Source: a virus. From it: DNA of 64,000 nucleotides. This document shows positions 1 through 64,000 of this stretch, in pieces (positions within the stretch are counted from its first letter, which is position 1; every line of letters begins with the position of its first letter). The position numbers were made by a program, and so were the translations under genes. The stretch is taken from positions 32,001 to 96,000 of the IMG/VR virus record IMGVR_UViG_3300025168_000033, one strand, 5' to 3'. The notes beneath the pieces were generated by a model. The model was not told the origin of the DNA and ran no database searches. It saw only the letters and a program-made list of their open reading frames with translations.

Positions 1-75
1 TAGATTATTATTGTCCTCCATTAAGACAGTAAATCTGTCAAATCCTGATATTAAAGCGCCTAATCCTTTGAACAT
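1..75 (-). CDS. 5' end of a gene running off the window (possibly tape-measure/baseplate protein)
   Basis: ATG at 75 reads MFKGLGALISGFDRFTVLMEDNNNL, open to the window edge; follows the tail tube and chaperone genes. Confidence 0.4.
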   Translation of the reverse strand, partial: MFKGLGALISGFDRFTVLMEDNNNL

Positions 76-82
76 TCACGTA

Positions 83-334
83 TTATAATTTTATATTGGG
101 CATGCTTGGAAACTTAGGCATGCTCATACCAGGTAGCTTTGGTGCACCTTTAGTATATTTATTCAACTGTGCCTGCGGATTTTGCATTTTATTTGCATTA
201 TATCCTTCAGACTGTTCTGATTCAGCATCAGACTTCTTTTTAAGAAGTTCAGTTAAATTTTGAACTATATAATAATATCGCCAATAAGATAGTCTATCGA
301 CCTCAGACGGTTGAAGTCTGAGGTGATAAAGCAA
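83..334 (-). CDS. gp51-like baseplate hub/tail assembly protein (reading frame extends upstream, probably reached by frameshift)
   Basis: SLTNWYKTETYLLYHLRLQPSEVDRLSYW resembles T4-like gp51 (SLENYYKTNFALMQHHKYSLTEIENM.PW); lies directly after gp26-like gene. Confidence 0.6.
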   Translation of the reverse strand: MLYHLRLQPSEVDRLSYWRYYYIVQNLTELLKKKSDAESEQSEGYNANKMQNPQAQLNKYTKGAPKLPGMSMPKFPSMPNIKL

Positions 335-347
335 ATAGGTTTCAGTT

Positions 348-1358
348 TTATACCAATTCGTCAGAGAAATCTGAAATAACGAAAAGAGCTTTGATGCCTC
401 CGGGAAACGTTATATCCGCTGAGATCTCCACACCACAGCTATTACATTTTGAATACATTTTAGTTTCAATACCCACTCTAGAATCATCACATAATTTTAA
501 CATTAATGGAAATTTCTTCTTGGACCAGGTTGAATAATCTGCTTCTAATTGCTTAATTTTTTTAGCATTTAATCCTCGCCAATCAAGGCAAATATATGAT
601 AGTATTTTAGCAAATGTTAAATCTAATTCTACACCTGCTTGACGTTGATCAGCAATATATGTTGAAATAGCTTGCATTATTCCTATTGTTGGCGGCTTAA
701 TTTTTATTTCGCCGTAGGTTTTTGTCCTTACAACAAATAATTTTTCCTGTCCATCGTAATATTTTTTCATTGTAGAATTGATTTCAACAGACCTAAAATT
801 ATCATTACTTAATTTCATGTTATTTTCATGTCCGTCACTACAAGATACCTTAAATGTTAATTCATTTTCAGGTTCAGGAAAAGTAAGCTTACGAATTTCT
901 AAAAGTACATAGATTCTATCTTCTTCAAGAATATCTTTATATGATCCACCTCTGTCACCATAAGTAACTTTAGCACAAGATTTTAACATATTGTTAAAAG
1001 CTTCATCAATAGACATTCCATTAGATTCGTCAATTTCTGACCATTGTCTTACTTCCGGTGTATCACCGGCACGTATCATTAATTTAAATCCTGTATCGTA
1101 AAATAAAAATCCTTTACGAGCACTAGGTAAATTATTAACATCTATAAGTTGCCAACCATATTTATCAACAACATCCATGTGAGTTTCTTGTCTATACTCA
1201 TATTCTTTATTAGGCATTTTTCCAAATGATGTAACAGGTTCTTGTTCTTCAATCACAACTTTATCGGATTCATTATTTACCCCTCCTTGATAAGCATTGC
1301 CTAGTTTAGCTTCTTGCTCTTCAATATGTTTTTTCATTGCTTCGTCTTCTGTACTCAT
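348..1358 (-). CDS. gp26-like baseplate hub / tail assembly chaperone
   Basis: LPS..FY, EEDRIYVLLEIRKLTF, Cys/His pairs (CSDGH, CNSC), PPTIG; located downstream of tail tube. Confidence 0.65.
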   Translation of the reverse strand: MSTEDEAMKKHIEEQEAKLGNAYQGGVNNESDKVVIEEQEPVTSFGKMPNKEYEYRQETHMDVVDKYGWQLIDVNNLPSARKGFLFYDTGFKLMIRAGDTPEVRQWSEIDESNGMSIDEAFNNMLKSCAKVTYGDRGGSYKDILEEDRIYVLLEIRKLTFPEPENELTFKVSCSDGHENNMKLSNDNFRSVEINSTMKKYYDGQEKLFVVRTKTYGEIKIKPPTIGIMQAISTYIADQRQAGVELDLTFAKILSYICLDWRGLNAKKIKQLEADYSTWSKKKFPLMLKLCDDSRVGIETKMYSKCNSCGVEISADITFPGGIKALFVISDFSDELV

Positions 1359-1606
1359 TTCTTTGCTTTGTTTATTTTTAATTCTTCTAGATTTCGTATA
1401 AGTCTTTTTGCTTCTTCATCAACAAAAGATTTTTGATCTTCACCTTGATATTCTTTAATATGATTTAAAAGTAATTCTCTTATATATTGTGGTTGTGAAA
1501 TATGGTCTCCTCTAGAATAAGCTACTAAGTGAATTATTCTATTTAGCTTTGTTTCTTCCTCAGCCGATAGCATAGTTTGTAATTTTCTATCTCGTGACAT
1601 GATCAA
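1355..1606 (-). CDS. small ribbon-helix-helix-like DNA-binding protein
   Basis: RKLQTMLS (beta strand)-helix-SQPQYIRELL pattern; late-type promoter at 1616-1624. Confidence 0.45.
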   Translation of the reverse strand: MIMSRDRKLQTMLSAEEETKLNRIIHLVAYSRGDHISQPQYIRELLLNHIKEYQGEDQKSFVDEEAKRLIRNLEELKINKAKK

Positions 1607-1879
1607 TTGTTTGAATTATATATCAAGAACAATATGATTATTTGATCAAATGAACATTATTTTATTGAGGCGTTTGAATCTTGTTATCTGATACTAACCT
1701 TTTCACTCATCTGATAACTATTATATACTTACGTGACACGCAATGTTTCAAAAAAATCATCTTTTTTAAAGATAGTTTTAAGGCGAATGATGACACTTCA
1801 AAAATTATTAAATTACCTATTGTCATATTATTTATAAGTCCTTAGAAGCCATCTTATAATACGTCATATATACCAGAAA

Positions 1880-1905
1880 GACCTGTACAAATAAATGTAC
1901 AGGTC
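1880..1905 (-). terminator. intrinsic terminator after tail tube gene
   Basis: perfect 10-bp stem GACCTGTACA/TGTACAGGTC flanked by T/A runs. Confidence 0.7.
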
Positions 1906-1928
1906 AAAAAATAAAAGTAAAAAAAATA

Positions 1929-2480
1929 TTATACCATTGATTCTGACCACCAGTCAGCTCTAAAATTCATTTCCATTCCTACAGGCTCAGCTGCATCATA
2001 AGCTAATGCTAATTCAGGAACATCTCCAGTTGGAAAGCATTCATGGAAAGTACGTACCCAAAAAATATCACCGGTTCTAGTATAGCATGTAACTATTATA
2101 GTTCCAATATAATCTTTTTTAAGTGATTGTTCACCCGTTAATGGATTCCAAATTAATCTCTTCCAGTCTCTAATTTTCTTGTATGTGTATACTTCGTTTC
2201 CTGCATTAAGATTTAAACTAAATCCTATTGTTAAATCACAAGTAGTTTTAGTTGGTACACCAGATGCATAACTTCTTGTTGCTTGCTTGTATTTTTGCTC
2301 TGCAACCTCTTGTCCTGGTTCAGTAATCAATCCACCAATTGAAGTAACATGTTCTAGTAAAAAACTTCCGTCTCCTACAGATGCAGGCGGCAAAATATTT
2401 ACTTCGAATAGGTTTCCATAAAATGGTTCATGTGCATTACGTGCAGCATTTGCGTTATTATAGTGTGGTAATCCAGCCAT
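1929..2480 (-). CDS. gp19: tail tube protein (T4 gp19-like)
   Basis: 183 aa, NLFEV..W...I.NPLTG...KKDY.G.I......G......F...FP motifs; adjacent to sheath. Confidence 0.85.
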   Translation of the reverse strand: MAGLPHYNNANAARNAHEPFYGNLFEVNILPPASVGDGSFLLEHVTSIGGLITEPGQEVAEQKYKQATRSYASGVPTKTTCDLTIGFSLNLNAGNEVYTYKKIRDWKRLIWNPLTGEQSLKKDYIGTIIVTCYTRTGDIFWVRTFHECFPTGDVPELALAYDAAEPVGMEMNFRADWWSESMV

Positions 2481-2503
2481 ATTGTAAGTTTATTTTAATT
2501 AAT

Positions 2504-2512
2504 TTATATATC
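2504..2512 (-). promoter_or_regulatory. late-type promoter GATATATAA (tail tube)
   Basis: identical 9-mer recurs just upstream of many structural genes. Confidence 0.7.
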
Positions 2513-2517
2513 AAAAA

Positions 2518-2545
2518 CTGGAAGTGATATTTCTATCACCTCCAG
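2518..2545 (-). terminator. intrinsic terminator after tail sheath gene
   Basis: CTGGAGGTGATA-GAAA-TATCACTTCCAG followed by TTTTT on minus strand. Confidence 0.75.
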
Positions 2546-2560
2546 AATTTTAAGTATTGT

Positions 2561-5500
2561 TTATATGAAATCTCCAGTTGAGATAGCTCCAGTTTTAAGA
2601 ATAGTAGTTCTGTGAACCAATATTCCCATTCCTCTTGCAGGTTCTATGTAAGTATCAAGAATACCCATATTAGAATCAATTATATCTGCAGTGTTATTTG
2701 TTGAATCCATTATATTTTGGAAGTCATAAACACCAGAATCATTAAGAATCTGTCCAAGGAATCCATCAGCTAAAGTTTTAATCTCTAATCGATTTTGAGC
2801 AGTATTGAATTCCCATCTGTAGTTTTTCAATATAGCTTCAATTCCATCTTGAATGTAAATTATTAATTCTCTTACGTGAGCTTGAGATAAAGCAGATTTA
2901 ACTGATTGTTGTGCAGTTTGATTAGCGTTAATTACAAATCCTAATCCTTTCTTTGCAACAATTGCATTGATTCCAAATGGTTCAATGAAATCTAGATCAG
3001 CTCTATCAAAGTTGTATTCCAATCCAACAACTCCACCACCACCGATGACACCTCTTCTAGGTCCTGCAATGATTGACCAAGGCAGTGCAGAAGTAAATTT
3101 ATCAATGTATAGGTTAGATACCCATGCAGCTTGTGGAACCGAGATATTTTTACCTCTTTCTCTTACTATTAAGTTAGGTCCGTAGAATGCACAGAAGTTA
3201 CCACCTTCAGAATTTGGAGGCAATGAATATTGTACAGTCGGATTCAATGATTGATTTCCACCGTCAGCAATAAATCTAGCATCAAATTTCTTAGTAACAT
3301 CAGCCTTAAATAATGGATCCGTAGAATCTTTAAAGTTCTTAACCGACGGTGTATTTAATATTGCAAATGCGTTTTGTCTGTCTTTTGCAATTTTAGATAA
3401 CTTTGATTTTGAACTTCCTTCAATACCACCATTAAATGTGTCTATGATGTATCTAAAGTTAATTACATCTCTATCAATTAATGCATTTTTAATGTTAGTA
3501 GTATACATAACATTAAGAATTTCATTTTGTCGATCATTTTGTCCATTAGGGATCTGTGCATCTCTCATAGTGAATCCTTTAAGGGATTTCATTTTATAAT
3601 GAGTTGCAAAAGAATCTATTTCTTCATATTTTTCAATTGCGCCTGTAGCAGATGTTCTATAAATCGGTCCAAAAGCAGTAATAGTATAAATGTTCGTAGT
3701 AGAATTATAAGATACCGATTTTACTTTTGTTAATCTTGATTTACCGGTTATAGCATCTATATTAGTTGTTGTCCCAGTTGAAGTTCCACTTACTAAGTAA
3801 TCACCTTTCTTAATAACTCCAGCTGCTAGATTTGTACCAGAAACTCTAGCAACATTTTCAGCATCCGTTGCATTGTCTAGTACTGGACTAATAGTTTGAT
3901 TTAAGTTTCCAGTAAGTGTTTGTATAATCCACGGTCCGTTGGCATCAGTAGCAAATCCTGTTGTCATAGGAGTAGTAAATGCAGCATCAGTATAAGGAAT
4001 TAATTTTACATAATTTACTGGATGAGAAAATACTCCTAATGCTTCTCCGTCAGCTGTGCTTGCATTAGTACCTACAGCTAAAGTATATTGAGTAAATTTA
4101 ATCGGATAATTTACACTTCCAGTTCGATAATTATCACCAGTTGTAATTCCACCATTTGCCCAATCAGTATATAATCCTGAATCTTTAAATGCAATTAATT
4201 CTGTAGAATTGTCATCAACAAAATCTAATTGTGGAATAACATCAGGTAATGCATCTTCTGCAATAAATAGAAAGTTTGAACTAGAGCCAGCAATATAATT
4301 TCCAGCAGCACCTCCAGTAGTAATTTCAATTTGTATCGAGATTTTTTCCGTTGTTGCAGATACTGATTTTACTAATGCATGATTAGGAGCAGTTCCAGTT
4401 GCAGAAGTAGATAATGCAGAACATTCAACATAAGATTTACCAGCTGCTACTGCATTTACAAATGCAGTATATGCTGCAGTCGTTGCAAATGGAGATAAAA
4501 CTGAATTAGCAATAACTTCCGTAGAACCAGGTGCATAAAATGTAACAATATCAAAATGAGCTACAGAAGAATAACCCGCAGCGCCTGCTAAAGTAGTTGA
4601 TGCAGTTAATAAACCACCTTTTAATGAATTTAATGCAGATGAAACCGTTGCACCAGTTACCGCATTTGCAGTAGTATTAATAGCATTTTGTGTAGTATAA
4701 GAATTATCAGCCTTAATAGATCCTGAATAAGATAGGAAATTTAATGTGCTAATAGATCCATTTTCTATTTGATGTCCAATGAAATCAATCTCATCACCAG
4801 AAACATAAGCTCCAGCATCATCAAATTTAGATTTATCAATAGTACATAAAGCACCAGTAATAATTGAATCTGCATTTACCATATCCTCAATAAATAGGTT
4901 TGTACCATTTTTATCAACGAAATCTGGAATTATAGATCCGATATATTTTCCAAGAACTTTAACTTCTGGAAGATTTATAAATGAATCAATACCATCTATT
5001 TTAGTACCAAAATTATCTGTATATGTTTTCTTTAATCCTTTATCATCAAAATAAGGACCAAATACTGGATCATTTTGTAATGCGGCATTATTTGAATAAT
5101 CACCTTCAATAATTAATGTTTCTAGCATGTAATCAGATATTACATCTGCACCATTTAGAAATTCAGGTAATTCAGCAACACCATACCATTCTTTAGCAGT
5201 TATATCAAAACCAGTTACATCTGCCTTTCTTACTAATACCGAAATATTTTTTCTACCAACATTGGCAAAATTAAGTAAATTAGGTGTAGAATCTACTGAT
5301 TTTATATTTGCAAAAGCATCTTCTTCATCCAAGAACCAGAATTTATCACTATTGTAATAACCAGCCAAAGGAGCAGATTGAATTGCTTTATTAGCTGTAT
5401 CCGGTGCAGTAGAAAATGATATAAAATCAGTTTTATCTGTAGCGTCATTTAATGATAATAGGTTTAATACAATGATCGGACCTCTGTCAAGACATTGCAA

Positions 5501-5737
5501 TGCAGTTCTATGGAAGAACGAACCTTTTCTTTCTAATTTTCTATCAATATTTCCAAAAACTGATGTAAAAAATTCTGGGTCTGGAACAAATATTGGAGTA
5601 TTGAAAGGACCTTTCTTTGAGAATCCTACAACTAACCTGATAGTCTCAGCTGGTATACTAGCTGTTTGTGACTTATCAAAAGTTAACCTATATATGCCAG
5701 AGCTTTTAAATTGTTGTAAATTTGCGTCTATAGCCAT
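2561..5737 (-). CDS. gp18: tail sheath protein (gp18-like), enlarged
   Basis: N-term SSGIY..VVGFSKKGPFNTP..F...FG; C-term AGPRRG, GIN.I, HVRELII, EFNT..R, GVYDF, NT.DIID. Confidence 0.9.
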   Translation of the reverse strand: MAIDANLQQFKSSGIYRLTFDKSQTASIPAETIRLVVGFSKKGPFNTPIFVPDPEFFTSVFGNIDRKLERKGSFFHRTALQCLDRGPIIVLNLLSLNDATDKTDFISFSTAPDTANKAIQSAPLAGYYNSDKFWFLDEEDAFANIKSVDSTPNLLNFANVGRKNISVLVRKADVTGFDITAKEWYGVAELPEFLNGADVISDYMLETLIIEGDYSNNAALQNDPVFGPYFDDKGLKKTYTDNFGTKIDGIDSFINLPEVKVLGKYIGSIIPDFVDKNGTNLFIEDMVNADSIITGALCTIDKSKFDDAGAYVSGDEIDFIGHQIENGSISTLNFLSYSGSIKADNSYTTQNAINTTANAVTGATVSSALNSLKGGLLTASTTLAGAAGYSSVAHFDIVTFYAPGSTEVIANSVLSPFATTAAYTAFVNAVAAGKSYVECSALSTSATGTAPNHALVKSVSATTEKISIQIEITTGGAAGNYIAGSSSNFLFIAEDALPDVIPQLDFVDDNSTELIAFKDSGLYTDWANGGITTGDNYRTGSVNYPIKFTQYTLAVGTNASTADGEALGVFSHPVNYVKLIPYTDAAFTTPMTTGFATDANGPWIIQTLTGNLNQTISPVLDNATDAENVARVSGTNLAAGVIKKGDYLVSGTSTGTTTNIDAITGKSRLTKVKSVSYNSTTNIYTITAFGPIYRTSATGAIEKYEEIDSFATHYKMKSLKGFTMRDAQIPNGQNDRQNEILNVMYTTNIKNALIDRDVINFRYIIDTFNGGIEGSSKSKLSKIAKDRQNAFAILNTPSVKNFKDSTDPLFKADVTKKFDARFIADGGNQSLNPTVQYSLPPNSEGGNFCAFYGPNLIVRERGKNISVPQAAWVSNLYIDKFTSALPWSIIAGPRRGVIGGGGVVGLEYNFDRADLDFIEPFGINAIVAKKGLGFVINANQTAQQSVKSALSQAHVRELIIYIQDGIEAILKNYRWEFNTAQNRLEIKTLADGFLGQILNDSGVYDFQNIMDSTNNTADIIDSNMGILDTYIEPARGMGILVHRTTILKTGAISTGDFI

Positions 5738-5757
5738 AATTTTATTGTTATTTTAGT

Positions 5758-5766
5758 TTATATATC
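5758..5766 (-). promoter_or_regulatory. late-type promoter GATATATAA (tail sheath)
   Basis: recurrent motif about 20 nt upstream of ATG. Confidence 0.7.
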
Positions 5767-5800
5767 ATTTGTATGATTTGAAACTTTCATGTATGTGCAC

Positions 5801-5827
5801 AAAAAAGGTCGACAAAAATCGACCTTT
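5801..5827 (-). terminator. intrinsic terminator
   Basis: stem AAAGGTCGA/TCGACCTTT with T tract on minus strand. Confidence 0.7.
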
Positions 5828-5870
5828 AATATTTTATGATTATTTTATTATTTAATATATCTGAGTCTTA

Positions 5871-6515
5871 TCAGTCTTCATTCATCTTTGGTTTTTCATG
5901 AACGTAACCTAATTTACTAAACTTTTCGTGATCTTCTTGAGTTTCTGCTTTATATTCCTTTCCAGACTTAGGACAGTACATCATATGAGGTTCAAAATCT
6001 TTTCCTTCATTAGTTTCATCGTCATCACCATGTTTCTTACCACATGATTCATTTACAAAAACACCTTTAGGTACATCCATTAAAGTAACAGTTTTTCCGT
6101 CCCATGATATTACACCTACAGTATTTTTTTTCTTATCTACAATATAATAAGTATCTTTGTCTTCATCACCACCTTCTAAATTATGATCATCGTTAGATAA
6201 CATATCTTCTAGTTGATTAATGTCACCATCAAATTTGAAACTATTTTTACCTTCGTTAACTGATTCATTTGCTTTATACCATTTTGACAATTTTTTAACG
6301 TCTTTAGGCTTTAATTTGCTTGTTGAATCTGTTAATTCATAAGTAATCTTAGCAATAAAGTCTTTCTCATTATTAGCAACCTTTAAGGTATCTTCTAATG
6401 AAGCTTCTATTTGATCGTAATCTAAGGTTACTGTTTTACCTTCATATTCTGAATCTATTGAAAATTCATGTGAACTTTCATTTAACCATTCTTCGTAGCT
6501 TTGTAAATTTTTCAT
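5871..6515 (-). CDS. tagged putative internal head polyprotein
   Basis: N-term MKNLQSYEEWLNE; internal VNE/TNE sites; late promoter at 6537-6545. Confidence 0.65.
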   Translation of the reverse strand: MKNLQSYEEWLNESSHEFSIDSEYEGKTVTLDYDQIEASLEDTLKVANNEKDFIAKITYELTDSTSKLKPKDVKKLSKWYKANESVNEGKNSFKFDGDINQLEDMLSNDDHNLEGGDEDKDTYYIVDKKKNTVGVISWDGKTVTLMDVPKGVFVNESCGKKHGDDDETNEGKDFEPHMMYCPKSGKEYKAETQEDHEKFSKLGYVHEKPKMNED

Positions 6516-6545
6516 TTGTATAATGCTTTTGTTTTATTATATATC

Positions 6546-8354
6546 TTAGTCAACTATTTCATATATGTTAAAAGTATCACCTCCGCCATCATGAATTTCT
6601 AATATTTGATTTATTGATTCAGATATTGCCGGATCAATATAATCCAGTAATTCTTCTACCATTTCAGAATAATCTGAAGTATCAAAAATAGAAGTTACAG
6701 TTACACATGTCATTATTGCATCGTCATTTCCAGACTGAGCTGCATAGGATCCATTTTTAGTTCGTGAAAAGGTTGTAGCTTCTTCAATAGTTTTTATTTC
6801 CTGTATTACTAATCTATTCTTTCTAATACTTTCTTTTAATGCTTGACAATAAAGTTTTTTATTTTCACCGTTTAATCTTACACCATGTGAAGTTTTTTTA
6901 GAATTTAATCTGTGTCTATATTTTACAATTATTTCTTCGTCAAATTCATTTCTTGCAGGATAAAGTGTTTGTAGATTTTTAATTAATTCAGATCCGTATG
7001 TATTATATTCCAATACAACTCGTAAATTTTCTGGTTCAAAAATTGATACACATAATTCATAAATAATCTTAGATAAATCTGGGATTGACATTACATTGCA
7101 TCTAAATATTCCAACCTGTTTTAATTGAAAGAATTCATAAATCGATCCTGGATTTGTAATTTCCTTATGATATTTAGGGTCTATAGGAACAACCTTGAAT
7201 ATGTTTAAAATAGAATAATCCAGTCCCACACCCTCAGCTAAATCAATAGACAATACAAAGAAATTTTTATTGTCCTTTAATTCATCATCTACATTAAAAT
7301 CTGGATGCCATTTTAAAAATGAATAATCTAATCCAAGATCGTCCAAATCATCAAATTCATAAAACTTAAAATGAGTTTCATGCTTTTTAAGTTTCTTTAT
7401 TTCATTAGATCCTAATAATAACGAATCCGCATTTATAAATTGACAACCATATTGCTTATTAAATTCTTCTACATCACCACCAAGATTTGAAATTTCTCTT
7501 GCTTTCCAGACTTCATCACGGCCAGGCACATCCCACCAGTCTACTTTAAATCCAACATAATCTGAATCACCATCTAGAGCATCCTGCCATAAACGCTGAA
7601 ATAAATTATAGCCGTTCGGTGTTGATGTAATAATTATTTTTGATATTTCTGATGATGATAAAGTTGGATAAACGTTACCATAAAATTCTTCTGCTATATT
7701 AGCTTCTACGTGAGCAAATTCATCTAAAAATAATAAATGAATAGTAAAACCAATACCGGCATTTTTTGTAGTATTTTGACCCATTATTCTACATTCATTA
7801 TCAAACTTCATAGACATTACATCCTTTTTGATAACTCCTGGTTTCATGAAAAATGGAAGTCCTTCAACTACAGCTCTAATCTTATCTAGAATTTCTCTAG
7901 TAGTTGCGCCTTTATTTGCAAGTAACATTACATTCTTATCAAAGTTAAAAACTAAAAACCAGGTTAAAAATATTGCTGAACAAATAGTTTTACCTACCTG
8001 TCTAGGAGCAAGACAAATATTGAATCTATTTGCCTGAAAAGATCTAAGCATATCCTCCTGATAAGGTCGTAATTCAATTTTTGTATATCCTTCGTCAGTC
8101 ATTACCTGACAATATTTATTTGCAAAATATACAATATCTCTAGCACATTTCTTTAATTCTGACATCTCCATGTCAGTATATTCATATACTATATTTCCTT
8201 TCTTATATGCACTATGCCCCTCATAAAACGGATGTGGTACTTCATATCCATTTTCAATAGCTTCTATAGTTTGTTCAACCTTTTCAGTTGTCCATACTAC
8301 CCTATTGTCCTGTTCTTCTTTTTCTGGTTTAAACTTTGGTATTTTAAAACTCAT
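6546..8354 (-). CDS. gp17: terminase large subunit
   Basis: LRPYQ, Walker A PRQVGKT, Walker B LLFLDEFAH, STPNG, nuclease SIDLAEG and GNDDAIM. Confidence 0.95.
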   Translation of the reverse strand: MSFKIPKFKPEKEEQDNRVVWTTEKVEQTIEAIENGYEVPHPFYEGHSAYKKGNIVYEYTDMEMSELKKCARDIVYFANKYCQVMTDEGYTKIELRPYQEDMLRSFQANRFNICLAPRQVGKTICSAIFLTWFLVFNFDKNVMLLANKGATTREILDKIRAVVEGLPFFMKPGVIKKDVMSMKFDNECRIMGQNTTKNAGIGFTIHLLFLDEFAHVEANIAEEFYGNVYPTLSSSEISKIIITSTPNGYNLFQRLWQDALDGDSDYVGFKVDWWDVPGRDEVWKAREISNLGGDVEEFNKQYGCQFINADSLLLGSNEIKKLKKHETHFKFYEFDDLDDLGLDYSFLKWHPDFNVDDELKDNKNFFVLSIDLAEGVGLDYSILNIFKVVPIDPKYHKEITNPGSIYEFFQLKQVGIFRCNVMSIPDLSKIIYELCVSIFEPENLRVVLEYNTYGSELIKNLQTLYPARNEFDEEIIVKYRHRLNSKKTSHGVRLNGENKKLYCQALKESIRKNRLVIQEIKTIEEATTFSRTKNGSYAAQSGNDDAIMTCVTVTSIFDTSDYSEMVEELLDYIDPAISESINQILEIHDGGGDTFNIYEIVD

Positions 8355-8608
8355 TTAGCCTTTTTTAAAGTAATACTATCAACATTGACTTTTGAAACAT
8401 TAACTTTATCCTTCTTTGCGACCTTCTTGATTTCCATTTCGACCTTTTTGAATATCTTGTTTTTAACGCCTTCAAGTTCGCCACCAGGACCTAATAATTT
8501 TCTAGTAGCCTGTCCTTTTACGGCATTAGCTTTACGCTCTTTAGATTTTAATTTTGGTGGTCTTGCTCTTTCATTTAAGAATTCTTCGTATGATTGTAGA
8601 TTTTTCAT
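8351..8608 (-). CDS. tagged small basic putative internal head protein
   Basis: MKNLQSYEEFLNE followed by Lys-rich body. Confidence 0.65.
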   Translation of the reverse strand: MKNLQSYEEFLNERARPPKLKSKERKANAVKGQATRKLLGPGGELEGVKNKIFKKVEMEIKKVAKKDKVNVSKVNVDSITLKKAK

Positions 8609-8616
8609 ATTATATT

Positions 8617-9207
8617 TTATAGTTCAATTGATTTTATATCATATGCTGACGGACCCCAAAATAATACTTGTTCAACATCGTCACCAAAGTGATAATTTTT
8701 AATTGCATCAGTGGATTTAAATGTAATAGGATAAGATCCCCAATGCTTTGCGCCTTTTTGTAAAGTTCCGTATTTTTCTAACATATCATCATAATCAAGA
8801 CCATAGTTGTATCCAATATCTCTTTTAGGCTTATGTCGTGAAGACCAATTCATACCTAATTTAAGATAATCAGATTCACCGTAAATAAAGCCGTTTTTAA
8901 CAATATTTTGTCGAATTTTTTCTGATGATACAAAATGTACAATTAGTTTATCTGATGGATGATCTTCAGCAGGTGCATCAAAGAAATACATAGTTGGCAG
9001 TTTACTATAGTATTTTCGGTTATTAACTTTTGTAATTAGCTTAGCTGCATCAGACTCAGAATCAAGTTTTTCTTGAGGTAATATATGATCTTTGATCCAT
9101 TTTGCAAGTGACATATTGGTTCTATCAAAATGTTTCTTTAGAACATCAGTCCTTTTTCTACTAGCAGATTCATTCAAAAATTCATCGTATGACTGTAGAT
9201 TTTTCAT
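8617..9207 (-). CDS. tagged protein, possible ADP-ribosyltransferase-like fold
   Basis: MKNLQSYDEFLNE; LIVHFVS..I.KNGF, GYNYG, HFGDDVEQVLFWG. Confidence 0.45.
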   Translation of the reverse strand: MKNLQSYDEFLNESASRKRTDVLKKHFDRTNMSLAKWIKDHILPQEKLDSESDAAKLITKVNNRKYYSKLPTMYFFDAPAEDHPSDKLIVHFVSSEKIRQNIVKNGFIYGESDYLKLGMNWSSRHKPKRDIGYNYGLDYDDMLEKYGTLQKGAKHWGSYPITFKSTDAIKNYHFGDDVEQVLFWGPSAYDIKSIEL

Positions 9208-9208
9208 G

Positions 9209-9580
9209 TTATTTCTTTTTTATGTCATCATGTTTAGGCTTTGGTCCTTTACCTTTTAACCAATCTGCAATATCTTTATCCGCAGTTTTATATGCAGTTC
9301 CTTTTTCTGTAAATACCGTCATTCTAGCATTACCCCATGCATTAAATGCAGCCGGCTTTCCTAGCTTTTTTATGTGTGGTCTTACAGCACCCCAGTTAGT
9401 AATTGCTGCACCATATCCTCTTAAAAATGCTGCCATTAATGCATATTCTAAATCTTTTGCATTTTTAGCTCCTAATGATTTTTGTAATTTTGGATCTTTT
9501 GAAAGTTTTTCTGCTCTTGATTCTGCTGCACTTTGCTTTGCTTCATTCAAGAATTCATCATACGATTGTAAATTTTTCAT
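9209..9580 (-). CDS. tagged protein, DUF5824-like motif
   Basis: MKNLQSYDEFLNE; F.RG.GA......RP....W..AR pattern. Confidence 0.5.
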   Translation of the reverse strand: MKNLQSYDEFLNEAKQSAAESRAEKLSKDPKLQKSLGAKNAKDLEYALMAAFLRGYGAAITNWGAVRPHIKKLGKPAAFNAWGNARMTVFTEKGTAYKTADKDIADWLKGKGPKPKHDDIKKK

Positions 9581-10242
9581 ATTGTATATTGTGCTTTTGG
9601 TAGATTTTTTTTAGCAAATGTAATCCAGGTTTTAAGTACCTTATTTCTTTCAGTTTTAGTCATTAATTTTTGATCGATAAAATAATCAAGATATTCATTA
9701 AATACATCATTTAACGGTCGCTTTTCTGTTTTTGCTTGACGATACATTCCGTTTGCCATTGCTGGAACTTCATCCTTTAATAGAAAGTATTTATATAGAT
9801 TTCCTTTATCTCCGCTTATTTTATTTCTAATAATCGATCCAGTTATTTTAACCTTACTTGGACGTCTATTTTCACCGCCTTGAGTTAAATGTTCTATTTC
9901 ATGCCTAGCTGCATCCTGTAAAACTGCATTTAATTTTTGATAGCTTTGCGGTTCTTTAGCCGGATCCAAAGTAACAATAAATTCTATACCATTTACTGAT
10001 GGATAAGCACCAGCATCAACAATAACTCCTCGAGAATTTGATACCGCTTCACGTTTTATAAATAATTGTGCGTCATCAATAAATACCTTATCATTAAATT
10101 CACCTAAATCAAATTGTAACATTTCATGCTCTCCTTTAGGACTTGTTAATTTGATTATTGGCCAAATAGCATCTACTATTTCACCGGCAAGTTTATCATA
10201 ACTTCCTTCATTTAAGAATTGATTGTAATTTTTATATCTCAT
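9577..10242 (-). CDS. tagged zincin-like metallopeptidase
   Basis: MRYKNYNQFLNE; HEIEH zinc motif plus downstream YF...DEVPA glutamate. Confidence 0.6.
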   Translation of the reverse strand: MRYKNYNQFLNEGSYDKLAGEIVDAIWPIIKLTSPKGEHEMLQFDLGEFNDKVFIDDAQLFIKREAVSNSRGVIVDAGAYPSVNGIEFIVTLDPAKEPQSYQKLNAVLQDAARHEIEHLTQGGENRRPSKVKITGSIIRNKISGDKGNLYKYFLLKDEVPAMANGMYRQAKTEKRPLNDVFNEYLDYFIDQKLMTKTERNKVLKTWITFAKKNLPKAQYTI

Positions 10243-10246
10243 TTAA

Positions 10247-11026
10247 TTATTTATCTTCATCAGGATCAAAATCTACATCCTGAATATCTGCCTGAATTTG
10301 TTGCATCATATTTCTATTGCCACGATTAATATGACCGTCTGTTGATTTTGCCGGAGCATCACCTGTTTCAATAGCTTCTGATGGCGAATAAATATCTATA
10401 TCATGTTTAAGCTTTTTAGCACCTTCTTCCATTGCATGTAAATGTAATGTTTGATGCTTCATAATATCTAGCATTGTTTTTTGTAATCCTCCCAGAACTT
10501 CAAACATTCTTGGATGTAATTCACCACTATCAATAGTTCTTAATAAGGTTGTAAGTGCATGTTCAGCAGTTTGCATTTGAAACATTAATGATGCTAATGT
10601 CATTTCATCGACATGAGCTTTCATTTTAATATATTCGTTAGTTTCTATGACGTCAGCACTTAAATATAATTTAAGCAATGAGTTCATTAATTTTTTCCCT
10701 TTCTTTGCTGAATTAGATTTTACTTCCAGATAATCCATTTGTGGAAGGTCAATTCTTGCAGGAAGGTCTGAATCATTAGCTGTTTCCACCGGTAATGATG
10801 ATGCTTCAGCCTGATCCAATAAATCTTTAATTGAATCTCTAGCTTCCTGTTTTGCCGGATCAACTTTATTTTCTTCTGGATTTTCCATAAGTTTTTGTTT
10901 TATATGTATTAATGCTAATTCCTGTGATTTGAATTCTATTGTTTCTAGATATGCATTATCAGGCATATCAAATAAATCTACGGCCCAGTCCTTTCCGTCT
11001 TTATATGGCTTAGAATATCTTATCAT
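10247..11026 (-). CDS. gp16: terminase small subunit (gp16-like); start likely at 11026 (MIRYSKPY)
   Basis: GELHPRMFEVLGGLQKTM resembles the T4-like gp16 HPRAYEV.GQL.K motif; upstream of gp17. Confidence 0.65.
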   Translation of the reverse strand: MIRYSKPYKDGKDWAVDLFDMPDNAYLETIEFKSQELALIHIKQKLMENPEENKVDPAKQEARDSIKDLLDQAEASSLPVETANDSDLPARIDLPQMDYLEVKSNSAKKGKKLMNSLLKLYLSADVIETNEYIKMKAHVDEMTLASLMFQMQTAEHALTTLLRTIDSGELHPRMFEVLGGLQKTMLDIMKHQTLHLHAMEEGAKKLKHDIDIYSPSEAIETGDAPAKSTDGHINRGNRNMMQQIQADIQDVDFDPDEDK

Positions 11027-11027
11027 T

Positions 11028-12797
11028 TTATCTACGACTATTTCTTGATAATCTAAGAGCTGGTAATGCATTATCTACAAGTGTAGCTTTATGACTATCA
11101 ACAACAACATATTGATTTAATATGAATGGTTGTTTTTCTTCTTCAATGCTTTCAGTAAATACTCTTAAATTTGTAAGTGAAATTTCACCACCATGCAATT
11201 CATAATATGTATTAGCTGGTTTTTGCGCACCTATTGAAATAGATTTTGTTTCACTAAATACTAATTTTAAATCTGTTGTTTGTGCTGTAGTTGGATTATT
11301 TTCATGTAAAGTCGGATTATATTTCATTTCCCATAAATATACAGATCCTTGAGAATATTTATTTGATAGATTTACAACTAACCCATACCACTTATTTGTG
11401 CTTAATGCAGTAAACGGGCCGTATGAATATGATGTAGCACCTATTGTTACATTTATTCCTGTAGTTCCTGTAGCACCAGCTCCTGTAGTATGTGCAAGAT
11501 CGATTGAAATTCCTGTAGTACCGTCAGTTCCATTTATTATTTTTGATGATGTTGCCCCAGTAGCTCCCCATACAGTTTTAGAAATATTGAACCATCCAGT
11601 ATAAGCTCTATTATCTGTAGCTTTTATGTCTACAGCTTTTTTATATTTTACAGCCAATGATCCGGTTGTAACAGTATTTAATTGATATCTGTATTTAGCT
11701 ACAATTGTCCAATAGTTATTGATGTCCTCATTATCAATTTTAAGTAATGTGCTCATCTCGGATCTAATAAAATCATATCCGCCTGTGCTAATAACATTAT
11801 ATTGTAACGGCTTTGTAACTTCTAGAAATTCATCATTGCGTTCAACACCTAATATTTCTTCAAAGTCATTAGTCAGATCTTCTACTATGGTATCAACGGC
11901 ATCTGTTCGTTTTACATTTTTTCTATCCTGCCATTTACGTAATGAAACTTTATAATAGATTCCTTCCTGCATAAAATCTTTAAAAAGATATGCGGAATTT
12001 ATTTCATACATTCTATCGGTCAATGGAAAGTATAAATAATCTCTTTCTTGTGGCCTTGCAACCTGACCGAATACAGTTTCAAATACTTCCTTTACAATAT
12101 GAATTTCAAAGTCCTGTTCAAAATCCATGTCAAGCGGTCCAAAATTTATTGCATTTTCTGGAAATTCATTATCGGGTACAACTATTTTTATTTCTTTTAC
12201 GTCAGTAACATCATATAATGAATATTCTCTAAGAATAACGTCTTTAGATCTTTGTTGTGGATCTACTTTAAAGTACTTTACACAATGTCCAAATAAATCA
12301 GAAATTCCTAATGCTAGCTGTTCCTGAAGACAGGCAGCTTTGGATGCAGTTTCATAAGGATTCCATAGATTTTTATCACATTTTATTCGTACTCCAGCAC
12401 AAAAATTTGGCTGTCCACAAGCTGTACCGACTGGCGGTAATTGAACAGTTTCAGTATTATTTAAAGTTATATTTGTTGTAATAGATTCTACTGAAAGATT
12501 TCCTATTCCAGTTCCTCCACGAGTATATCGATATTCTACCCAGATATCAGTTCCAGCAACACCTGGAATTCCATTAAATGAAGTAGCACCAGTACCAACT
12601 AATGTACTCCAAGCCGAGAATGAAATTGAATCATCCGACCATCTAAATTCTTTAGTAAAAAATTTATCTGAAGTTTCACCGACAATAACATCACTATAAG
12701 AATCTATAGATAGTACATCTAAATATGCACTATCAAATGATATAATTATTACTTCGCCTGTGGTTGTGGTATTTGTAGTACCTGAGATTGTAGGCAT
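11028..12797 (-). CDS. neck protein gp14-like with N- and C-terminal (LamG-like) extensions
   Basis: D.ILRE, FG.D.EQDFEIHI.K..F...FG..RPQERDYLYFPL..RMYEI; beta-rich C-terminus; late promoter at 12813-12821. Confidence 0.65.
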   Translation of the reverse strand: MPTISGTTNTTTTGEVIIISFDSAYLDVLSIDSYSDVIVGETSDKFFTKEFRWSDDSISFSAWSTLVGTGATSFNGIPGVAGTDIWVEYRYTRGGTGIGNLSVESITTNITLNNTETVQLPPVGTACGQPNFCAGVRIKCDKNLWNPYETASKAACLQEQLALGISDLFGHCVKYFKVDPQQRSKDVILREYSLYDVTDVKEIKIVVPDNEFPENAINFGPLDMDFEQDFEIHIVKEVFETVFGQVARPQERDYLYFPLTDRMYEINSAYLFKDFMQEGIYYKVSLRKWQDRKNVKRTDAVDTIVEDLTNDFEEILGVERNDEFLEVTKPLQYNVISTGGYDFIRSEMSTLLKIDNEDINNYWTIVAKYRYQLNTVTTGSLAVKYKKAVDIKATDNRAYTGWFNISKTVWGATGATSSKIINGTDGTTGISIDLAHTTGAGATGTTGINVTIGATSYSYGPFTALSTNKWYGLVVNLSNKYSQGSVYLWEMKYNPTLHENNPTTAQTTDLKLVFSETKSISIGAQKPANTYYELHGGEISLTNLRVFTESIEEEKQPFILNQYVVVDSHKATLVDNALPALRLSRNSRR

Positions 12798-12838
12798 AGA
12801 TATACTTTTATTTTATATATCTACGCCTATGAATGATG

Positions 12839-13426
12839 TTATTTTTTTTGAGCTAAATAACCTTTAATTGCATCTATTGCATTATCATCGCCCATTGTAT
12901 ATCCAAGGCCAACAAATTTTCCAGTATCAACTTTTTTACCGTTTAATGATAATGTCCACGTTGTGCGTTGACCCATTTCTTTATAGTGGTCACTCCAAGC
13001 CTCACCTCCAGATACTTCAGTATACTTCCATTTATCTCTACCCCATTTAGCTTCAAAATAATAATCAGTATCATCATAATCATCTTTTGTGATTTTGATT
13101 TTATCATGCTTAGGTTTTTCTTTATTAATTTTATCGACTTTACCATATTTTTTCTCTAGGCCTTCAATATATTCAACAAGTTCTTTTTCATATTCTATTG
13201 TTAACTGCATATTAGTATCCCAACGGTTTGGCTCGTTATTCAATAAATTAATACTAAATTCAACACCACGCTGATAATATTTGTAGACTTTAAGAATTTT
13301 ATTTTTTTCTTTTTTAAAAGTAACATAAAGATCCTCATTGTAATTGGCATCTTTTAATGCTGCTAAAACTGAATTTATTTTAACAGCTTCATTTAAAAAT
13401 TCATCGTATGATTGTAGATTCCTCAT
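12839..13426 (-). CDS. tagged putative internal head protein
   Basis: MRNLQSYDEFLNE. Confidence 0.65.
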   Translation of the reverse strand: MRNLQSYDEFLNEAVKINSVLAALKDANYNEDLYVTFKKEKNKILKVYKYYQRGVEFSINLLNNEPNRWDTNMQLTIEYEKELVEYIEGLEKKYGKVDKINKEKPKHDKIKITKDDYDDTDYYFEAKWGRDKWKYTEVSGGEAWSDHYKEMGQRTTWTLSLNGKKVDTGKFVGLGYTMGDDNAIDAIKGYLAQKK

Positions 13427-13428
13427 AA

Positions 13429-14127
13429 TTATTTTGTTACTTTTCCTACGACTTTATAGATATATCCTTTATGACCATCTCTCATTCGGGCTTCTCCTTC
13501 GTTTTTTCTTTCTGTTATTTTGAATTTTGCACTACCAAAAATATTTTTGAAATATTCCATAGCAAGCTTTACTACATGGAATCCTTCTAATTCAGTTTCT
13601 ATTTCTTTTTCGTTTTTCTTGATTTCTGAACTGGATTGTGTATCACCATGTCCTTTTTCGTAATGTATCCAGGTCAAGACAAAATCACTAATATTAAATA
13701 TATATTCTTCCTTCTTTTCATCATATTTAAACATGACGTCATTACTATTGCCATATTGATATTCCTTGTTTTTGATGCCTTCTATCATTTCAGCAATCTT
13801 TCTATCTAGGTCGATTGATTTGCCTTCTTTACCATCAGGTGACATGAAAAAAACTTTTCTTCCTTTCTTTGCTGCTATTAGCTCACCATGTTCAACCAAT
13901 GAATCCACCCATTCATATCCATATTGAGTACCTCGATTAACCTTGAAATGATTTCTAGGAAGTTCTTTTACTTTACCTGAAAGAATATCTTTTACCGATT
14001 GAATCCAGCCTTCTAAATAAGTTGATCTTTTATGATTGCTTCTTAATGCATTATAATAGTCATCCATACTGGATCTTTTATAATAGCTCTCGTTTAAAAA
14101 TTCGTCGTACGATTTAAAATTTTTCAT
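13429..14127 (-). CDS. tagged putative internal head protein
   Basis: MKNFKSYDEFLNE. Confidence 0.65.
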   Translation of the reverse strand: MKNFKSYDEFLNESYYKRSSMDDYYNALRSNHKRSTYLEGWIQSVKDILSGKVKELPRNHFKVNRGTQYGYEWVDSLVEHGELIAAKKGRKVFFMSPDGKEGKSIDLDRKIAEMIEGIKNKEYQYGNSNDVMFKYDEKKEEYIFNISDFVLTWIHYEKGHGDTQSSSEIKKNEKEIETELEGFHVVKLAMEYFKNIFGSAKFKITERKNEGEARMRDGHKGYIYKVVGKVTK

Positions 14128-14129
14128 TT

Positions 14130-14564
14130 TTATCTATGTATTTTATTTTCTTCACCTTGAATTAATTTACCTTTTGATGTAAACACCATAGGTCCGTAAA
14201 TATCATAAGATTTGCTTGAATTAAAAACAATCTTCATGTTAGCTACTACTTTACGCATAGCTGATAATGATTCCATGAAAAGAAAGTATTTACCATTTTC
14301 TCTTCTATCATCTAACAAATTAATGTGTCCAAATCGATTTAAATCCATCCCAGCTGTTATTTCTTCTATCATGTTAGATAATTCAAACCCTTTAGGTTTT
14401 TTTACTTTATCATCTTCACTTTGACCAAAATCTTCGCGATCAATAAACACACCATAATAATCAGTAGCATTATTAACATTAAATCCTTCTAACCATGGTG
14501 AATAAATAGATTTAGGTTTTCTTGCTTCGTTTAGAAATTCATCGTATGATTGTAAATTTTTCAT
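14130..14564 (-). CDS. tagged putative internal head protein
   Basis: MKNLQSYDEFLNE. Confidence 0.65.
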   Translation of the reverse strand: MKNLQSYDEFLNEARKPKSIYSPWLEGFNVNNATDYYGVFIDREDFGQSEDDKVKKPKGFELSNMIEEITAGMDLNRFGHINLLDDRRENGKYFLFMESLSAMRKVVANMKIVFNSSKSYDIYGPMVFTSKGKLIQGEENKIHR

Positions 14565-14573
14565 ATTATATTT

Positions 14574-15041
14574 TTATTTACGCCAGTCCCAAACACTGTC
14601 TTTGTTTTTAATTCTAGAAGAACTACCATAGTCAATTGATGTTCCTCGATTTATAAAAAGTACTTTATTATATAGCAAGGCATCACCAAAGTTAGTTCCA
14701 AAAAAATCAGACACTTGTCCATATTCTTTAGCACCTTTTTCTTTAAGAAACTTAAAAAATTTAGAAATCATTTCTAATTTTATGTTTTTATTAGGTTCAA
14801 GATTTCCTTTACGCGTTGGTTTAGGAACTATTGAATCCATTTCTTTGCTTTTTTTACCATCACCCCTTTTATACCATTGATGTTTTACTTTTTGTTCAGG
14901 AACAATAACGAATCCACTTTCTATATATGAATCATCGCTTTCATCATTAAATTCCATAGAAATAGTATAAGCTACTTTCATTAGTCTTTCTTCGACTTTA
15001 CTTTCATTCAAGAATTCATTATATGAATGTATATTTTTCAT
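14574..15041 (-). CDS. tagged putative internal head protein
   Basis: MKNIHSYNEFLNE. Confidence 0.65.
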   Translation of the reverse strand: MKNIHSYNEFLNESKVEERLMKVAYTISMEFNDESDDSYIESGFVIVPEQKVKHQWYKRGDGKKSKEMDSIVPKPTRKGNLEPNKNIKLEMISKFFKFLKEKGAKEYGQVSDFFGTNFGDALLYNKVLFINRGTSIDYGSSSRIKNKDSVWDWRK

Positions 15042-15046
15042 GAATA

Positions 15047-15214
15047 TTATTCGATTTTTGTATTGGATTTTTTATTTTTTTTATCATCCAAAAGGCAGGT
15101 CGTCTTATTAAAAATGAAATTTTCGTTATCTCTATAATTTGGATTTCCTCCCATTATAATATACATGTCTTGAAATTTAGGAGGTATTTTTGCTTTGTTT
15201 TTTCTTTTACTCAT
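15047..15214 (-). CDS. small hypothetical protein (55 aa, not in ORF track)
   Basis: manual translation MSKRKNKAKIPPKFQDMYIIMGGNPNYRDNENFIFNKTTCLLDDKKNKKSNTKIE fills the gap. Confidence 0.5.
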   Translation of the reverse strand: MSKRKNKAKIPPKFQDMYIIMGGNPNYRDNENFIFNKTTCLLDDKKNKKSNTKIE

Positions 15215-15252
15215 TGCTAAATCATCTCTTTTCCAGTATGTAACGGATGTAA

Positions 15253-15552
15253 TTACGAATTTAATATTTCTTCTGGCGGTTTATTATCTTTAGGTTTTTT
15301 TATTTTTTTATATGCATCAATAAATTTTCCACCGAATACATAACCACCAAATAAGGTCATTGCATATTCCAATGCATTTATTATAATTTTAAATTTGTCG
15401 ACCTGGACTTCAGACTTAAATATTCCTGCATAAAGTAATATTCCTAACGTTAAATAATATGCAGCAACAGACCACAGCAAATATACCCTACCTTGAGAGT
15501 ATTTATTATTTTCTGTTAGCATGTCCTTGAAAATATTCAAAACCTTGTTCAT
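15253..15552 (-). CDS. small two-TM membrane protein (holin-like)
   Basis: SQGR followed by two hydrophobic helices and a basic tail; late promoter at 15575-15583. Confidence 0.5.
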   Translation of the reverse strand: MNKVLNIFKDMLTENNKYSQGRVYLLWSVAAYYLTLGILLYAGIFKSEVQVDKFKIIINALEYAMTLFGGYVFGGKFIDAYKKIKKPKDNKPPEEILNS

Positions 15553-15582
15553 TCTTTTTGCTTTAAAGTATAGATTATATAT

Positions 15583-16236
15583 CTATTCTTCTAGCATCAA
15601 AAGTATCTTAGTATTGTCTCTTTCTAGTTTTTCATCAATAACTTCCAGAATTGGAATCATTGTTTCATCGAAGTTTTCTTCAAACATACCTATTTGATCG
15701 TTATCACCAAAAATTGAAAATAATTGATCGACACTTAAGGTAACATAAGGAGTCTTGAAGATTTTAGATTTAGGAATAAAGTTTGATTTTCTTAATAGAT
15801 TTTTAATTATCTCTAGATATTCTGTATCAACGGCTTCAACAAGATTTAATTTTGCATAGCCAACAGTATATTCAAAGTTTATATTCTTTTTATTCTCGTC
15901 CAATCGCGTATAATTTCTTGTATTTGAAATTTTAACCTTGAAATACCGCAATTTAGAAAAATGAGATATCATTTGATTGATATGATAAATTGAACTGGAA
16001 TTATCAAATAATTCATTTTGCGACATGGAATTTAATTCAGCTAATTGAGTGCTAAATTTTGAATCTATTACGTTTGCCATGTCTCGCATAGAAAGATAAT
16101 AAACTGAAGGCGCGCCAGGCAAATTAAACATTGCTGATGAATTTTTAAGAGCCGCTATAAGTTTATTATCACGCCAGTTATGACGATACAAAATTATTTC
16201 TATGACTATTGGATGTACGTGATTAATTTTTATCAT
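15583..16236 (-). CDS. hypothetical protein
   Basis: 217 aa ORF packed in the operon. Confidence 0.6.
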   Translation of the reverse strand: MIKINHVHPIVIEIILYRHNWRDNKLIAALKNSSAMFNLPGAPSVYYLSMRDMANVIDSKFSTQLAELNSMSQNELFDNSSSIYHINQMISHFSKLRYFKVKISNTRNYTRLDENKKNINFEYTVGYAKLNLVEAVDTEYLEIIKNLLRKSNFIPKSKIFKTPYVTLSVDQLFSIFGDNDQIGMFEENFDETMIPILEVIDEKLERDNTKILLMLEE

Positions 16237-16660
16237 AAACCGCTAATTGTTGATCGATCATTTTAAGGTAATTATTTATCTCTACAGGAAATAATCTATT
16301 AGCTTCAAGAAATTGATCTTTGGAAATTTGATTTTTTTCAATATAGAATTCTATTGCTGCATCAGTAGGTTTGTATTTTAATTTCTTAACTGTTATTTTA
16401 TCAGCCTTATTCATTTTTGTATACAACCAACCTGGTGAACGTTTTAATTGTTTTGCTATAGTTCGCCAGGTTTCAATAGTGGAAAGTGGATTCATGCCAT
16501 TGACATTCATATATTGAGCCTGAATAGGAAATTGAATAGCCATCATACGATTTAACATAAATGCATGTTTTGACTTATCATGATTTTTATGTGATCGCCA
16601 TTGAATATCCGAGTCAGTAAAAATCTTAGTCATTATGCCATTCTTTCCAAATAAATCCAT
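16223..16660 (-). CDS. clamp loader small subunit (gp62-like)
   Basis: FMLNRMMA....AQYMN and R.PGW..K patterns; near gp44. Confidence 0.5.
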   Translation of the reverse strand: MDLFGKNGIMTKIFTDSDIQWRSHKNHDKSKHAFMLNRMMAIQFPIQAQYMNVNGMNPLSTIETWRTIAKQLKRSPGWLYTKMNKADKITVKKLKYKPTDAAIEFYIEKNQISKDQFLEANRLFPVEINNYLKMIDQQLAVYDKN

Positions 16661-16691
16661 AGTTATTTTATTATTGTAATTCTAATTTGTT

Positions 16692-17153
16692 TCACACATA
16701 TATGTAATGTCTATCATTATATTGTGAAGGTATAGCATTTCTTTCCATATACTCTTTTGTTTTAGTATATAGATATTTGTATCCATCTGATGTTTCTTGC
16801 ATTATAGCATATTCATCAGCATTTAAATAATTCATATTGATTGTAACAGTTTTAGCATCCACACCAATAGTTTTTACATCAATTTTAGTTCCTTCAACAG
16901 TTACAAAATCCCATCCGGGATCTGCATTTTTTGATATAGTTAAATCCGGCTCATTTTCTAGAAATCCTTCATGTAATCTATGGAATGCTACTTCACCGCA
17001 TTTTCCTTGAACAATATTAGATTTTATTTTATCTAGTGTTCTTCCGTTTCGTTGATGATATTTTGCAGTATTTTTTGCAAATTCACAACATTCGTTAATT
17101 TCCGCTTTCGTTAATCTTATTTTCATTTCTTTGTTTTTTAGCTTCAAGGACAA
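16692..17153 (-). CDS. PD-(D/E)xK nuclease-like protein (start may be the internal MKIRL)
   Basis: QGKCGEVAF...DPGWDF...KIDVKT. Confidence 0.55.
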   Translation of the reverse strand: MSLKLKNKEMKIRLTKAEINECCEFAKNTAKYHQRNGRTLDKIKSNIVQGKCGEVAFHRLHEGFLENEPDLTISKNADPGWDFVTVEGTKIDVKTIGVDAKTVTINMNYLNADEYAIMQETSDGYKYLYTKTKEYMERNAIPSQYNDRHYIYV

Positions 17154-17280
17154 TTTTTTTCTCCTCGATTTTAGTATAATTTTCTAATGCTTTGGCTAAT
17201 CGATTGTTAGATTCGATTAACGCGGGTATGTCCTTTTGATAGTACTTTCTACCCATTAATGATTTTTCAAAATCTGCCAT
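17095..17280 (-). CDS. hypothetical protein
   Basis: 61 aa, coiled-coil-like, A-rich upstream. Confidence 0.5.
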   Translation of the reverse strand: MADFEKSLMGRKYYQKDIPALIESNNRLAKALENYTKIEEKKIVLEAKKQRNENKINESGN

Positions 17281-17307
17281 AGTTTATGTTTATGTTTAGT
17301 TTAATTT

Positions 17308-18525
17308 TTAGTCAAGATTGAATGAATTAAAGAATCCACCTGAACTTTGTTTTTTCTTTTCTTTTTCTTCGTAGCTTGTTTCGTCTAGTATATTTTTGAA
17401 ATCTTTAAGTGCATTTAATTCTGATTTATTTATTTCAAGATTTGAAAATACCGCAATATTATTAGTCATTGATTCCATGATAGGAGTTGGTATAGCCTTT
17501 TCATGTAGAATCATAAGATTCCTATTATCTGCATAATTTTTTTCCAGTTGTTTCATTGAAACATCATTATATTTGCAGGTCATTTTAACTAATCCACAGA
17601 TTTCACTTATGATATCTTTATTCCAGAACATTACAGGATTTATAGTATCATATCTTTCATTGAATGTTTTCAATACTTCATTGATTTGTTTATCGCTTGG
17701 AGTTGAAAAATATTCTTGACCCTTTTTCTTACCTGATTTATATACTTTAGGTTGAGCATAAATCGGTGCAACATTATCACCTGAATCTCCTTTGATTATT
17801 TTTTTGAATTGAAATTCCGCTGTATTTACATCCGTAGAATCTAGAGATTTAACAATAGATTTTAATCCGTCTTTAGAATTGTCTGTAATATCTATAGGTT
17901 GATTGAATATATCTATTGCCTGTATTTTAGTTTTAGAGACCCAATCAGTGAATCCTGGGGCTACATATAGGGTCTTTGCAAATTTATTATAGTATATAGT
18001 ATTGGCATTATTAGTATCATCATGATTAACTAATTGGGTTAAATCGCCATCACCTGATATAACTAAAGCGTTACGACCTTTAGCATTTAAAACCGATGAA
18101 TATGCAAATATTAAATCATCGGCTTCACATCCATCTAAACGAACAGTTTTAATTCCTAGCTTTTCAATACCTTTAGCAAATTCCTGATGAGTTTCATAGA
18201 TTAATCCCCAGTCTATATCATTTGATTGTACGCGATTTGCTTTATATTTTATGTTTTCGCCTTGTTCAATATCCGCTTTAGGAAAGTAATGCTTTCGCCA
18301 TGATGAGCCATCAATACAATAAATTACGTTTTCTATTATTGCATCAAACCTTTTTAATTCTGATGCAAAATCCATAGATAGTTTCCATAGCAATAAATTT
18401 TTATCCGCAGCCGGATCTTTAATAAAATCGAATTTTCCGTTTGAAATATGCTTAGCTACATGATAAGTTTTATGTAACAGAAAGTTTCCGTCTATTAAAA
18501 TTGTGTACTTGTCGTTTTTAGTCAT
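17308..18525 (-). CDS. rnh: RNase H / 5'-3' flap exonuclease (T4 rnh-like)
   Basis: LIDGN, SWRK..Y..KANR, EADD, SGDGDLTQL, GDSGDNV. Confidence 0.85.
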   Translation of the reverse strand: MTKNDKYTILIDGNFLLHKTYHVAKHISNGKFDFIKDPAADKNLLLWKLSMDFASELKRFDAIIENVIYCIDGSSWRKHYFPKADIEQGENIKYKANRVQSNDIDWGLIYETHQEFAKGIEKLGIKTVRLDGCEADDLIFAYSSVLNAKGRNALVISGDGDLTQLVNHDDTNNANTIYYNKFAKTLYVAPGFTDWVSKTKIQAIDIFNQPIDITDNSKDGLKSIVKSLDSTDVNTAEFQFKKIIKGDSGDNVAPIYAQPKVYKSGKKKGQEYFSTPSDKQINEVLKTFNERYDTINPVMFWNKDIISEICGLVKMTCKYNDVSMKQLEKNYADNRNLMILHEKAIPTPIMESMTNNIAVFSNLEINKSELNALKDFKNILDETSYEEKEKKKQSSGGFFNSFNLD

Positions 18526-18542
18526 TTGTCTTTATTTTAATT

Positions 18543-18580
18543 ATAGTTAAATATAACAATAATAGTTGAAATAAAAAAAT
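18543..18580 (-). promoter_or_regulatory. early-type promoter (TTTTTTA...TATATTTAACTATA)
   Basis: same core as the repeats at about 20.4, 21.05, 21.47 and 57.43 kb. Confidence 0.55.
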
Positions 18581-18595
18581 ATTTTAACACTTATT

Positions 18596-19546
18596 TTATG
18601 TATTTATAATCGAATTTAATTTGAAAATTAATGAAAGTAAACAAACATAAGGGTCAATTACAAATCTGGATTGATATGAATGTTGATTGACTTCATATGC
18701 AATTAATGGTAATTTAGATGTTGCAGCTGGATATTCAGCCTGAATAAATTCTATAAATTCAGTTCCTAGTGATCCTATTACTTCATCGGTTTTAGATGAA
18801 TATTTACCTAGTTCTTTATAGAAATCTTTAGGTGCTTTTTTGCTAAAGATTAATTGATAAACATCTTTATGAGCTCCATGAAATTTTACAACAGTATCTT
18901 TTGTAATTGATGTTGTGCCTTCCATTTTATAGCCATGCAATGCCTTTATTGTCGATCTTAAATCTGGAAATTTTCTTCTTACTAATTCGACCAATGCATC
19001 ATTTTGAATTGTAAGGCCTTCAACAGAACAAATCTTATGAACACGACGCATATAGGATTTTTCAACCTCTTTGATTTCATCTTCGTTAAAATCAAAATTA
19101 ATACATTCAAATCTTGATTGTACGTTATCTGGTATTTTATTAAAGTAATTACAGGTTGCTATAAATCTTGTTGTCATGTGAAATTGTTCGATTGTTCCAC
19201 GTAATGCTTTAAAATATGCATCGGACACACCATCAAGCTCATCAAGAATTATGATTTTTAATTTGTCGGCACCACCCATAAGTGAATATGAAGATGCAAA
19301 ATCAGTAATTTTATTTCTTACACTATCTACGCCTGTTTCGTTAGAACAGTTGATATAAATGCTATCATGTGATTTTGCTAATACTTTGGCAGCCGATGTT
19401 TTACCTGAACCTGGAGGACCATGTAATAAAAAATGTGTATATGCGCCTTTGCGTATTTTTTCATCCACTCGATCGGGTAAAATTAAATCATCGAATGATT
19501 GAGGGCGATATTTTTCTTCCCAAAGTAATGTTGAAATGTGGTCCAT
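18596..19546 (-). CDS. gp44: clamp loader ATPase subunit
   Basis: LWEEKYRP, GPPGSGKT, ILDELDG, CN, SRF, FPDLR. Confidence 0.92.
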   Translation of the reverse strand: MDHISTLLWEEKYRPQSFDDLILPDRVDEKIRKGAYTHFLLHGPPGSGKTSAAKVLAKSHDSIYINCSNETGVDSVRNKITDFASSYSLMGGADKLKIIILDELDGVSDAYFKALRGTIEQFHMTTRFIATCNYFNKIPDNVQSRFECINFDFNEDEIKEVEKSYMRRVHKICSVEGLTIQNDALVELVRRKFPDLRSTIKALHGYKMEGTTSITKDTVVKFHGAHKDVYQLIFSKKAPKDFYKELGKYSSKTDEVIGSLGTEFIEFIQAEYPAATSKLPLIAYEVNQHSYQSRFVIDPYVCLLSLIFKLNSIINT

Positions 19547-19590
19547 AAATGTTTATTATTAATATTAAAATCTATTTAATTTGTTTCATT

Positions 19591-19740
19591 TTAGTCAAAG
19601 CTTTTCATCCAAATAGATAATATTTCTCTAGCTTCTTTTTTGCTTATGTCGAATACTCTTTCTAAGTAAGGTGCAGCACCTAACATATTAGTGATTCCTG
19701 AGTCTCTTAATTTATTTAAGTAATTGAAATATTCTATCAT
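19591..19740 (-). CDS. small conserved phage protein (49 aa, not in ORF track)
   Basis: manual translation MIEYFNYLNKLRDSGITNMLGAAPYLERVFDISKKEAREILSIWMKSFD; ATGA overlap with upstream ORF. Confidence 0.65.
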   Translation of the reverse strand: MIEYFNYLNKLRDSGITNMLGAAPYLERVFDISKKEAREILSIWMKSFD

Positions 19741-20000
19741 GATTTTTGATTTTTAATGTGTTCGATTATATCTCCTATTGTTTCTATTCCTTGAGCTGAA
19801 TTATCTAATGCAACTACCTCAGTGTCTGGTGGTAACAGATTTGCAAGTTCATTTGTGAAGTGCATTTGAGCTCCGTTTTTTGTACCGACTCTTCTTGCTA
19901 TTTCAACTTTTTCCATAAATGGTGCATTATCAAATGCAGTGTCATCTGTGGTACTTACTATATCATTTCCGATTTTGAATATTCCGAATGTTGTGCTCAT
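19737..20000 (-). CDS. hypothetical protein
   Basis: 87 aa, ATGA-coupled. Confidence 0.6.
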   Translation of the reverse strand: MSTTFGIFKIGNDIVSTTDDTAFDNAPFMEKVEIARRVGTKNGAQMHFTNELANLLPPDTEVVALDNSAQGIETIGDIIEHIKNQKS

Positions 20001-20170
20001 GATTCTTTGTTTTTATGTTTTGGTTTCCGTGTATACGTCTTTTTACTTTTGTGAACCTTGTGAGGAGGTTGACTACCACCTTGTTCTATCTCAATATTTC
20101 TTCGTGCAGCTCTATCCATTTTGTGGATTTGCTCTTTAGTAATTTTGAGTGATTTGATTTTCTTAGCCAT
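19997..20170 (-). CDS. small basic protein (ArfA-like K..K.Y.RK.KHK tail); start likely MAKKIK at 20170
   Basis: HKVHKSKKTYTRKPKHK; start overlaps stop of upstream 57-aa ORF. Confidence 0.5.
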   Translation of the reverse strand: MAKKIKSLKITKEQIHKMDRAARRNIEIEQGGSQPPHKVHKSKKTYTRKPKHKNKES

Positions 20171-20336
20171 TACAATAATCTTTTGCATCTTCTAAAAGAC
20201 CGTTGAAATATCCGAGTAAATCGTATAGTTCCTCTTCGTTAATGAATTCTACGTTTGGAACTGTGAGAGTATCAAGACCGTTAACATCGATAAAATCTTG
20301 AACTTTTGCTGTTGGAATTGTTTTTGCGTTTGTCAT
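20163..20336 (-). CDS. small acidic early protein (57 aa, not in ORF track)
   Basis: manual translation MTNAKTIPTAKVQDFIDVNGLDTLTVPNVEFINEEELYDLLGYFNGLLEDAKDYCNG, directly after the repeated promoter cassette. Confidence 0.65.
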   Translation of the reverse strand: MTNAKTIPTAKVQDFIDVNGLDTLTVPNVEFINEEELYDLLGYFNGLLEDAKDYCNG

Positions 20337-20418
20337 GTGTATGTGTATTTGTGAGTTATTAATTAATTTATAGTATAAATATAATCAAAAGGATCGACAG
20401 TAAAAAATCCTGCCGAAC
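20337..20418 (-). repeat. early promoter/leader cassette, copy 1
   Basis: minus strand gttc..caggattttttactgtcgat...ttatattta.ctataaa..taataac...tacaca ATG. Confidence 0.75.
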
Positions 20419-20546
20419 CTTTTTTTTCATTAAAAGTATTTTGATTTGTAATAATCTTCAAGACTTTGACAGCTTACTCCTAGAGCAATTACTGATAGTA
20501 TTATAAATGTTGTCCACATAGTGCGTATATTTAGTGTTAGTTAAAA

Positions 20547-21011
20547 TTATTTTATTTTGATTCTATTCATGTATGTGATCTTGTGTCCCATCTGTTCGTA
20601 ATGTTTAGTTGGGGTTCCGTCGATAGTAATTTCTTCACCTAACTCAGCAGAGATGTAAAGTTTGATTTTGTTGCCATCGGCAGTTTCAGCTATCACACCT
20701 TCATATTGCGTTTTTGTGATAGTTAATTTTAAATCTTTAATTCGCTTCTTAAGAGTTCCAAAGAATTCGCTTGTAGAATTTTCTTTGTTTCTTTTTGCGA
20801 TTGAATCGAAGTATTCAGAAACCTTTGCTTTTGCAGCACTCAACAAATTTAATTTTTTGTTGATTGTTGCTTGACCAACTCGCCAACCAGATTGAGAGTA
20901 ATATGGATCGTAATTTTTAGTGAACCAGATTAGCCAATTGATATCACTTAATGCGATTTCAGCGATTGTTCTTCCTGTGTGTTTTCCGAATGTAATTGTC
21001 AAATTTTCCAT
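20547..21011 (-). CDS. early protein with FGKH (DUF3820/ExoX-C-like) N-terminal domain
   Basis: ITFGKHTGRTIAEI..D..WL.W. Confidence 0.6.
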   Translation of the reverse strand: MENLTITFGKHTGRTIAEIALSDINWLIWFTKNYDPYYSQSGWRVGQATINKKLNLLSAAKAKVSEYFDSIAKRNKENSTSEFFGTLKKRIKDLKLTITKTQYEGVIAETADGNKIKLYISAELGEEITIDGTPTKHYEQMGHKITYMNRIKIK

Positions 21012-21012
21012 G

Positions 21013-21096
21013 TGTGTGTATTTATGTGTTATCAGTTATTAATTATTTATAGTTAAATATAATCAAAAAAATCGACAGTAAAAAATCCTGGTGAAC
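21013..21096 (-). repeat. early promoter/leader cassette, copy 2
   Basis: 21013-21062 identical to 21433-21482 (50 bp), with further similarity to gaac. Confidence 0.85.
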
Positions 21097-21100
21097 TTTT

Positions 21101-21430
21101 TTAAAAATCTTTATTTTTAAGCTCTGCTATTTCGTATTCCCAGTTCTTATCGAGTTGTAGTAATGCAAATACCAGATCCTTTTTGCGTTCATAGCTATTG
21201 TAATCTTCGAAGTATTCATATAGATTTTCATCTACATTATCATCAAGTATTGCAACTTCCCACCAGGTAGTTTCGCAACTATCTTCGTTGAAATTAACTG
21301 TGAAATTTTTTCCTGTGTATGTGTAGTAACCGGGAAGTTTAGTAATTTTGTCGTTAATAAGAAGTTCGGCTTTAGTAACTCTACTTCCGAAATCTCTTAC
21401 TTGTTGTGCAACTGTACGATATTTTTTCAT
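21101..21430 (-). CDS. hypothetical early protein
   Basis: 109 aa between two cassette copies. Confidence 0.6.
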   Translation of the reverse strand: MKKYRTVAQQVRDFGSRVTKAELLINDKITKLPGYYTYTGKNFTVNFNEDSCETTWWEVAILDDNVDENLYEYFEDYNSYERKKDLVFALLQLDKNWEYEIAELKNKDF

Positions 21431-21432
21431 GA

Positions 21433-21516
21433 TGTGTGTATTTATGTGTTATCAGTTATTAATTATTTATAGTTAAATATAAACAAAATAATTGACAATA
21501 AAAAATCCTGATGAAC
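21433..21516 (-). repeat. early promoter/leader cassette, copy 3
   Basis: direct repeat of 21013-21096, 420 bp apart. Confidence 0.85.
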
Positions 21517-22014
21517 TTATTTTTTGGATTTTTTCAAATACTCCATGAATGCCTTCTGGTCTTTACGTAATAAGGCTTTACAGTAATGTGTGAATGCTAA
21601 TGAATCTTCAAGTATTAAATTAGGCACCATTTTTGCATCCTTGACATAACGCTCGTTACATGATTCACACACAAAATTATCAGGCTTAAAATAATCCATC
21701 TGTGATTCTATCGGAATTTTACAGTATGCACAATCCCATTTTACTAGTTTAAGATTTCTATTCATCTCAACCAGATTAGTAATTTCTTTTGTGTGCGGAT
21801 CTACATAAACTTTTCTAAACATTGGATTGTCTAGAATTTGATCCTCCATTTTAAATATGATTTTTAATGCGGCATCATCGGGTGAGATTTCATCCAACAA
21901 TTTATCTTGTGTTAATAGCTTTACGTGCCTAGGCAAAAGAAGGTCCAGAATAATTCTGAACCTTGTTTTTCTTCTTCCTTTATTTTGTCTTTTTATAATA
22001 GACTTTCTAGCCAT
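21517..22014 (-). CDS. hypothetical zinc-binding protein
   Basis: CAYC...CESC pairs, basic N-terminus. Confidence 0.6.
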   Translation of the reverse strand: MARKSIIKRQNKGRRKTRFRIILDLLLPRHVKLLTQDKLLDEISPDDAALKIIFKMEDQILDNPMFRKVYVDPHTKEITNLVEMNRNLKLVKWDCAYCKIPIESQMDYFKPDNFVCESCNERYVKDAKMVPNLILEDSLAFTHYCKALLRKDQKAFMEYLKKSKK

Positions 22015-22021
22015 TTATTAA

Positions 22022-22933
22022 TTAACCTTTAAGTTCCTTAATTTTTGCTTTAAGCTTTTTAAGAGCCGTTGCAGAAGTTGCAAGTTCCTTTTCAGCTTTA
22101 TTTCTTTCAGAACCAGCTTCTATATCTGCAAGTTCTTTCTTTTGGAAATCTATATCTATCTGAGTTTCGTCAGCTTGATCTTGCAGTTTTTCAATTTTTT
22201 CCTTGTTTTCCTTGTCACCTTCAGATTTCTTTTCATCATCTTCAGATTTCTTACCTTCGTCTTCTTTAGCTTTTTTAGCTTTTTCTGCTTTTGCTAATTT
22301 ATCAAGTTCCGCAGATGCTTCTTCTTCACGTTTTTGTGTTTTATTTATTTGAGCTTTTAAAGATGTTCTTTCTGCATCACTTGCAGATTCTAGATCCGCT
22401 TCTAAAGCAGCTAATGTACCTTTAATTCTTAATTTAGCCGTAAATTTTTTCAAAAACGGCGTCGTAGCCTTTTCATCTGCGACAGATTCTAATTCACTTA
22501 CTTTTGATGAAATAACTTTTTGTTTTTTAGTTACCATGTCATCAATCTTTTTCTTTTGATCAGATCTTGAAGTTCTATCTAGATTTTTATTATCATCAAG
22601 CTTTTGCTTTCTTTTATCACCAGAAGATTCTACTTCAACAGAATCTAGCTTAGCCTTATTAGCTTTTTTCTGAGTCTTTTTAATTTTTCTTGCCTTTAAT
22701 AAAGTACCAACAACCTCATTAAGTTCATCAAAATTTTCCATTGATTCGGTAATACCACCGTCATGGCCATTAAAATAAATTGCCTTTATATAATGTTGCA
22801 ATTCCTTTTCAGTTAATCCTGGATGTTGCATTTTTAACTCATCCAATAAACTATTACTGGTTTCAGTTAATTCTATATGCTCATTTAAGCTATGTAATTT
22901 CATAATATTATTTGTTTTATTTATATATTTCAA
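22022..22933 (-). CDS. coiled-coil charged protein with degenerate tag (likely starts MKLHSLNE)
   Basis: LNE/LTE/ITE sites in N-terminal part; K/E-rich helical body. Confidence 0.55.
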   Translation of the reverse strand: MKYINKTNNIMKLHSLNEHIELTETSNSLLDELKMQHPGLTEKELQHYIKAIYFNGHDGGITESMENFDELNEVVGTLLKARKIKKTQKKANKAKLDSVEVESSGDKRKQKLDDNKNLDRTSRSDQKKKIDDMVTKKQKVISSKVSELESVADEKATTPFLKKFTAKLRIKGTLAALEADLESASDAERTSLKAQINKTQKREEEASAELDKLAKAEKAKKAKEDEGKKSEDDEKKSEGDKENKEKIEKLQDQADETQIDIDFQKKELADIEAGSERNKAEKELATSATALKKLKAKIKELKG

Positions 22934-22954
22934 TTTTTTTAATTATCTATAGAA

Positions 22955-23671
22955 TTAACTAAAACTATCTTCATCCCAGTCGTCTTCGTTATTAATCCAA
23001 CCTTGATCTGGATCGCTTTCAGCAGATGTAGTAAAATCATGACGCTTCCAGTTAAAATTACTTTTAGCTACTAAAGCAGGATATAAAATTTTTCCTCTTG
23101 GTGCTTTTGTTTTTTTCTTACCAAATTCAATATCTATTCCAATTGATCTGTCTGCATCAGGATATCCGTTCATTTTAGCAAGTAATTCATAGTAATCCAT
23201 ACCACCAAATTCACCGTATCCTTCATATTTATTTTCAGCCCATTTATTACCTTCATTATCAAACATAAACATTTTGATTCTATTTCCAGGCATGTTACCT
23301 ATTTGCTGACCTGTGTCCTGAGTAAACCAAGAATATTGTCCTTCGTTTAATTCATTAGATTCATTTACAGGTTCCATACCTGTTCGGCGTTTAACATATT
23401 CCATTATTTCTGTATAAGAAACAGATTCAGGATATTCAGGTTTTCCAGTAGTAGTTAAAGATTTCTTTTTAAAATCTGCAGTTATTGTAAAGCTTCCTGA
23501 TGCTGGTGTAATTTCTAAAATATCACCGCTTACTGAGGCAGTAAATCTTTTAGGCTTTAAAAATGAACTAAAATGTTTAGATTCTTTATTTAAGAAATCT
23601 GCAAGAGTCGATGGAGATTCATCATGTTTAGATTCATTAACGAATTCGTCAAATGACTGTATATTTTTCAT
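22955..23671 (-). CDS. tagged two-domain putative internal head protein
   Basis: MKNIQSFDEFVNE; internal PVNESNELNE|G splits two domains. Confidence 0.65.
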   Translation of the reverse strand: MKNIQSFDEFVNESKHDESPSTLADFLNKESKHFSSFLKPKRFTASVSGDILEITPASGSFTITADFKKKSLTTTGKPEYPESVSYTEIMEYVKRRTGMEPVNESNELNEGQYSWFTQDTGQQIGNMPGNRIKMFMFDNEGNKWAENKYEGYGEFGGMDYYELLAKMNGYPDADRSIGIDIEFGKKKTKAPRGKILYPALVAKSNFNWKRHDFTTSAESDPDQGWINNEDDWDEDSFS

Positions 23672-23690
23672 GTTATAATATTGTTTTTAA

Positions 23691-24098
23691 TTAGTATGCA
23701 AGTTTAATTTCTAATGCTTGTCTTTTTTTGATAGCTTTTTCTATTTTATCGTCTATGGCATTTAATTCATTACCATATCTATTTGCATCATCATCGGTCC
23801 AATCGTCTCCTTTTTGACCAGCTTCATTTTCCATGTCTGAAAAAATTTCACTTTTGTTAGAATATAATTCTTTGAGGTCTGCAATAATATCATCAAGCTC
23901 ATCTTCAATAGCTTGTCTTTTCTTACCATATACTCTCTTTTTCATTCGTTGCTTATAGTATTGCTTATAGTCTGCCATTTTCTTTTCACGTTCCATTTTA
24001 GCGGCACGAATAGCAATAAGTACTGGATCATTATTTGATATTTCATTTAATTCATAAGATTCATTTATGAAATCATCAAAAGACTCAAAGTTTTTCAT
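23691..24098 (-). CDS. tagged putative internal head protein
   Basis: MKNFESFDDFINESYELNE; late promoter at 24118-24126. Confidence 0.65.
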   Translation of the reverse strand: MKNFESFDDFINESYELNEISNNDPVLIAIRAAKMEREKKMADYKQYYKQRMKKRVYGKKRQAIEDELDDIIADLKELYSNKSEIFSDMENEAGQKGDDWTDDDANRYGNELNAIDDKIEKAIKKRQALEIKLAY

Positions 24099-24140
24099 AT
24101 TGATTTTATTTATTTATTTATATATCTTTTAATAGAGCAC

Positions 24141-24172
24141 AAAAAAAGGTCAGGACAAAGTCCTGACCTTTT
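24141..24172 (-). terminator. intrinsic terminator after major capsid gene
   Basis: 13-bp stem AAAAGGTCAGGAC/GTCCTGACCTTTT with T7 tract on minus strand. Confidence 0.85.
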
Positions 24173-24192
24173 AAATATTAAAAAACTATTGA

Positions 24193-25869
24193 TTAATATA
24201 TTCCGTATTGAGAGAATATACCAAAAGTAATATAGTTTGTTTCTGGGTGATGTCCAGCTTCAACTAATGCGAATCTAGATTTAACCGCAATTTTAGGAGC
24301 CATTGTTCCTTCAGCGATAGTTTCTACTGATTCAGCCATTAAGTAAGGCATGAATACCAATCCAGGTGAATTACCATCTCCTTTTCTTCCAACTAATACT
24401 CTGTTGTCAGACCAAGCCATGTTAGGATCAACATAAACAGCTACACCTCCAATTGTTCCAACTGGGTAAAGTGAACCACCTACTTGATTTAAAGTATTTG
24501 CCATTGGCGCAGCGATAAAACCAGCACTATCTTGTAAAGCAGTAGCGATTTGACCGTTTGTTACCATGAAGTTAGCATTACCTCTTCTTCCTCTGATAGC
24601 AATCATGTTAGCACAAGCAAGAACCTTACTAAAGATCTTTCTTTGTCTTGTATGAATGTTTTCTGAAGTAGATATAGTAGTACCTTCAGTTGCAGGAACA
24701 GGAGTAGTAAAATCACCTACTCTGTTAGCTCCAGTAGAATCAATTGCAGATCCAAAAGAACCAATTGCAGTTGTAGTATTAGATAAGTTCAAGTGGAAAT
24801 GAACATTTTGAGTTTTAGAAATATTTGCATGGTTTTTAACACCTAATTTAAACAATCTTTCTAAGATGTTTTTGTTGATTGATTGAGTCAATTCATTTGC
24901 AAGAACAGCTTCAACCTGAGCAACAGCATCAACACCAAATTGTTTTAAATCTTGAACTTGTTCTCTTGTAACTGCAGCAGCAACTTGGAAAGTTTTAGCT
25001 TCAACAGATTGATTGAACAATGTCAAGTTCATGATATTATCTTGAGTTGTTTCACCAGCATCTCTTGAATAAGGATCATTAGATCCATAAGAATTACCAG
25101 AGAATCCAGTAATATGATCTTCTAGAGATTTTACTAATGAAGCAGCAGAAGTTTGATCAGCTCCGTCTTGAACACCAACTGCGGTTGCAGAAGTAGCAGC
25201 ATAAACAGCCCATGAACCATCAATACAATCAGCAATTGAAGGAGCAGTAGTAGTATTACCTACACTATAAACATTACCAGTAGCAATAGTACCAGTAGAA
25301 ATTACTTCAAAGATACTAAATCCATCAATTCTAGAAGTTCCTAAGAATTTAGAATAAATTGCGTTAGCATTGTTACCAGTTGTTCCAGCAGAAGCTAAGA
25401 AGTGATTATCATTAACAACAAGAGTTGAATCAGTAGTATCAACCTTGATTATAGCAGGATTATTATCAGTTCCTTTAGCATCCAATTTTCCACCTCCGTA
25501 AACGAAGTCTAAATAAGTTAAAACACCCATTGGTCCAGGCATTGGTATAACTGGTACTAGGTCTAAACCTACAGTATTTGCAGCAACTTGCATTGCTAAA
25601 GGTAATAAAGTGTGAGCTTTATCTCCTGATCCTTTTACACCACCGGCAAAACCGTCTTGTGATCCTGGGGGTCCAGGGAATTTTGTTGCTCCCATTCCGT
25701 TTACACCACCTAAAGTTGCGTAAGCGTTGTTTTCGTAAAGCTCATGGTTATGACAGTATTTTGACATCCATTCAACAGTATTACGGTCTTTAATTCCCGT
25801 AGTAGACTCGATGATCGGTGCCCATTTACTCATAACCTCAGCTTCGTTAATCATTTTATGTCCGTACAT
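24193..25869 (-). CDS. gp23: major capsid protein
   Basis: KWAPII, V.PM.GP.G...YLD..Y, V.AK......T.E..QDL...G.DA...L.NE..Q.IN..I, RG..NF, YVDP, G.KG....GL.F.PY, PK..VKSR. Confidence 0.93.
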   Translation of the reverse strand: MYGHKMINEAEVMSKWAPIIESTTGIKDRNTVEWMSKYCHNHELYENNAYATLGGVNGMGATKFPGPPGSQDGFAGGVKGSGDKAHTLLPLAMQVAANTVGLDLVPVIPMPGPMGVLTYLDFVYGGGKLDAKGTDNNPAIIKVDTTDSTLVVNDNHFLASAGTTGNNANAIYSKFLGTSRIDGFSIFEVISTGTIATGNVYSVGNTTTAPSIADCIDGSWAVYAATSATAVGVQDGADQTSAASLVKSLEDHITGFSGNSYGSNDPYSRDAGETTQDNIMNLTLFNQSVEAKTFQVAAAVTREQVQDLKQFGVDAVAQVEAVLANELTQSINKNILERLFKLGVKNHANISKTQNVHFHLNLSNTTTAIGSFGSAIDSTGANRVGDFTTPVPATEGTTISTSENIHTRQRKIFSKVLACANMIAIRGRRGNANFMVTNGQIATALQDSAGFIAAPMANTLNQVGGSLYPVGTIGGVAVYVDPNMAWSDNRVLVGRKGDGNSPGLVFMPYLMAESVETIAEGTMAPKIAVKSRFALVEAGHHPETNYITFGIFSQYGIY

Positions 25870-25897
25870 AATATTTTGATTTTTTTAAGTTTGGTTT

Positions 25898-27736
25898 TTA
25901 AATTTTGTTTGTTTTGAATCGTTTTGCTAATCCTTCAGTAACTGCATCCATATAAGAACTTGTAACTTTAACTTCGTTTATCGATTCAGAATTTGCAATT
26001 GCAGATTCATTAATCGGTTGAATTATTTCAGATCTCAAATCTCTTGTCGACCAAAAATGATCGATTTGATATTGTGATTCTAAAACACTAACAGAAGCTT
26101 GTAATTTAATTTCTTCTTGTTTGCTTTCACTTAAAGAATCATAAGACTCTTTATATTTAGCTGGGATATTTTCCAACCAATTTAAAACTTTAGGTTCGGG
26201 TGTTGTTGCTGATTCCCATATTCTTTCAACATCTCTAGTTCCGAAGTATTTGTTATTTTTAAATGCAAGTATCAAGTCACCTTGAGAGCTTTCATTTAAT
26301 TTTGCAAATTCACTTCTCTTAGATTCCGTTACAAAATGTAGGAAATGCAAGTCCTTATCTTCAGTTACTGCTTTTTGCTTCTTAGCAGATTCAAGTAAAG
26401 TATTTATCTTAGTACTGATATCATTCTTAAAGTTATCATTACTTTCTATAATTAAATTTTCTTTAGGTTCCGATTGCTTACTTATTCTACCATTACCTTC
26501 ATTAATTAATTTTGCACCGTTAAGTTCAGCAAAATTTTCATTAATATCGTTAATAGAATGTTCGGTATATGAACCTAGAGTTTCTAGATTTTCTTTAATA
26601 TATTCAGTAAAATTAGCAACATGTTCCATGTTCTCAACAATATAATCGTTATGAGAAATAAGAGTATCTACTGATTCATTAATTGTAGTTTGATATTCAA
26701 ATCTTGAATTAACTTCTTCACTAATGTGTTTAGAATATTCAATTGAATTATCAACTGATTCAGCAACCATTTTACTATATTCGATTGAATTATCAAGGTT
26801 TTCAGCCAATGATTTACTATATTCAATTCCTTGATCGGTCTTAAGAGCAACCAATTCACTATAATCTTTAACTGATTCAAGACCTTCAACAATATAATCA
26901 TTATGTGCAATTAGGTTGTCTGTATTTTCTTCAACCTTATTGATTTTTGAATTCATTGAATTTACTTCCTTAGCAATAGTTTCAACCCACTCTACAATTT
27001 GTGATTGTTCCTTTGTATTATTAGAAGGTATATCAGATTCGTTTATAGATTTGATTGATTCCTGGATCTTATTGAATTGTTCAGTGATATATTTTGAATA
27101 TTTATCGAACTGATCCATTGAGATGAATGATTCACCTTTAGTTTCGTTTATTGCAACTTCTGGTGCGTCAACTTGAGTTAAACCGTTATTTGTGTTATCC
27201 ATTTCAAATATTTGTATTGTATCGTCGTTTTGTAAGCCAAATGATTCATTGACTCTGTTTAATTGTGCATTTTCAAATCCTGGATCTGCAACCAAATCAT
27301 AAGTAAATAATCTTTTAACTTTTACATGATTATTTGATTCAACAACACCAGCTGCTCTAGATGAAATATGTATTGGAACTCCTGCATCAACTAATGCCTT
27401 TGCTTGTTTTCCAGCATCAGTATCAAGTAGCTTAATTCTACCTCTTACTTGTTTTGAAGATTTATCGTAAGATATTTCTTCTATAACATGTGATACATTT
27501 TTTAATGATACTTCGAATTGTTTTGGATGATCCAGTTCTCCTAGAATTTTTCTATCTTTAACTTTTTTAGCTAATTCTTCCACATGAGGAACAAATTCAG
27601 CTTCATCGTAAATTCGATTGTTTTTATTTTTTGTGCCTATTTCCGAAAAAATTCCTTCCAGTATATAATCGCCATTAGCGGTTTTCTGGAATTCTGCCTC
27701 AGAAACTGATCTTTCAAGAATCAGTAAGTTTTTCAT
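25898..27736 (-). CDS. gp21: prohead protease (gp21) fused to scaffold/core (gp22-like); start likely MKNLLILE at 27736
   Basis: LEGIF, NKNNRIY, LGELDHP, VSH.I, ISSRAAG, YDLVADPGF; long helical repeat C-terminus; late promoter at about 27769-27779. Confidence 0.88.
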   Translation of the reverse strand: MKNLLILERSVSEAEFQKTANGDYILEGIFSEIGTKNKNNRIYDEAEFVPHVEELAKKVKDRKILGELDHPKQFEVSLKNVSHVIEEISYDKSSKQVRGRIKLLDTDAGKQAKALVDAGVPIHISSRAAGVVESNNHVKVKRLFTYDLVADPGFENAQLNRVNESFGLQNDDTIQIFEMDNTNNGLTQVDAPEVAINETKGESFISMDQFDKYSKYITEQFNKIQESIKSINESDIPSNNTKEQSQIVEWVETIAKEVNSMNSKINKVEENTDNLIAHNDYIVEGLESVKDYSELVALKTDQGIEYSKSLAENLDNSIEYSKMVAESVDNSIEYSKHISEEVNSRFEYQTTINESVDTLISHNDYIVENMEHVANFTEYIKENLETLGSYTEHSINDINENFAELNGAKLINEGNGRISKQSEPKENLIIESNDNFKNDISTKINTLLESAKKQKAVTEDKDLHFLHFVTESKRSEFAKLNESSQGDLILAFKNNKYFGTRDVERIWESATTPEPKVLNWLENIPAKYKESYDSLSESKQEEIKLQASVSVLESQYQIDHFWSTRDLRSEIIQPINESAIANSESINEVKVTSSYMDAVTEGLAKRFKTNKI

Positions 27737-27819
27737 ATTTGTAGGTTTATTTTTAGCTTGGCTATTTGTTATATATATCAAGTTCACATTTACAAATGTG
27801 GTATCATTTTATAATACTT

Positions 27820-29418
27820 TTAAAAACCATCGTCATCCGATGTTAATTTTGCTTTCTCTGCCATTTCTTTCTCCTCTCTCTCTTTTAATTTAGCATTTAA
27901 TTTCAAATCATCCGCGGATAATCCAAGATATTTTCTAACTAAGAATTCAGATGAAAAGAATTTTGATTCATTCATATCAGCATCAGTATCAACTAATCCG
28001 TCTTTCATTGTTTGAATAAAATTGATTTCTTTCTCTAATACTTCCATTTCCTGCATCTTAATAAACATATTATTCTTCTGATATACTATACCTATTTGCT
28101 GTTTAAAATTATCATCATTGGCTAATTCTGGAAAGTCTAAGGCCATTTGTTGCCATAAAGGTTTTACAAGTATTTCTTGGAATTGTGTTCTCATACGATC
28201 AATAAAACGACCAAATTTTAACTCATCTCTAGTAGCACCTTCAGCCTGCATTTCCCATGATGGCGGCGATTCCTGATCAAATCTAGATAAAGGAATCTTA
28301 GTAACTTTATGAAATTCTTCTCTAAAATATCTAATTGCATCCGTATCACTTAAATCAGGACCATCATTTGCAAGTGTTTCAATTTCTGGTTGACCTGCAT
28401 CATTAGATGGTAACCAGTATTCCTTATTGAAAGGCATCATAGGTTTTCCATTTACCTGCAATTCACCAGATTCTACATCAAAATCCATTACTTCACGATA
28501 AGATTGCATTAGTACTCCTAATGATTGTTTTGCTCTAGTTTTTGATTTACCTCCTACTGGAATTATAAATTTAGTTTTAAATGATGAATTTACAACAGAC
28601 CATATAATTCTGGAATGTTCCATGATTCGTAAGATATTAAATGTTCTTACTAATCGTTCTACATAACTTACACGTCCAGGTGAATTAATTTGAGAATAAG
28701 AAAGATAAATTACTTGAGAATCATATAGTTCTCTTTGTTTTCTTACGTCACCTTTAAATTGAGTCCACATTTTCTTACCATCACTGTCTAGACCAGGCTC
28801 AATTGATGAGGGGTCTATTTCTTTGAATCCAATGATGTTTCTCATGTTCTTATCATAAATGATTTCAAACGCAAGATATCCATCAATCAACCATTTTCTA
28901 AAAAAGTTCCATGCAGAAATATCGTTATTGAATCCAAAATATTGATAGATTTTTTTGAAATTAGTTTGTACTGCATCAGAGATTTTCTTGTTAACATCAA
29001 CGGTAATTAATTCATCATCAAATATTTTTGGATATGCAAAGAAATTGGTTGCATCATATACAATAGCTTCATCCGCAAGTACATCCAATACATCTTCAAT
29101 TTTATCCTGAACAGAAAAGCGTCTTAAGTCTTCTCTTTTCTTTACATAGTTTCTATCATAAATAGAAATATTTTTACGAAGATTTATATCTGCCATTGAA
29201 AGATTAGCAAACATTCGATATTCATCATATTCGCCACCCATAAGGTTTGCCTGATCATATCGCCAACCATATTCATCTTCAGTAATACCGATAGATCTGG
29301 AATTTCTTAATACCATATCGTCATACTTCATTCCAAATGAACTAAGCTTCTTAATGAATTTTGTTACTGGATTTTTACTTTCCAAATAACTACCATTCCT
29401 ATTTACAAATCCTGACAT
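27820..29418 (-). CDS. gp20: portal protein
   Basis: FRKWLIDG, SY.ER....N.LRIME....I, YWLP, EIETL, KIPLSRF, RDELKF.RFI.RMR.QF. Confidence 0.92.
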   Translation of the reverse strand: MSGFVNRNGSYLESKNPVTKFIKKLSSFGMKYDDMVLRNSRSIGITEDEYGWRYDQANLMGGEYDEYRMFANLSMADINLRKNISIYDRNYVKKREDLRRFSVQDKIEDVLDVLADEAIVYDATNFFAYPKIFDDELITVDVNKKISDAVQTNFKKIYQYFGFNNDISAWNFFRKWLIDGYLAFEIIYDKNMRNIIGFKEIDPSSIEPGLDSDGKKMWTQFKGDVRKQRELYDSQVIYLSYSQINSPGRVSYVERLVRTFNILRIMEHSRIIWSVVNSSFKTKFIIPVGGKSKTRAKQSLGVLMQSYREVMDFDVESGELQVNGKPMMPFNKEYWLPSNDAGQPEIETLANDGPDLSDTDAIRYFREEFHKVTKIPLSRFDQESPPSWEMQAEGATRDELKFGRFIDRMRTQFQEILVKPLWQQMALDFPELANDDNFKQQIGIVYQKNNMFIKMQEMEVLEKEINFIQTMKDGLVDTDADMNESKFFSSEFLVRKYLGLSADDLKLNAKLKEREEKEMAEKAKLTSDDDGF

Positions 29419-29420
29419 TA

Positions 29421-30014
29421 TTATCTTGTTTTATTTATATATTCAATAAATAATTTGTCTCTTTCGGCTTCTCCGAGCTTGACAAAATTAGGGTTATTAA
29501 TTAACATTGCGCTTGCCCAAACATCTATATTATTTGAAAAAACGTATGAATTACTTATTCTTTTATTTATGTATTTTCTTGTTGCAAATCCAATACCATA
29601 TTGTTTATATGTCGCCATAAATGATTTAGGTGAAAATTTATTATATGACTGATCTCTTGCTGGGGTGTTTCTTTTGCTGTTATAAGCACTTCCATATCGT
29701 GTCCAGAATGCATCTATAAATTGATACTTTATTTTTTCTGGAAAAAAGTTTAAATTAACACCAATATCCATAAAACCTTCAGCTGACATTAATTCATCAA
29801 TCTTTATTATGAGTGGGTTAGTATTCCAATATGCTAATTTATCTCGAGTCTTTGGGTCATAATAATTAAACGAATATAATCTACCATATTGCATACGACC
29901 ATTAGTTGATCCAATTATTTTACCTCTCGCACCGTCGCCTTTAGCTTTAGATGCCCAACCAGAAGCATCAAATTTTGAGCCTTTAAGATCGTTAATTTTT
30001 CTAGCCATTTCCAT
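29421..30014 (-). CDS. gp2: DNA end protector-like protein
   Basis: GRLYSFNYYDPKT.DKL.YW...PL, GVNLNF.P, RKY. Confidence 0.7.
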   Translation of the reverse strand: MEMARKINDLKGSKFDASGWASKAKGDGARGKIIGSTNGRMQYGRLYSFNYYDPKTRDKLAYWNTNPLIIKIDELMSAEGFMDIGVNLNFFPEKIKYQFIDAFWTRYGSAYNSKRNTPARDQSYNKFSPKSFMATYKQYGIGFATRKYINKRISNSYVFSNNIDVWASAMLINNPNFVKLGEAERDKLFIEYINKTR

Positions 30015-30022
30015 ATTATCAA

Positions 30023-30496
30023 CTATTTGAATCCATTAAAAAATCCTTCAGTAACAATCTTAAAAATATATCCGCGACTATCACACCATTTTTTAGCTGC
30101 GGCAAACTTTGCCATATTTAGAATATATTGTTCAGACAAATATTTAAAGTTTTTAATTGTTTTAGGAGTTTTTCTTTTAGGTTGTTTAGGTTTTTTAATT
30201 TGAGCTTCCGGCTTTACTTCTATTACAAGTTTCTTACCATCATCCAATAACATAAAGAAATCTGGATGATATTTAGAATACTTTTCTCTTAGTGGATTCC
30301 AATATTTTATTTCAAACGGTTCAGATGACCATTTAATTACTTTAGCATTTGATTCACAATAAATACAAAATTTTTGTTCCCAGCTACTTCTATAAATAAT
30401 AGGACCGTTACCAATATATTTAGCACATTCATTCAACGGAAAATATCCTTGTTTGAATCTGGATTTTTTGGTTGGCTTATTATTCTTTATGCTCAT
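30023..30496 (-). CDS. gp4: head completion nuclease (TnsA-like)
   Basis: KY.G....YRSSWE.KF...C......WSSE, Y.PDF, IEVKP, AK..AA..WC. Confidence 0.9.
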   Translation of the reverse strand: MSIKNNKPTKKSRFKQGYFPLNECAKYIGNGPIIYRSSWEQKFCIYCESNAKVIKWSSEPFEIKYWNPLREKYSKYHPDFFMLLDDGKKLVIEVKPEAQIKKPKQPKRKTPKTIKNFKYLSEQYILNMAKFAAAKKWCDSRGYIFKIVTEGFFNGFK

Positions 30497-31578
30497 ATTT
30501 TAATATCACCTATTGACGCACCAACTCGAGTTTGAGCTGCATCTCCCCATTCAATTTGATTATTAAAATATGTGCTTGTAAATTTGTGTATTTGTTCAAA
30601 ATTTGAATCTTTACAATTTAATGTACACAAATGTTTTCTGTCATTAGTAGTAGTAAATAGCCAATCAAATCTTTCTTCTCTATAATATCCGTCTAAATGA
30701 ATAGCGGTTATAATTGCTTTAAGTTTATTACTTGCCTTTGATGAATTCGCTTCGTTTATGAATACAGTACTAATATAATTTACAGTTGTTTTTGATAATA
30801 ATTCGTTACTAGCGGTATAATTAGATAATGCTACTATAAGTTTTTTAGTAAGGAGCTTTGTTTGATTTATATCTAATTTTTGAATTGTATCTGAAAAAGT
30901 TTTGGCTAAATCAAGTAATGCACCTGGCCCAAATGATTTAGTTTTAGATTTCCAAGAAACACCATGAGGTTTAAATGCCTTCTGTATTTCTGATTCAGAT
31001 TTAGACCAGTTTTTAGTATTTTTTGTTCCGCCAAGACGACCTCTACGTTGCTTAACTTCGATCAATTCATTATTTGGACCTTTTATATCACCACCAGTTG
31101 TAGAATTACTAAAATGTGATAGCATACAATAATATAATTCTGTACGACCGACTACTGGTAATCCAAGCCCTGATAATTCTATTAATTTTTCAAAGAATTT
31201 TTTATCAAATAAATGAGCAAAATGATTTTCTATTTCTGCTAACGGTATATGACCGCCATTAGTTGGATTTAATTTAAATTCATTTTTTGATGGATTAGCT
31301 AACCAATTTAATAAGTCATTATCATTACCAATAAAATGTTTTTCCATAAGATTTAATATAACAGGTATATTAGATTTAGGAATTTTTTTATCATCCAAAA
31401 AATTACCTATTGGTCCTTTTAGATCTGGTATCAGTATATTTTTAATTTGAGTAATCTTATTAGAATCTTTAGTTGTATCTAATTGTCCTAATGTTATTTG
31501 ATCGTTTTTTATTGTATCTAAATTAACATAATTCAATGCCTCGGATAAAAACTCACTATAATTTTTGTATCTTCCCAT
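30493..31578 (-). CDS. tagged PD-(D/E)xK endonuclease-like protein
   Basis: MGRYKNYSEFLSE; VGRTEL...GGDI......IEVK...GRL; late promoter at 31593-31601. Confidence 0.55.
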   Translation of the reverse strand: MGRYKNYSEFLSEALNYVNLDTIKNDQITLGQLDTTKDSNKITQIKNILIPDLKGPIGNFLDDKKIPKSNIPVILNLMEKHFIGNDNDLLNWLANPSKNEFKLNPTNGGHIPLAEIENHFAHLFDKKFFEKLIELSGLGLPVVGRTELYYCMLSHFSNSTTGGDIKGPNNELIEVKQRRGRLGGTKNTKNWSKSESEIQKAFKPHGVSWKSKTKSFGPGALLDLAKTFSDTIQKLDINQTKLLTKKLIVALSNYTASNELLSKTTVNYISTVFINEANSSKASNKLKAIITAIHLDGYYREERFDWLFTTTNDRKHLCTLNCKDSNFEQIHKFTSTYFNNQIEWGDAAQTRVGASIGDIKI

Positions 31579-31599
31579 ATTAAGGATTTATTTTATATA

Positions 31600-31968
31600 T
31601 CAAATTGAATAGATGCCATCACCATTAGAATTACTCAATGATATAGTTCCTTTATATTTCTTTGGATGTAATTTATGCCAGCCTTTTGCATATCCGTTCA
31701 TACACATTGATGTAAAATATGAGAATGCATTTGTAGTTTTTTCTGGCTTAAAACTTCTCCAATATTTCATTAAATCTAAAATAGCAAATGATAAGCAATC
31801 TTCTTGATCCTGTGGATTAGCATATTTTAATTTTCTTTGCGCTCGTTCGGCTAACATTGTTAACATTTTAACTGCTGTTCGAGTTAATTCATCCTGCTCT
31901 TTTGATAAAACAATTTGATCATATAAATCTCTATTGTTTAAATAATTCTTTGATTTTCTTCGTGCCAT
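31600..31968 (-). CDS. gp55: late transcription sigma factor (short gp55-like)
   Basis: NYLNNRDL, A......KY......ED....A......Y...F.PEK..NAFSYFT. Confidence 0.8.
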   Translation of the reverse strand: MARRKSKNYLNNRDLYDQIVLSKEQDELTRTAVKMLTMLAERAQRKLKYANPQDQEDCLSFAILDLMKYWRSFKPEKTTNAFSYFTSMCMNGYAKGWHKLHPKKYKGTISLSNSNGDGIYSI

Positions 31969-32000
31969 AATAATTGTTATCTTTGATTTGTTTATACTTC

Positions 32001-32030
32001 ATTATATACCAGTCACATGTTATTGTTTCA
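32001..32030 (-). promoter_or_regulatory. middle-type promoter TGAAAC-N16-TATATAAT upstream of gp55
   Basis: same architecture upstream of several replication genes. Confidence 0.6.
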
Positions 32031-32038
32031 AAACCCCT

Positions 32039-32063
32039 AAAAAGCCTAGACGAATCTAGGCTT
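32039..32063 (-). terminator. intrinsic terminator with UUCG loop
   Basis: AAGCCTAGA-TTCG-TCTAGGCTTTTT on minus strand. Confidence 0.8.
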
Positions 32064-32076
32064 CTTGAGTATTTAA

Positions 32077-32373
32077 TTATTTTTTCCAAATATAATATTC
32101 AGCACCGTAATCTTCAAAGTAAATTATTTTGTTTTTAGCATCATAATCGGCTATACGTCCAGGAAAACCAAATGCTATATCATTTTCAGTTGCATTAAAC
32201 ATTTTTTTAACTTTGTTATATGTAGCTATTTCATCGTCATCTTCATCTTGCGAACTAGCAATAAATGCTTGATTAGCTGATTTGATATTCAATTTTTTTA
32301 GAACATACTTTATCTCACTGGGAAGAAAACTAGCATCATTTAATGTATAATTTCCTTTCAATGCTTCATTCAA
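32077..32373 (-). CDS. small domain, probably the -1 frameshift extension of the upstream gene
   Basis: TTG start overlaps an A9 run; frame reads KKSLNE|ALKG. Confidence 0.55.
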   Translation of the reverse strand: MNEALKGNYTLNDASFLPSEIKYVLKKLNIKSANQAFIASSQDEDDDEIATYNKVKKMFNATENDIAFGFPGRIADYDAKNKIIYFEDYGAEYYIWKK

Positions 32374-33632
32374 GCTTTTTTTTTGAGTAAAGTAGATAAA
32401 GAAGCTTGTTCATTATCTAAAGATTCCTTAATAATTACTTTAGCTTGATTCAATTCATCCGATTGTCCTATTTCTGTTTCAGCAGCATAAATATTACCAA
32501 GTTGCTCATTTAAAAATGCAATTCTATCATTGATCAATTGTTTTGATTCGGAAATTTGTTCTTCAAATTTTTCTTCAGTTCCAAGTAATCCAACTACAAA
32601 GTTAGAAACATCATAACATACAAATTCCTTTACCATTGCAACTGCATCAGTAGCTGTAGCTGAATCTAATGTATTAGACATCATTGATCTGTTAATTTTA
32701 TTAACAAATATTGATTCATCCAATTTAACAACATTAGCTGTAACACCTTCATAATGATTAGATTTAATTGTAGTAATATTATCCATTTCTACAATTTTAT
32801 TTGCATGTTGAGATGCAAAATCTATCATTTCTAAAATATGCATTTCATTAAGATAGAATGCACCAGATGCAGTAAGTGTGGATCTAACAGATCCTTCATC
32901 AACTTTAGCACCATTAATAAAAGTTTCACAATTGTCTTCGTTTATAGCGATTTCTATTGCTTGATTTTTATGATTATATTTTAATCTATTGTCAACTATA
33001 TCAAATTTTTCACAGATCTGAACTAATTTATTGAATATTGGCGATGTAGCTTTATCACTTACAGTAATACCGTAATCATCCATTTCATATAAAGTTCCAT
33101 CCATTGCAAAAACAAAAGATTCGTCTTCATTAATTTCTACAGGACTATAAACCTTTCCAACTGTTACATCAGGATTTAATGAATCTACAGAATTTGTAGA
33201 AGATTCAACAACTGAAATTAGATTTTTAATTGCAGGAATCCATGTAGATTCTTGTAATGATATAATCAATTTGTCGGTATTTAATTCCTCAGCCATTAAT
33301 CCTTCTAGAATTGAAATAGCACCGTCGTAAGAATTGAATTTGTTATCCATTTTCATTCCTAATAATGTACTTTCTAATGTTAATTCAACATGATTAGAAT
33401 TAACATCGTTTCTTATTGAAGTACAGAATTCATTAATAGCATCGATCCAATCGTATACTTTAAATTCTCTTAACATGTTAGAGATTAATGAAGTTGTGTC
33501 TACATCATTTCTAAATTTAAATGCATTAGCATATTTCTTTATAATGTTATTTGAAGAATGATTCTCATCTAACATAGACTTTAAAACTTCTAGCTTGTTA
33601 ACTACATCTAGTTTTGTTCTGATATTTGTCAT
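32370..33632 (-). CDS. putative prohead core/internal protein
   Basis: 420 aa with several INE/LNE/xxE sites; GATAAATAA at 33654-33662; in head/neck cluster. Confidence 0.5.
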   Translation of the reverse strand: MTNIRTKLDVVNKLEVLKSMLDENHSSNNIIKKYANAFKFRNDVDTTSLISNMLREFKVYDWIDAINEFCTSIRNDVNSNHVELTLESTLLGMKMDNKFNSYDGAISILEGLMAEELNTDKLIISLQESTWIPAIKNLISVVESSTNSVDSLNPDVTVGKVYSPVEINEDESFVFAMDGTLYEMDDYGITVSDKATSPIFNKLVQICEKFDIVDNRLKYNHKNQAIEIAINEDNCETFINGAKVDEGSVRSTLTASGAFYLNEMHILEMIDFASQHANKIVEMDNITTIKSNHYEGVTANVVKLDESIFVNKINRSMMSNTLDSATATDAVAMVKEFVCYDVSNFVVGLLGTEEKFEEQISESKQLINDRIAFLNEQLGNIYAAETEIGQSDELNQAKVIIKESLDNEQASLSTLLKKKA

Positions 33633-33680
33633 TTTATATTGTTTTTATTTTAATTATTTATCTATTGTTTGAGTGGTAAT

Positions 33681-34160
33681 TTATATGTCTAGTTCATCAG
33701 AATCCTCTTCCTCGTCTTCCTTTTCATCAGATTTTTTAGATTTTTCTGCATCTTCTTCATCATCTTTCTTTACGATACCTTTGATTTTTGCCATCTTTTC
33801 AATGTCATTGACTGCGTTTTGTAATGCAGTCTTTTTAGCTTCTGTGTCCGCTTCTGGAGCATCATCAGATTCTTTTTCATCTTCGGTTGGATCTTCCTTT
33901 TCCTTTTCATCTTCAGTATCATCATCAGCACCACTTAATAAATCATCTAATGATTCTTCATCCTCGTTTAATGATTCTTGGATACATCCACATGATGCTA
34001 ATGCTCCCATAATTTTAGCTTTAGGAATATTTAATATATCCAAATATGCATAAATTGCTTCATTAGTTTTACCTTCAGATTTTAGCTTGTTTACAATAGC
34101 AACTAGGTAATCTGCGGTAAAGCTTTCGTTTAAGAAATCCTTATAATTTTTAAGCTTCAT
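33681..34160 (-). CDS. tagged acidic prohead core-like protein
   Basis: MKLKNYKDFLNE; IQESLNE; D/E-rich. Confidence 0.6.
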   Translation of the reverse strand: MKLKNYKDFLNESFTADYLVAIVNKLKSEGKTNEAIYAYLDILNIPKAKIMGALASCGCIQESLNEDEESLDDLLSGADDDTEDEKEKEDPTEDEKESDDAPEADTEAKKTALQNAVNDIEKMAKIKGIVKKDDEEDAEKSKKSDEKEDEEEDSDELDI

Positions 34161-34207
34161 CGTGTAATTGTTTTATTTAGTTTATATATTTAAGTTGTTC
34201 AGTCTTT

Positions 34208-35122
34208 TTATTGGGGTGCAGCACCACCTTTTGATTGTGAATTTGGCCAAGTCCCATTATCAATTTCTGGATCGTCAATTGAACTATTTGTAGATTTTTG
34301 ATTGCTTGTAACAGATTCAGATCCCATTTTAAATGTAGGATCTATATAAACTCCTGCGGCTGCTGTAGCTCCTAGTCCAGTAGCACCAATATTATCAAAG
34401 ACCGATATATGAACCATACGATTTCCATTAAACATTTCAGTATTCTCAGCACCAGTGAATCCATTTTTAGCATTTTTAAATACTGGATATGTTACATCGA
34501 CTTCAGTACTAAAGGTAATTTTAAATTCTTTTTTGTCTGATGCTCCTTCACTAAATTCAATATTTCTTTCTAACGCATTTGAATCAGACATACTAAACGA
34601 ACAAGGTAATCTAATACCCGCAACATTTATTTGAAAATTATTTGTTTTATATGTATTTCTTATTATTGATTCCAGCGCTTTAAATTGATCTAGAACAGTA
34701 TCAACAACAATAGTAACATCCATTGAAAGTTTAATTGGAATAGGAATAAATTCTGCATTATAGGTTTTAAGAACACCATTTTCAACCTGCTTATCATAGG
34801 TTCCGCGAACATATTGACTTGTATTTTTTGATGGATCAATATCAACACCACTCATATCTACGTGAGCTCGAGGAATTTGATTATAAACGGTTTCTGCTAC
34901 AGTACAATCTGGATCTGTCAAGATATCCTTTAAAAATATATCTTGCATAAATCTTTCATCTCCTGTAGTAGTAAAGAAAAAGGGAATATCAACTATTTCA
35001 GTTTCCGTATTTGATATTTTTTGTTCCCAACATATTCTATTTTGTAAATGTGCTAGAAATCCAACTATTATGTTTCTTAATAATACATCGTCTTTATTAA
35101 ATTCTAAATCGTATACTGACAT
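34208..35122 (-). CDS. gp15: tail terminator / sheath stabiliser (gp15-like)
   Basis: LRNIIVGF..L, IPF, ERF, PR, P.P..L, D.....E.I; GATAAATAA at 35136-35144. Confidence 0.7.
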   Translation of the reverse strand: MSVYDLEFNKDDVLLRNIIVGFLAHLQNRICWEQKISNTETEIVDIPFFFTTTGDERFMQDIFLKDILTDPDCTVAETVYNQIPRAHVDMSGVDIDPSKNTSQYVRGTYDKQVENGVLKTYNAEFIPIPIKLSMDVTIVVDTVLDQFKALESIIRNTYKTNNFQINVAGIRLPCSFSMSDSNALERNIEFSEGASDKKEFKITFSTEVDVTYPVFKNAKNGFTGAENTEMFNGNRMVHISVFDNIGATGLGATAAAGVYIDPTFKMGSESVTSNQKSTNSSIDDPEIDNGTWPNSQSKGGAAPQ

Positions 35123-35144
35123 TAAATTGTTTATGTTATTTATC

Positions 35145-36812
35145 TTAATTCAATAATTCAATATCTAATTGTGAGAATCCACTGTCAAAATATACTTCAC
35201 CTCTACGATCAAATAATTCTATAGGTAATTCTGAATGATTAATAACCCATGAAATTAAATTAGATTCTCGTACAGTTTCTCTTAGAATTTTTAATATTTC
35301 ATGTCTTCCACTAGCATCTACAGATGATAATAATTCATCTAAGAAAAGTAGATTTAATTCAGGGTATCTTAATTTCATCAGCCTAATTAGTGCAATAATA
35401 ATGATAAAGTCAGACTTTTTTCTTTGACCACTGCTTAAGGTTTTTGCAGAAATTCGTGTTCCTAAATGTGTAATTATACAATCAAATTTTTCATCAAAAT
35501 AAATAGAATAAGGAAGATGCATTTGAGCCGCCATTTTTGTTATATTGGCATTTAATGAAGGTAATATAGATTTAACTGCTAAATTTTTAACTCCGTCATC
35601 ACCAAGAATAGATTCCAGAATTACTAGGAATGAATCTTCATTTGCATCTTTACCTTTTAATATATTTTTAGATTCTTTACTTTTTTCATTTTCTAATAAC
35701 AATTCATTTAAATGCTTAAATTTTGTATCATCATTCTCAACAGAATATTTTTTAAGATCAGCTATAACGGATTGTAACTTACGATTTAATTCAGCTAATT
35801 GAATTCTAAACTTTGATTCGAACTGCCTAAATTTTTGAATTTGTGATGTTGAATCTGTAAGTTCTTTATTTAAATCATCTTTCTTGACCTTACATTTCGT
35901 TAATGATTTACTGGTTTCATCTTTATTTTTAAGGTCATGTGTATCCCATGCTCGTTCACATGTTGGACAACAGTCATTATCATATAAATCAATCATTCGT
36001 TGTTTTTGACTTATTTCAGTATTTAATTTACCTAACGATGAATTGACTTCTTTATATTTTTCCTGTATTAATGCTTCTTTAGTTTTTAGCTTTTCTAGAT
36101 TTTCATTTACTAGTTTCTTATCTTCTACAAGCTTGGTTGCATCAATTTTTAATTGCGATATTAAAGACTTTTTATCTTCTTTTTGTTCTTCATTTAATGA
36201 TAATAATTTAGCTGAAATAGAATCTATTGATTGATTTATTATATTTAATTCATCATCATAAGTCTTAATAGAAGCCTTTAATTCGCGCCTTTCTAGCTTC
36301 ACAGAGTCTTTCATTTGATTTATAATACTGAATCCAAATAATCTATCAATAATATTTCGCTTATCACCAGGTGTCATTGTAAGAAATGATTTGAAATCTT
36401 CTATTGATAAAACAATAATATTTTTAAATACTTGAAACGGAATATCGTAGAATTCTGTTTCCAGATATTCTTGAACATTGCTTTTACCAGCTTGATCGTA
36501 TGGCTCGCCATCAATAAAAACATCAAATATTCCAGGTGATATTCCTCGAATAATTGTAAGCTTTCTACCTTTACATATAATATTAATTTGAACCCATAAT
36601 TCTTTATTGATTCTATTTGGAAGATCACTCATCTTCTTTCCATCAACTTTACCATAAAGAGCAAATGTAATTGCTTCAGCAATAGTAGATTTTCCATGGC
36701 CGTTTTCACCTATCAACAAATTTAATTCACCACCGGCCTGATTAAATTTAAGTGTTTGTGTATTATTACCGTAGCTGTTAAAATTTCTCCAGCTAATATC
36801 AAGAATTTTCAT
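35145..36812 (-). CDS. gp46: recombination endonuclease ATPase subunit (Rad50/SbcC)
   Basis: NFNSYGN, GENGHGKST, hook CPTC, LSSGQ, LFLDE, INH. Confidence 0.93.
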   Translation of the reverse strand: MKILDISWRNFNSYGNNTQTLKFNQAGGELNLLIGENGHGKSTIAEAITFALYGKVDGKKMSDLPNRINKELWVQINIICKGRKLTIIRGISPGIFDVFIDGEPYDQAGKSNVQEYLETEFYDIPFQVFKNIIVLSIEDFKSFLTMTPGDKRNIIDRLFGFSIINQMKDSVKLERRELKASIKTYDDELNIINQSIDSISAKLLSLNEEQKEDKKSLISQLKIDATKLVEDKKLVNENLEKLKTKEALIQEKYKEVNSSLGKLNTEISQKQRMIDLYDNDCCPTCERAWDTHDLKNKDETSKSLTKCKVKKDDLNKELTDSTSQIQKFRQFESKFRIQLAELNRKLQSVIADLKKYSVENDDTKFKHLNELLLENEKSKESKNILKGKDANEDSFLVILESILGDDGVKNLAVKSILPSLNANITKMAAQMHLPYSIYFDEKFDCIITHLGTRISAKTLSSGQRKKSDFIIIIALIRLMKLRYPELNLLFLDELLSSVDASGRHEILKILRETVRESNLISWVINHSELPIELFDRRGEVYFDSGFSQLDIELLN

Positions 36813-37879
36813 ATTCGATCAGTTATTGTTTTATTGTAAAGACTAAATAATTTACTATTCAGCTTTTTCTTGGTTTCATCATCAACAGATAATTGTTCTA
36901 CATATTTCTCACATAAAGAGTAAATATTTAATGATTTGTCATAATCAACATTTATGTCTAATTCTTCTTCTTCATAAGCAACTACTTCCAATTTACTTGC
37001 AATATCATTTAGCTCATTAATTAAGCCGTTGATAGGATACTTTACAAGATATTCAGATTTAACATAAACATCAACAAAATTATTTTTACATTTTTCTTTT
37101 AGTTGTCCTATTGTTAGTTCATGACATTTATCAAGATATAATCTAATAAATTTAGGTGAATAATTATTTTCATAAAATTCAGTTTCGCTGGTTTCAAGAT
37201 TTAAACAGTGAATTCCTTTTCTGTTACCCGCATCGGATCTTGTCATTTGATATGGATTTCCAACAAATGTTACATTACCATTAGTTTGTGCATAATGAAT
37301 ATGACCAGAAAATACCCTTCGCAATTTTGAATATGCATTAATATCTGATCCATGTTCTATTAACCTTCTAGCATCAAATCGCATTCCAGAAATATTAGCA
37401 TGACAAAAACAATAATGTGCTTCAGTATATTCAAGTATGCAATCAACTTCATCCTGATGACTTTTTCTCCATGGCATTAATAGGATATTATGTTCATCAA
37501 TTTCAAGAATTGTAGGCTCTTTATGAATTGTAATATTTGGAAGATATTTTAAAACATCGATCGATGTAATATCATTAGAATTTTTTCTTAAGATATCATG
37601 ATTTCCTGCAATAATATGAATACCATCTTCAAATATTGCAGAAAGCTCTTCAAAAACTCGTAAACCTTTATTCATTACCAGTAGATTTAATGATTGTCTA
37701 TTATCAAATACATCACCACTATGAATAAGTATATCTCCCTTTTTATAATGTTTCTTGACTAGAGGAATAAAGAAATTATCAAAATAATTTATCATTCGAT
37801 CTAGCCATTCAATAGAATTATTTCTAGCACCTAAATGCGTGTCAGAAATAATCCAGATTTTAGGTTTATGATTTGTCAT
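36809..37879 (-). CDS. gp47: recombination endonuclease nuclease subunit (Mre11/SbcD)
   Basis: SDTHLG, GDVFDNR, GNHD, SGHIH. Confidence 0.93.
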   Translation of the reverse strand: MTNHKPKIWIISDTHLGARNNSIEWLDRMINYFDNFFIPLVKKHYKKGDILIHSGDVFDNRQSLNLLVMNKGLRVFEELSAIFEDGIHIIAGNHDILRKNSNDITSIDVLKYLPNITIHKEPTILEIDEHNILLMPWRKSHQDEVDCILEYTEAHYCFCHANISGMRFDARRLIEHGSDINAYSKLRRVFSGHIHYAQTNGNVTFVGNPYQMTRSDAGNRKGIHCLNLETSETEFYENNYSPKFIRLYLDKCHELTIGQLKEKCKNNFVDVYVKSEYLVKYPINGLINELNDIASKLEVVAYEEEELDINVDYDKSLNIYSLCEKYVEQLSVDDETKKKLNSKLFSLYNKTITDRI

Positions 37880-37893
37880 TATAATTTGTTATT

Positions 37894-38355
37894 TTAAAAT
37901 AATTTACCGCCTATTTTTTTAGTTACGGTATCATCACCATATTCCAATTCTTCAATTAATTTTTGTTTAAATGTATTGGAAAGTGAATCATAAAACTTAT
38001 GATAATTAATATCAAAATATTCAGATAACATTGAAAAAATTTGAATTTTGGATACTTTTGGAATTTTATTTACTACAAAAGAATATAGTTTATTGATTTC
38101 TGCTTTACTTAATTTTTTGTATTTTCCTTCATCATTAGGTTTATTTAAAGATTCAAAATCCGATCCAAGTATACAATTTTCAATTTTAGTATAAATTAAA
38201 TCATGATCAATTTGATCTTCCATTGACATTTCAGTATCTACACTTGAGTCAATAACAAAATCAATTTTTGTTGTGCTAATATCCGTAGATTCATATGAAT
38301 TATCGAATATTTTTTTAACATTTACTTCACTTGTACCCTTTTTCTTTTTTGCCAT
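37894..38355 (-). CDS. hypothetical protein
   Basis: 153 aa in replication operon. Confidence 0.6.
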   Translation of the reverse strand: MAKKKKGTSEVNVKKIFDNSYESTDISTTKIDFVIDSSVDTEMSMEDQIDHDLIYTKIENCILGSDFESLNKPNDEGKYKKLSKAEINKLYSFVVNKIPKVSKIQIFSMLSEYFDINYHKFYDSLSNTFKQKLIEELEYGDDTVTKKIGGKLF

Positions 38356-38357
38356 TT

Positions 38358-39662
38358 TTATGCGTCGTTATCATCTGTTATTAATGAGTCGGTTTCAATT
38401 AATCGCATATATTCATATAGAATATTATACATTTTGCGATAACCTCGACCATGACCATCCCTGATTTTCAGGATTTTTAGCCAGTAAATTCGATCCCTAT
38501 GTTGATCCGATGTTTGAATAATTCCATAAATCATATCAGCCGTATGAGATAATCCAGCGGATTCAGCAATATGAGAAAGTGTAAGTTCAGAAGAATCATA
38601 ACCACCACGAGTAATTTGAGTTGCAGTAATTATTAACCAATCATTTCTTACAGCCATTGCACGTAAATCTTCCGCAATTTGTTTAATTTTCATGTAAGTA
38701 TTTTCCGTATTAGGGTTACGGTAATTAGCTAAAATATTGATGTAATCAATTACAATTGCTTTTAATTTTATTCCTTTAGTATCTTCAAGGTCTTTTAAAT
38801 AGGATTCAATATCAGGAACCGTAGCTTGTGATGTAGGATATTCTTTAACAAATAATTGACCTGGTGGAATTATTCCACCACCAACAGCTTGTAATCGTGA
38901 TTTCATATAAGCTGTATCAACAGATTTCTTATCATAATCATCCATTGAAATATTAAGAAGATTAGATCCGATTCTTTTCATTACTTTTCTATCAGCCATT
39001 TCAGCAGATATAAAAGCAACATTATGACCTGCTTTTACAAAGTTAGATGCATCATTAGCAAGCCAAATAGATTTTCCTATATTTTGTTCACCTGCATATA
39101 CAATTAATGTTTTTGCATCGTATCCACCACCAGTACAATTATTTATGAATTCATGGCCTGAATCTATTTTTGGATATTTTCTTTGAGTATGTGAATCTAT
39201 ATCAAAGAAAGATAAGCCAAGATTATTATCAAAATTGACATTGTTTCGTGTTAAAATAATATCTTTAACCTTAGCAATAATGCTATGAACATTATCTGGA
39301 TTTACTTTTGTTGTTTTAACAAATTCAATTGTATCAATTAATGATGCATCAAGATTTTTCCAAAGAATCCATGATTCAGCTGTTTCCTGTAACCAATTGT
39401 CATCATAATCAGATAATTTACTATCAAAGATTAAATCTACAATATTGTCTTTTATTTTGTCAGGATATTTACTTTTAACAATAGCTTTTACTTGTTCTCG
39501 TGTAGGAGTTTCTTTAAATCTTTCGTAAAATGCTTTTGTAATATATGATAGTGTTTCTAGATCAGGATTGTCGTAAAATGATTTCTTTACGGATTTAAGA
39601 TACTTTGGATTTTTAATAGTGTATATGTAAAATATTTTTTCAAAGTCGTTAGATTGTATCAT
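38358..39662 (-). CDS. gp41: replicative DnaB-like helicase
   Basis: GEQNIGKS, SAEM, VKEYPT, IDYINI, AEDLRAMA, TATQ..R, AES.G...TAD. Confidence 0.93.
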   Translation of the reverse strand: MIQSNDFEKIFYIYTIKNPKYLKSVKKSFYDNPDLETLSYITKAFYERFKETPTREQVKAIVKSKYPDKIKDNIVDLIFDSKLSDYDDNWLQETAESWILWKNLDASLIDTIEFVKTTKVNPDNVHSIIAKVKDIILTRNNVNFDNNLGLSFFDIDSHTQRKYPKIDSGHEFINNCTGGGYDAKTLIVYAGEQNIGKSIWLANDASNFVKAGHNVAFISAEMADRKVMKRIGSNLLNISMDDYDKKSVDTAYMKSRLQAVGGGIIPPGQLFVKEYPTSQATVPDIESYLKDLEDTKGIKLKAIVIDYINILANYRNPNTENTYMKIKQIAEDLRAMAVRNDWLIITATQITRGGYDSSELTLSHIAESAGLSHTADMIYGIIQTSDQHRDRIYWLKILKIRDGHGRGYRKMYNILYEYMRLIETDSLITDDNDA

Positions 39663-39687
39663 ATAATTTGAATTTAATTATTTTATT

Positions 39688-40011
39688 TCATAAATAGTCA
39701 TTTGTTTCAAATCGAAGATATCTATTATGTTGTGTTTCCTTTGGAACTGTAAGTATGCCATCAATTAACATTTTTTCAATTATAGGTTCAAGCTTGCTAG
39801 CTTTTAATCCTGTTAAAGCTTCCGCATTTTGAATTGTAAAAACTGGATTTGAAATATCATCTATTGAAGTATGATTTTTTATATGAGCCCGACCACCATC
39901 TTGATAGTACCATTTTGAGACCTCATAGCAAAGATCTTCCGGTGTTGGATATTCCGGAAGATCTTTATACATTGAGATTAAATGTTTGACTTTAATCTTG
40001 TCTTTATTCAT
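39688..40011 (-). CDS. hypothetical protein (possible winged helix)
   Basis: 107 aa between uvsX and gp41. Confidence 0.5.
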   Translation of the reverse strand: MNKDKIKVKHLISMYKDLPEYPTPEDLCYEVSKWYYQDGGRAHIKNHTSIDDISNPVFTIQNAEALTGLKASKLEPIIEKMLIDGILTVPKETQHNRYLRFETNDYL

Positions 40012-41227
40012 TATTATCGTCTATTTCTTCGTTTAGCATTGCATCTATTTCAGTACCAAGGTGATCGTCCAGATGACCAAATTCAAACATTGGCTTTATT
40101 ACTTTTTCATCTAGTTCATCAATTATAGGTTCCCATACTTCAGGCTTAAATAATTCTGATGCTTTACGAGCTTCACCTAAATGACGAATAACATATTTTT
40201 GTGCTGTTGCTTTTGGATAGAAATAAAAGATTTCACCTTTATGTTCAAATTTATAGTTGTTTTCTTCAGCTTGAATTTTTTCCGCATCAGTCCATTTAGC
40301 ATATTGTTTTTCTGTAAAGATATTTCCTCTACCTATTCCACAATTTTCCCATGACATAAATTCATGAAGACCGATATATGGATTCATACCTTTCTTAAAA
40401 TCAATATGAATCTTAACATTATGTGGTTGAGCAAATCGATTCTTCCAGCATTTAGATGTTAAAATCATACCAGTTTGTCTTTTTGCATCATCTTTATCTT
40501 CTTTTAATTTTGCTTTTGAATAGCAAGAAATAATAGAAGCAGAATATTTTAATCCTTCACCACCACCCATAACGACTGGATCACCATAGCCACCGATGTT
40601 TACACCAATGTGATTAGTTAACACAAATGGCACTTTACAACCAGTCAAATCATTTGTAATAATTCTAAATAAGGATCTAATTTTCTTAGCTCTTGTCATG
40701 TCGGATTTATCAGATCCACTCATGGCATCTTCTATTTCCTTTGTAGTTGCTAACATTCCAAGTGAATCTAATGCAATAAATATTTTAGGTAATTCACCAC
40801 CACTCATTTTTACATCAATCAATGTTTTAGTTACAGTAGTAATTGATGTTCTAAATTTATCAATATCAGAAATAGGTTCATGCTGGAATTTATTAGGGTC
40901 TATGCCAAATGTTTTTGCCATATCTCTATCCACTGCACCTTCCGTGTCATAATAAATTATTGTATATCCCATGTCCTGTGCCTGCTTACATAGATTTAAT
41001 AAAACAAAAGTTTTACCTGCACCGGATTCACCAGCAAGACATATTGATCGATTATTTGGTATTCCTTTTCTTAAGCTTCCAGTTAAAGTTGCATTAAGAA
41101 TATAATTACCGGTACTAATAAATTCAGAAGGTAATGCAAAATCCGATGTAGCAAGTGAATCACCAAATGGATTTATTTTTTTCATCTCTTTAAAAAGATC
41201 TGTTACTGTTATGTTTTTCTTTGCCAT
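40004..41227 (-). CDS. uvsX: RecA-like recombinase
   Basis: STG..LN..L.G, AGESGAGKT, YDTE, LDSLGML, DMTRAK, TNH, GGG..Y.AS, KNRF. Confidence 0.93.
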   Translation of the reverse strand: MAKKNITVTDLFKEMKKINPFGDSLATSDFALPSEFISTGNYILNATLTGSLRKGIPNNRSICLAGESGAGKTFVLLNLCKQAQDMGYTIIYYDTEGAVDRDMAKTFGIDPNKFQHEPISDIDKFRTSITTVTKTLIDVKMSGGELPKIFIALDSLGMLATTKEIEDAMSGSDKSDMTRAKKIRSLFRIITNDLTGCKVPFVLTNHIGVNIGGYGDPVVMGGGEGLKYSASIISCYSKAKLKEDKDDAKRQTGMILTSKCWKNRFAQPHNVKIHIDFKKGMNPYIGLHEFMSWENCGIGRGNIFTEKQYAKWTDAEKIQAEENNYKFEHKGEIFYFYPKATAQKYVIRHLGEARKASELFKPEVWEPIIDELDEKVIKPMFEFGHLDDHLGTEIDAMLNEEIDDNNE

Positions 41228-41246
41228 AATTTAATTTAATTTAGAT

Positions 41247-42419
41247 TTAAAAAAGTGCTGTTGTATAAACAAGATTTCTATTTAATTGTGGTAATCCAGA
41301 AGGGACTATTATTCGATTAAGAGGTTCAAGAATAAATTTTTCAAATTGCTTTTCATATGATATTTGTGCAGCAAATTCATAAGGATAATCCCCAGCTATA
41401 TAAGCAAAGACATTACAAAATGGATCATCTGTATGATAGAATCTAATCTTTTGGCCTGACGTAATTAACTGATATTTATTTTTGTATTTTGAATTATTTA
41501 ATAGATAATTGTAGTATCCACCAGCCCTAACATGAAAAGGACATTTTGATGCTATTTGAAATTCTGTTTTATCATCAATTATGTATTTCTTATAGTTTGA
41601 TATTGACCGATTTGCGCTTATATCTTCAATGTTAGCCATCTTAAATTCATCTTTAATATCCTTTAGAACTCCTATAAGCTTATCGGATCTTAATTCATCC
41701 TGAGCAAATATCCAGGAAACAAGATCTTTTAGTTTTTTACGAGCAAATGACGGTGTAGAAGATTGAATTAATTCCAGACCTTTTGCTTTTATTGAAGATA
41801 AATTATCATAATGCTTACCATCTTTCCAGATTATATTTTGAACATATTTCTTTTTAGCTACCCATATTCCGTTAGTTGCTATAGTTTCAAGTTCAAAATT
41901 TAAGAAGTTTTCTGAATTATGCTTGTTTGCATAAATTTCAAAACATTTATTTAAGTAAGGACCTAAACGATATTCATTAAGCTTTAGAATAAAATCGATA
42001 ATGCCACCAGACCAGTTAACCGCTTTCATTGCTTCATTAAAAACTAAATAACCTGAATCCGTATCTGTATAAATCCATACAGATTCTTTCATCGACGGTA
42101 ATGGCTTATCATTATCTAATCCTAATATTTTATGCAATTTATAATCAGTTGGCCAAAAGTCCTTGAAATATCGTTGAACACATTTTTCAGAATATTTAAT
42201 AGCATCTTGACCTTGTAATGTAATTGCTTCAGCAATATTTAAATTAAAGAAGTGAAAATATTCATTAGCAAAGGCTCCATAAATACTGTTAATTATAAGT
42301 TTTATGGCTTGTTCCTGTGTAGAGCAATCTAAAGATTCATTTTCTAGTTGAATAATATATTCCGATAATTCAGCTTTAGTCATTCCACTAACATCCAAGA
42401 TATTAGCAAATTCAGTCAT
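41247..42419 (-). CDS. gp43: family B DNA polymerase, C-terminal subunit (split gp43)
   Basis: KLIINSIYGA, ITLQGQ, YTDTDS, AKKKY, KGLE..SSTP. Confidence 0.92.
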   Translation of the reverse strand: MTEFANILDVSGMTKAELSEYIIQLENESLDCSTQEQAIKLIINSIYGAFANEYFHFFNLNIAEAITLQGQDAIKYSEKCVQRYFKDFWPTDYKLHKILGLDNDKPLPSMKESVWIYTDTDSGYLVFNEAMKAVNWSGGIIDFILKLNEYRLGPYLNKCFEIYANKHNSENFLNFELETIATNGIWVAKKKYVQNIIWKDGKHYDNLSSIKAKGLELIQSSTPSFARKKLKDLVSWIFAQDELRSDKLIGVLKDIKDEFKMANIEDISANRSISNYKKYIIDDKTEFQIASKCPFHVRAGGYYNYLLNNSKYKNKYQLITSGQKIRFYHTDDPFCNVFAYIAGDYPYEFAAQISYEKQFEKFILEPLNRIIVPSGLPQLNRNLVYTTALF

Positions 42420-42420
42420 A

Positions 42421-43188
42421 TTAATCTGGGGTATTTGAATCTACACCTAATGCCAAGTTAATAGCAACTTTAGTATCCGTAGATATTGAATTACAAATTA
42501 TTTTATTTTGAGCACCTGAACATACAGTTACAACATAACTTTCAGCATCGATTCTTTCTAGCTGTTTATTATGAACATGAACTTTTTCATGTACTTCAGT
42601 TACAGAATCATCAATAATATAATCGTAAGTGGATCCTTTAATATGAATTCCTTGTTCATCACCATGAATAGAAAAGATATCTGAATTACCTATTGTATTT
42701 AACGATATGATTTTCTTTAAATCGGTTTCAGTCATTTGAAATTCAAATTTCTTAGCAGTATCACTAAATGCTATATCCTGTTGAGCACTTGTCATGGAAA
42801 TAAATCCTAAATCGTGATGTAAGCAATTTAATTTGATTTTTAATGTATTGTCTTGTAATTCAAGATATTGTACAAAATTTTCATCATTAAGTGTTTCATA
42901 AACAATATGGCCATGAATAGCCGACATGTCAAAATAATTTAATGCTTCAATAATCTTTTTGCCATTAAAGAATCCCATTTTTAAAGGAGATTCTAAATCT
43001 TGATCCAGATCAAATACATCCGCAATATTGACAGTTGTAGATTTTACAACATCTTTAGTTGGTAGATATACATTGGAAGTTACTACTTCATTAGATAAAG
43101 TTAAATAGACCTGTGGATCCATTCGTAACATTTTTGTTAAAAGGTTGCTTAATGCATTTCCTTTTATTCTGTTGATTTTTACTTTCAT
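42421..43188 (-). CDS. probable sliding clamp (gp45-like)
   Basis: 255 aa alternating beta/alpha; adjacent to polymerase; gp44/62 present elsewhere in the window; no clear motif. Confidence 0.45.
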   Translation of the reverse strand: MKVKINRIKGNALSNLLTKMLRMDPQVYLTLSNEVVTSNVYLPTKDVVKSTTVNIADVFDLDQDLESPLKMGFFNGKKIIEALNYFDMSAIHGHIVYETLNDENFVQYLELQDNTLKIKLNCLHHDLGFISMTSAQQDIAFSDTAKKFEFQMTETDLKKIISLNTIGNSDIFSIHGDEQGIHIKGSTYDYIIDDSVTEVHEKVHVHNKQLERIDAESYVVTVCSGAQNKIICNSISTDTKVAINLALGVDSNTPD

Positions 43189-43282
43189 TTATTACAATTT
43201 AGTTAATTTATTAGTTATATTACTTTTTATTATTATTGTTTCACTCTTTATAACACTTACGCATTATATATCTTAATCAATA

Positions 43283-45451
43283 TTATGCGTCGCATCCACC
43301 ACCCGCACAAGTAAACATTGAATTTTCTGGCCTTTTTGGTGTAGCCTTTGAAGTATTTTCCGATGCAGATAACTTTTTATTTTTATCGATTTTTGATTTT
43401 GTTCGAGTATAGTAAACACCGGTTTTTAGTCCTTTCTTCCAGGCATAAGTTAATGCACTTGATATTTTGCTATATTTAGCATCTTTATGATAAACATTCA
43501 TGCTTTGAGATTGATCAACATATTGGTTTCTAATAATTGCTAAATCTAAAAGAATTTTCTGTGGAATTTCCCAAACAGTTTTATATCTATATCTAATATC
43601 ATCAGGAATTTCCTGAATATTTTGAACACTACCACCATGAGCAATTACCTTATCCCTAATATCCTGATTCCATAATCCAAGTTCATCTAATTCATTTACT
43701 AGATATTTGTTTATAACTATAAATTCACCATCACCAACCATTCTTGTAAAAATATTAGAAGTTACAGGTTCAAAACATTCAAATGCTCCTAGTAAAATAG
43801 CACTTGATGCAGTTGGCATTAACGCAATTAATAATGAATTACGCATAGGAATAGGTTCTCCTGCGGGTGCCGGCGACCATCCTTCTATATATGTTTCTCC
43901 TTTGCTATATTTACTTCCTTCCCAAGCTGGGTAATTTTTATCTTCTTCTATTGCTAATATCATGCTTTCTTCGGCTGCAGCTTTATACATTGTTGAAAAT
44001 ATTTCATCGTTATATTTTTTAGCTTCTTCTGATTCAAACGATATTTTCCTTAACGCAAGAAAATCAGCCATACCAGCAACACCTATTGCAATTGCTCGTT
44101 GATCTTCTCCTGCATTTTTACTCCATTCATCAGACCATTTGTTTTTATCAATTACACGATTCAAAGCTCTTACTAAAACCTTTGTAGATTTTGCAATAGA
44201 TTTCATTGTTTTATGTTCCGCTAAATTTACAGATGCTAATGTACATTGTGGTGTATAGCCAGGTTTACTAGCTTGCATGATTTCAATGCATAAATTAGAT
44301 TGTCCAATAACGCCTATGTTATCTTGCATATTTACTTTATTGGCATTATCCTTGTAGAACACGTATGGCGTACCAGATTCAACACAGGATCTAATAATTG
44401 CATCCCATATTCTTTTAGCTGGTAATTCAGTTCCTAATCCTAGCTCAACCGCTTTATTATATTCATCTTTTAGTTCCGATCCATGTAAATCGTAGAATGG
44501 TTTTAATCCGGCTAATTTAATATCATTAGGACAAAACACATAATACGGCGTTTCATTTGTTAAAGATTCCATAAATATATCATCAACTGAAACCGCCGTA
44601 AATAAATCTCTAGCTCTATTTAATTCTTCACCTATTGGCAATCTTAATTCTAAGAATTCTAAAATATCCGCATGCCAAGTTGAAAGATAAAGAGCACAAC
44701 TACCAGATCTATTTCCTTGTTTATAGAATCTCATGTGCGATTGAACCATATCAGAAAATCTTACAACACCACCAGCAAATCCTTTGAAACTTGACACCAT
44801 ACTTTTTGAGCTTCGTAATCTATCGATACAAAGTCCTATCCCTGATCCTTCTTTAGATCCGTGTGAAATTTTATCTAGGGTTTCATTGATTCCTTCTATA
44901 CTATCATCTTTTAATGTAGTCAAGTTACAGCTAATCATTCCATTTCGTCCTTCAATACCAGAATTAGATAATGTAGGCGTAGCAAAATTTATTTGCTTTG
45001 CATACAATTGATCGAGTAATTTTCTTCTTTCTTTAAATGACTCAGGATAAAGATGATTAGCAACTCTATTATGCATCATAGATGGTATTTCAACTGGAAC
45101 ACCATCATCATTCTTTTTTGAATATTTTGTAAGAAACGTCGAAGCCGCAAATGAATCAAATTTTTCATCTACAGCTTTTGTTTCAACTTCCAGTATTTTT
45201 GCCTGCCTCGTAATTAAAATTCTACCACCAAGAGTTGAATAATCTTGATGTTCGATTTGTAAATCCGCTGCTTGAAAAGCAATAATCTCATCAATATCAG
45301 TTGCAGTCATTTCATCTTTAATGTGCGGTACAACTCTTTGAAAAAGCTTGTCCGGATTAACATTAAGACCTTTTGATTGTCTTTTTAATCTTGTGAGAAT
45401 TTTATTTGGCATGAACGATTGTCTCGTTCCATCACGTTTAATTATCTTCAT
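43283..45451 (-). CDS. nrdA: ribonucleotide reductase class Ia alpha
   Basis: ATP-cone KIIKRDG, ATPTL.NSG..SC, SNLCIEI, CTLAS, MPTAS, DQSQS, KTGVYY, C-terminal CAGGGC. Confidence 0.95.
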   Translation of the reverse strand: MKIIKRDGTRQSFMPNKILTRLKRQSKGLNVNPDKLFQRVVPHIKDEMTATDIDEIIAFQAADLQIEHQDYSTLGGRILITRQAKILEVETKAVDEKFDSFAASTFLTKYSKKNDDGVPVEIPSMMHNRVANHLYPESFKERRKLLDQLYAKQINFATPTLSNSGIEGRNGMISCNLTTLKDDSIEGINETLDKISHGSKEGSGIGLCIDRLRSSKSMVSSFKGFAGGVVRFSDMVQSHMRFYKQGNRSGSCALYLSTWHADILEFLELRLPIGEELNRARDLFTAVSVDDIFMESLTNETPYYVFCPNDIKLAGLKPFYDLHGSELKDEYNKAVELGLGTELPAKRIWDAIIRSCVESGTPYVFYKDNANKVNMQDNIGVIGQSNLCIEIMQASKPGYTPQCTLASVNLAEHKTMKSIAKSTKVLVRALNRVIDKNKWSDEWSKNAGEDQRAIAIGVAGMADFLALRKISFESEEAKKYNDEIFSTMYKAAAEESMILAIEEDKNYPAWEGSKYSKGETYIEGWSPAPAGEPIPMRNSLLIALMPTASSAILLGAFECFEPVTSNIFTRMVGDGEFIVINKYLVNELDELGLWNQDIRDKVIAHGGSVQNIQEIPDDIRYRYKTVWEIPQKILLDLAIIRNQYVDQSQSMNVYHKDAKYSKISSALTYAWKKGLKTGVYYTRTKSKIDKNKKLSASENTSKATPKRPENSMFTCAGGGCDA

Positions 45452-45461
45452 GTTTTATATT

Positions 45462-46421
45462 TTAAAATTCTTCGTCGTCAAATATTCCTTCGTTTGATAC
45501 TGGTACATCTACTCGTGTATATCCACCACCTGTTCTTCTTTCAAAGAAATTATTCTTTGAATCTAATCCTATCTTTTTCATAAAGTCTAAAGGATTTCTT
45601 GTATTAAAATGTGTTTCGCCAGTAAAGTCATTTAAAACTATGTCTGTTACAAATTCAACATATTCTATCATCATTTCTTTTGTCATTCCTTGTAATCCAC
45701 TAGGCAAACTTTCATTTACAAATGTCTTTTCAGTTTCTGAACAGGATAAAATAATTTCTGTAATTCTTTCTTTAGATGGCTTATATTCATCTTTAACATA
45801 ATCCTTAAATAGCTGTAATGCAAATTCATAATGAAATGATTCATCACTTAATATTAATTCATTCATTTCAGCAAGTCCAGGCATTTTTTGTCTGCTTCTA
45901 AACCAGAATACACCAGCAAAAACAGATGAAAATGCAATTCCTTCAACACAAGCAAAAGCAATTAATTTTTCTATAAATGTACCATTATCTAACCAATGTT
46001 CAGCCCATGATGCTTTTGCATTTACAGATTTATTGGTTGACATAGAATCAAATAATTCCTTCTTTTCATGCGGATCAGTAATATAGGTATCAATAAGCAA
46101 TGCATATCCATTAGCATGTACTTGTTCTATAAACATTTGATGATTATAATAGTATTTAGCCTCGGATATATCTATATTGTCTATTACATTTTTTGAAAGA
46201 TTATCAATAACCAATCCGTCAGATATAGTAAAAAATGCCAATATGTTTTTTAAATAAAACTTCTCGTCATCATTTAATTCATCATAATTATCTTGTGCTA
46301 AACTTACTTCTTCAGCCACCCAAGTTTGTTTTTCTGCAGATTTATAAGCATCCCATAAATCTTGATTCTTAATAGGAAATATTGAATATCGCTTTTCGAT
46401 ATCGGCGTTTTTTAGATACAT
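45462..46421 (-). CDS. nrdB: ribonucleotide reductase class Ia beta
   Basis: W...EV.L..D, LAFF..SDG.V, E.VH..Y, VEGI.F, DE..H, NFFE. Confidence 0.95.
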   Translation of the reverse strand: MYLKNADIEKRYSIFPIKNQDLWDAYKSAEKQTWVAEEVSLAQDNYDELNDDEKFYLKNILAFFTISDGLVIDNLSKNVIDNIDISEAKYYYNHQMFIEQVHANGYALLIDTYITDPHEKKELFDSMSTNKSVNAKASWAEHWLDNGTFIEKLIAFACVEGIAFSSVFAGVFWFRSRQKMPGLAEMNELILSDESFHYEFALQLFKDYVKDEYKPSKERITEIILSCSETEKTFVNESLPSGLQGMTKEMMIEYVEFVTDIVLNDFTGETHFNTRNPLDFMKKIGLDSKNNFFERRTGGGYTRVDVPVSNEGIFDDEEF

Positions 46422-46452
46422 CTTGTTAATTTATTTTGTTAGTTTATGTTAA

Positions 46453-46932
46453 TTAATAATTACGTGCTTGGCGATCTTTATTTTCAGCCGCTTTAGCAAA
46501 ATAAAATGAAAAAATTTCTTCAGGCGTAAATCCAATTGATATAGGAAAGTTAAGCATGAAATGTAGAATATCTATCCATTCCATAAACAATTCCTTACGA
46601 TCTCCGTCACTTAAATCACTTATTTTTTTATCTTTATATGAATCATGTTTTGATTTCCAATATTTCCAAACTGCATTACCATCACCATCTTTAATTCCTC
46701 CTAAAGCATCCATCATTTCATGCATTTCATCCTGAACTGCAAATGTATTAGTCATCCAGAAATCTTTTATTTCTCGAATTGTCATGTTTTCAAAATCAAA
46801 TCCGTATGTATTTTCTTGCATTTCCTTTTGATGATTATAAATTGCAGCAAAAGTATCTACGCCATTTTTCATTGCCTCAGTATGTAATTCGTTTACTTTA
46901 AGGTCTTTGCATTCATTATCAATATTCGCCAT
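46453..46932 (-). CDS. dimeric all-alpha dUTPase/dCTPase (gp56-like)
   Basis: DE..E, WKYWK, EL.ME.IDILHF, Y..K..EN..RQ..NY. Confidence 0.8.
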   Translation of the reverse strand: MANIDNECKDLKVNELHTEAMKNGVDTFAAIYNHQKEMQENTYGFDFENMTIREIKDFWMTNTFAVQDEMHEMMDALGGIKDGDGNAVWKYWKSKHDSYKDKKISDLSDGDRKELFMEWIDILHFMLNFPISIGFTPEEIFSFYFAKAAENKDRQARNY

Positions 46933-46935
46933 AAT

Positions 46936-48345
46936 TTACTTGTTTTTAAGTTGTTCTTTTAATTTTACTAATTCAATTTCTAAAAATAAATGTCGTTTCT
47001 TAAGTGTTTTTCTTTGACCATATAATTCACCTAGCACCTGTTTTAATATAGAATCTCCTTCATTTTTAAATACTGCACCAGTGGATGACACAATTAAAGA
47101 TTTATCTTTTCGTTTTTCTTCAATTTCATTTTGATCGCTTAATTTTTCAACAAATACTTCAGGAGATATATTTATTTGGCGCATTACGGAAGGATATAGT
47201 GAAGCAAAATCAAAGCATGCCACTGCATCATAAAGACCAGGTACTGGTTGCTTTACATAAGCACCTTCATAAGCACCTGTTACTTTAGATGTATATTCAT
47301 CCGCAATAACCATATTATTTTGATAAAACTTTTTAAACATTAATGCTTCAGTAAGATTTACTGCAGAACTCGCTTTATAGATAGTTAGATTATTTAATGC
47401 CGCTACAGAAAGAATTGTATTAACAGTCTTTAGTTTTCTATGAATCAATGTTACTAATCCTGCATCAGCAGCATTATAAGCAACATATTTTAAATAGTCA
47501 TTTTCATACATATCCTGTATCGATCCTTGATATTTTACTTTATTAATACCAAGAACCTGTCGGCCTGCAGTATCTAATGAATGATTTTCTTTTGGTGAAA
47601 CAGTCCTATCGTATGACTTATAAATTTCCATGTAATCTATCATTCCTAGATGAATAGGCAGATCTCCGCGATATGATAATTCATTTACTGGTGATGCAAT
47701 TGCTGGATCGATTCCAAGATTTCTAGCTCGTTTAGTTAAATAGGCCCAGTCAAATCTAAACCAGTTCCAACCTGTTACAAGTGCAAATTTAGGAAGCATC
47801 TTTGAAAAGAATGTATATAACATATCAAATTCAGTTTCAAAGCAAATATATTTAAATTTAAATGTAAGGCCTAATTTAGCAAAATGTTCATCAATCATAA
47901 CTTGAACTCGTGATTGATCCGCTTGACTCATTGGTTTCCAACCTAATACAATAGCTTGTAAATCATCAGTTGTTACAGCAATAGTAGTAACACGTTCTTT
48001 AGCTATTTCAGTATTCGGGAATCCATCAATTACTTCGGTTTCAATATCAATAGAACTCATCTTAGGAAAATTGACAGCCGTAATTACATCTTTATCTTCT
48101 TTAGGAAGGTTTTCAATAATTTCATAGATATCAAATTTAGATAATTTACCTTTGACTGGCCTTACTTTCTTAACTGATTTACCATCCCAGTTTTTAAATT
48201 CATCAGATTTATTTGGATCTGTATCTGCACATACTTTCCAGGATTTGAAATTAGAAATATCGAATTTTTTAATTTGCTTATTTCCTTTAGCATCAAAAAA
48301 TGAAATATTCAATGCGCCATATTGTTTTTGAATATCTAATATCAT
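46936..48345 (-). CDS. gp43: family B DNA polymerase, N-terminal subunit with 3'-5' exonuclease (split gp43)
   Basis: DIETE, TGWN..FD, SLD, YN..D, YEGAYV..P, DFASLYPS, NISPE; ends in the fingers helix. Confidence 0.92.
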   Translation of the reverse strand: MILDIQKQYGALNISFFDAKGNKQIKKFDISNFKSWKVCADTDPNKSDEFKNWDGKSVKKVRPVKGKLSKFDIYEIIENLPKEDKDVITAVNFPKMSSIDIETEVIDGFPNTEIAKERVTTIAVTTDDLQAIVLGWKPMSQADQSRVQVMIDEHFAKLGLTFKFKYICFETEFDMLYTFFSKMLPKFALVTGWNWFRFDWAYLTKRARNLGIDPAIASPVNELSYRGDLPIHLGMIDYMEIYKSYDRTVSPKENHSLDTAGRQVLGINKVKYQGSIQDMYENDYLKYVAYNAADAGLVTLIHRKLKTVNTILSVAALNNLTIYKASSAVNLTEALMFKKFYQNNMVIADEYTSKVTGAYEGAYVKQPVPGLYDAVACFDFASLYPSVMRQINISPEVFVEKLSDQNEIEEKRKDKSLIVSSTGAVFKNEGDSILKQVLGELYGQRKTLKKRHLFLEIELVKLKEQLKNK

Positions 48346-48572
48346 ATATCTTCTAATTTATCGTTAGGAAATTTAGGAGTAAATTCATCATTTATGTGAC
48401 CACAGGATGCACATGCGAGTACAGGCATAGGAACAATTTGATCTTTATCGGATGCCATTATTATTTTTGAAATTCTTCGTAAAAACGTTTTATTCTCAAA
48501 TACATCATGGCTGCATTCATCACAAGTAACAGGTGTTGACATCATGATGTGTTGCATTGGATTGTCTATCAT
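48342..48572 (-). CDS. small zinc-ribbon protein
   Basis: CDEC...CASCGH. Confidence 0.65.
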   Translation of the reverse strand: MIDNPMQHIMMSTPVTCDECSHDVFENKTFLRRISKIIMASDKDQIVPMPVLACASCGHINDEFTPKFPNDKLEDI

Positions 48573-48629
48573 ATAATTTTGATTTAATTATTATATTCCT
48601 AGCAAGCTTCTATGTTTCATCTAGACTAT

Positions 48630-48656
48630 CAATCCTGAATAAAAAATTCAGGATTG
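48630..48656. terminator. hairpin between tagged-gene cluster and polymerase operon
   Basis: CAATCCTGAAT-AAAAA-ATTCAGGATTG perfect stem; weak T tract. Confidence 0.45.
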
Positions 48657-48719
48657 TAGTTACTATATTAAGTTTATAAAAGTGTATTAGATTGTATCAG
48701 ATGTCTTCATGTTACTTCA

Positions 48720-49358
48720 TTAATCAATACCCATTACGTTATTAAAACCTTGCTGTTTCAAAGCTTTTATTCCGTTATCTTGATGTCTTTTATTTTCACC
48801 TTCAACTTCGTAATATCCGCCATTTGCATCAACATGAGCTTTAATTTTTTTAGATGCAAAGTATTTTTCAATATATAATAATTGTTGAGACCTATTAAAA
48901 TCTCTAAATTCATTATGATCGAATTCCATTGATTCATTTACGAATCTTGAGAATTTCATAAATGCTGATTCATCTACTTCATCCTCGTCTTCATCATCAA
49001 TATCGCCATTTAAGCTATGAATTTTATCACCACTTCCGTTAGGTAATCCACCGTCGGCTCCAGGCATTGAAGTAGGACCCATTCCATTTACATTTCCTGG
49101 AGTTACTTCTTCTATCAATTGATCATTATCAAATTTTATGGCTGAAGTTGTATTATAATCACTAATTCTTGATTTAATACCATAAAGATCCATCATCATT
49201 TTAACAACAGTAGAACCTTTCTTTTTATCTTTCAATTGAAAGTAAGTTACTTTATCATTTGATTGAGATATTATTTGACTCACATATTGACTCAACTCTT
49301 TAGAAATATCTAATGCTGAATCACCTGATAATTGTCCTTTAAAGTTTGATTCGTTCAT
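48720..49358 (-). CDS. putative internal head polyprotein with internal tag and capsid-like N-arm motif
   Basis: MNE|S start, LIEE|VTPGNVNGMG...GSGDK, internal FMKFSRFVNE. Confidence 0.55.
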   Translation of the reverse strand: MNESNFKGQLSGDSALDISKELSQYVSQIISQSNDKVTYFQLKDKKKGSTVVKMMMDLYGIKSRISDYNTTSAIKFDNDQLIEEVTPGNVNGMGPTSMPGADGGLPNGSGDKIHSLNGDIDDEDEDEVDESAFMKFSRFVNESMEFDHNEFRDFNRSQQLLYIEKYFASKKIKAHVDANGGYYEVEGENKRHQDNGIKALKQQGFNNVMGID

Positions 49359-49364
49359 ATTGAT

Positions 49365-50102
49365 TTATTTTTTATAAGGAGCTCTAACATCGATTTTACC
49401 GCCACTTAATTCTTTTGCAACTTTATCAACCTGTTCTGGTTCAATCTTTGGCATATCCGCTCTTGGTGGTGCACCTTCTGGTGGTCCAACTCTTTGAATA
49501 GCAGCTAAGGCTTTTGCAATTGTAGCTTCACCTCTTTTTTCAAACCAAGCAATAGCTTTTTCTTTATTATAGAATTTTTTATCCATTCCTTCACCGTCAT
49601 AGATTGCAGCTTTAACATTATCCATAGTTGATGTGAAAATATTAGCATCTCCAGCAACAGCTAGACCTCTTTTATTTCCTAATGCATCTCCGGCAGCTCT
49701 AAGAACTGGAACTAAATCACCAATATTTAATTCAGATTGTACTCCTGTTACTTTTGCAGAAGGATTGTTGAACATTGTAGCAGCCCATCTATGATGACCA
49801 TCTAGAATTCTGTTATCTTGTGAAATAACAGCACCAAGATCTCCACCTTCAACTCCTACAATAGCCATACTTAATGCCTTAGCTAAATAAACTGCATCCT
49901 GTGATGGCTTTAATGATTTAGCTGGAATAGAAGCTTTTTTAGTTACTACTACATCGTCTTGAGTATCTCCATCTTTTTTACCAGCTTTAAAAAATTCCTT
50001 GTCATTTTTATTTCCAGGATTTGGAAATTTTGATGGATCGATTTCTTTAGTTTTTAAGCTTTCATTAATAACGAATTGCTCAAATGATATTAATTTTTTC
50101 AT
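49365..50102 (-). CDS. tagged ParB/sulfiredoxin-like protein
   Basis: MKKLISFEQFVINE; LKPSQ, VISQDNRILDGHHRWAA. Confidence 0.7.
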   Translation of the reverse strand: MKKLISFEQFVINESLKTKEIDPSKFPNPGNKNDKEFFKAGKKDGDTQDDVVVTKKASIPAKSLKPSQDAVYLAKALSMAIVGVEGGDLGAVISQDNRILDGHHRWAATMFNNPSAKVTGVQSELNIGDLVPVLRAAGDALGNKRGLAVAGDANIFTSTMDNVKAAIYDGEGMDKKFYNKEKAIAWFEKRGEATIAKALAAIQRVGPPEGAPPRADMPKIEPEQVDKVAKELSGGKIDVRAPYKK

Positions 50103-50144
50103 GTTTAAAAGTATTTATTTTATTTATCTTGTTCTATATGTAGT

Positions 50145-50459
50145 TTAGTCATAAACTACTGCACCATCATCACCATAAGTAAATACTGCGGTTTCACCTT
50201 CTAGATCTAAAGCAATTACATCTTCATCAGGCTCTAAAAAATCTCCGGCAGTTCCAGAATCGTCATATTTTTTAAGGTCTTTCATCTTGCCTTTAGCAAT
50301 AACATTATAGACATCTCCATGATAATCCTCAGCTTTATCACCAACCTTTACTTTATTAAAAGGCTTTATTTTTTTAGCTTCATTAACTTCATCGTTAGTT
50401 GATTCTTTTAAATTATAAGATTCATTTACAAAATCTTCAAATGATTCAATATTTCTCAT
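50145..50459 (-). CDS. tagged small SH3/KOW-like protein
   Basis: MRNIESFEDFVNE..LKE..VNE|A; KVKVGD. Confidence 0.6.
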   Translation of the reverse strand: MRNIESFEDFVNESYNLKESTNDEVNEAKKIKPFNKVKVGDKAEDYHGDVYNVIAKGKMKDLKKYDDSGTAGDFLEPDEDVIALDLEGETAVFTYGDDGAVVYD

Positions 50460-50487
50460 ATTTATTTATTTATTTGTTTTATTTATC

Positions 50488-52713
50488 TTAAAGTGATCTA
50501 TATTTCTTTTGAATAGCCTGCCAAACTTTTTCTGGTGTAGTATTTCTACCGGTAGCAAATTTATTAACGCTAGTAGAACCACGTTTATTAGGTGAAGTTA
50601 TTGATAATTGAATGAAAGGTTTGTCACCAATTTCGTTATATTGGAATGCCCATATTAATGCTAATTCATCAACTTTAACAGTGAATTCTACTGCACCATA
50701 AAAGTTTTCTTTTACATCTTCAACCTTCATATTTCCTAAATATTTGTCACCCTTTAATAAAAATTCCGTAAAAGATTTATACCAGTCGTTCGATCTTTTT
50801 TCAAATTCTGACAACGGCCATGCTTCATTAACAGATTCAAATTTCAGATTTTGAGTAACTTCTGGTGGAAGATCGTTATATTCAGAATCAATATATTTTT
50901 CTACATTATCTGGGTCTTTAACTGCTGTTAATAGTGCTGATTCTCTTTCGTCATCACTTAATTCATCCCATTTAATTGATTTTTGAGATTTCTCGTTTAA
51001 AAATTCGTCTAGTGATTCCGCAACTAATTTCATGTTTGGCTTTGATTTTGTCTGATTAATATTATCAAATATTCGTTGTCCAAATTTAGAAAGTTGATAT
51101 GTTTTTTCACCGCTTTCATTTTTTGATACTTTAAAGTAATTCATGTTTGATTTGAACCATCGAGTTTGATTAACTGATTTTCCTAAATCTTCTTCAACAC
51201 GAATTAACATATCCTTGATTTGTTCTTCGGTCATTATATTGTTACCAATATATTTGATAATTGAATTACGTAAGGGTGCTTTTTCATTTATACGTCTAGC
51301 ATCATAAATTCCATATTTACGTTTAATAGTATGTTTAGCTTCATTAACACTAACTATCTTAGCTTGTTTTATACGTGATTTATTTACTAATTCTTTTTCT
51401 TTCGTTTCAGCTTCTTCTTTAGTTTTAAATATTCCAGATTTAGCATTTTCCCCATCTTGGGTTTTATATTCAACTCTAAAACCTTCCCCTGATTGATTAA
51501 CTGATTCAGTTATAGAATTCAACATTTCCTGTTTACTAAATACTAAGCTTTTTGGATGACTTGAAAGTTCAAATGTAGTACTATACATAGCACTAAGTTT
51601 AGCACCAATTTCTTTACCATTTTTATCTGTTACGATATATTCATTGAAAGCGTTTGACTTTCTACCATAATCAGTAACAGTATAAACATTAGTATCTGTA
51701 TTAAATTTAGATCCGATTTCTATTTTATTGAAAATTTTAGTACCTAGCATACTGATTTTACTTCCAGAAATAGTTCCCTCATTTAAGTCATAAGATTCAC
51801 TAAATAATCTTCTACCTGTTTTATCTTCTAGATGTAATTTTGCTTTAGGATATTTCTCTTGCATTACATTAAATGTAGCAGGAGCAACATCTGGAGTAGA
51901 AACTGGTTCTTGATGAATTACTTTGCCATCTTGTATAACTACAATTACTGCTGGATAGCTTCCTTGAGTTGCAGCTTTATATACTTTACGTCTAGATGCT
52001 TCAGTAACTAATGATTCATCCATTACCATATATTTAGATGGAACTATAAATTCTCCTTGTCCACTTTTTACAATCATTCCTTTATTACCACGAGTCATCT
52101 TAATAACTTTATAAACATCGTCATAATCTAAAGAAACACCTTCCTTATCTAGAATTTCTTCAACAAAATGTGGAGCTCCCAGAACTACAAAATCACCTTT
52201 CTTGAATTTAGATTCGTTAATTTCTTTATTTTCCTCATTTGCTAAAGGATTAGGAATAGTAATTGATTTACCTTGATAAAATCTCTTTTTTAGTTTATCA
52301 ATAGTATCATTCTTCTTTAAATAGTAAGGATGCTCATATTGATCTGAATCATCTCCTACAATAAGAATAATATGTTCTCCTTCATCAGAACTATATATTT
52401 TAAAGTCTGAACCTAATACTTTACCTTTTATATTCTTTTTAGCCTCATTTACAGATTCGGTATATAATATTTCAGAATCAAAATTATATTTAGGACCATC
52501 TTGTTCAGCATCTTGTACATCTATAGTTCCGTTTTTATTAATATTGATAACTCTGAATTCAGTTCCAACTGAGGCACCTTTATGCATTTCTTCATCTCTA
52601 TCATCGTCACCAGTTTGATATATTACAACAATATCACCGACTTTTGATCGTTCGCCATTGTAATATTTTGCAGATGCCTCATTCAAGAAGTCTTCAAATT
52701 TTTCTATTGCCAT
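50488..52713 (-). CDS. tagged multidomain polyprotein
   Basis: MAIEKFEDFLNE; about 8 internal (V/I/L)(N/T)E junctions separating small domains. Confidence 0.65.
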   Translation of the reverse strand: MAIEKFEDFLNEASAKYYNGERSKVGDIVVIYQTGDDDRDEEMHKGASVGTEFRVININKNGTIDVQDAEQDGPKYNFDSEILYTESVNEAKKNIKGKVLGSDFKIYSSDEGEHIILIVGDDSDQYEHPYYLKKNDTIDKLKKRFYQGKSITIPNPLANEENKEINESKFKKGDFVVLGAPHFVEEILDKEGVSLDYDDVYKVIKMTRGNKGMIVKSGQGEFIVPSKYMVMDESLVTEASRRKVYKAATQGSYPAVIVVIQDGKVIHQEPVSTPDVAPATFNVMQEKYPKAKLHLEDKTGRRLFSESYDLNEGTISGSKISMLGTKIFNKIEIGSKFNTDTNVYTVTDYGRKSNAFNEYIVTDKNGKEIGAKLSAMYSTTFELSSHPKSLVFSKQEMLNSITESVNQSGEGFRVEYKTQDGENAKSGIFKTKEEAETKEKELVNKSRIKQAKIVSVNEAKHTIKRKYGIYDARRINEKAPLRNSIIKYIGNNIMTEEQIKDMLIRVEEDLGKSVNQTRWFKSNMNYFKVSKNESGEKTYQLSKFGQRIFDNINQTKSKPNMKLVAESLDEFLNEKSQKSIKWDELSDDERESALLTAVKDPDNVEKYIDSEYNDLPPEVTQNLKFESVNEAWPLSEFEKRSNDWYKSFTEFLLKGDKYLGNMKVEDVKENFYGAVEFTVKVDELALIWAFQYNEIGDKPFIQLSITSPNKRGSTSVNKFATGRNTTPEKVWQAIQKKYRSL

Positions 52714-52730
52714 AATATAATTTTCTTTTA

Positions 52731-53585
52731 TTATTTATCTTCAGATAGTTCGTCTTTTAATTGAGGATAATATTGATGTGTAGTTGTATCAGTCATGGAT
52801 TTGAATGATTTTATATCATCTTCTATTAAAGCTTTACGAACTTTAGATGCACTAATATTATCATCAGTACGTTTTATTTCATGAGCTTTAAATTCTGGAT
52901 CTACATTTAAATCCAATCTATAAGAATCTTTTTGAATTTGACCGCTATAGGCTTTTAATCTATCTGATCCAGTACCCCACAAAATAGGCTCATATTCAGG
53001 ACGTAATTCATTATAAATTGTATCTATACCCGCTCTTGAAATAGTTCTGAATCCTTCTATAAATTTATGTTTCTTTGCAAGATCGTTAAATATTTGCTCT
53101 ATTAAACCTTCACTAAACGGTGTTTTTTCCTTGTTAATTTTCTTTGCACGCACCATAAGTACTATTACAGGATATCCATTTTCTTCGGACAAAGATTTAA
53201 GAACTTTTATATGTCCTAGCGTCGGAGGTTGAAAACGTCCCGCAATAATATTAACTTTTTTATTGCCAGGTTCTGTTGAATCTACCTTTAAAGCTTCATT
53301 TAAAGATTCAGATATTTTTCCGGTTTTAGATACTTTATAATATGTAGGTATTTTATCCCAATCTTTACCGTTAGTTTTTATGCCTGAATACATTTGATTT
53401 TTATCACTTTTCCATGCACCACCAGTTCCATCTTTATATTTGATCATGGTTGGTGTTTCTTCATAAAACCACCAATCGCCATCAGAATGCTGTGCTAAAT
53501 ATCTTGCCCAATCTGGGATATTTTTAAATTTAGGAAATTGTTTTCCTTCATTTATGAAATCAAAAAATCTTTTGAATCTATTCAT
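52731..53585 (-). CDS. tagged HxGH-type (cytidylyltransferase-like) nucleotidyltransferase with an N-terminal extra domain
   Basis: MNRFKRFFDFINE; ISESLNE| then GRFQPPTLGH, GSDR, ISASKVR. Confidence 0.75.
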   Translation of the reverse strand: MNRFKRFFDFINEGKQFPKFKNIPDWARYLAQHSDGDWWFYEETPTMIKYKDGTGGAWKSDKNQMYSGIKTNGKDWDKIPTYYKVSKTGKISESLNEALKVDSTEPGNKKVNIIAGRFQPPTLGHIKVLKSLSEENGYPVIVLMVRAKKINKEKTPFSEGLIEQIFNDLAKKHKFIEGFRTISRAGIDTIYNELRPEYEPILWGTGSDRLKAYSGQIQKDSYRLDLNVDPEFKAHEIKRTDDNISASKVRKALIEDDIKSFKSMTDTTTHQYYPQLKDELSEDK

Positions 53586-53586
53586 G

Positions 53587-54816
53587 TTAATTGTTTAATT
53601 TTAGAAATTCAGAAAATGATAAAGTAACATCAGATTCATTTGTATTTTTAGCTATTGTAACATTATCAATATTTGTAATGATTTGATTGATGTCATTAAT
53701 CATAGCCTTATCTATAACCTGTGTTGCTCGTTTACGTAATTTTTTAAATGTTCCAATAAGAACTTTAAAAGTATCATGATAAAGCGGCTTAGACTTTATT
53801 AATTTTAATGCTTCTTTATTATCTATAAATTTATAGTTAACTTTGAATTCAGGTATTTTTGCAAAATCTGGAGTATCAAATTCAAATCCATCTATGACAG
53901 ATTTCTTTTTAGATACAAAGTCTACAAATATCTGTGACATTAAATCGATATATCTATCGTCTTTTGTATTACCCGATATTGAATAAGAATCAACACCATT
54001 AATTCTCATAAATTCAACCATTTGCATAATAGCAATTGCCGTTGAATCCGGTGTTTGTCTTGGCTTTTGTCTGTCTTTTGATTTTAATCTAGCATTTGCA
54101 GTAAAAAGTGGATCGACCATTTTAGCACTAAATTCTTCTTTAGGACCGCTTATGAATTTAAAAACAATTCCTTCAATAGGCTTGTCTAGATCATTTTGTA
54201 ATGCAGTTTTTTTAAGCTTTGGATTAATTATAGATAGAATATATCTTACAAATGAAGTAGTTTCAAATTTCTTAACTAGATCTTCAAATGGTGTTTGAAT
54301 AAATTCCAATAGGTCTTCTCTTTGTTGTGGTTTTAATTTGCCACTAAAATATACAGGCGGTTCATCAACATTAATTATATTAGCCCATTTACTAAGAACC
54401 TTTGGATCGGTAATAACTTTCTTGGTTCTTCCACCTGAATCAACAATTTTTATATCTGTAAGAACTAAAGAATTTTTAGGCATTTTATCATATAACGTAT
54501 TGACTGGCTTCTTGTTTACAAAATATTCAAATCCAAATCTAAAATCTGTTGGCAATAATTTCTTTTTAGAATCTGCAATAGCCTCAATAAATTCAATAGG
54601 CCTTTCAAATACAGACATCATAGTTCTTTCAACCTTACTAATAGGATTTTTAGGATCTCTTTTATAGAATAAAATTGATTGATCCGATTGCTTTTGAAAT
54701 TCAAATCTAGTACCATCCAATTTCTCAGATACTAATACATAATTATTTAAAAGTGACTTAACAAATTCTTCTCCTTTTTTAGAAGATATATCAAATAAGT
54801 GTGGTAATCCGGCCAT
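53587..54816 (-). CDS. ATP-dependent RNA ligase-like (covalent nucleotidyltransferase) protein
   Basis: motif I SEKLDG, FGFEY, IEGIVF, AKMVD; C-terminal TNE..LSFSEFL. Confidence 0.7.
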   Translation of the reverse strand: MAGLPHLFDISSKKGEEFVKSLLNNYVLVSEKLDGTRFEFQKQSDQSILFYKRDPKNPISKVERTMMSVFERPIEFIEAIADSKKKLLPTDFRFGFEYFVNKKPVNTLYDKMPKNSLVLTDIKIVDSGGRTKKVITDPKVLSKWANIINVDEPPVYFSGKLKPQQREDLLEFIQTPFEDLVKKFETTSFVRYILSIINPKLKKTALQNDLDKPIEGIVFKFISGPKEEFSAKMVDPLFTANARLKSKDRQKPRQTPDSTAIAIMQMVEFMRINGVDSYSISGNTKDDRYIDLMSQIFVDFVSKKKSVIDGFEFDTPDFAKIPEFKVNYKFIDNKEALKLIKSKPLYHDTFKVLIGTFKKLRKRATQVIDKAMINDINQIITNIDNVTIAKNTNESDVTLSFSEFLKLNN

Positions 54817-54835
54817 TGTTTTTGTTTATGTTGTA

Positions 54836-55990
54836 TTATTTTATTTTCATTCCAATCATCATATTCTTATCGGAAATACCAATAACAATACCATCTCTTT
54901 CATATTCAGTTCCGTCAGCATAAGCACCAATTGGCTTAACATATTTAAATCCAAGATTTTTAATAAGTTTTGAAGTAATATCAAATCCTAGACTGGATTC
55001 AAATCCAGTAACTTTACCAAATCCAGTAACAAATCCTGTTTTAGCTGCAATTATACCTTTAGGATTTTTTTGAAATGCTTCAGGAGCAACAGTCTTAAAT
55101 TCTTTTACAAATGCTTTCCATATTGGATCACTAGATAATGTTTTTCTGTCCCAAGTAAAATCACGAATCATTGAAAAACTATCCGATTCAAATACTTCTA
55201 TTCCATTATCACCATAGAATTTTTTAATTATATCGTAAAGATCGTCCTTTGCATCTTGATTATTTTTTATAAAAACTTTTAACGGTCTTATTAGATTTAA
55301 AAAGTTTTTTCTACTAAGCTTCATTTCTTCATCTATAAATTCAGACTCATTAATAGATTTAAGATTTAATTCAATTAAAGTATTAACACCATCTCTATGA
55401 ACCTCAGAAAATTTGACATCACCAAAATCAGATAAAATATCTTTTAAAATTGTTGTATCTAATTCTATTATCTCATCTTTTAAATGTTCATAAGCAGAAG
55501 TATAAAATTGTAATTTGCCACTTCTTAATCGTGCTATTAATATTCCAATATTTTCAACTGCTAGCCAGGCATGCCTATTTCTTTTGCCTCTTCGACTTAC
55601 TTTACGAGCCATTAATTCTTCTATTAAAAGCGCTTGAAATCTAGAACTAGCCTGATCAACACCACTATAAGTAATATTATCTGTTACAAAAAAATCATAT
55701 AGTGTATCAGCTTTAAAAGTTTCATTTAATGGAAATGACCATTGTCTTGATGACATTGGTGCATAAGGAGCTAATTTCTTCCATGCCTTTTCAGCATCTT
55801 TACGTTTACCAGCTTTATCCAGATCCTGTATCATTTGATTAGTTGTTTCCCAATCAGCAATACCAGCCTTATAAGCTCTCGGATCATCACTCATCATATA
55901 AGTCCAATCCATAGATTTTAATTGTGCCTCAAGATCCTTGATAGTAACTCTTTCATTTAAGAAATCGTCAAACTTTTTAAATTGTCCCAT
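54836..55990 (-). CDS. tagged multidomain polyprotein
   Basis: MGQFKKFDDFLNE; DWTYMMSDD domain; PLNE, SINE, VFE junctions. Confidence 0.6.
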   Translation of the reverse strand: MGQFKKFDDFLNERVTIKDLEAQLKSMDWTYMMSDDPRAYKAGIADWETTNQMIQDLDKAGKRKDAEKAWKKLAPYAPMSSRQWSFPLNETFKADTLYDFFVTDNITYSGVDQASSRFQALLIEELMARKVSRRGKRNRHAWLAVENIGILIARLRSGKLQFYTSAYEHLKDEIIELDTTILKDILSDFGDVKFSEVHRDGVNTLIELNLKSINESEFIDEEMKLSRKNFLNLIRPLKVFIKNNQDAKDDLYDIIKKFYGDNGIEVFESDSFSMIRDFTWDRKTLSSDPIWKAFVKEFKTVAPEAFQKNPKGIIAAKTGFVTGFGKVTGFESSLGFDITSKLIKNLGFKYVKPIGAYADGTEYERDGIVIGISDKNMMIGMKIK

Positions 55991-56004
55991 TGTAATTTAT
56001 AATT

Positions 56005-56943
56005 TTAATTCCATCCGCCAGAATAGTAATCACTACCACCTGAAACTTTTGGTATTTTGAATGTTTTTCCGTTTATTGTAAATGTAGCTGTGTAAAAATA
56101 TGTAGTAGAAAATGAAGAACTAACAACTGCGCTATGCTCACTTCCTAGCATCTTGATTTCTTTTACATCTATTTTATCCCACTTAACATCATCACCTTTT
56201 AGTATAATTTCTTTAATGTATGCAAATGGTTTAGCCATTGGAGGTTGAACCCATGCCAATTTACCAAGATTAGTTCCGTTTCCACCAGGTCTATCTGCAA
56301 CTTTATACATGTCTGTCTTATATTCTATTAGTTCTCTGATATTGAAATCCGTCCACCAACTTCTTGCAAATTGAGCCATCTTTGGAATTCCAAATTTTAA
56401 TATATGAGCCTTCTCAACATCAGTAAAAGTTTTAATTATATCATAAAGCTTGTATTTTTTGTTAAGTTCACGTCTATCTTTACTTGCAAGACCAGACCAT
56501 AATGCATATATAATCTCATCATCGTCATTATCTTCAATTAGCTTAGTATATGAAGCTGCTAATCTAACTGCTTCTTCCTTGCTTCTAGGATCTGCATTAT
56601 TACGATGTGCATCTTTATAATCATCACCAAAGTTTCTGAATACCTCTGTAAATTCCTTTATCATCTTTGAATTTGGTGTTCTACCTGTTCCAGCTGCAGC
56701 TAATATATCATTTTTATCGTTTTCACCGAGTTCAGCAAATTTAGGATCTTTAACAAGCTTTGCTAATGTTATATTTGTATCAATTCCAGCATTTTTTAAT
56801 GACCAAGCAAGATCTCCTTGTTTACTTTCAACATCACCTTTACTATAAGAATTCTTTATTGTATAAACTTTCTTTACAACTTTCATATAATCGCCGTAAT
56901 AAGCTTCGTTTAAAAATTGTTCATAGGATTGTATCTTCTTCAT
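56005..56943 (-). CDS. tagged putative internal head protein
   Basis: MKKIQSYEQFLNE. Confidence 0.65.
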   Translation of the reverse strand: MKKIQSYEQFLNEAYYGDYMKVVKKVYTIKNSYSKGDVESKQGDLAWSLKNAGIDTNITLAKLVKDPKFAELGENDKNDILAAAGTGRTPNSKMIKEFTEVFRNFGDDYKDAHRNNADPRSKEEAVRLAASYTKLIEDNDDDEIIYALWSGLASKDRRELNKKYKLYDIIKTFTDVEKAHILKFGIPKMAQFARSWWTDFNIRELIEYKTDMYKVADRPGGNGTNLGKLAWVQPPMAKPFAYIKEIILKGDDVKWDKIDVKEIKMLGSEHSAVVSSSFSTTYFYTATFTINGKTFKIPKVSGGSDYYSGGWN

Positions 56944-56952
56944 AATATGTAT

Positions 56953-57384
56953 TTATTTGTTTAGGTCTTTATTAAAATCAATGTAACTATCACGATCTGT
57001 AAGTTTTTTCATTCCTTGAACCATATCTCTAGTTAATGATTCTTTATTATCGTATGCAATAACTAAAAAGAAGTCTGCGTTGTTACCACTGTCATTTTGT
57101 CTATCTGAAGATTCCCATCCCGGACCCCATTTCACCCAAGATCCATTTACTGATTCAAGATTTTTCACATCCTTAGTATAAAGATCACCAGCAGCATTGG
57201 TTGTTAACAAATATGCAAAGTCTTCTTTATATTTGAAGTTTTTGTCTTTTGGTTCATAAACATCGAATCCGAGTTTCTTAAGACCTTTTTTGATATTAGG
57301 CATATCACGTATAATGTAATGTGGTTCATATCTAGAAGTATTAGCTTCGTTTAAAAATTGTTCATATGATTGTATCTTCTTCAT
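56953..57384 (-). CDS. tagged putative internal head protein
   Basis: MKKIQSYEQFLNE; late promoter at 57403-57411. Confidence 0.65.
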   Translation of the reverse strand: MKKIQSYEQFLNEANTSRYEPHYIIRDMPNIKKGLKKLGFDVYEPKDKNFKYKEDFAYLLTTNAAGDLYTKDVKNLESVNGSWVKWGPGWESSDRQNDSGNNADFFLVIAYDNKESLTRDMVQGMKKLTDRDSYIDFNKDLNK

Positions 57385-57453
57385 AATCGTACTTTTGTTT
57401 TTTTATATATCTTTGCACTATCTATAGTTAAATATAAACAATTTTTTTGACAT

Positions 57454-57486
57454 AAAAAAATCTGGAAGTAACGAATTTCCAGATTT
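57454..57486 (-). terminator. intrinsic terminator after NTase gene
   Basis: AAATCTGGAA...TTCCAGATTTTTTT on minus strand. Confidence 0.7.
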
Positions 57487-57525
57487 AAATGGTCGTAACC
57501 ATCCCGGTCCTAAAATCGGTTTATT

Positions 57526-58455
57526 TTATGCCATTTCACTTGGATAAGGAAATCCAGCCTTGACAATTCCTTCTTTATATACTTTTATTATTTCACTTAA
57601 TTTGTGTTTGTGAATAAATTTAGATGAATTCATCCAGTTCCAAATAGATTCGAATGAATTTAAATCATTCACCTTTCCTTCGGGTCCTAAAACAAATTTA
57701 GCAATATCATCAATATTTTTTGTAATAGCTTTGTCTGCACCTTTAATTGTAGATGCATTTTTCTTTCTTCCCCTTTTACCGTCAAATGATTTAGTTTGTA
57801 TTTTTAAACCGTCATGTGCAGTAAGAGTATATTTTTGAAAGTCTTTTACTAATCCTTCATATTCACCGCCAAATTCTTTCTTATAGATATTTGGTTCACC
57901 ATCAAAATCGATATTTTGAATAATATCATAAATAAGTTTAGTTCTATAAACTCCTTTATATTTTGATTCTTCTTTTGTAAAGTCTGGTGAATGATAAATG
58001 AATGTTGCTAATTTAATATCATCAACAACCATAAAATCTATTTGAACAAATTTATCTGTAATCTTGCCTTTTTCATCATACTGTGGAAATTTAATGTTTG
58101 TAACACCTAATCCTTTAGTAAGATTTGTTTCATATTTAGGAAATGTTTTTGTTAGTTGATTATAAACTTCCGTAACAACATCGCCAAATGATAATTTATT
58201 TGCAGCACCATAAACTAATCCGTTTATTGAAATATCAATATCACCAGATGTAGATCCAGCTTTCTTTTTAAATGTACTTCCTAATACACCATATTCATCT
58301 TTATTTAAACCAAGAACTGGCTTGATAAATGTCTTTAATAAAACGTCAAATGTCGGTTTTTGATATTCCGCTGGAATAGGATGAGTGCCATTAAATGCAT
58401 TACCTGATTCCAGTAATCTTTCTTCAACAAAAGCTTCAAATAATTTAAATTCCAT
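57526..58455 (-). CDS. tagged Pol-beta-superfamily nucleotidyltransferase
   Basis: MEFKLFEAFVEERLLE|SGNAF; LGS..KK....SGDIDI; VQIDFM (third Asp). Confidence 0.7.
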   Translation of the reverse strand: MEFKLFEAFVEERLLESGNAFNGTHPIPAEYQKPTFDVLLKTFIKPVLGLNKDEYGVLGSTFKKKAGSTSGDIDISINGLVYGAANKLSFGDVVTEVYNQLTKTFPKYETNLTKGLGVTNIKFPQYDEKGKITDKFVQIDFMVVDDIKLATFIYHSPDFTKEESKYKGVYRTKLIYDIIQNIDFDGEPNIYKKEFGGEYEGLVKDFQKYTLTAHDGLKIQTKSFDGKRGRKKNASTIKGADKAITKNIDDIAKFVLGPEGKVNDLNSFESIWNWMNSSKFIHKHKLSEIIKVYKEGIVKAGFPYPSEMA

Positions 58456-58470
58456 TTATTGATTATATTT

Positions 58471-58896
58471 TTAAGCTATTTTATACAATGCCTTATATAC
58501 TGTATTAATTTGCTTTTCTAATGTATTTAACTTTTTAGGATCCATTTTTTTAATAGATTCAGCAACCCAATACTGTGTACCTTCATGACCTAAAAGAGCA
58601 ACTAAGTCACCGAATGCTTTCATAGTCGAACCTGCATTAGCTTCATTTACTACATCATTAACCGATTCATAAACATCGATTTCTGGATTTTTTGATTTAA
58701 TTAATTTCTTTTCCGCCGAGTCAATAGCATCACTTAAATTATCCTGATATTCAGGATTAATAAATCCTTCCCAATCACCAGAATTTTGTAATTCAGTTAA
58801 TCCAACTATACAGGCTTCTATTTCCATCTCTTCTAATTTAATATTAGATGCTTTACCCTCAGTTAAAAAGTCTTTATATGCTTTTATATTTTTCAT
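58471..58896 (-). CDS. tagged putative internal head protein
   Basis: MKNIKAYKDFLTE; internal VYESVNDVVNE|A. Confidence 0.6.
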   Translation of the reverse strand: MKNIKAYKDFLTEGKASNIKLEEMEIEACIVGLTELQNSGDWEGFINPEYQDNLSDAIDSAEKKLIKSKNPEIDVYESVNDVVNEANAGSTMKAFGDLVALLGHEGTQYWVAESIKKMDPKKLNTLEKQINTVYKALYKIA

Positions 58897-58913
58897 ATTT
58901 AAAAAAATGATTT

Positions 58914-59357
58914 TTATTTAGTTGTAGAATCCATACTTGGTGTATCTTTATCACCAGTAACTTTAAATGTTTCTCCTTCAAATTCAAATTCATCTTTACC
59001 ATCATCGATAGCTTTTTGTCTAGCTGCAGAAAATGCATTACCTTCTTTTATTTTAGCTTCATTAGCTGCTTCTTCTTCTTCACTTTCACCATCACCGTAT
59101 TCATTAGCTGCTTCTTCTTCTTCTTCACTTTCACCATCACCATATTCATTAGTTTTAGCTTCCATCATAGGTTTTAAAGAATCATAAAATTTAATTTGAT
59201 CCTCTTCGCTTAGTTCGCTTGGACTAGATACTTTAAACTCTTTTAATTTTTCGTTAAAAAGTTGAATATGCTTTTTATATGCATTCTTTTTTGAAGCTTC
59301 AGCTATTGCTGCAGTTCTTTGTTTCTTGAATTTTGAAAATTTTAAAATATTTCCCAT
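58914..59357 (-). CDS. acidic protein with degenerate tag and internal tandem repeat
   Basis: MGNILKFSKF..IAE; (NEYGDGESEEEE[E]AA)x2; late promoter at 59381-59389. Confidence 0.6.
   Translation of the reverse strand: MGNILKFSKFKKQRTAAIAEASKKNAYKKHIQLFNEKLKEFKVSSPSELSEEDQIKFYDSLKPMMEAKTNEYGDGESEEEEEAANEYGDGESEEEEAANEAKIKEGNAFSAARQKAIDDGKDEFEFEGETFKVTGDKDTPSMDSTTK
59058..59152. repeat. in-frame tandem repeat (42 bp + 45 bp units)
   Basis: ttcattagctgc(ttc)n actttcaccatcacc[g/a]ta twice, differing by one TTC. Confidence 0.9.
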
Positions 59358-59397
59358 TATAGTTCTTTGTTTTAATTTATTTATATATCCTTTTGTA

Positions 59398-60906
59398 TTA
59401 ATAACTTTTTGTCAAATCCACTTTAGAAATAGTAAATGGAAAGTTCTGATCATTATAAATTTCCTGTCTTGAAATAGCATGTCGAAATAAATAATTTGTA
59501 AATCCTGCAATACAGAAATTATCTACAAAATCTATAATTAATAGTTCGTCTTTATCTTCATGTTTTCTTAATCCTCTACCTATTGATTGTCGTATTATTA
59601 CATCAGATTTAAATGATTCAGCAAATCCAACATTATGTAGATTTTTTACATTTATACCTGTTGAAAATGTTCCGTAAGATGCAACTAATATTTTATCATT
59701 TCCACTTTCCATTTCTGCTTTATATTGTTCACGTATATCTTTATCGGTTTCACCTGCAATATAAAAGATTTCTCTATCGGATTTTTGCCGTAGCATATTA
59801 TAAATTGCATCACCGTAATCTAATCGATAAAACAAAATCAAAGTATTATTTTTTAATGATAGAAGAACATCAGTTATAAATTCCAATCTCATACGATTTT
59901 GAATAACAAAAGCCTGTTCTAGATTAAGCAATCTTTTCCTATCTTCTTCAGTCTTTGTTAAATCTTTAAATGCCGCCTTTACGTCCTGATTAGCATAATC
60001 CATTTCTATTATCTTAACTCTACATGGAGTTATGTGTCCTTTCTTAATAAGATAATCCGCAGATATTTGAGTAATTACTGGACCCGTATATGCCATTAAG
60101 GTTAAATAATCTAAAGTATCTGATTTTGGAATAGTTCCAGATACACCAAATTTTCTATTAGAATTACATTTTTCTAGAATATTTTTTATTGATGCAGATT
60201 TTGCTTTATGAGTTTCATCAACACAAATCATTCCAAATTTATCAAAATATTCTTTAGGTCGCTTTACCAGTGATTGATAAGTTCCAATAACAATATTACA
60301 ATTTGTACGTTCTTTTTGACCAGCAAATATCTGTTGAATATTAAGCTTAAGATCTGGATTTCCTGAATTATATTCATAGAAATCTTCAGTTGCCTGAACA
60401 ACTAAAGAAACATTAGGTACTATCATTAAAATCTTTTCAGTCAATTCATGTTCTAGCATATACGCAAACACAATATAAACAATTAAAGATTTACCTGCGG
60501 ATGTTGCTAATTCTCCTAGACAAGATTTATATCTTAAAATTTTATATGCAGTATCTATTTGATAATCTCGAGGAGTTAAATCATGACCTTCAAATCTTTT
60601 AGCAACCCAAGCTTTAAATTCAACTTCATCTATAGTATTATCAAATTTATCATCCAATCCATCAATTTCAACAGGCATATTAAATCGCTTGCCAATATCT
60701 AGAATTTCATTCCAAAGGCCGGCTGGAGCAAATTTGTTATTTTTAAAATATGAAATCTTACCATCCCAGTATCCTTTCTTAACTCTTGGATCCCACTTCC
60801 AGCTAGCTATACGACGAGTTAAAGATAGATTTAATTGATCGATTTCTATCTCAGTTGCATCTACTAGAGTAAGTAATTGTTCGTTATGTGTTAATTGAAA
60901 TTTCAT
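59398..60906 (-). CDS. uvsW: SF2 helicase UvsW
   Basis: WDGKI, PRDYQ, ATSAGKS, TYQS, DETH, SGT, ASYGTFSTGIN, QSIGRGLR. Confidence 0.93.
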   Translation of the reverse strand: MKFQLTHNEQLLTLVDATEIEIDQLNLSLTRRIASWKWDPRVKKGYWDGKISYFKNNKFAPAGLWNEILDIGKRFNMPVEIDGLDDKFDNTIDEVEFKAWVAKRFEGHDLTPRDYQIDTAYKILRYKSCLGELATSAGKSLIVYIVFAYMLEHELTEKILMIVPNVSLVVQATEDFYEYNSGNPDLKLNIQQIFAGQKERTNCNIVIGTYQSLVKRPKEYFDKFGMICVDETHKAKSASIKNILEKCNSNRKFGVSGTIPKSDTLDYLTLMAYTGPVITQISADYLIKKGHITPCRVKIIEMDYANQDVKAAFKDLTKTEEDRKRLLNLEQAFVIQNRMRLEFITDVLLSLKNNTLILFYRLDYGDAIYNMLRQKSDREIFYIAGETDKDIREQYKAEMESGNDKILVASYGTFSTGINVKNLHNVGFAESFKSDVIIRQSIGRGLRKHEDKDELLIIDFVDNFCIAGFTNYLFRHAISRQEIYNDQNFPFTISKVDLTKSY

Positions 60907-60907
60907 C

Positions 60908-61333
60908 TTAAAATTTTATTGCCAACGATACTTTATTTGATATTGCAAATCCCATTTTATCTAGAGTATCTATTGTCATTTGATAATAAATTAATTGAGT
61001 TTCTAATAATGATATAGTGAGAATTGTATCTTTTACATCAGCATCAATAAATTCATTGATTTCTGATTGATTTAATTTAATATTGTAATTTGTCTTGTAA
61101 TGAATATATCTTGTTCTTCGAGTTTCCCAGCTTTGAGCCTGTTGGCTTTTAACTATATTTTTCATTTCAACTAATTTATCCACTAATTGATGTCTATAAG
61201 AAAGCATTAAAACCTGTGCTTCAGATATATTATCTACATGGCGTATCATTGCAACAAGATCTTTTACTGTATCATTCCACTTTTTCTTTTCCGCTTCAAG
61301 CTTTACTTCAAGCATTTCTTTTTTATTTTCCAT
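60908..61333 (-). CDS. uvsY: UvsY-like recombination mediator
   Basis: helical 141 aa next to uvsW; Y.HY, FIDAD, I..L..MGFAI.N. Confidence 0.65.
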   Translation of the reverse strand: MENKKEMLEVKLEAEKKKWNDTVKDLVAMIRHVDNISEAQVLMLSYRHQLVDKLVEMKNIVKSQQAQSWETRRTRYIHYKTNYNIKLNQSEINEFIDADVKDTILTISLLETQLIYYQMTIDTLDKMGFAISNKVSLAIKF

Positions 61334-61518
61334 TAGAATAATGAGTTTTTAGATTTCTTAATACCAATCGACTTGGTCTTTTTAATAATTACTTTCTTAA
61401 CAGGTTTTGACACTTCAAATTCACCACCATCATATTCTAATTTATCATCAAAATCAATAGGCATTTTGATTTTACGTTTTTTCTTTGGTGCATCTTCACC
61501 TTCTAGTATATTTATCAT
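61333..61518 (-). CDS. hypothetical protein
   Basis: 61 aa coupled ORF. Confidence 0.5.
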   Translation of the reverse strand: MINILEGEDAPKKKRKIKMPIDFDDKLEYDGGEFEVSKPVKKVIIKKTKSIGIKKSKNSLF

Positions 61519-62609
61519 ATATAGTATGAGTCGAATTTGTTATCACTAAAACAACCTTCTATGAGTTTAAATCCAGTGTCTTTTTTACGATAGCAATATA
61601 ATAATAGATCGTTATAGTCTTTTATTTTTCTATCTGGGATTCCAGTAGTTTCAAAGAATTTCTTCCATAAAAATACTTTCTTTTTTATTTTTAATTTGTC
61701 ATTCATGATTCCTTTACCAACCTTATCATTATCAAAGAAATATCGAGTATTAGGATTGTCATCAAACATTACAGTATTTTTACCAGCTCCTGATATTGCT
61801 ATTGAATTTCTTGGAAATAAAAAATGATCCATAGGACCTTCAAATATAGTAAATTCTTTAGTAAAATCACAATAAAACAATCCAAAATATAATGATAATG
61901 TGTTTATTTTTTCGATATCTTCAATACCAATAAGGGCATCAGAATCCTTTAAAACATCTTTATATATTTTTTCTATTGTATAGCTTACATATTTAGCACC
62001 ATAATATTTATCATTCATATTACGGACTTGATATCCAATCACGCGATCTTCAACCATGTTTAAAATATACAATTTATTTTTTCTTTGATCAAATAAGAAA
62101 TTATCTACCTGTTTATGTAATAATCGACATTTTAAATAATTATATGCGCTATCCGTTTTCCAAAGTGGCCTTGCTCCTAGTGCCTTTCCTAATGTTACTT
62201 TATCTATGCTTAATTTATTTAATGATTCAAATACGCTAAATTTTAAAAAGTCCGCAGTAACTACTTCAACTTTATTTTCTTTAATATATTCTAAAACATT
62301 ACTTAAATCACTTAAATTATTAAATCCCTGATCAAAATCTTTTAAAAGAGTTACTATGCTTGCATGTGGTTTTGAACAACCTGCATTATAACAATGAAAC
62401 ATTAATGTATTCCAATATAAATTACCACGTTTTTTATGCGATGAATCTGAATCACCACAATAAGGACAAGCAAAATTTAATCTTCCATGCTTTTTATCGC
62501 ATTGAGATTTAGATCCTGTAAATTCTTTAGATAACACAGTTTCAAGGGATCTTGTAATTTTATCCTGTATTTCTGTCGTTAATTTCATGTTTTTTGTAGA
62601 TATTTCCAT
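61515..62609 (-). CDS. gp61: DNA primase
   Basis: NFACPYCGDS..KKRG, HCYN.GC, TOPRIM EGPMD, FDND, KDYND. Confidence 0.9.
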   Translation of the reverse strand: MEISTKNMKLTTEIQDKITRSLETVLSKEFTGSKSQCDKKHGRLNFACPYCGDSDSSHKKRGNLYWNTLMFHCYNAGCSKPHASIVTLLKDFDQGFNNLSDLSNVLEYIKENKVEVVTADFLKFSVFESLNKLSIDKVTLGKALGARPLWKTDSAYNYLKCRLLHKQVDNFLFDQRKNKLYILNMVEDRVIGYQVRNMNDKYYGAKYVSYTIEKIYKDVLKDSDALIGIEDIEKINTLSLYFGLFYCDFTKEFTIFEGPMDHFLFPRNSIAISGAGKNTVMFDDNPNTRYFFDNDKVGKGIMNDKLKIKKKVFLWKKFFETTGIPDRKIKDYNDLLLYCYRKKDTGFKLIEGCFSDNKFDSYYI

Positions 62610-62613
62610 AATG

Positions 62614-62646
62614 AAAAAATGCCTAGGATTTTTAAGTCCTAGGCAT
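62614..62646 (-). terminator. intrinsic terminator after ssb
   Basis: ATGCCTAGGA...TCCTAGGCATTTTTT on minus strand. Confidence 0.8.
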
Positions 62647-62662
62647 ATAGTTTAGATTAATA

Positions 62663-63604
62663 CTATGCATTAAGTCCATTAAGGAAATCATCTAGATCAT
62701 CCACTGGTTTAGCAGCATCATTAACTGCATCCAATGAAGCAACAGGATCCGGTGTCGGAGTTGATACCGGTGTTGATACCGCAACAGGTTTAACAGCTTG
62801 ATTTGATGATGCTATTGCATTATAAGAAGCACCTGGATTTGATGTATCAATATCACTTAAAACGCCTGTTAATTGAACATCTTTTTCAGCATCAATTGCC
62901 TTATATTCATACATTTTAATATTTGGCGTATCACTTAAATATGCTAATGCAACTTTTTGTGATTCTGGTGTTCTTTCAATTACCGTACCATCAATTGATA
63001 ATGCTGTTTTACTATCACCGAATTTACATTCATCATAATTCCAGTAACCACCTTTGACAGTAACTTTAATATTGAAGTTTTTACCTTCATATAAATCAAA
63101 TACGTTACAAGGTTCTTGGCCCATTGCCATATCTTCTTTAGAAGGAGTAGTTTGTGCATCAACAATTTTCTTGATTGTTTTTGGATAACGATAAACCTGA
63201 ATTGTTCCTTCCATTTCTGGATTTTGAGGATCTTTTATGATTTGAACCAATGAGAAATAATATTCCTTTCTTTGTAATCTTTCAGCAGCTTTTTGATCCG
63301 CAGCAGATTTTGATTTTGAAAGTTTATAATATAAATCAGCAATTCTACATTTTTCATCCCATGAAATAGATTTAGGTGAATCATAATATGATCCGTTTCC
63401 TGAACTATCTTCTAGCCAATAGGTAAATTTCTTGATTGCAGATTGTTTTGGATTTTCGACTCTAGGTAAGAATCTTACGACAGCTCGATAAATGTTGTCT
63501 TTTCCGTTTTTAGGATCAGGCTTATATAGCTGATTTCCTTTTGATTGAATTTCTTCCGTTTGAAAGTCTTCCAGTTTTAAATTGAAAATGTCTTGATTTT
63601 CCAT
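62663..63604 (-). CDS. gp32: single-stranded DNA-binding protein
   Basis: AVVRFLP, KDPQNPE.EG, FDL.EG.NF.IK, NYD...F, acidic DDLDDFL tail. Confidence 0.9.
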   Translation of the reverse strand: MENQDIFNLKLEDFQTEEIQSKGNQLYKPDPKNGKDNIYRAVVRFLPRVENPKQSAIKKFTYWLEDSSGNGSYYDSPKSISWDEKCRIADLYYKLSKSKSAADQKAAERLQRKEYYFSLVQIIKDPQNPEMEGTIQVYRYPKTIKKIVDAQTTPSKEDMAMGQEPCNVFDLYEGKNFNIKVTVKGGYWNYDECKFGDSKTALSIDGTVIERTPESQKVALAYLSDTPNIKMYEYKAIDAEKDVQLTGVLSDIDTSNPGASYNAIASSNQAVKPVAVSTPVSTPTPDPVASLDAVNDAAKPVDDLDDFLNGLNA

Positions 63605-63764
63605 AATACACTTTAGTTAATTTGATTATTTAATTTGTTTTATTACTCTTGATTTACTTTGTTTCACTTTCCTTTAATTCATTCTATCTCCTTATTACAT
63701 TAAAATTACACTTTATTACTCTTTACATTATTATATATCTATCCCCTTATTGATTGTACTGGAA

Positions 63765-64000
63765 TTATTTCAATAATTTTTTAACTAATTTATCACCACG
63801 TCTTGAATGTTCAAAGGCTTTATCTCTTGCCTGCTTTGCAGTTTTTGTAACCGCTTTATCAAATTTCACTTTATTGCGAACCTTTTCATTACGATCAAGA
63901 AAGTCTTCCTTAATTGAATCTAATAATTCACGACCAGTATCAACTTTTAATTTACCACCTAAAGCATTATTCAAATCCATAGTTGCAGCAAATCCTTTGA
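63765..64000 (-). CDS. hypothetical protein, possibly 5'-truncated by window edge
   Basis: frame of 63765..63980 stays open upstream to the edge. Confidence 0.45.
   Translation of the reverse strand, partial: KGFAATMDLNNALGGKLKVDTGRELLDSIKEDFLDRNEKVRNKVKFDKAVTKTAKQARDKAFEHSRRGDKLVKKLLK

Follow-up and report, generated by a model that had tools for sequence, protein, structure and literature searches.

The stretch of DNA analysed here (the window) comprises 64,000 nt, positions 32,001 to 96,000, of the 108-kb IMG/VR record IMGVR_UViG_3300025168_000033, and carries all of its genes on the minus strand. Judged by its sequence, the phage is an uncultured T4-like huge phage, with a T4-like gene set in which a major capsid protein of T4 type occurs alongside a portal, a late sigma factor and a prohead protease of family S77 (gp21-type). 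The head and transcription features on which our argument draws are as follows, with a slash marking a putative cleavage point:

24118-24126 (-): late-type promoter motif GATATATAA, an example 28 nt upstream of a tagged gene
24193-25869 (-): major capsid protein (gp23-like), N-terminus with M-I-N-E/A and P-I-I-E/S
25898-27736 (-): prohead protease (S77, gp21-like) fused to a scaffold-like C-terminal region, 612 aa; Peptidase_S77 E = 6e-11
26675-26839 (-): tandem scaffold repeats of ~14 residues, each with a terminal cleavage-type site
27820-29418 (-): portal protein, untagged, behind a ATATAAATA motif
31600-31968 (-): gp55-like late sigma factor; phrog_234, E = 1.5e-12

Twenty-three ORFs in the window, and 26 of the 110 in the whole record (about a quarter), begin with a common N-terminal tag. 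All 22 starts listed in the original prediction are ATG starts of ORFs bearing the motif, and to these we added 15552 (MNKVLNIFKDMLTE), which was absent from that list. The full 13-residue form, M-[KR]-[NK]-[LIF]-x-[SA]-[YF]-x-[EDQ]-[FW]-[LIV]-[NT]-E, is present on fourteen ORFs, and a shorter variant on eight. The record holds three further tagged ORFs beyond the window, at 64829, 65960 and 93317 on the window's scale, and one tag copy out there reads MKTFQELINE. Genes are named below by their start, the higher coordinate, and "HMM" or "motif" names the evidence for the tag:

5871-6515 (-): full tag, MKNLQSYEEWLNE/S, 214 aa; HMM, 29.2 bits; own GATATATAA motif upstream
8351-8608 (-): full tag, 85 aa; HMM; directly upstream of the large terminase gene
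8617-9207 (-): full tag, 196 aa; HMM
9209-9580 (-): full tag, 123 aa; HMM
9577-10242 (-): short variant, MRYKNYNQFLNE/G, 221 aa; motif
12839-13426 (-): full tag, 195 aa; HMM
13429-14127 (-): full tag, 232 aa; HMM
14130-14564 (-): full tag, 144 aa; HMM
14574-15041 (-): full tag, 155 aa; HMM
15253-15552 (-): variant MNKVLNIFKDMLTE/N, 99 aa; behind a GATATATAA motif
22022-22903 (-): doubtful member, MKLHSLNE/HIELTE/, 293 aa; likely start ATG 22903
22955-23671 (-): full tag, 238 aa; HMM; tagged homologue in relative G004
23691-24098 (-): full tag, 135 aa; HMM; just downstream of the major capsid gene; second L-N-E six residues past the tag
30493-31578 (-): short variant, MGRYKNYSEFLSE/A, 361 aa; motif
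33681-34160 (-): short variant, MKLKNYKDFLNE/S, 159 aa; motif
49365-50102 (-): short variant, MKKLISFEQFVINE/S, 245 aa; ParB/Srx-like DGHHR motif (motif level only); tagged homologue in G004, 66% identical
50145-50459 (-): full tag, 104 aa; HMM
50488-52713 (-): short variant, polyprotein-like, 741 aa; eight [LIV]NE sites
52731-53585 (-): short variant, 284 aa; cytidylyltransferase-fold nucleotidyltransferase, GRFQP..GH motif
54836-55990 (-): short variant, MGQFKKFDDFLNE/R, 384 aa; motif
56005-56943 (-): full tag, 312 aa; HMM; neighbour of 57384
56953-57384 (-): full tag, 143 aa; HMM; behind a GATATATAA motif
57526-58455 (-): short variant, MEFKLFEAFVEE..LLE/S, 309 aa; Pol-beta NTase motif (GS..GDID); G004 homologue with a longer leader, MRNMLKFKDFVSTFLNE/S
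58471-58896 (-): full tag, MKNIKAYKDFLTE/G, 141 aa; HMM
58914-59357 (-): degenerate tag, MGNILKFSKFKKQ...AIAE/A, 147 aa; homologue fully tagged in G004
63765-64000 (-): tagged Pol-beta-type NTase, MKFKRFNEFLNE/GGW, 354 aa, 3' part only in the window; start 64829 beyond it

When a 13-column HMM of the tag was run over six frames of the 108-kb record, the 14 full tags scored 23.9-31.5 bits and nothing elsewhere in the record exceeded 11.5 bits. Each good match fell on the coding strand, 2-10 codons past an in-frame stop, and across the record and two relatives, matches of at least 10 bits were N-terminal in 92 cases and internal in 2. The tagged genes form tandem clusters, among them the run 15552-13426, of which 15552 is the first gene, and 31578 leads a unit with head-closure, end-protector and portal genes. 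Replication and tail genes are untagged, as had been claimed, and so are those for terminase and portal. Of two degenerate tags proposed earlier, that of 59357 stands: V-N-E is lost here, and the G004 homologue has the full MQKFSEFVNE. The gene is nonetheless kept without a cleavage site, an observation that counts against the packaging reading favoured below. The other, at TTG 22933, was rejected because this codon lies upstream of a promoter-like ATATAAATA; ATG 22903 is the likelier start, and its product, for which no relatives were found, is a weak case.

Beyond the terminal Glu the tagged proteins have nothing detectable in common, in agreement with the original prediction: all-against-all BLASTP after removal of the first 16 residues returned nothing better than E = 0.2. 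A single fast-evolving paralogous family, recognisable only at its N-terminus, would fit the tandem clustering, but the lack of pairwise similarity past the tag, sizes from 85 to 741 aa and the presence of several folds (RimK ATP-grasp, cytidylyltransferase-like, Pol-beta NTase, ParB-like motif) leave this idea scarcely credible. Moreover, these domains are also met in untagged or fused form elsewhere; the C-terminal domain of 9580 has a homologue in G004 that is a 70-aa untagged protein, and the domain of 53585 forms the C-terminus of an untagged 653-aa protein in LR756500.1. Where two tags share an amino acid, they use the identical codon in 60.2% of cases versus 65.2% expected from genome codon usage, so the conservation lies at the level of the peptide, as the synonymous variation first noted had suggested. 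Codons for Ser, Leu, Tyr, Phe, Asn, Asp, Gln and Glu all vary within the tags, and relatives retain the peptide pattern with other residues. These data speak against a translation-initiation or regulatory element, or a gene-shuffling recombination cassette, in which the peptide would be incidental, and we consider such conservation of the nucleic acid very improbable. In its favour, the tag DNA of the neighbours 56943 and 57384 is nearly identical, suggesting duplication or gene conversion, and shared 39-nt stretches could favour gene swapping; recombination at tags may be a by-product.

The core of the tag, Y-x-E-F-L-N-E, aligns with Y4-Q-E-F7-I8-A-E10 of the T4 capsid-targeting sequence with identical spacing of Y, F, L/I/V and E. 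The latter is MKTYQEFIAE, as the original prediction stated for T4 IPIII (bioRxiv 10.1101/2021.01.19.427310), with residues 4 and 7 serving targeting and residues 8 and 10 processing (PMC9026906). The protease side of the prediction held as well: the encoded S77 protease matches the T4 gp21 structure 5JBL at E = 1.8e-4, its His70 and Ser125/126 are invariant among 40 homologues, and its N-terminal L-I-L-E8 is similar to L-I-E9 of gp21. The 612-aa protease-scaffold protein contains nine [LIV]NE sites and nine tag-like heptads. Its [LIV]NE density of 1.47 per 100 aa is about 15 times the 0.10 that composition predicts; tested against the observed background, the Poisson P is about 1.5e-6. The N-terminal M-I-N-E/A and P-I-I-E/S of the capsid protein are kept in LR756500.1.

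The tag also resembles, in part, the unit of this phage's own scaffold repeat, which runs ..IEYSKSLAE, ..IEYSKMVAE, ..IEYSKHISE and ..FEYQTTINE. A MAFFT alignment of 40 members gave a periodic family consensus, I-x-Y-x-x-Y-L-A-E-x-x-D, and the C-terminal parts of 139 family representatives hold a mean of 5.6 heptads of the form [YFW]xx[YFWHM][LIVM]xE versus 0.11 in shuffles. The likeness has its limits: at +3 the tags carry Phe and the scaffold Tyr or His, the upstream K-N-I is shifted by one residue, and the tag HMM gave no score on the scaffold repeats. In LR756500.1, tags favour Asn at the x position and scaffold sites favour Ala, so tag-scaffold co-variation is weak. Aromatic heptads were not found in the T4 scaffold gp22, and therefore the idea of a scaffold mimic cannot be transferred from T4. 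Because the tag matches both the T4 tag and the phage's own scaffold repeat, we think it probable that dozens of different proteins are packed into the capsid.

The window's late-type promoter motif provides a transcriptional context for this proposal. GATATATAA occurs in 19 copies on the coding strand and none on the opposite strand, including copies upstream of the sheath gene 5737 (5758-5766) and the tube gene 2480 (2504-2512). It or AGATAAATA precedes sheath, tube, portal and neck genes by 17-32 nt and also heads the units with most tagged genes, in keeping with the original placement of several tagged genes or clusters behind the late promoter; 34160 has only a near-match. Early genes have a different promoter-like motif.

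At 741 aa, the longest tagged protein resembles a polyprotein, with junctions of the same type. Two features lie within it:

51793-52002 (-): strongly conserved 70-residue module, aa 238-307, beginning ASRRKV
50992-51015 (-): internal tag-like copy S-L-D-E-F-L-N-E/K, aa 567-574

The module is preceded by L-V-T-E and followed after four residues by D-L-N-E. It occurs in at least 248 proteins and has 46 invariant columns among 36 sequences, and among the matches listed [LIV]-[NT]-E precedes it in nearly every homologue, either as an N-terminal tag or internally. Similarly, the E/GGW junction is invariant among orthologues of the 354-aa NTase, and the region before it is either a 12-15-residue tag or an unrelated extension of 100-210 residues; an AF2 model of this protein is confident overall (pLDDT 86), with residues 1-13 below 50. 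Such junctions, together with the invariant Glu and the enrichment in the scaffold, make the cleavage site the best-supported part of the tag, and targeting is read from the T4 analogy only. One could thus propose that the leader is solely a propeptide, removed by the prohead or another protease for zymogen-like activation or release, with any capsid loading due to other determinants. We find this unlikely, given that conservation extends 6-10 residues upstream of [LIV]-x-E and takes in two aromatics at the T4 targeting positions. Most internal polyprotein junctions are just short [ES]-[VL]-[NT]-E motifs, so the additional N-terminal residues are unnecessary for cutting.

Several tagged proteins are enzymes, which would also suit a tag that addresses some other partner, such as a chaperone, a leader-reading modifying enzyme of the RiPP or radical-SAM type, a neck or tail site in the virion or a cellular location. 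Nevertheless, radical-SAM genes were not found in the record or in a 91%-complete relative, while control genomes were all positive, and the hydrophilic, acidic tag looks like neither a signal peptide nor a lipobox. Its last three residues constitute the motif that is enriched in the scaffold and present at the N-terminus of the capsid protein, and tail genes are all untagged; we therefore hold another partner to be improbable.

The tag occurs on at least 120 IMG/VR stretches, on 46 of 434 ORFs in the 91%-complete relative and on about 26 in LR756500.1, and the same capsid lineage was present on four of five contigs tested. Turnover is much faster among tagged than among untagged genes, in the hypervariable manner of an arms race: homologues were found in G004 for 10 of 26 tagged versus 65 of 84 untagged genes (P = 5e-4), and in LR756500.1 for 2 of 26 versus 63 of 84 (P = 7e-10). 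Mature cargo has a modestly higher median pI than untagged proteins (8.85 versus 5.95, P = 0.03), and the 8608 product minus its tag is very basic (pI 10.6). Domains in tagged relatives include ART-PolyVal, RimK-type ATP-grasp and cytidylyltransferase-like ones, a set that parallels T4 Alt and those polyvalent proteins for which injection is predicted. Going by domain types (Pol-beta NTases, the ParB-like motif, ART-PolyVal in a relative), the cargo may have the anti-defence or host-takeover roles originally suggested.

Overall, each part of the original prediction that could be checked in the sequence held, and we favour, as the likely explanation, an expanded version of the T4 capsid-targeting leader, coupled to a cleavage site for the prohead protease. 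Tagged genes would be transcribed late, together with head and tail genes, and the 12-14-residue leader with its core [YF]-x-[EDQ]-F-[LIV]-N-E would join each protein to the scaffolding core as the prohead forms. The scaffold-fused S77 (gp21-like) protease would then cut after the Glu of [LIV]-x-E, reducing the scaffold to short peptides, freeing cargo from its leaders and splitting polyproteins at domain junctions. Mature cargo, much of it basic and almost all lineage-specific, with nucleotidyltransferases, a ParB-like protein and a RimK-like ATP-grasp ligase recognisable, would be retained in the head with the DNA and would probably enter the cell at infection. Counting against this scheme, some sizeable tagged enzymes (a 52-kDa ATP-grasp protein, NTases) could equally act in the cytoplasm.

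As in T4, a short N-terminal leader with aromatics at i and i+3 followed by [IL]-x-E sits on otherwise unrelated proteins, a gp21-type S77 protease is present and the scaffold has the same type of site, and the genes are late with basic, fast-evolving cargo. By contrast with T4, the leader here has 12-14 residues with Asn instead of Ala before the Glu, is like a scaffold repeat unit that gp22 lacks, and is borne by about 10-24% of genes, compared with a handful in T4; protease and scaffold form a single fusion protein, polyproteins too are divided by such sites, and the system is known from sequence alone. The original statement that T4 has only a few such proteins is an understatement, because T-even internal proteins are already diverse, with the targeting sequence their sole common part (PMC3012670); this diversity has been taken to reflect an arms race against the host's defences (PMC3012670; PMC9026906). 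The T-even hypervariable loci likewise hold rapidly replaced cargo, but there a few genes are concerned, in one or two loci of 170-kb coliphage genomes, whereas here many clusters are scattered through uncultivated phages of roughly 300-460 kb that are relatives of Bacteroidota phages.

The phiKZ-like giant phages (phiKZ, 201phi2-1, SPN3US) also carry dozens of proteins inside the head and cleave them after Glu with a gp21-related protease, in their case of family S80, and their propeptides are thought to target proteins to the prohead. These propeptides differ in mostly exceeding 100 residues, in sharing no portable tag and in a cleavage motif of S/A/G-x-E, and in SPN3US only 8 of ~50 head proteins are processed. 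Encapsulin cargo-loading peptides similarly bring arbitrary proteins into an HK97-fold shell by means of a short portable peptide, but this usually sits at the C-terminus, binds the shell itself and is not cut off. Polyvalent proteins of phages and conjugative elements, as part of Iyer et al. 2017 (PMC5512222) describes them, string together conflict-type domains (Pol-beta NTase, ParB-like, ART), have their genes among the late ones and are predicted to reach the cell along with the DNA, and ART-PolyVal and DUF5824 in tagged relatives of this phage add to the likeness. Their processing is ascribed in that part to built-in zincin-like peptidases, whereas the junctions here bear the prohead-protease motif and the cargo is mostly single-domain with an N-terminal tag. 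What would be new in the present phage is the scale and architecture of the system, the principle being already known from T-even phages.

All 22 ORF starts listed in the original prediction carry the N-terminal tag, a shared peptide with the core [YF]-x-[EDQ]-F-[LIV]-N-E, which occurs as a full 13-residue copy on 14 of them and in a shorter form on eight. We added one further tagged ORF at 15552 and, outside the window, three at 64829, 65960 and 93317 (window scale; ORFs are named by start coordinate), so that tagged ORFs make up 26 of the 110 in the 108-kb record. With a tag HMM the full copies (14) score 24-31 bits, and no other place in the six frames of the record reaches 12 bits; matches of this HMM in this record and two relatives were N-terminal in 92 cases and internal in two. 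In all 14 full tags position 7 is [YF], position 10 is [FW] and the last three residues are [LIV]-[NT]-E, with an invariant Glu; leader length is 12-14 aa. Beyond the tag the proteins had been said to share nothing, and their bodies are indeed mutually dissimilar once it is removed (best E = 0.2), which argues against a single paralogous family. A nucleotide-level element is likewise disfavoured, because same-codon pairs in the tag amount to 60.2% versus 65.2% predicted from genome codon usage; tag codon choice is no more uniform than expected and selection therefore acts on the peptide, as originally proposed. No replication or tail gene carries the tag, again as predicted, and portal and terminase are untagged as well. 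Two starts had been described as degenerate. That at 59357 is truly so, since its homologue in a relative has the full tag; the other, 22933, is a TTG that precedes a promoter-like motif, and the ATG at 22903 is the likelier start, which leaves a weak case for ORF 22903 as a tag carrier. The tag system is real and large.

The window spans bases 7446-71445 of a 108,411-bp IMG/VR virus record with a completeness of 37% (CheckV), and the same phage is also present as a longer assembly of 166,532 bp in the protein collection. G+C content of the window is ~30% and all credible genes lie on the minus strand. Searches with PHROGs and Pfam found a T4-like core of major capsid protein, portal, gp2-like end protector, head-closure proteins, tail sheath and tail tube, together with a large terminase, a gp55-like late sigma factor, a gp3/15-like sheath stabiliser and replication genes for a gp32-like SSB, primase, helicases, a split family-B DNA polymerase and UvsX. 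The polymerase occupies two genes, 46936-48345 and 41247-42419, with about 4.5 kb between them that holds ribonucleotide reductase genes and others. By capsid protein the nearest record is the 462-kb uncultured phage LR756500.1 (56% identity); identity is 40% to Lak megaphages of Prevotella and about 35% to Sphingomonas phage PAU and Tenacibaculum phages. Members of the clade probably infect Bacteroidota.

The tag is widespread among related genomes and the genes that carry it turn over rapidly. LR756500.1 has about 26 ORFs with a MKYIKEYEEFLNE-like start, a 294-kb relative (91% complete, capsid protein 65% identical) has 46 tagged ORFs out of 434, and a scan of IMG/VR placed the tag in at least 120 stretches, among which counts of 5-13 tagged ORFs per stretch are common; no cultured relative emerged when tag-rich IMG/VR loci were compared with cultured phages at the DNA level. 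Homologues in a close relative exist for 10 of 26 tagged versus 65 of 84 untagged ORFs (P = 5e-4), and in the more distant LR756500.1 for 2 of 26 versus 63 of 84 (P = 7e-10). We also considered a leader for a radical-SAM maturase and rejected it on the grounds that PF04055 was found neither in this record nor in the 91%-complete relative, while 14 of 14 control genomes were positive.

The tagged genes share upstream motifs with structural genes. The motif GATATATAA has 19 copies on the coding strand and none on the other, and AGATAAATAA has eight versus none. Sheath, tube, portal and neck genes are preceded, at a distance of 17-32 nt, by these two motifs or by the related ATATAAATA. The same motifs precede the first gene of units that contain most of the tagged genes, the remaining tagged genes of these units following within 19 nt or less; only a near-match to the late-type motif precedes 34160, and early-looking genes have a different common upstream motif. 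Taken with the gp55-like factor, the shared promoter-like motifs suggest that tagged and head genes are co-expressed late. Separately, a near-identical leader of ~50 nt (..TTTAACTATAAATAATTAATAAC..ACACA) stands before several small non-structural genes; it differs from the late-type motif GATATATAA and is probably a promoter of the early or middle class. Its copies, in window coordinates, are:

21431-21480, ~50-nt leader copy
21012-21061, ~50-nt leader copy
20337-20386, ~50-nt leader copy
18526-18575, ~50-nt leader copy

The capsid-targeting sequence of T4 is MKTYQEFIAE (bioRxiv 10.1101/2021.01.19.427310), in which residues 4 and 7 (Tyr, Phe) mainly serve targeting and residues 8 and 10 (Ile, Glu) serve processing (PMC9026906). 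At the level of sequence agreement, this peptide and the tag (...Y-[DE]-E-F-L-N-E) both have two aromatic residues, at i and i+3, and then aliphatic-x-Glu. The tag closest to the T4 sequence, MKTFQELINE, belongs to an ORF just outside the window (positions 1610-1960 of L047, DNA of the same record; window-scale 65610-65960), which encodes a small, acidic protein of 116 aa that is kept in both relatives, unlike most tagged genes, and that may be a core component rather than cargo. Other T4 head proteins (NC_000866) follow the same logic (gp24, MAKINE..; gp67, MEGLIE..; gp21, ..LLIE..; Alt, MELITE..), and T4 gp22 is rich in [LI]-A-E sites. The short N-terminal leader, the aromatic pair, the [L/I]-x-E end, an S77 protease and a site-rich scaffold all have counterparts in the T4-type system. 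Processed ejection proteins of the phiKZ type differ in having propeptides of more than 100 aa, the motif S/A/G-x-E and an S80 protease; we rejected this type of processing, given leaders of 12-14 aa, L/I/V two residues before the Glu and a protease for which S77 outscores S80. The open-access literature searched describes the capsid-targeting sequence only for T4-like coliphages, with no link to huge phages, and long propeptides only for phiKZ-like phages. In our view the tag is likely to be a variant of T4's leader for capsid targeting and processing, one greatly expanded in a clade of uncultivated huge phages.

The candidate processing enzyme is fused to its presumptive scaffold in a single ORF:

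27736-25898, minus strand, protease-scaffold protein of 612 aa with an N-terminal Peptidase_S77 domain (Pfam E = 6e-11)

The S77 domain aligns to the T4 gp21 structure 5JBL, and His70 and Ser125/126, which we take from the gp21 literature to be the catalytic residues, are invariant in 40 homologues. The remaining ~400 residues are scaffold-like and contain nine [LIV]-N-E sites, or 1.47 per 100 aa versus 0.10 expected from composition (about 15-fold; P about 1.5e-6 against the observed background). Tandem repeats of ~14 residues each end in a cleavage-type site (..IEYSKSLAE, ..IEYSKMVAE, ..IEYSKHISE, ..FEYQTTINE). The predicted sites are what a scaffold core degraded at tag-type positions would be expected to contain. 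The capsid protein begins M-I-N-E|A...P-I-I-E|S, an N-terminus kept in LR756500.1. An untagged 420-aa protein (32370-33632), which lies behind a AGATAAATA motif and contains [LIV]NE five times (1.19 per 100 aa), matches the C-terminal part of longer proteins in both relatives and may be another head-core protein.

The tag also bears a partial resemblance, in its pattern of residues, to the repeat unit of the scaffold. Nine heptads that fit [YF]xxx[LIVM]xE occur in the protease-scaffold protein, more densely than in any other large protein of the record. An exhaustive search found 3783 representatives of the family; when 40 of these were aligned with MAFFT, the pattern I-x-Y-x-x-Y-L-A-E-x-x-D recurred periodically in the consensus, and across 139 representatives the C-terminal part holds a mean of 5.6 heptads [YFW]xx[YFWHM][LIVM]xE versus 0.11 in shuffled sequence. 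One possible account, which we advance tentatively, is that the tag is a single copy of the scaffold repeat, and that its 13 residues would enable any protein to co-assemble with the protease-scaffold protein and to be released as that scaffold is cut apart at the same sites. Where the scaffold shows Tyr or His, the tags have Phe, and co-variation of the x residues between tags and scaffold sites is weak in three genomes. These aromatic heptads are absent from T4 gp22 (NC_000866) and from the scaffold of Tenacibaculum phage PTm1; this cultured phage, a distant relative, encodes a protease-scaffold fusion and has no tag. That the tag addresses proteins to a different partner altogether is, in our estimate, improbable. 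Neither a tag-scaffold repeat resemblance nor protease-punctuated polyproteins were found in the literature searched.

Further indications of cleavage come from the junctions themselves. A GS...DxD motif, together with weak fold matches, marks the tagged protein starting at 64829 (354 aa) as a Pol-beta-type nucleotidyltransferase; its AF2 model (pLDDT 86; residues 1-13 disordered) gave weak Foldseek matches to the PDB (E >= 0.01), all of them Pol-beta-type NTases. The sequence E|GGW is invariant in its orthologues, five of which have short tags of differing sequence and length and two of which have unrelated N-terminal extensions of 100-210 residues that end in L-K-E or V-Q-E. Beside these junctions stands a further alternative, namely that the leader is a propeptide without a targeting role; the aromatic pair is present in every full tag, and we hold this alternative to be unlikely.

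A tagged protein of 741 aa (50488-52713, minus strand) contains [LIV]NE eight times, along with an internal S-L-D-E-F-L-N-E that resembles the tag. One of its segments recurs widely:

51793-52002 (window), 70-residue module, aa 238-307 of the 741-aa protein, begins ASRRKV and ends RLFSE

The module is present in at least 248 proteins, directly after the N-terminal tag in some homologues and 90-960 residues into longer proteins in others, and [LIV]-[NT]-E directly precedes it in nearly all homologues among the matches listed. Given these sites, the internal tag-like copy and the motif before the module, the 741-aa protein looks like a polyprotein with the putative prohead-protease motif at its joints. 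Sequence identity of the module is 75-90% among hundreds of metagenomic proteins that differ widely in length. Its fold is predicted with confidence (residues 11-80 mostly pLDDT >85), the model showing a helix, two strands, a helix and two strands, and has no convincing structural match in PDB or Atlas. Polyvalent proteins (Iyer et al. 2017) carry 2-15 conflict-type domains per polypeptide and a built-in processing peptidase. By comparison, the 741-aa protein has about eight segments between [LIV]NE sites; a search of it for Pfam domains and peptidases found neither, and DUF5824, DUF5661 or DUF3008 occur in its relatives.

Pfam and PHROGs assign almost none of the window's tagged proteins to a family, the exceptions being 53585 and weak matches to PHROGs of unknown function. 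Recognisable tagged proteins are a RimK-like ATP-grasp (E = 8e-34), the cytidylyltransferase-fold enzyme 53585, two Pol-beta-type NTases and a carrier of a ParB/Srx-like DGHHR motif; among 100 tagged proteins of relatives, Pfam found ATP-grasp (4), cytidylyltransferase-like (4) and one each of LRR, KTSC, PAP2, AAA, DUF5824 and ART-PolyVal. There is overlap here with T4 Alt and with the domains of those polyvalent proteins for which injection is predicted. In their predicted mature form, tagged proteins tend to be more basic than untagged ones (median pI 8.85 versus 5.95, P = 0.03). The ATP-grasp ligase lies among baseplate and tail genes at positions 7839-9317 of L048, another stretch of the record (window-scale 91839-93317); it is tagged in the close relative too, and similar ATP-grasp proteins recur among the tagged proteins of other contigs. 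One domain may be tagged, untagged or fused across genomes. In the window a single nucleotide separates an untagged ligase-like gene with a KxDG motif (53587-54816) from the tagged HxGH nucleotidyltransferase downstream of it (52731-53585), and in LR756500.1 the ligase-like part and the HxGH nucleotidyltransferase, the latter C-terminal, form one untagged 653-aa protein. Within a cluster of 13 tagged ORFs on IMG/VR contig 3300031566_000207 (L101:10191-10594), ~400 nt match the huge phage LR756502.1, and a ~70-nt core also matches peptidoglycan-hydrolase genes of phi29-like Bacillus phages; judged by these matches, tagged cargo may include a wall-degrading enzyme.

The scaffold resemblance suggests that T4-type targeting may work by scaffold-repeat mimicry, and the tag could be used as a portable label to load foreign proteins into large capsids. 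If the scaffold-repeat account is true, this large clade would spend about one tenth of its genes, at least 40 proteins plus polyproteins, on an evolvable plug-and-play protein cargo delivered with the DNA, a scale that would far exceed descriptions of T4; representatives of the protease-scaffold family number in the thousands. If the leader reading is right, a first functional label, as capsid cargo, would become available for much of the 'dark matter' in huge-phage genomes, and the 13-residue motif would serve as a handle for listing candidate injected effectors, anti-defence and host-takeover proteins included, across thousands of uncultivated genomes.

Follow-up and report, generated by a model that had tools for sequence, protein, structure and literature searches.

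A nine-adenine tract and a cleavage-type junction between a head-region gene and a −1-frame cargo module in a T4-like phage

In an uncultured T4-like phage, a 420-aa gene and the 98-codon open reading frame (ORF) behind it are joined, across a tract of nine adenines (A9) and in the −1 frame, by codons that constitute, on the evidence of the gene sequences, a real fusion junction of the cleavage type. We see an even chance that slippage on this tract, by addition of one A to the transcript or by a −1 ribosomal shift, makes a minor 518-aa fused form. From the sequence and the literature we infer a useful slippage rate, packaging of the carrier protein and cleavage at the site.

The stretch of DNA analysed here (the window, 64,000 nt, whose coordinates are used throughout) is part of a record of 108,411 bases with 30% G+C and with nearly all of its genes on the minus strand. 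The genome is probably jumbo-sized, the record being 37% complete by CheckV. A Shine-Dalgarno (SD) motif was found in none of 106 genes, the leaders of which have an A content of 57-68% from −9 to −17 and of 62% at −3. A-rich, SD-free leaders with A at −3 are the Bacteroidota pattern, as described for Flavobacterium (Baez et al. 2019, PMC6847099), and the lineage is probably one of large phages infecting Bacteroidota.

The junction, its leaders and its protease

The order of transcription at the site is gp47, gp46, gp15 (34208-35122), a leader-tagged 159-aa protein, the 420-aa gene (33632-32370), the 98-codon ORF (32373-32077), a terminator-like hairpin, gp55 (31968-31600), a leader-tagged 361-aa protein, gp4, gp2, the portal gp20, a gp21-type protease with a scaffold-like tail and the capsid protein gp23. 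The hairpin, AGCCTAGA-TTCG-TCTAGGCT with a T run (32039..32062, minus strand), was read by eye and is kept in two other contigs of these phages, L002 and L045; it closes the unit before gp55 and is the right-hand edge of a swappable cargo slot. It is absent from the list of a consensus terminator scan, and an Rfam search around the junction returned nothing real.

In the ORF listing, the 420-aa gene (32370..33632, minus strand) ends tta ctc aaa aaa aaa gct tga, or ...LLKKKA and a stop. The A9 tract (32376..32384, minus strand) is read as AAA AAA AAA in the zero frame, holds the heptamer A_AAA_AAA and is the proposed site of polymerase or ribosome slippage. Past it the three frames have different fates. 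The zero frame, L-L-K-K-K-A-stop, ends after one further codon; the third frame stops after the three codons K-L-E; and the −1 frame, T-Q-K-K-S-L-N-E-A-L-K-G-N-Y, is open to the end of the 98-codon ORF (32077..32373, minus strand). The −1 translation of 32388..32077 is TQKKSLNEALKGNY..., which runs for 103 codons without a stop in a frame that is open for 110 codons overall, and one added A leads into a 99-codon continuation. As a result of tract length in the window, A9 leads to a stop, A10 to the fusion and A11 to a stop. An A10 transcript and a −1 shift on A_AAA_AAA yield the identical 518-aa product, from which cleavage at LNE would leave a 95-aa piece.

The codons AGC TTG AAT GAA (32365..32376, minus strand, −1 frame) encode the S-L-N-E of the junction, with the cut predicted after E and before the Ala of GCA. 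What follows, ALKGNY...YIWKK, is the 95-aa mature part of the 98-codon ORF, and it is without a leader of its own. The only start candidate at the 5′ end of this ORF is a TTG (32373-32371), which overlaps the stop TGA of the 420-aa gene (32372-32370); the first in-frame ATG is codon 58. The initial annotation had reported this gene end, the position of A9, the K-S-L-N-E-A continuation in the −1 frame and the TTG start, and sequence and translation proved it correct in every detail. It had also read SLNE as the cleavage site of a fusion, a claim that is upheld by a 95%-identical relative in which the same bases are read as one ORF, by about 30 genes with (F)LNE leaders and by the presence of a gp21-type protease.

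The leaders were found in a genome scan, in which about 30 ORFs begin with variants of MKNLQSYDEFLNE ending in (F)LNE|, with unrelated sequence behind. The protease gene (25898..27787, minus strand) matches Pfam Peptidase_S77 at 42.6 bits against a cut-off of 27 and carries a long scaffold-like tail rich in (I/L)NE sites; judged by its gene, its product is the enzyme expected to cut the junction. The cleavage rule for such enzymes places L or I at P3 and E at P1 (PMC9026906), as is the case in S-L-N-E|A. The N-terminal capsid targeting leader of 10-19 residues is absent from the cargo, of which LNE alone remains, with no ATG of its own. In T4, proteins fused to the C terminus of IPIII are packaged and processed (PMC9026906).

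Two alleles of the junction and the cargo slot

A protein search identified the relative (P0001, P0007) as a 488-aa protein that is 95% identical over 420 residues and is encoded by a single ORF running through the same A9. Its C terminus reads ...LSALLTQKKSLNE|GKYNPK... and goes on for 64 residues that bear no relation to the window ORF; this tail, 68 aa in all, differs from the window cargo, contains no Met and has no paralogue in the genome of the window. The DNA of the relative, ACT CAA AAA AAA AGC TTG AAT GAA G.., encodes TQKKSLNE|G, and the −1 frame of the window also encodes TQKKSLNE. The only difference at the junction is four extra bases (TTAC), the relative having TTACTTAC where the window has a single TTAC copy (32387..32390, minus strand; alignment A2). 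This 4-nt indel is what puts the cargo in frame in the relative and at −1 in the window. The alignable DNA, about 7 kb at 95% identity, contains three indels in all; besides the TTAC one, gp2 has an in-frame indel of 3 nt and the right edge of the cargo cassette has one of 5 nt. The TTAC indel is the sole frame-changing one. Because the fused relative also has A9, the frame difference is due to this indel, not to tract length. On L002, which carries the fused allele, A9 gives the fusion, and A10 and A11 each lead to a stop within 3 codons.

Similarity between window and relative ends exactly past AAT GAA G and restarts at AAATAATTAAATACTC before the terminator. These points of break and resumption indicate that the cargo was swapped as a cassette, bounded on the left by the end of the leader remnant. 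The leader-tagged gene after gp55 was also swapped between the two phages, with its leader retained.

The A9 tract is carried by two closely related genotypes only, that of the window and that of the 95%-identical clade. Relatives at 54-57% identity have no tract and no overlap, and their orthologous protein ends LL(A/T/R)K-stop. Among them, the slot before the gp55 terminator is empty in L006 and L049, holds one separate leader-tagged gene in L050 and holds two in L003. The window cargo has weak homology to the first slot gene of L003, which is leader-tagged and 133 aa long (31% identity, pairwise E 6e-5); the two share the ending ...DYG.E.Y.WKK, and the window domain, at 95 aa, is intact. 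The simplest history that these sequences suggest is a deletion in which the stop was lost together with the A-rich leader of a downstream cargo gene and most of its targeting leader, so that K-rich codons, a Ser and LNE were left. Under this history the TTG would be a leucine codon of the former leader, not a designed start.

Other searches with the cargo yielded little. The ORF has no match in Pfam, in PHROGs or by tblastn against phage records, pattern scans of IMG/VR gave no relatives, and the weak L003 homologue is the only relative found. Searches at near and longer lengths for an in-frame version with the window's own cargo returned the phage's own copy only. A metagenome scan with the 19-nt junction gave 38 loci, none related by tblastn, which we set aside as chance matches of a low-complexity word. 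The structure prediction for the cargo (pLDDT 54) was too poor for a fold search.

The A9 tract, slippage and its alternatives

A9 is the sole run of at least nine A or T in the 108,411-base record and also its longest homopolymer. A first-order Markov model predicts about 19 T runs and 3 A runs of at least nine, and about 55 runs of eight, of which seven were observed. Codon choice gives a similar picture: across 106 ORFs, only 1 of 24 in-frame KKK triplets, the one at the A9 site, is written AAA AAA AAA, compared with 11.8 expected from codon use (binomial tail about 2e-6, computed by hand from 24 and 11.8). The other 23 of the 24 are broken by AAG, though AAA makes up 79% of lysine codons. 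From the uniqueness of A9 and the lone unbroken KKK we conclude that long A tracts are selected against in this genome, in agreement with known polymerase slippage on runs of nine and ribosome sliding on AAA codons. The exception to this avoidance sits where a slip that adds one A yields the fusion. In addition, the A9 site is the only one of 189 in-frame slippery heptamers that precedes a long −1 ORF without an ATG start of its own. Heptamers at 9609 and 87577 on the window scale (G000:C1 about 95,022, outside the window) were considered and rejected, as their −1 frames enter ordinary downstream ATG genes.

Four coding A8 runs occur in the genome, two of them near the 3′ end of a gene. Slippage on a tract two codons before a stop is nearly harmless, so A9 could be merely tolerated in the window allele. 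It could also be left over from the A-rich leader of a once separate gene. Tolerance fails to explain the fused allele, where the tract is 68 codons from the end.

Two kinds of slippage were weighed. In bacteria, runs of nine A or nine T give efficient transcriptional slippage, and which of two products requires the shift can be reversed by a small change (Atkins et al. 2016, PMC5009743); ribosomes also slide on consecutive AAA codons (Koutmou et al. 2015, PMC4363877). A9 has the length of at least nine A or T that marks a transcriptional-slippage site, and it holds an in-frame slippery heptamer; the alternative frame, which the relative reads without a shift, encodes a defined C-terminal region, and stops lie close by in the other two. 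A search for a stimulator of −1 frameshifting found no hairpin 5-9 nt downstream. The 131-nt fold is not significant (z −1.4), and the nearest stem begins about 17 nt past the tract, in sequence that is replaced in L002. SD-type stimulators are implausible in this phage, since it has no SD motifs. A9 suits transcriptional slippage at least as well as, and on balance better than, a ribosomal −1 shift, and unstimulated ribosomal slipping may add to slippage by the polymerase.

In the mechanism that we propose, the 98-codon ORF would be no independent gene; it would serve the 420-aa protein as a C-terminal cargo module, linked to it by LNE, the last three residues of what was once a capsid-targeting leader. 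With one TTAC copy absent upstream of A9, the module would lie at −1, and normal decoding would give the 420-aa protein, with its stop two codons past the tract. A minority of transcripts with one extra A, the commonest kind of slip, or a −1 slip on A_AAA_AAA, would give the 518-aa ...LLKKKSLNE|ALKGNY.... Should the 420-aa protein enter the prohead, cleavage behind LNE by the gp21-type protease would release low numbers of the 95-aa protein. For the close relative, the default would be the fused form and slippage would produce the short one, since a stop follows within 1-3 codons in either of the other frames. As far as their reading frames go, both alleles fit a two-product design. A wider proposal, which we regard as possible but doubtful, is piggy-back loading, in which a conserved head-assembly protein carries exchangeable leaderless cargo behind a minimal LNE site, slippage on A9 sets the dose per virion, and the TTAC indel flips lineages between mostly loaded and rarely loaded.

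The alternative that survives best, although we judge it unlikely, is a recent frameshift with nothing programmed. An in-frame ancestor would have lost one TTAC by repeat slippage, which restored a near-native 420-aa C terminus and silenced a dispensable cargo, and fusion through A9 would be noise. Indels of a 4-nt tandem repeat are a common type of mutation, and the tract, being present in both alleles, is older than the indel. The distant relatives, which end LL(A/T/R)K-stop without cargo, indicate that the short form works alone, and cargo slots are dispensable and differ between close relatives. If this explanation is right, the locus is a fresh frameshift in a dispensable fusion and of modest significance, as it would be under the other alternatives. 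Against it, the 98-codon ORF is still open and, measured against its homologue, complete; the genotype is sufficiently stable that two deposited contigs were assembled identically; and A9 inside the ORF of the fused allele still needs explaining in a tract-avoiding genome. Moreover, A9 is expected to give some fused product anyway (PMC5009743).

Still less probable, in our estimate, is an independent small gene, which would give a 98-aa protein from the TTG that overlaps the TGA, by termination-reinitiation, or a 94-aa protein from a TTG four codons on, with A9 as its A-rich leader. The gene caller did make a 94-aa ORF from the second TTG, and A9 supplies A at −3 to −11 of the TTG in a genome of A-rich leaders and no SD motif in 106 genes; ATGA overlaps also occur in some gene pairs, such as 36812/36809 and 30496/30493. 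However, ATG-only gene calls cover 95% of the genome, with the 98-codon ORF as one of six gaps, so TTG starts are otherwise unneeded, and an ATG start suffices for every other gene in the record. A protein made in this way would start M-N-E-A and lack a leader, whereas the homologue and the neighbouring slot genes have a full one, and in the relative this TTG encodes an internal Leu.

The split allele is present on three long contigs, one of which, L045 (MEGAHIT, 165.6 kb, ENA), is identical to the window over 7,263 nt, A9 included; the same A9 is found in L045, L002 and L046. The fused allele is represented by two assembly variants with six differing positions. An artefact of sequencing or assembly, with A10 or the TTAC repeat in the true DNA and a plain 518-aa ORF (the A10 error was one of the outcomes that the initial annotation had named as fatal to its reading), is therefore very improbable even at a homopolymer, the classic site of length errors, because two separately deposited contigs of the genotype agree base for base, the fused relative has A9 in both variants, and the record, with a coding fraction of 95% and ORFs of up to 1,201 aa, contains no other broken genes.

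Known systems and the carrier family

Along with its DNA, a T4-type phage injects proteins that were loaded into the head, often against host defences. To our knowledge, the setting of copy number and the recruitment of injected proteins are poorly known outside T4. The locus described here, with two natural alleles of one junction and cargo cassettes swapped exactly at the leader remnant, is a testable case of recruitment by fusion to a carrier; if slippage occurs, it would also be a case of dosing by homopolymer slippage. Piggy-back loading, if true, would be a natural, tunable version of engineered IPIII-fusion packaging and the first slippage metering of an injected protein. Homopolymer recoding and T4-type cargo packaging are each known, and this locus would combine them.

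In phage T7, the capsid protein has a minor, C-terminally extended form (10A/10B) that is made by frameshifting near the 3′ end. The tail chaperone G/GT of lambda-like phages is likewise a longer, sub-stoichiometric product of a frameshift (PMC5009743). The shift that we predict would, as in these cases, occur near the 3′ end of a gene of the virion module. The 10A/10B and G/GT systems use defined heptamers, often with stimulators, and their extension stays attached and structural, whereas the extension here is predicted to be cut off and delivered; unlike theirs, it is a cassette that differs between near-identical phages.

The closest parallel for the tract is dnaX of Thermus thermophilus, where transcriptional slippage at a 9-base homopolymer yields tau and gamma and each of the two other frames meets a stop; reversed arrangements exist in other bacteria (PMC5009743). 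Shared with dnaX are the run of nine, a common N-terminal body with a differing C-terminal module, nearby stops in the non-productive frames and the existence of two natural alleles that differ in which product requires the shift. Unlike dnaX, a replicase gene, the gene studied here belongs to a phage head region, its module is a swappable cassette behind a protease site, and its slippage is proposed from sequence.

For the cargo, the parallel is with the internal proteins of T4, their capsid targeting sequence and the engineered C-terminal fusions to IPIII (Hong & Black 1993; Mullaney & Black 1996, reviewed in PMC9026906). As in T4, there is a gp21-type protease, leaders end in L-x-E and diverse cargo lies behind the leader, and, as in the IPIII fusions, cargo would enter the head as a C-terminal fusion and then be clipped, here as predicted from the genes. 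In contrast to T4, the cargo retains only the last three residues of the leader and would rely on the 420-aa carrier rather than on a leader of its own; in contrast to the IPIII fusions, the arrangement would be natural, not engineered, and gated by a frame offset.

Slippage on poly(A) also rescues frameshifted genes in Buchnera and Blochmannia (PMC5009743), and rescue at a poly(A) tract by polymerase infidelity is described for Citrobacter tssM (PMC4256274). The likeness is that of an indel-disrupted gene partly restored, as we suppose here, by slippage on a nearby A run. Those rescues concern essential functions after decay, whereas here both frames are sensible and the short product is the native form of its family.

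That family is large and uncharacterised. A profile search gave 316 representatives at 50% identity, from 420 to 1,464 aa in length, with a core of about 400 aa and variable additions at the N and C termini; 101 of 147 representatives extend past the core by more than 40 aa. Neither the 420-aa protein nor 17 members of its family matched Pfam or PHROGs. By tblastn against phage records, the 420-aa protein found one unannotated 462-kb record only, and pattern scans of IMG/VR returned no relatives of it.

An AF2 model of the 420-aa protein (pLDDT 81) consists of an N-terminal helical domain, a central alpha/beta domain and a C-terminal helical hairpin. Against PDB folds, Foldseek found no match for the model and VIA-align matched only the C-terminal hairpin, to generic coiled coils; an ESM Atlas search was uninformative. 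Structural look-alikes in named phages came only from the Tenacibaculum phages PTm1 and pT24, where they are annotated as uncharacterised or are misnamed. By sequence, a PTm1 homologue was not recovered: a small profile (A1) was blank over the whole record, a 133-sequence profile was blank over the first 50 kb, and the annotation of the last 30 kb contains no ORF of the right length. As to identity with the T4 neck protein gp14, the sole weak PF11649 match in the record falls in another ORF, and the PDB searches gave a generic helical hairpin.

Possible processing sites occur in several parts of the family. Short N termini of the form M..(L/I)NE followed by (G/W)(Q)TQVY are present in 24 of 156 members, and in one subfamily the linker that leads to a small, conserved C-terminal domain contains (I/L/V)(S/T/N)E and then K/A/G/R in 14 of the 23 listed members. 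At family junctions, [LIV]xE is weakly enriched (73% against a baseline of 61%, p 0.008). The window protein has no recognisable leader, and distant relatives do not share its candidate N-terminal site, MLDE|N. Taken as sequence features, the terminal additions, the candidate sites in the family and the fixed gene position suit a prohead-processed protein, and we would give about even odds that the 420-aa protein is a core or internal component of the head. The position of its gene between gp15 and gp55 is kept in relatives, including the 462-kb record LR756500.1, and the locus defines the family by this fixed place.

Cassette exchange downstream of gp55

The leader-tagged gene that follows gp55 in the window (30493-31578) was compared with its counterpart (L002:4687-5808) in the close relative whose version of the 420-aa protein is 95% identical. 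The window copy consists of the leader MGRYKNYSEFLSE, which ends at the predicted protease cut, and a body of 361 aa, whereas the relative's copy carries the leader MGRYLRFNDYILNE, also ending at the predicted cut, followed by a 373-aa body that is unrelated to that of the window. Conserved flanks surround the gene in both loci. Judged from this comparison, the gene is another swapped cassette. In the relative, the 488-aa fused-allele proteins of the two assembly variants (P0007 from L046 and P0001 from L002) differ at residues 359 and 372.

Protease, scaffold, and possible stepwise cleavage

At window 25898-27787, a gp21-type protease domain (Peptidase_S77) continues into a fused tail, some 430 aa long, that contains many (I/L)NE sites. 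By its predicted domain layout, this one gene is both protease and scaffold, resembling a Tenacibaculum phage PTm1 protein annotated as "prohead core scaffolding protein and protease."

In the more distant relative L003, both small leader-tagged proteins encoded after the orthologue of the 420-aa gene (L003:1873-2569) show an (I/V)NE site that recurs a second or third time immediately past the leader (LNE|SITINE|A and TNE|SVNE|SEINE|AEIN). These extra sites suggest that both proteins undergo stepwise trimming.

A second A-run, gene neighbors, and host

At window 9577-9612, a leader-tagged 221-aa gene contains an A8 run (in-frame A_AAA_AAT) 8 codons ahead of its stop, and from this run the -1 frame stays open into the adjoining leader-tagged gene (9580-9209), so that slippage would yield a two-cargo polyprotein with a full leader as its joint. 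Because this downstream gene has its own ATG, the arrangement is probably incidental.

A sub-threshold, weak match to PF11649 (T4 neck protein family) at window 11817-12143 (G000:C1:19262-19588 in the whole record) falls inside a 594-aa ORF, which may correspond to gp14. Gene order in LR756500.1, the 462-kb record of an uncultured phage, matches the window synteny apart from a 411-aa TnpB/IS200-605-like ORF (L052:4728-5963) between gp15 and the member of the 420-aa family.

Across the 106 ORFs of the whole record, no Shine-Dalgarno motif was found upstream of any gene, and gene leaders are A-rich (A makes up 57-68% of the bases between -9 and -17, and 62% at -3), features that together point to a Bacteroidota host for this phage.

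What the first reader, a model, noticed from the sequence alone, without database searches (positions are those of the whole stretch)
49011..49120. Major-capsid N-arm motif copied into a cargo protein
Seen: MCP has HELYE-NNAYATLGGVNGMGATKFPG...KGSGDKAHTL (about 25610-25740). ORF 48720..49358 has LIEE-VTPGNVNGMGPTSMPG...NGSGDKIHSL. Both have VNGMG..(P)G...GSGDK.H.L directly after a glutamate cleavage-type site. Inference: after maturation the freed peptide mimics the capsid N-arm and docks on the inner shell, which would be a second targeting or anchoring device or a capsid-stabilising peptide.
Basis: partly seen in the sequence, partly recalled or inferred. Interest (0 to 1): 0.7.

Follow-up and report, generated by a model that had tools for sequence, protein, structure and literature searches.

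The report
Capsid-arm mimic inside a phage cargo protein
A packaged-cargo protein of this large T4-like phage carries, in a disordered linker between two predicted protease cut sites, a selected copy of the first ~35 residues of the mature major capsid protein. This is a local form of an unstudied device that phage T4 also has (gene 61.1), and it probably lets the cut peptide bind wherever the capsid protein's own arm binds.

Summary
ORF 48720..49358(-) (212 aa) and the Gp23-family major capsid protein (MCP, 24193..25869(-)) share VNGMG..PG..GSGDK.H.L directly after an L-x-E site. BLASTP gives E=6e-6, and 0 of 5000 composition-preserving shuffles reach the score.

It is not Gly-rich chance and not a recent DNA copy, because synonymous codons are randomised.

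The copy is one part of a conserved, mobile, disordered cassette:
- an L-x-E cut site,
- the MCP-arm copy,
- an acidic run,
- an internal T4-type capsid-targeting sequence ending in a second cut site.

The same cassette occurs at ~45% identity in proteins with unrelated flanking domains.

Arm copies also exist in LR756500, LR756502 (two), Tenacibaculum phage PTm1, Lak-C1, an IMG/VR relative and T4 (gp61.1 vs gp23, E=6e-9). Each scores best against its own phage's MCP. PAU has none.

The aligned T4 segment is the 'N-fist'. It lies inside the prohead and is externalised on expansion, so 'docks on the inner shell' is unproven.

Most likely the protease-released peptide binds the partner of the MCP arm, either shell (favoured) or core. 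No cleavage or binding has been measured.

This scan flagged the same phenomenon earlier on three other genomes. I found no paper describing it.

The parts
48720..49358 (-). ORF212: two small domains joined by the disordered arm-mimic cassette
   Evidence: AF2: residues 9-82 pLDDT 88-97; residues 83-145 about 50 with no secondary structure; residues 150-205 at 55-74
49110..49358 (-). N-terminal domain (res 1-83), a small alpha/beta module found in about 40 multi-domain phage proteins. It ends in the conserved KFDNDQ-x-x-E site, here L81-I82-E83, the predicted cut site 1 (49110..49118)
49011..49109 (-). Copy of the mature MCP N-terminal arm (res 84-116; blocks VNGMG, PG, GSGDK-x-H-x-L)
48963..49010 (-). 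Acidic spacer (res 117-132, Asp/Glu run)
   Evidence: an acidic run is conserved in most cassette homologues
48933..48962 (-). Internal capsid-targeting-like sequence (res 133-142, F-x-x-F-V-N-E), ending in predicted cut site 2 after E142
   Evidence: F57, F60 and E63 are invariant in the cassette alignment; the same motif starts more than 20 other ORFs of the genome
48723..48932 (-). C-terminal domain (res 143-212), shared only with P0001; function unknown
25606..25740 (-). MCP maturation site L44-Y45-E46 plus N-terminal arm (res 47-88), the template of the copy. It aligns with T4 gp23 residues 66-96 (N-fist and start of the N-arm)
24193..25869 (-). Major capsid protein, Gp23 family
25898..27787 (-). 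Prohead protease (Peptidase S77, T4 gp21 type) fused to a scaffold-like region; the enzyme expected to cut the L-x-E sites
49365..50102 (-). ParB-like tagged cargo gene directly upstream. Its homologue in phage PTm1 is fused to that phage's own arm copy

Best explanation
ORF212 is a head-cargo polyprotein. Its disordered middle is a conserved 'capsid-arm mimic cassette' with four parts: an L-x-E protease site, a copy of the first ~35 residues of the mature major capsid protein (the equivalent of T4's N-fist), an acidic spacer, and an internal capsid-targeting sequence that ends in a second protease site. Shown: the similarity, its statistical significance, its conservation with randomised synonymous sites, the modular mobility of the cassette, and the presence of own-MCP-matched copies in other T4-superfamily phages including T4 gp61.1. 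Inferred: the targeting sequence brings the protein into the prohead. The S77 prohead protease then cuts after E83 and E142, freeing the two flanking domains and a ~59-residue acidic peptide whose new N-terminus imitates that of the mature capsid protein. This peptide then docks on capsid-protein subunits at sites that normally accept a neighbour's N-terminal arm. There it either anchors itself, or before cleavage the attached cargo, to the shell, or it fills or guards such sites.
For: Similarity and significance. The residues kept are the invariant ones of 120 MCP homologues. Not a recent DNA copy: of 26 identical residues 13 share the codon (14.3 expected from codon usage), and the Ser of GSGD is AGT in one and TCA in the other. 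The cassette is conserved at ~45% identity in proteins with unrelated flanks (P0135, P0158, P0164, P0166, P0167, P0002), with invariant P, GMG, PG, GSGD, F..F..E. Own-MCP matching: G001 65% over 40 residues, gapless from the cut site, E=3e-14; LR756500 E=2.9e-7; PTm1 E=2.7e-8; LR756502 E=5.9e-7 and a second copy at E=0.07; Lak-C1 E=0.003; T4 gp61.1 vs gp23 E=6e-9. In a 9x9 score matrix all 8 copies whose own MCP is available score best on it. Lineage-specific spacer residues are shared within pairs. Synonymous sites are at the random expectation in 7 of 8 pairs. Copies start at or next to the cut site. The cassette is predicted disordered, as expected for an extended arm. An S77 protease is encoded next to the MCP. 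In T4 the targeting tag is removed and the arm copy is what remains (CTS biology from PMC9026906). In PTm1 the copy-bearing gene lies between the portal and protease genes.
Against: No proteomic, cleavage, binding or structural data exist for any member. In T4 the equivalent MCP segment ends on the outer surface after expansion (PMC9546572), so a peptide made inside the head would have to act before expansion or pass through the shell. Within the close clade the window's copy does not single out its own MCP: it ranks 10th of 120, scores 58-83. Its T-P-G start looks more like the MCPs of another sub-clade (L009/L011), so the module may move between phages. PAU has no second copy. The window's copy has a deletion in the spacer relative to its MCP. 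Published T4 head maps, as far as I read, report no unassigned N-fist-like peptide.
Confidence: 0.4

Rival explanations
1. Prohead-stage core docking. The copy imitates the state in which the uncleaved MCP N-terminal region lies inside the prohead and contacts the scaffolding core. It acts together with the adjacent targeting sequence as an extended, higher-affinity loading signal, or as a core-to-shell tether, and is discarded after cleavage.
For: In T4 the gp23 N-terminal region is inside and disordered in the unexpanded head and is thought to contact the gp22 core (PMC9546572). In this clade the copy is always linked to a targeting-like sequence. T4 gp61.1 aligns with gp23 across the cut site, including the nine residues before it. 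ORF212 lacks an N-terminal tag, so its N-domain depends on the cassette for loading.
Against: In T4 ten residues suffice for targeting (PMC9026906), and in gp61.1 the copy is the mature product, not the removed part. Copies start exactly at the cut site, which matters for a free N-terminus rather than for an uncleaved signal. The copied residues are the near-invariant ones of the MCP, whereas scaffolds usually evolve fast.
Confidence: 0.25
2. Protease decoy or timer. By reproducing the MCP's cleavage site and its downstream context, the cassette is a competing substrate that tunes when or how fast the prohead protease processes the MCP, or it ensures that cargo is cut in step with the shell.
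For: The copies reproduce the residues immediately after the scissile bond. These are identical in G001 (three residues) and PTm1 (three residues). The T4 copy also aligns upstream of the cut.
Against: About 35-40 residues, including lineage-specific spacer sequence, are conserved, far more than a protease subsite needs. More than 20 other tagged cargo proteins are apparently cut at L-N-E without this context.
Confidence: 0.12
3. No function of its own: a flexible Gly/Pro-rich linker that resembles the MCP by chance or as a relic of recombination with the capsid gene.
For: The region is predicted disordered. The cassette moves between genes. One pair (LR756502, first copy) shows excess codon identity, 22 against 14.5 expected, which suggests some gene conversion.
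Against: 0 of 5000 shuffles reach the score. Synonymous sites are randomised while the amino acids are kept in 7 of 8 pairs. Own-MCP-matched copies occur in lineages as far apart as T4, Lak and PTm1. The same invariant residues are kept in the cassette and in the MCP.
Confidence: 0.05

Closest known systems
Phage T4 gene 61.1 product (54 aa, annotated hypothetical; NC_000866 18966..19130)
   Same: It carries a copy of its own MCP's segment around and after the maturation cut (gp23 residues 57-93, 46% identity, E=6e-9). The copy follows an I-x-E site and is combined with a capsid-targeting-type sequence and a charged low-complexity tail. No function is reported.
   Different: T4: small stand-alone protein, tag at the N-terminus before the copy, Lys/Glu tail. 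Window: the copy is embedded between two folded domains, the tag follows the copy after an acidic run, and there are two cut sites. No profile-level homology was detectable (no PHROG hit). A T4-type small form (N-terminal tag plus copy) does exist in a relative, LR756502 (L029).
T4 internal proteins IPI/IPII/IPIII and Alt, with the capsid targeting sequence cut by gp21
   Same: An S77 protease, L/I-x-E sites and a short aromatic-rich tag ending in Glu. More than 20 proteins of this genome start with such a tag, and ORF212 carries one internally.
   Different: ORF212 has no N-terminal tag. Its tag is internal and is coupled to an MCP-arm copy, which T4 internal proteins lack.
T4 gp23 N-fist and N-arm (residues 66 to ~105 of the mature MCP)
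   Same: It is the template of the copy. The window MCP residues 53-86 align with gp23 66-96. It follows the maturation cut and is Gly-rich and extended.
   Different: The copy is not attached to an HK97-fold body. ORF212 has no Gp23 domain.
T4 prohead core proteins gp67/gp68 and the acidic internal peptides
   Same: Small proteins that the prohead protease turns into short acidic peptides. In PTm1 the copy-bearing gene lies between the portal and protease genes, where T4 has genes 67 and 68 (the T4 gene order is from my own knowledge).
   Different: No sequence comparison was made here, and no MCP-arm similarity is known to me for gp67/gp68.

Membership tests
T4 gp61.1-type capsid-arm mimic (informal; unstudied) | A stretch similar to the phage's own MCP directly after the MCP maturation cut | tested here: met
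   (E=6e-6; 0 of 5000 shuffles); T4 reference pair verified
T4 gp61.1-type capsid-arm mimic (informal; unstudied) | The copy is preceded by an L/I-x-E protease-type site | tested here: met
   L81-I82-E83 precedes the copy. The site is conserved in cassette homologues. Actual cleavage was not tested.
T4 gp61.1-type capsid-arm mimic (informal; unstudied) | N-terminal capsid-targeting sequence immediately before the copy; small stand-alone protein | tested here: not met
   ORF212 is 212 aa, has no N-terminal tag, and its tag lies after the copy at residues 133-142
T4 gp61.1-type capsid-arm mimic (informal; unstudied) | Profile homology to the T4 61.1 PHROG families named in earlier scan notes | tested here: not met
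   hmmscan of ORF212, the cassette alone and six cassette homologues against PHROGs at E<=10 gave no such family. This is expected if each copy follows its own MCP.
T4-type CTS head cargo (IPs, Alt) | Short tag ending in L/I-x-E that is shared with other cargo of the same phage | tested here: inconclusive
   The tag motif is present but internal (residues 136-142). In more than 20 other ORFs it is N-terminal.
T4-type CTS head cargo (IPs, Alt) | Phage encodes a gp21-type (S77) prohead protease | tested here: met
   PF03420 hit in 25898..27787
T4-type CTS head cargo (IPs, Alt) | Protein is found in heads and is processed | not testable with these tools
   Uncultured phage; no proteome
Gp23/gp24 capsid protein family (PF07068) | HK97-fold capsid protein body | tested here: not met
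   No Pfam hit. The AF2 model is a small alpha/beta domain, a disordered linker and a small C-domain. There is only one PF07068 gene in the record.

The most novel reading that the evidence does not exclude
T4-superfamily phages in general, T4 included (gp61.1), make a free or cargo-linked copy of the capsid protein's N-terminal fist. This copy co-evolves with the capsid protein and is a real but overlooked minor head component. After protease release it would occupy arm-accepting sites on the capsid lattice, for example next to vertices or the portal where a neighbour's arm is missing. There it would tether cargo or tune shell stability and expansion.
Probability: 0.3. Interest if true: 0.8.

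Novelty: new variant of a known kind. Interest (0 to 1): 0.62.

Why it matters
T4 head assembly is one of the best-studied assembly pathways, yet I found no described component that copies the capsid protein's own arm. If the mimic binds the shell or the core, that would be a new principle for anchoring or loading head cargo. It could serve as a handle for capsid-display or delivery engineering. It would also assign a function to a conserved orphan T4 gene, which can be tested at once in T4 by knockout, head proteomics, and re-inspection of existing cryo-EM maps. For this window it also explains how an untagged N-terminal domain can be loaded: through an internal cassette.

Tried and rejected
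- Pfam and PHROG scans of ORF212 and of the cassette proteins gave no informative family.
- tblastn of ORF212 against 50,697 phage records gave no match. A viral-contig scan with the whole ORF found nothing; the cassette alignment found 4 loci.
The contigs of P0001, P0002, P0003, P0135, P0158, P0164 and P0167 could therefore not be read, and their own MCPs could not be paired.
- Recent DNA copying or gene conversion is rejected for the window: codon identity is at the random expectation, and the Ser codon classes differ.
- Chance from Gly-rich composition is rejected.
- The idea that the motif is a feature of the ORF212 N-domain family is rejected: about 40 N-domain homologues mostly lack it.
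- Fine-scale own-MCP tracking inside the close clade is not resolved: rank 10 of 120.
- A gp24-like vertex paralogue, which would bear on a 'vertex filler' idea, was not found in this record or in LR756500, PTm1 or PAU. LR756502 gave only two weak hits below the cut-off, and Lak-C1's three matches all lie within its MCP region.
- PAU has no second copy at E<=10.
- The Atlas search on the N-domain gave only generic small alpha/beta fold matches.
- Co-folding with the MCP is not possible with the single-chain tool.
- The last homologous-protein search, the second structure job, the fold searches and the read-mapping tools were left unused because they would not be decisive.

Full report
**What is in the window**

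The window is part of a 108-kb IMG/VR virus record, about 37% complete. It belongs to a large T4-superfamily phage. Its MCP (24193..25869, minus strand) is a Gp23-family protein. It is 56% identical to the MCP of the 462-kb metagenomic phage LR756500 and more distantly related to those of Lak phages, Sphingomonas phage PAU and Tenacibaculum phage PTm1. Next to it lie an S77 (T4 gp21-type) prohead protease fused to a scaffold-like region, and a T4-type portal.

ORF212 (48720..49358, minus strand) has no Pfam or PHROG family. It lies between a cluster of tagged cargo genes and the replication genes: split family-B polymerase, ribonucleotide reductase, UvsX-like and DnaB-like.

**Checking the observation**

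- The two stretches are at the stated places. BLASTP aligns ORF212 residues 65-116 with MCP residues 26-88 at 41% identity, E=6e-6.
- Cassette residues 80-125 score 79 against the MCP. Five thousand composition-preserving shuffles give 30.2 +/- 4.5 with a maximum of 52.
- Among all frames of the 108-kb record the MCP is the only strong partner, and the GMG..GSGD pattern occurs nowhere else.
- In 120 MCP homologues the arm is almost invariant (E-L-Y-E, N, VNGMG, F-P, F, GSGDK, T-L-L-P...). ORF212 keeps VNGMG, P-G, GSGDK, H and L.
- A full-length alignment with T4 gp23 puts this MCP stretch opposite gp23 residues 66-96, the N-fist and the start of the N-arm.

**Not a recent DNA copy**

Of 26 identical aligned residues only 13 use the same codon, where 14.3 are expected from codon usage. 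The Ser of GSGD is AGT in one gene and TCA in the other. The amino-acid identity is therefore maintained at saturated synonymous sites.

**The copy belongs to a mobile cassette**

The word-indexed search and the exhaustive phmmer search over 1.84 billion representatives show two separate things.

- The N-terminal domain (residues 1-83) occurs in about 40 multi-domain proteins. AF2 gives pLDDT 88-97 for a small alpha/beta fold. In these proteins the domain always ends in a conserved L/M/I-x-E site, and it mostly comes without the motif.
- The stretch from the cut site to residue 142 recurs at about 45% identity in proteins with unrelated flanks: P0135, P0158, P0164, P0166, P0167, and, nearly identical to the window, P0001 and P0002.

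In the alignment the invariant positions are P, G-M-G, P-G, G-S-G-D and, after an acidic run, F-x-x-F-x-x-E. That last element is the same tag that begins more than 20 other ORFs of this genome, and it resembles the T4 capsid targeting sequence (PMC9026906).

The cassette is thus: cut site, arm copy, acidic spacer, internal targeting sequence, second cut site. AF2 predicts it as disordered (pLDDT about 50, no secondary structure). If both sites are cut, residues 84-142 are released as a 59-residue acidic peptide.

**Own-MCP matching in other phages**

I took each phage's own MCP arm and searched its genome.

| Phage | Second copy | Evidence |
|---|---|---|
| G001 (IMG/VR relative) | In an 853-aa DUF3008-headed polyprotein; gapless 40-residue copy beginning with the same three residues after the cut; 65% identity, E=3e-14 | |
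| LR756500 | In a 127-aa DUF3008-like protein, followed by a basic run and a C-terminal tag; E=2.9e-7 | |
| PTm1 | In ORF-299, between the portal and protease-scaffold genes; E=2.7e-8 | |
| LR756502 | Two copies, one of T4 architecture (N-terminal tag, then copy); E=5.9e-7 and 0.07 | |
| Lak-C1 | In a 63-aa ORF that reproduces the Lak-specific variant of the first block; E=0.003 | |
| PAU | None at E<=10 | |

Following a lead from earlier notes of this scan, I read T4 gene 61.1 and compared it with gp23. Residues 2-38 align with gp23 57-93, across the Glu65 cut, at 46% identity, E=6e-9.

In a matrix of 9 copies against 9 MCP N-termini, all 8 copies whose own MCP is available score highest on it. 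Lineage-specific spacer residues are shared within pairs. Codon identity at identical residues is at the random expectation in 7 of 8 pairs; the first LR756502 copy is the exception, with 22 against 14.5.

Inside the close clade there is no resolution. The window's copy ranks 10th of 120 MCPs, and its T-P-G start resembles another sub-clade's MCPs, so the cassette may move between related phages.

**Mechanism**

Shown:
- a selected, MCP-matched arm copy, always at or next to a protease-type site;
- its link to a targeting sequence and a charged tail;
- its position in a disordered region;
- an S77 protease encoded in the genome.

Taken from the literature:
- T4's 25-residue N-fist contacts four subunits in two capsomers and helps form the Soc site.
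- Ten residues of the targeting sequence suffice for loading (PMC9026906).

Inferred:
- After cleavage the peptide presents an MCP-like N-terminus and binds what the MCP arm binds.
- I favour capsid subunits (0.4), for three reasons. The copied residues are the near-invariant ones of the MCP. The copies begin at the mature N-terminus. In T4 the copy is the mature product rather than the removed signal.
- Core docking in the prohead (0.25) and a protease decoy or timer (0.12) remain open.
- A functionless linker is unlikely (0.05).

**Comparison and novelty**

The system works like T4's tag-and-cut cargo loading, with the arm copy as an added element. The nearest named relative of that element is T4 gp61.1, an orphan gene. 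I found no paper that gives gp61.1 a function or describes an MCP-arm mimic.

ORF212 fails the architectural and profile tests for being a gp61.1 orthologue: the tag comes after the copy, the copy is embedded between two domains, and there is no PHROG hit. I file it as a new variant.

Three earlier follow-ups of this scan reached the same general reading on other genomes. I treated them as leads and re-tested the T4 claim and the own-MCP matching here.

**Limits**

- There is no experimental evidence for expression, packaging, cleavage or binding.
- The own-MCP test rests on 8 pairs from 7 phages.

Noticed in passing
window 49365-50102 (-) and L030:3295-4128 (PTm1 ORF-299): The ParB-like tagged gene directly upstream of ORF212 is homologous to the N-terminal domain of PTm1 ORF-299 (34% over 65 residues, E=2e-9, shared D-G-H-H motif). 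In PTm1 that domain is fused to the phage's own arm copy, and the gene lies between the portal and protease-scaffold genes. The link between a ParB-like domain and the arm copy may be ancestral.
   Followed up: partly
L017:1429-1812 (-), L008:2194-3100 (+), P0158, P0167, P0159: In relatives the cassette often follows a DUF3008-type N-terminal domain (Pfam hits E=5e-6 to 0.06). No DUF3008 match exists in the 108-kb record that holds the window.
   Followed up: partly
window 46936-48345 (-) and 41247-42419 (-): The family-B DNA polymerase is split into two genes about 4.5 kb apart, with ribonucleotide reductase subunits, a dUTPase-like gene and another ORF between them.
   Followed up: no
window 25898-27787 (-), residues about 482-489: The protease-scaffold fusion protein itself carries an internal targeting-like motif (F-x-x-F-V-T-E followed by S), as do two weaker sites at residues 230 and 393.
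   Followed up: no
L005:1967-2131 (-) vs L006:1240-2805 (+) (phage T4): The N-terminal targeting tag of T4 gp61.1 aligns with the nine residues before the gp23 maturation cut. The T4 capsid targeting sequence as such therefore resembles the end of the MCP propeptide.
   Followed up: partly
window 48342-48572 (-): A 76-aa ORF with two Cys pairs (zinc-ribbon-like) overlaps the start of the polymerase gene by 4 bases. It has no family hit.
   Followed up: no
window 25855-25869 (-): The database copy of this MCP (P0004, 553 aa) starts at the second Met (residue 6 of the listed ORF), so the real MCP start may be five residues downstream.
   Followed up: no
window 49110-49358 (-): The ORF212 N-domain is a recurrent module in phage polyproteins of up to 1100 aa. 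It sits at varying positions and is always closed by the same K-F-D-N-D-Q-x-x-E site. This fits the cut-apart polyprotein cargo noted for the neighbouring 741-aa ORF.
   Followed up: partly

Follow-up and report, generated by a model that had tools for sequence, protein, structure and literature searches.

A conserved phage module of PolX-like, RNA-ligase-fold and HIGH-superfamily enzymes among putative capsid-cargo genes

Why would a phage encode, within 9 kb of a single strand, a nucleotidyltransferase of the Pol-beta fold, a ligase-like protein, a second nucleotidyltransferase and a ParB-like protein, most of them behind short leaders that resemble capsid-targeting sequences? The question is raised by a fragment of an uncultured T4-like jumbo phage (108-kb record), of which we analysed a window of 64,000 nucleotides that includes Gp23, Portal_T4 and Peptidase_S77 genes. 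The four genes and their motifs were found, all on the minus strand, where a preliminary description had placed them. The new observation is that three of them, encoding the PolX-like, ligase and HIGH enzymes, constitute one conserved module.

A late-promoter-like motif, AATATATAA (59381..59389, minus strand, from a scan for [GA]ATATATAA), lies 32 nt before a 147-aa gene and is likely to mark the start of a first minus-strand operon, in which this gene is followed by those for a 141-aa tagged protein (58471..58896; leader MKNIKAYKDFLTE; no Pfam match) and the PolX-like Pol-beta-fold nucleotidyltransferase of 309 aa (57526..58455). The operon is closed by an intrinsic-terminator-like hairpin on the same strand (57453..57484; 8-bp stem ATCTGGAA/TTCCAGAT, then T7), which a consensus terminator scan missed because the stem is AT-rich. 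A second motif, GATATATAA (57403..57411, minus strand), located 27 nt before the gene for a 143-aa tagged protein (56953..57384), is the likely start of another minus-strand operon that continues with tagged proteins of 312 aa (56005..56943; a small family of 30 clusters that keeps a C-terminal SSSFSTTY...YYSGGW motif) and 384 aa (54836..55990; no usable match), the ATP-dependent RNA-ligase-fold enzyme of 409 aa (53587..54816), the HIGH-superfamily nucleotidyltransferase of 284 aa (52731..53585) and a tagged protein of 741 aa (50488..52713). With its eight [LIV]NE sites, this last protein is probably a chain of small modules that can be cut apart, and we count it as a neighbour of the enzyme module rather than as a demonstrated member. 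Further along the minus strand lie the genes for a 104-aa tagged protein (50145..50459) and the ParB/Srx-like tagged protein of 245 aa (49365..50102). There are 19 copies of the GATATATAA motif on the coding strand and none on the opposite one. Sheath, portal, Hc2-like and tagged genes have [GA]ATATATAA sites 17-41 nt ahead of their starts, and a gene for a late sigma factor resembling gp55 is located at 31600-31968. Tentatively, and jointly with the full explanation given below, the region would represent two late operons of putative capsid-cargo genes in a T4-like jumbo phage.

The 309-aa protein displays the motifs G59-S60, G71-D72-I73-D74 and D140, with G59, S60, K63, G71, D72, D74, Q138 and D140 invariant in 39 PolX-like homologues. 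Its leader (residues 1-16, with FEAFVEE and LLE sites) precedes a body that begins SGNAF. The protein has no Pfam, PHROG or NCBIfam match, in particular none to the RlaP family PF10127, and its relatives yield weak Pfam matches to NTP_transf_2 (10 of 39) and DNA_pol_B_palm (6 of 39). The AF2 model, in which the leader is disordered, is confident (pLDDT 92.4), and the best nine matches in a VIA structure comparison are all family X polymerases (Z 8.8-10.1), which sustains the Pol-beta fold assigned previously; ASFV PolX aligns over 160 of 176 residues (rmsd 3.2). The Z of about 10 against family X polymerases, over 160-199 residues, establishes the fold of the modelled protein, not the substrate, and this similarity could equally indicate a DNA substrate. 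The corresponding values for CD-NTases are only 6.4-7.7 over about 105 residues; the nucleotide-messenger chemistry that had been considered for the cluster gains no support.

The 409-aa protein consists of an adenylyltransferase domain (residues 1-245) and a helical C-domain, and contains the family-conserved ligase motifs I (EKLDG, K32), III (GFEYF), IV (EGIVFK) and V (AKMVDP). Pfam RNA_ligase scores 24.4 bits, under the cut-off of 27. The best Foldseek match of the AF2 model (pLDDT 86.8) is T4 Rnl2 (6.8e-8), and VIA gives Z values of 10.1 for T4 Rnl2 and Naegleria NgrRnl, 9.4 for REL1, 9.2 for Rnl1 and Trl1, and no more than 8.2 for DNA ligases. The motifs and structural matches bear out the proposed ligase-like fold, and, as modelled, the protein is an RNA-ligase-fold enzyme nearest to T4 Rnl2 and NgrRnl. 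All five complete relatives encode a canonical DNA ligase elsewhere in the genome and, therefore, the module enzyme is not the replicative ligase. It lacks an N-terminal leader, and its C-terminus, LSFSEFLKLNN, is a family-conserved motif (consensus PSFxEFKK; PSF[LM]DFKKNN in fusion linkers) that is tag-like but not a tag, because it is devoid of the LxE cleavage triplet. Thus, of the tags originally attributed to all four proteins, those on the nucleotidyltransferase, the HIGH protein and the ParB-like protein stand as leaders, and that on the ligase does not.

The HIGH gene starts with an ATG one base after the ligase stop, in a different frame, and encodes a leader (1-13), a small domain (14-97) ending in SLNE (94-97) and the HIGH domain (98-284). 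The latter contains GRFQPPTLGH, with T at the first motif position where most relatives have H, and ISASKVR; G116, R117, P120, G124, H125, G206, D208, R209, Y213, R239 and R250 are invariant in the family. PF01467 matches at 26.7 bits, above the cut-off of 21, in agreement with the transferase fold recognized earlier; the protein also passes TIGR00125, and PHROG cytidyltransferase matches reach 2.3e-14. In sequence, the HIGH domain comes nearest to NMNATs (PDB 1f9a, E 0.039, and the sub-threshold models NF002243 and PRK05379), with NMNAT models far under their cut-offs. We class this protein as a HIGH nucleotidyltransferase (PF01467) with a weak likeness to NMNATs.

In relatives, the three enzymes are linked. 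Of 60 distinct IMG/VR loci, 53 encode the ligase and HIGH enzymes as one polypeptide, as does LR756500.1, so that the direct coupling perceived in the window is confirmed; in 49 of the 60 loci, a PolX-like gene lies directly upstream, no more than 600 bp away and on the same strand. HIGH-PolX-like fusions are represented by three protein clusters (P0008, P0047 and P0064), the fusion proteins of relatives combine up to three of the enzymes in up to 1122 aa, and the cultured Flavobacterium phage immuto has the same pairing (gp089 and gp088). The gene clustering is not due to chance: dozens of relatives have three of the four genes fused or next to one another. The module is flanked by genes for a UvsW-like helicase, gp32 and DNA polymerase in 56-57 of the 60 loci, and is not located among head genes. 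The 108-kb record yielded no end-healing kinase or phosphatase, no KptA and no tRNA gene, no PNK3P was found in four complete relatives, and no AP endonuclease is linked to the module. The location beside helicase and polymerase genes and the lack of a linked end-healing enzyme were counted against the full explanation given below.

The fourth gene is linked differently. In none of the 80 related loci does a ParB-like gene lie within 10 kb of the ligase, and in other phages it sits away from the module; the view of all four genes as one module is accordingly abandoned, and co-occurrence in relatives holds for the trio only. The ParB-like protein contains LKPSQ (64-68) and, after 32 residues, DGHHRW (101-106); the motif residues S67-Q68 and D101-W106 do not vary among 26 homologues. 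With 458 homologue clusters, of which the best 120 all show at least 52% identity, and with the leader in every aligned member, this phage family is widespread and strongly conserved. Sequence searches yielded no match to ParB_N, Pfam or PDB; phrog_2859 matches at 2.7e-9, a homologous stretch is embedded in the 2129-aa F116p59 protein, and Atlas feature matches to ParB_N, ParBc_2 and Parb-CE (0.81-0.89) are leads only. The putative ParB/Srx identity comes from the motifs, which are indeed present, this one PHROG match and the language-model leads, and no profile confirms the fold assignment. As part of the explanation that follows, and with the same reserve, we view this protein as a separate, independently conserved putative cargo outside the trio.

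We favour, with a probability of about 0.4 for the whole explanation, an injected fill-and-seal RNA repair module, with DNA nick or gap repair as the second choice. We infer that the cargo proteins would be made late and docked to the scaffolding core of the prohead by their F/Y-x-x-F-[LIV]-x-E leaders, which the S77 prohead protease would remove by cutting after Glu, and that the enzymes would enter the new cell along with the phage DNA. There, the PolX-like enzyme would fill missing nucleotides at a break and the ligase would then seal the 3'-OH/5'-phosphate nick, and candidate roles for the HIGH enzyme, physically tied to both, are nucleotidylation of a terminal phosphate or provision of an adenylylated cofactor. 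RNA cleaved by nucleases of host defence, such as tRNA, would be the likeliest substrate; if so, repair would act before any phage translation is possible. In support of repair, the nearest structures of the nucleotidyltransferase and the ligase act on nicked or gapped duplexes, and the pairing of a Pol-beta nucleotidyltransferase with an RNA ligase follows the known RlaP logic (PMC7824862; bioRxiv 10.64898/2025.12.29.696909).

Packaging and injection of the tagged proteins appear plausible, because this phage combines T4-type head genes, an S77 protease, CTS-like leaders, late-type promoter motifs and a gp55-like sigma; to that extent the suggested virion delivery is retained, with the ParB-like gene outside the delivered module. 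The pattern [FYW][DENKQ][DEQAK][FW][LIV]x[DE] matches 22 ORFs in the 108-kb record, 20 of these at residues 6-7, and the 22 leaders are spaced like the T4 CTS, Y-x-x-F-[IL]-x-E (sequence in PMC8442874). Residues 4 and 7 of the T4 CTS are involved in targeting, and 8 and 10 in processing (PMC9026906), and the leaders agree with the T4 pattern at these four functionally mapped positions. The looser HIGH and ParB-like leaders are missed by the pattern, and the PolX-like leader is matched yet is the most divergent. Alternatively, the leader could have another role or be a gene-shuffling relic in a cargo island, and the trio could act late in infection in the cytoplasm, as the untagged homologues of other phages have to: immuto gp089 and gp088 are leaderless and, therefore, the module does not depend on packaging. 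Furthermore, in some marine relatives just a 6-7 residue stub precedes the conserved EGG, and the module adjoins replication genes. The degenerate PolX-like leader, the ligase motif without LxE and the leaderless immuto homologues were all counted against packaging. However, such a cytoplasmic role is rather unlikely given the fit to the T4 CTS, the phage-encoded protease of the matching family, the promoter motifs common to structural genes, and the absence of [LIV]NE sites inside the bodies of the four enzymes. Leaders also recur at internal domain junctions of fusion proteins, including an internal FYSYNEFISALE tag in the ligase-HIGH fusion linker, precisely at the start point of the HIGH gene of the window. 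The start of the untagged immuto gp089 at the predicted mature N-terminus was likewise counted in favour of packaging.

Injected RNA repair also has to be weighed against action on DNA, whereby the trio, injected or acting late, would fill gaps and seal nicks in the phage genome. Models are provided by ASFV Pol X with its ligase and by bacterial LigD, whose polymerase inserts a ribonucleotide and whose ligase favours nicks with a 3'-ribonucleotide; that Rnl2-type ligases favour duplex nicks with RNA as the 3'-OH strand counts on the same side. So do the top nine nucleotidyltransferase matches, all family X DNA polymerases, the near-complete coverage of ASFV PolX, the rank of DNA_pol_B_palm as second commonest weak Pfam match among relatives, and the UvsW-like helicase, gp32 and DNA polymerase neighbours. 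Nevertheless, we consider a DNA substrate improbable: the ligase is closer to RNA ligases (Z 9.2-10.1) than to DNA ligases (up to 8.2), the nucleotidyltransferase is without an 8-kDa lyase or helix-hairpin-helix domain, relatives already possess a canonical DNA ligase, and the role of the HIGH domain would be left unexplained. A further alternative, in which HIGH would be a genuine NMN adenylyltransferase and the cluster would restore NAD+, as once suggested, or disrupt nucleotide signalling, against NAD-depleting or cyclic-nucleotide defences, draws on its NMNAT best matches, its GRFQP-type motif and the NAD+ synthesis genes known in phages (PMC7824862), but is highly improbable because every NMNAT model is far under its cut-off, HIGH is fused to RNA ligase or PolX-like domains rather than to Nudix, kinase or NAMPT, NAMPT was not found in the 108-kb record, and the nucleotidyltransferase resembles family X polymerases more closely than CD-NTases.

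Among known systems, T4 Rnl2, NgrRnl (Rnl5) and trypanosome REL1 resemble the module ligase in the fold of the adenylyltransferase domain (Z 9.4-10.1, 183-193 residues aligned) and in motifs I, III, IV and V; the module ligase differs from them in scoring just under the Pfam RNA_ligase cut-off, in its helical C-domain and in its usual form as a HIGH fusion. As in the pairs of RNA ligase and RlaP (PF10127), a gene for a Pol-beta-superfamily nucleotidyltransferase adjoins that of an ATP-dependent RNA ligase, with the common predicted logic of adding missing nucleotides, then sealing; unlike in those pairs, the nucleotidyltransferase has no PF10127 match and is structurally nearer to family X polymerases, a HIGH nucleotidyltransferase is fused, leaders of the capsid-targeting type are present and no end-healing enzyme is linked. 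ASFV Pol X and DNA ligase resemble the module in joining a minimal palm-plus-thumb polymerase, without an 8-kDa domain, to a covalent lysyl-AMP ligase, and eukaryotic Pol beta with its ligase is the same polymerase-ligase pairing; in contrast to these systems, with which sequence identity is a mere 9-17%, the module here has a sealing enzyme of the RNA-ligase type, a bacterial host and no linked AP endonuclease.

Polyvalent proteins of phages (Iyer et al. 2017, PMC5512222) are likewise head-delivered enzyme sets that act early in infection, delivery being predicted in our case; the stretch shared with F116p59 and the long fusions in relatives extend the likeness, whereas most domains here are separate genes with their own leaders rather than parts of one giant polypeptide, and the ParB assignment, for which the DdrB-like ParB domains described in the same work are the comparison, is here confirmed by no profile. 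The predicted cargo has a close parallel in T4 itself, where internal proteins and Alt carry an N-terminal leader of about 10-13 residues with aromatics three apart followed by [LIV]-x-E, gp21 performs the processing, and the cargo is diverse, sequence-unrelated and includes enzymes such as Alt; T4-type Gp23, portal and S77 protease genes are present in this phage as well. Compared with the handful of such genes in T4, this phage has at least 22 tagged genes in 108 kb, with nucleic-acid enzymes among the putative cargo and tags also at internal fusion junctions.

The PolX-like nucleotidyltransferase, the RNA-ligase-type protein and the HIGH (NMNAT-like) nucleotidyltransferase, all encoded on the minus strand of the window, are parts of one module that recurs in related phages. 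A scan of IMG/VR yielded 423 relatives, some of them on complete genomes of 348-434 kb; 80 loci, 60 of them distinct, were taken and searched with our own profiles. Ligase and HIGH domains occupy a single ORF in 53 of the 60 distinct loci, which bears out the direct coupling of the two claimed in the preliminary description, and the PolX-like gene lies at most 600 bp upstream of the ligase, on the same strand, in 49 of the 60. The position of the module is fixed in 56-57 of the 60 loci, between the genes for a UvsW-like helicase and DNA polymerase. Among the ligase homologues, about 32 of 48 clusters have lengths of 589-676 residues, and PF01467 is present in 20 of these. The fusion linker contains two tag-like motifs, PSF[LM]DFKKNN, the counterpart of the C-terminus of the window ligase, and FYSYNEFISALE, the counterpart of the leader of the window HIGH protein; given that these motifs match both gene ends, the separate ligase and HIGH genes of the window are a fusion split between the motifs. 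In three clusters (P0008, P0047 and P0064), HIGH is fused to the PolX-like enzyme.

In the window, three tagged genes (143, 312 and 384 aa) have been inserted, separating the PolX-like gene from the ligase gene. The 384-aa protein has no usable match in the Atlas, and the 312-aa protein, which has 30 homologue clusters, matches no family or structure; Pfam domains are likewise missing from the additional regions of the longer fusions (621-1122 aa). Prediction of a complex between the ligase and HIGH domain and the PolX-like partner gave a score of 0.00, which is neutral either way. In the cultured Flavobacterium phage immuto (locus L088, 5995-9628), gp089 is an untagged PolX-like protein that starts exactly at the predicted mature N-terminus and is followed by gp088, a 907-aa protein annotated as NadR in which a second Pol-beta region occurs together with a HIGH region. 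Immuto could be an experimental system for the module.

The ligase-like protein (53587-54816) belongs to a family that keeps motifs I, III, IV and V (EKLDG, GFEYF, EGIVFK and AKMVDP in the window protein), with the motif I lysine replaced in 2 of 30 aligned members, by Met in P0115 and Asn in P0125, and two more rows gapped at the motif. The window ligase scores 24.4 bits with the Pfam RNA_ligase profile (PF09414), against a cut-off of 27; in precomputed tables several relatives carry this domain, and the relative at locus L067 scores 30.5 bits. The predicted model (pLDDT 86.8) contains the adenylyltransferase fold, and its best Foldseek match is T4 Rnl2 (6.8e-8). Structural alignment with VIA gives Z scores of 10.1 with T4 Rnl2 (191 residues, rmsd 3.9) and with Naegleria NgrRnl, 9.4 with REL1, 9.2 with Rnl1 and Trl1, and at most 8.2 with DNA ligases. 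The original assignment as a KxDG ligase-like protein is thus upheld by the retained motifs and by the fold match to RNA ligases.

That the trio repairs nicks or gaps in DNA is a serious rival explanation, given that the nucleotidyltransferase resembles DNA polymerase X and that the module sits among replication genes. An RNA substrate is nevertheless favoured because the ligase domain resembles RNA ligases more closely and because a canonical DNA ligase is encoded elsewhere in all five complete relatives, for which reason a replicative DNA ligase was rejected. Two further arrangements were observed in this family. In LR756500.1 (6704-7969 and 8001-9962), a tagged 421-aa protein that retains KLDG comes before a HIGH-fused ligase domain devoid of the catalytic lysine (ENLDG), and at locus L007 a second ligase-HIGH paralogue (8734-10506; 590 aa, sharing 32% identity with the window ligase) lies downstream of the first at a distance of 0.8 kb.

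The PolX-like protein (57526-58455) has no match in Pfam, PHROGs or NCBIfam, and single-sequence and profile searches of PDB sequences returned nothing useful for it, for the ligase or for the ParB-like protein. The homologue search recovered 80 clusters, and in 39 aligned homologues G59, S60, K63, G71, D72, D74, Q138 and D140 are invariant. These include the GS motif of the Pol-beta palm (G59-S60) and the three catalytic aspartates (D72, D74 and D140), with the catalytic residues placed by the AlphaFold model on strands 72-78 and 132-144. The model is confident (pLDDT 92.4), with disorder limited to the leader, and all its significant Foldseek matches in the PDB are Pol beta or Pol lambda. 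In an independent all-against-representatives VIA alignment, the top nine entries are family X polymerases (Pol beta, Thermus PolX, TdT, Leishmania Pol beta, ASFV PolX, Pol lambda and Pol mu), with Z scores of 8.8-10.1 and 160-199 residues aligned; taken row by row, the PolX alignments span model residues 1-278. The Pol-beta nucleotidyltransferase fold, initially recognized from motifs, is accordingly well founded. Other phages have similar models, of which the best is from Agrobacterium phage Atu_ph07.

Because the structural alignments rank PolX first and cover both the palm and the next subdomain, the modelled protein is best described as a minimal PolX that consists of the palm and the subdomain after it and lacks the 8-kDa domain. 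The second subdomain aligns with the C-terminal subdomain of Pol beta and ASFV PolX, and 160 of the 176 residues of ASFV PolX are covered (rmsd 3.2). The 8-kDa dRP-lyase and helix-hairpin-helix domains are missing, as they are from ASFV PolX: beyond the leader the protein has only about 290 residues, and alignment begins at the palm. The profile of the palm itself (PF14792, DNA_pol_B_palm) is matched weakly by 6 of 39 relatives (best E 0.0019), and the window protein has no Pfam match. TUTases, CCA-adding enzymes, MenT and CD-NTases align over only about 100-124 residues with Z scores of at most 8.2, and the cGAS/CD-NTase reading of this enzyme, together with the nucleotide-messenger role suggested earlier, was set aside on the strength of these lower and shorter matches.

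The HIGH protein (52731-53585, minus strand) passes the cut-off of PF01467 (26.7 bits against 21) as well as that of TIGR00125, so that the HIGH nucleotidyltransferase is borne out, although the motif first described as HxGH reads TLGH in the window protein, a case of (H/T)xGH; the second motif, ISASKVR, corresponds to ISxTxxR. Beside GRFQPxxxGH and S-x-T-x-V-R, the family has its own invariant GxGxDRxxxY block. NMNAT models are the best named matches but fall far under their cut-offs, and the NMN adenylyltransferase equivalog profiles are not reached (NF002243, 22.4 bits against 127; TIGR01527, 16.6 against 181). The protein is a composite of a leader (residues 1-13), a small domain (14-97) ending in SLNE, and the HIGH domain. 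The small domain, which is Trp-rich and flanked by the leader and the SLNE site, matches phrog_20561 and phrog_1972. Enzymes of the HIGH superfamily move an NMP onto a phosphate monoester, and therefore a terminal RNA phosphate is, by analogy, a conceivable substrate, as is NMN.

The ParB-like gene (49365-50102, minus strand) is separate from the module. In none of the 80 loci does it lie within 10 kb of the ligase, so that the co-occurrence in relatives envisaged for a cluster of four enzymes holds for the linked trio and not for this member; in other phages, its neighbours are small cargo-like genes, close to tail or terminase genes. The family comprises 458 clusters, the best 120 of which are all at least 52% identical to the window protein, and the leader is present in all aligned members, with S67-Q68 and D101-W106 invariant. 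The assignment to the ParB/Srx group has limited support, coming from the sequence pattern LKPSQ...DGHHRW, a match to phrog_2859 (2.7e-9), a stretch in common with the 2129-residue protein F116p59, which fits the polyvalent-protein theme (PMC5512222), and Atlas language-model leads to ParB families (0.81-0.89). On the other side, ParB_N (PF02195) gives no match at E <=1, none of 26 family members matches the ParB Pfam families, and PDB sequence searches are also negative. Four homologues (P0133, P0155, P0184 and P0190) continue past the usual end via a second leader-like motif into a further domain, which indicates that tags mark internal junctions in this family too. Links between the ParB-like protein and the trio in other phages are hinted at by two proteins: a 1096-aa phage protein named ParB/Sulfiredoxin (BFVD A0A6J5TD12), a region of which resembles the PolX-like model, and an 838-aa viral cluster with PF01467 that resembles part of the ParB-like model.

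The module resides in a phage with a T4-type core. The source IMG/VR record comprises 108,411 bases and is 37% complete (CheckV), so that the entire genome is probably about 290 kb; the GC content is about 30%, and nearly all genes are on the minus strand. The core includes the major capsid protein Gp23 (24193-25869), an S77 prohead protease of the gp21 family (25898-27787) and a T4-type portal (27820-29418), as well as a tail sheath, terminase, DNA end protector and gp32-like protein. A 122-aa ORF (31600-31968, minus strand), which has no match in a Pfam search, was linked by tblastn to annotated late sigma factors; its homologues are the gp55-type factors of cyanophages, Sinorhizobium phages and Xanthomonas phages. 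The 9-kb enzyme region has no megablast match among phage records, and the closest public records come from huge uncultured phages, including LR756500.1 (462 kb), which is syntenic around the region. No tRNA genes and no KptA, LigA or NAMPT were found in the 108-kb record, absences that carry little weight because the record is only about 37% complete. The sole AAA_33 match in the record is the P-loop of a 316-aa ORF (18596-19546) whose N-terminus looks like a clamp-loader subunit. The family B DNA polymerase ORF (46936-48345, minus strand) stops after 469 aa, covering the exonuclease domain and the beginning of the polymerase domain; its counterpart in LR756500.1 has 472 aa and is followed by a 647-aa repeat-rich ORF. 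In this lineage, the polymerase gene appears to have been split.

In the record, 22 ORFs match the leader pattern, with the match at residues 6-7 in 20 of these, and the commonest form of the leader is MKNLQSYDEFLNE. The T4 capsid targeting sequence is MKTYQEFIAE (PMC8442874), in which targeting was mapped to residues 4 and 7 and processing to residues 8 and 10 (PMC9026906); the spacing Y-x-x-F-[IL]-x-E is common to both. The hallmarks of T4-type internal proteins, namely targeting aromatics and an [LIV]-x-E site together with a gp21-family protease in the same phage, are all present. Tagged proteins contain [LIV]NE triplets at twice the density of untagged ones, and in the four enzymes these triplets are confined to leaders and domain junctions, with none in the bodies. 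The four ORFs and their motifs are as the preliminary description stated, and leaders were found, but the claim that all four carry the tag needs amendment: the PolX-like leader is degenerate (FEAFVEE, then LLE) and the ligase has no N-terminal leader. The C-terminal tag ascribed to the ligase, LSFSEFLKLNN, is a conserved family motif that lacks the cleavage triplet. A tagged 741-aa protein (50488-52713, minus strand) has eight [LIV]NE sites, several of which read ESVNEA, and looks, from this pattern, like a string of small modules for the prohead protease to cut apart. A 212-aa ORF just 3' of the ParB-like gene (48720-49358, minus strand) has an internal FSRFVNE at 136-142 and no N-terminal leader.

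The motif GATATATAA occurs 19 times on the coding strand of the window and not once on the opposite strand (for example, at 5758-5766, 29435-29443 and 12813-12821). Sites of the form [GA]ATATATAA lie 17-41 nt upstream of the starts of the sheath, portal, Hc2-like and several tagged genes, and within the enzyme cluster such late-promoter-like sites are located at 59381-59389 and 57403-57411; a hairpin with a run of seven T (57453-57484) divides the two operons. GATATATAA is probably the late promoter of this phage, a variant of TATAAATA of T4, and together with the gp55-like sigma factor points to late transcription along with the structural genes.

On the most likely reading, the enzymes would be cargo that is delivered to fill and seal breaks. 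The proteins would be synthesized late, docked in the prohead by their leaders, trimmed of these leaders by the S77 protease and injected along with the DNA; in the new cell, the PolX-like enzyme would then fill a break and the Rnl2-like ligase would seal it. Since the cutting of tRNA or mRNA by host defences keeps the phage from producing countermeasures, a capsid-borne repair kit would bypass that obstacle, and the T4 internal-protein idea, so far represented by inhibitors and one ADP-ribosyltransferase, would be extended to nucleic-acid repair enzymes. A more ambitious version appears improbable: in a new kind of nucleic-acid end chemistry, HIGH would move an NMP to the terminal phosphate of broken RNA, either pre-activating the 5' end or disposing of a 3' or 2' phosphate, and the trio would form a complete repair pathway free of kinase and phosphatase, injected ready-made to undo tRNA-cutting defences that otherwise block the translation of all phage countermeasures.

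Although common, with 423 relatives in IMG/VR, the module includes two enzymes that lack a family model and a third with putative substrates only. At the level of domain architecture, an undescribed chemistry is suggested by the repeated fusion of HIGH, either with an RNA ligase or with a PolX-like enzyme, and the literature consulted describes no phage RNA ligase joined to a cytidylyltransferase-type domain. Both the ligase and the minimal PolX-like enzyme could prove useful as reagents.

A precedent for filling and sealing is RlaP, for which this logic was proposed in combination with RNA ligases (PMC7824862) and which in vitro adds one or two NMPs at damaged RNA 3' ends (bioRxiv 10.64898/2025.12.29.696909). 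The linkage of the RlaP gene to an RNA ligase is matched here, with the PolX-like gene directly upstream, whereas the profile is not: RlaP (PF10127) gives no match at E <=10 in the 108-kb record and none among the 39 relatives, and membership of the PolX-like protein in that family was rejected. The finding extends two known kinds of system, the capsid cargo of T4-type phages and the repair pairs of a Pol-beta nucleotidyltransferase and an RNA ligase.
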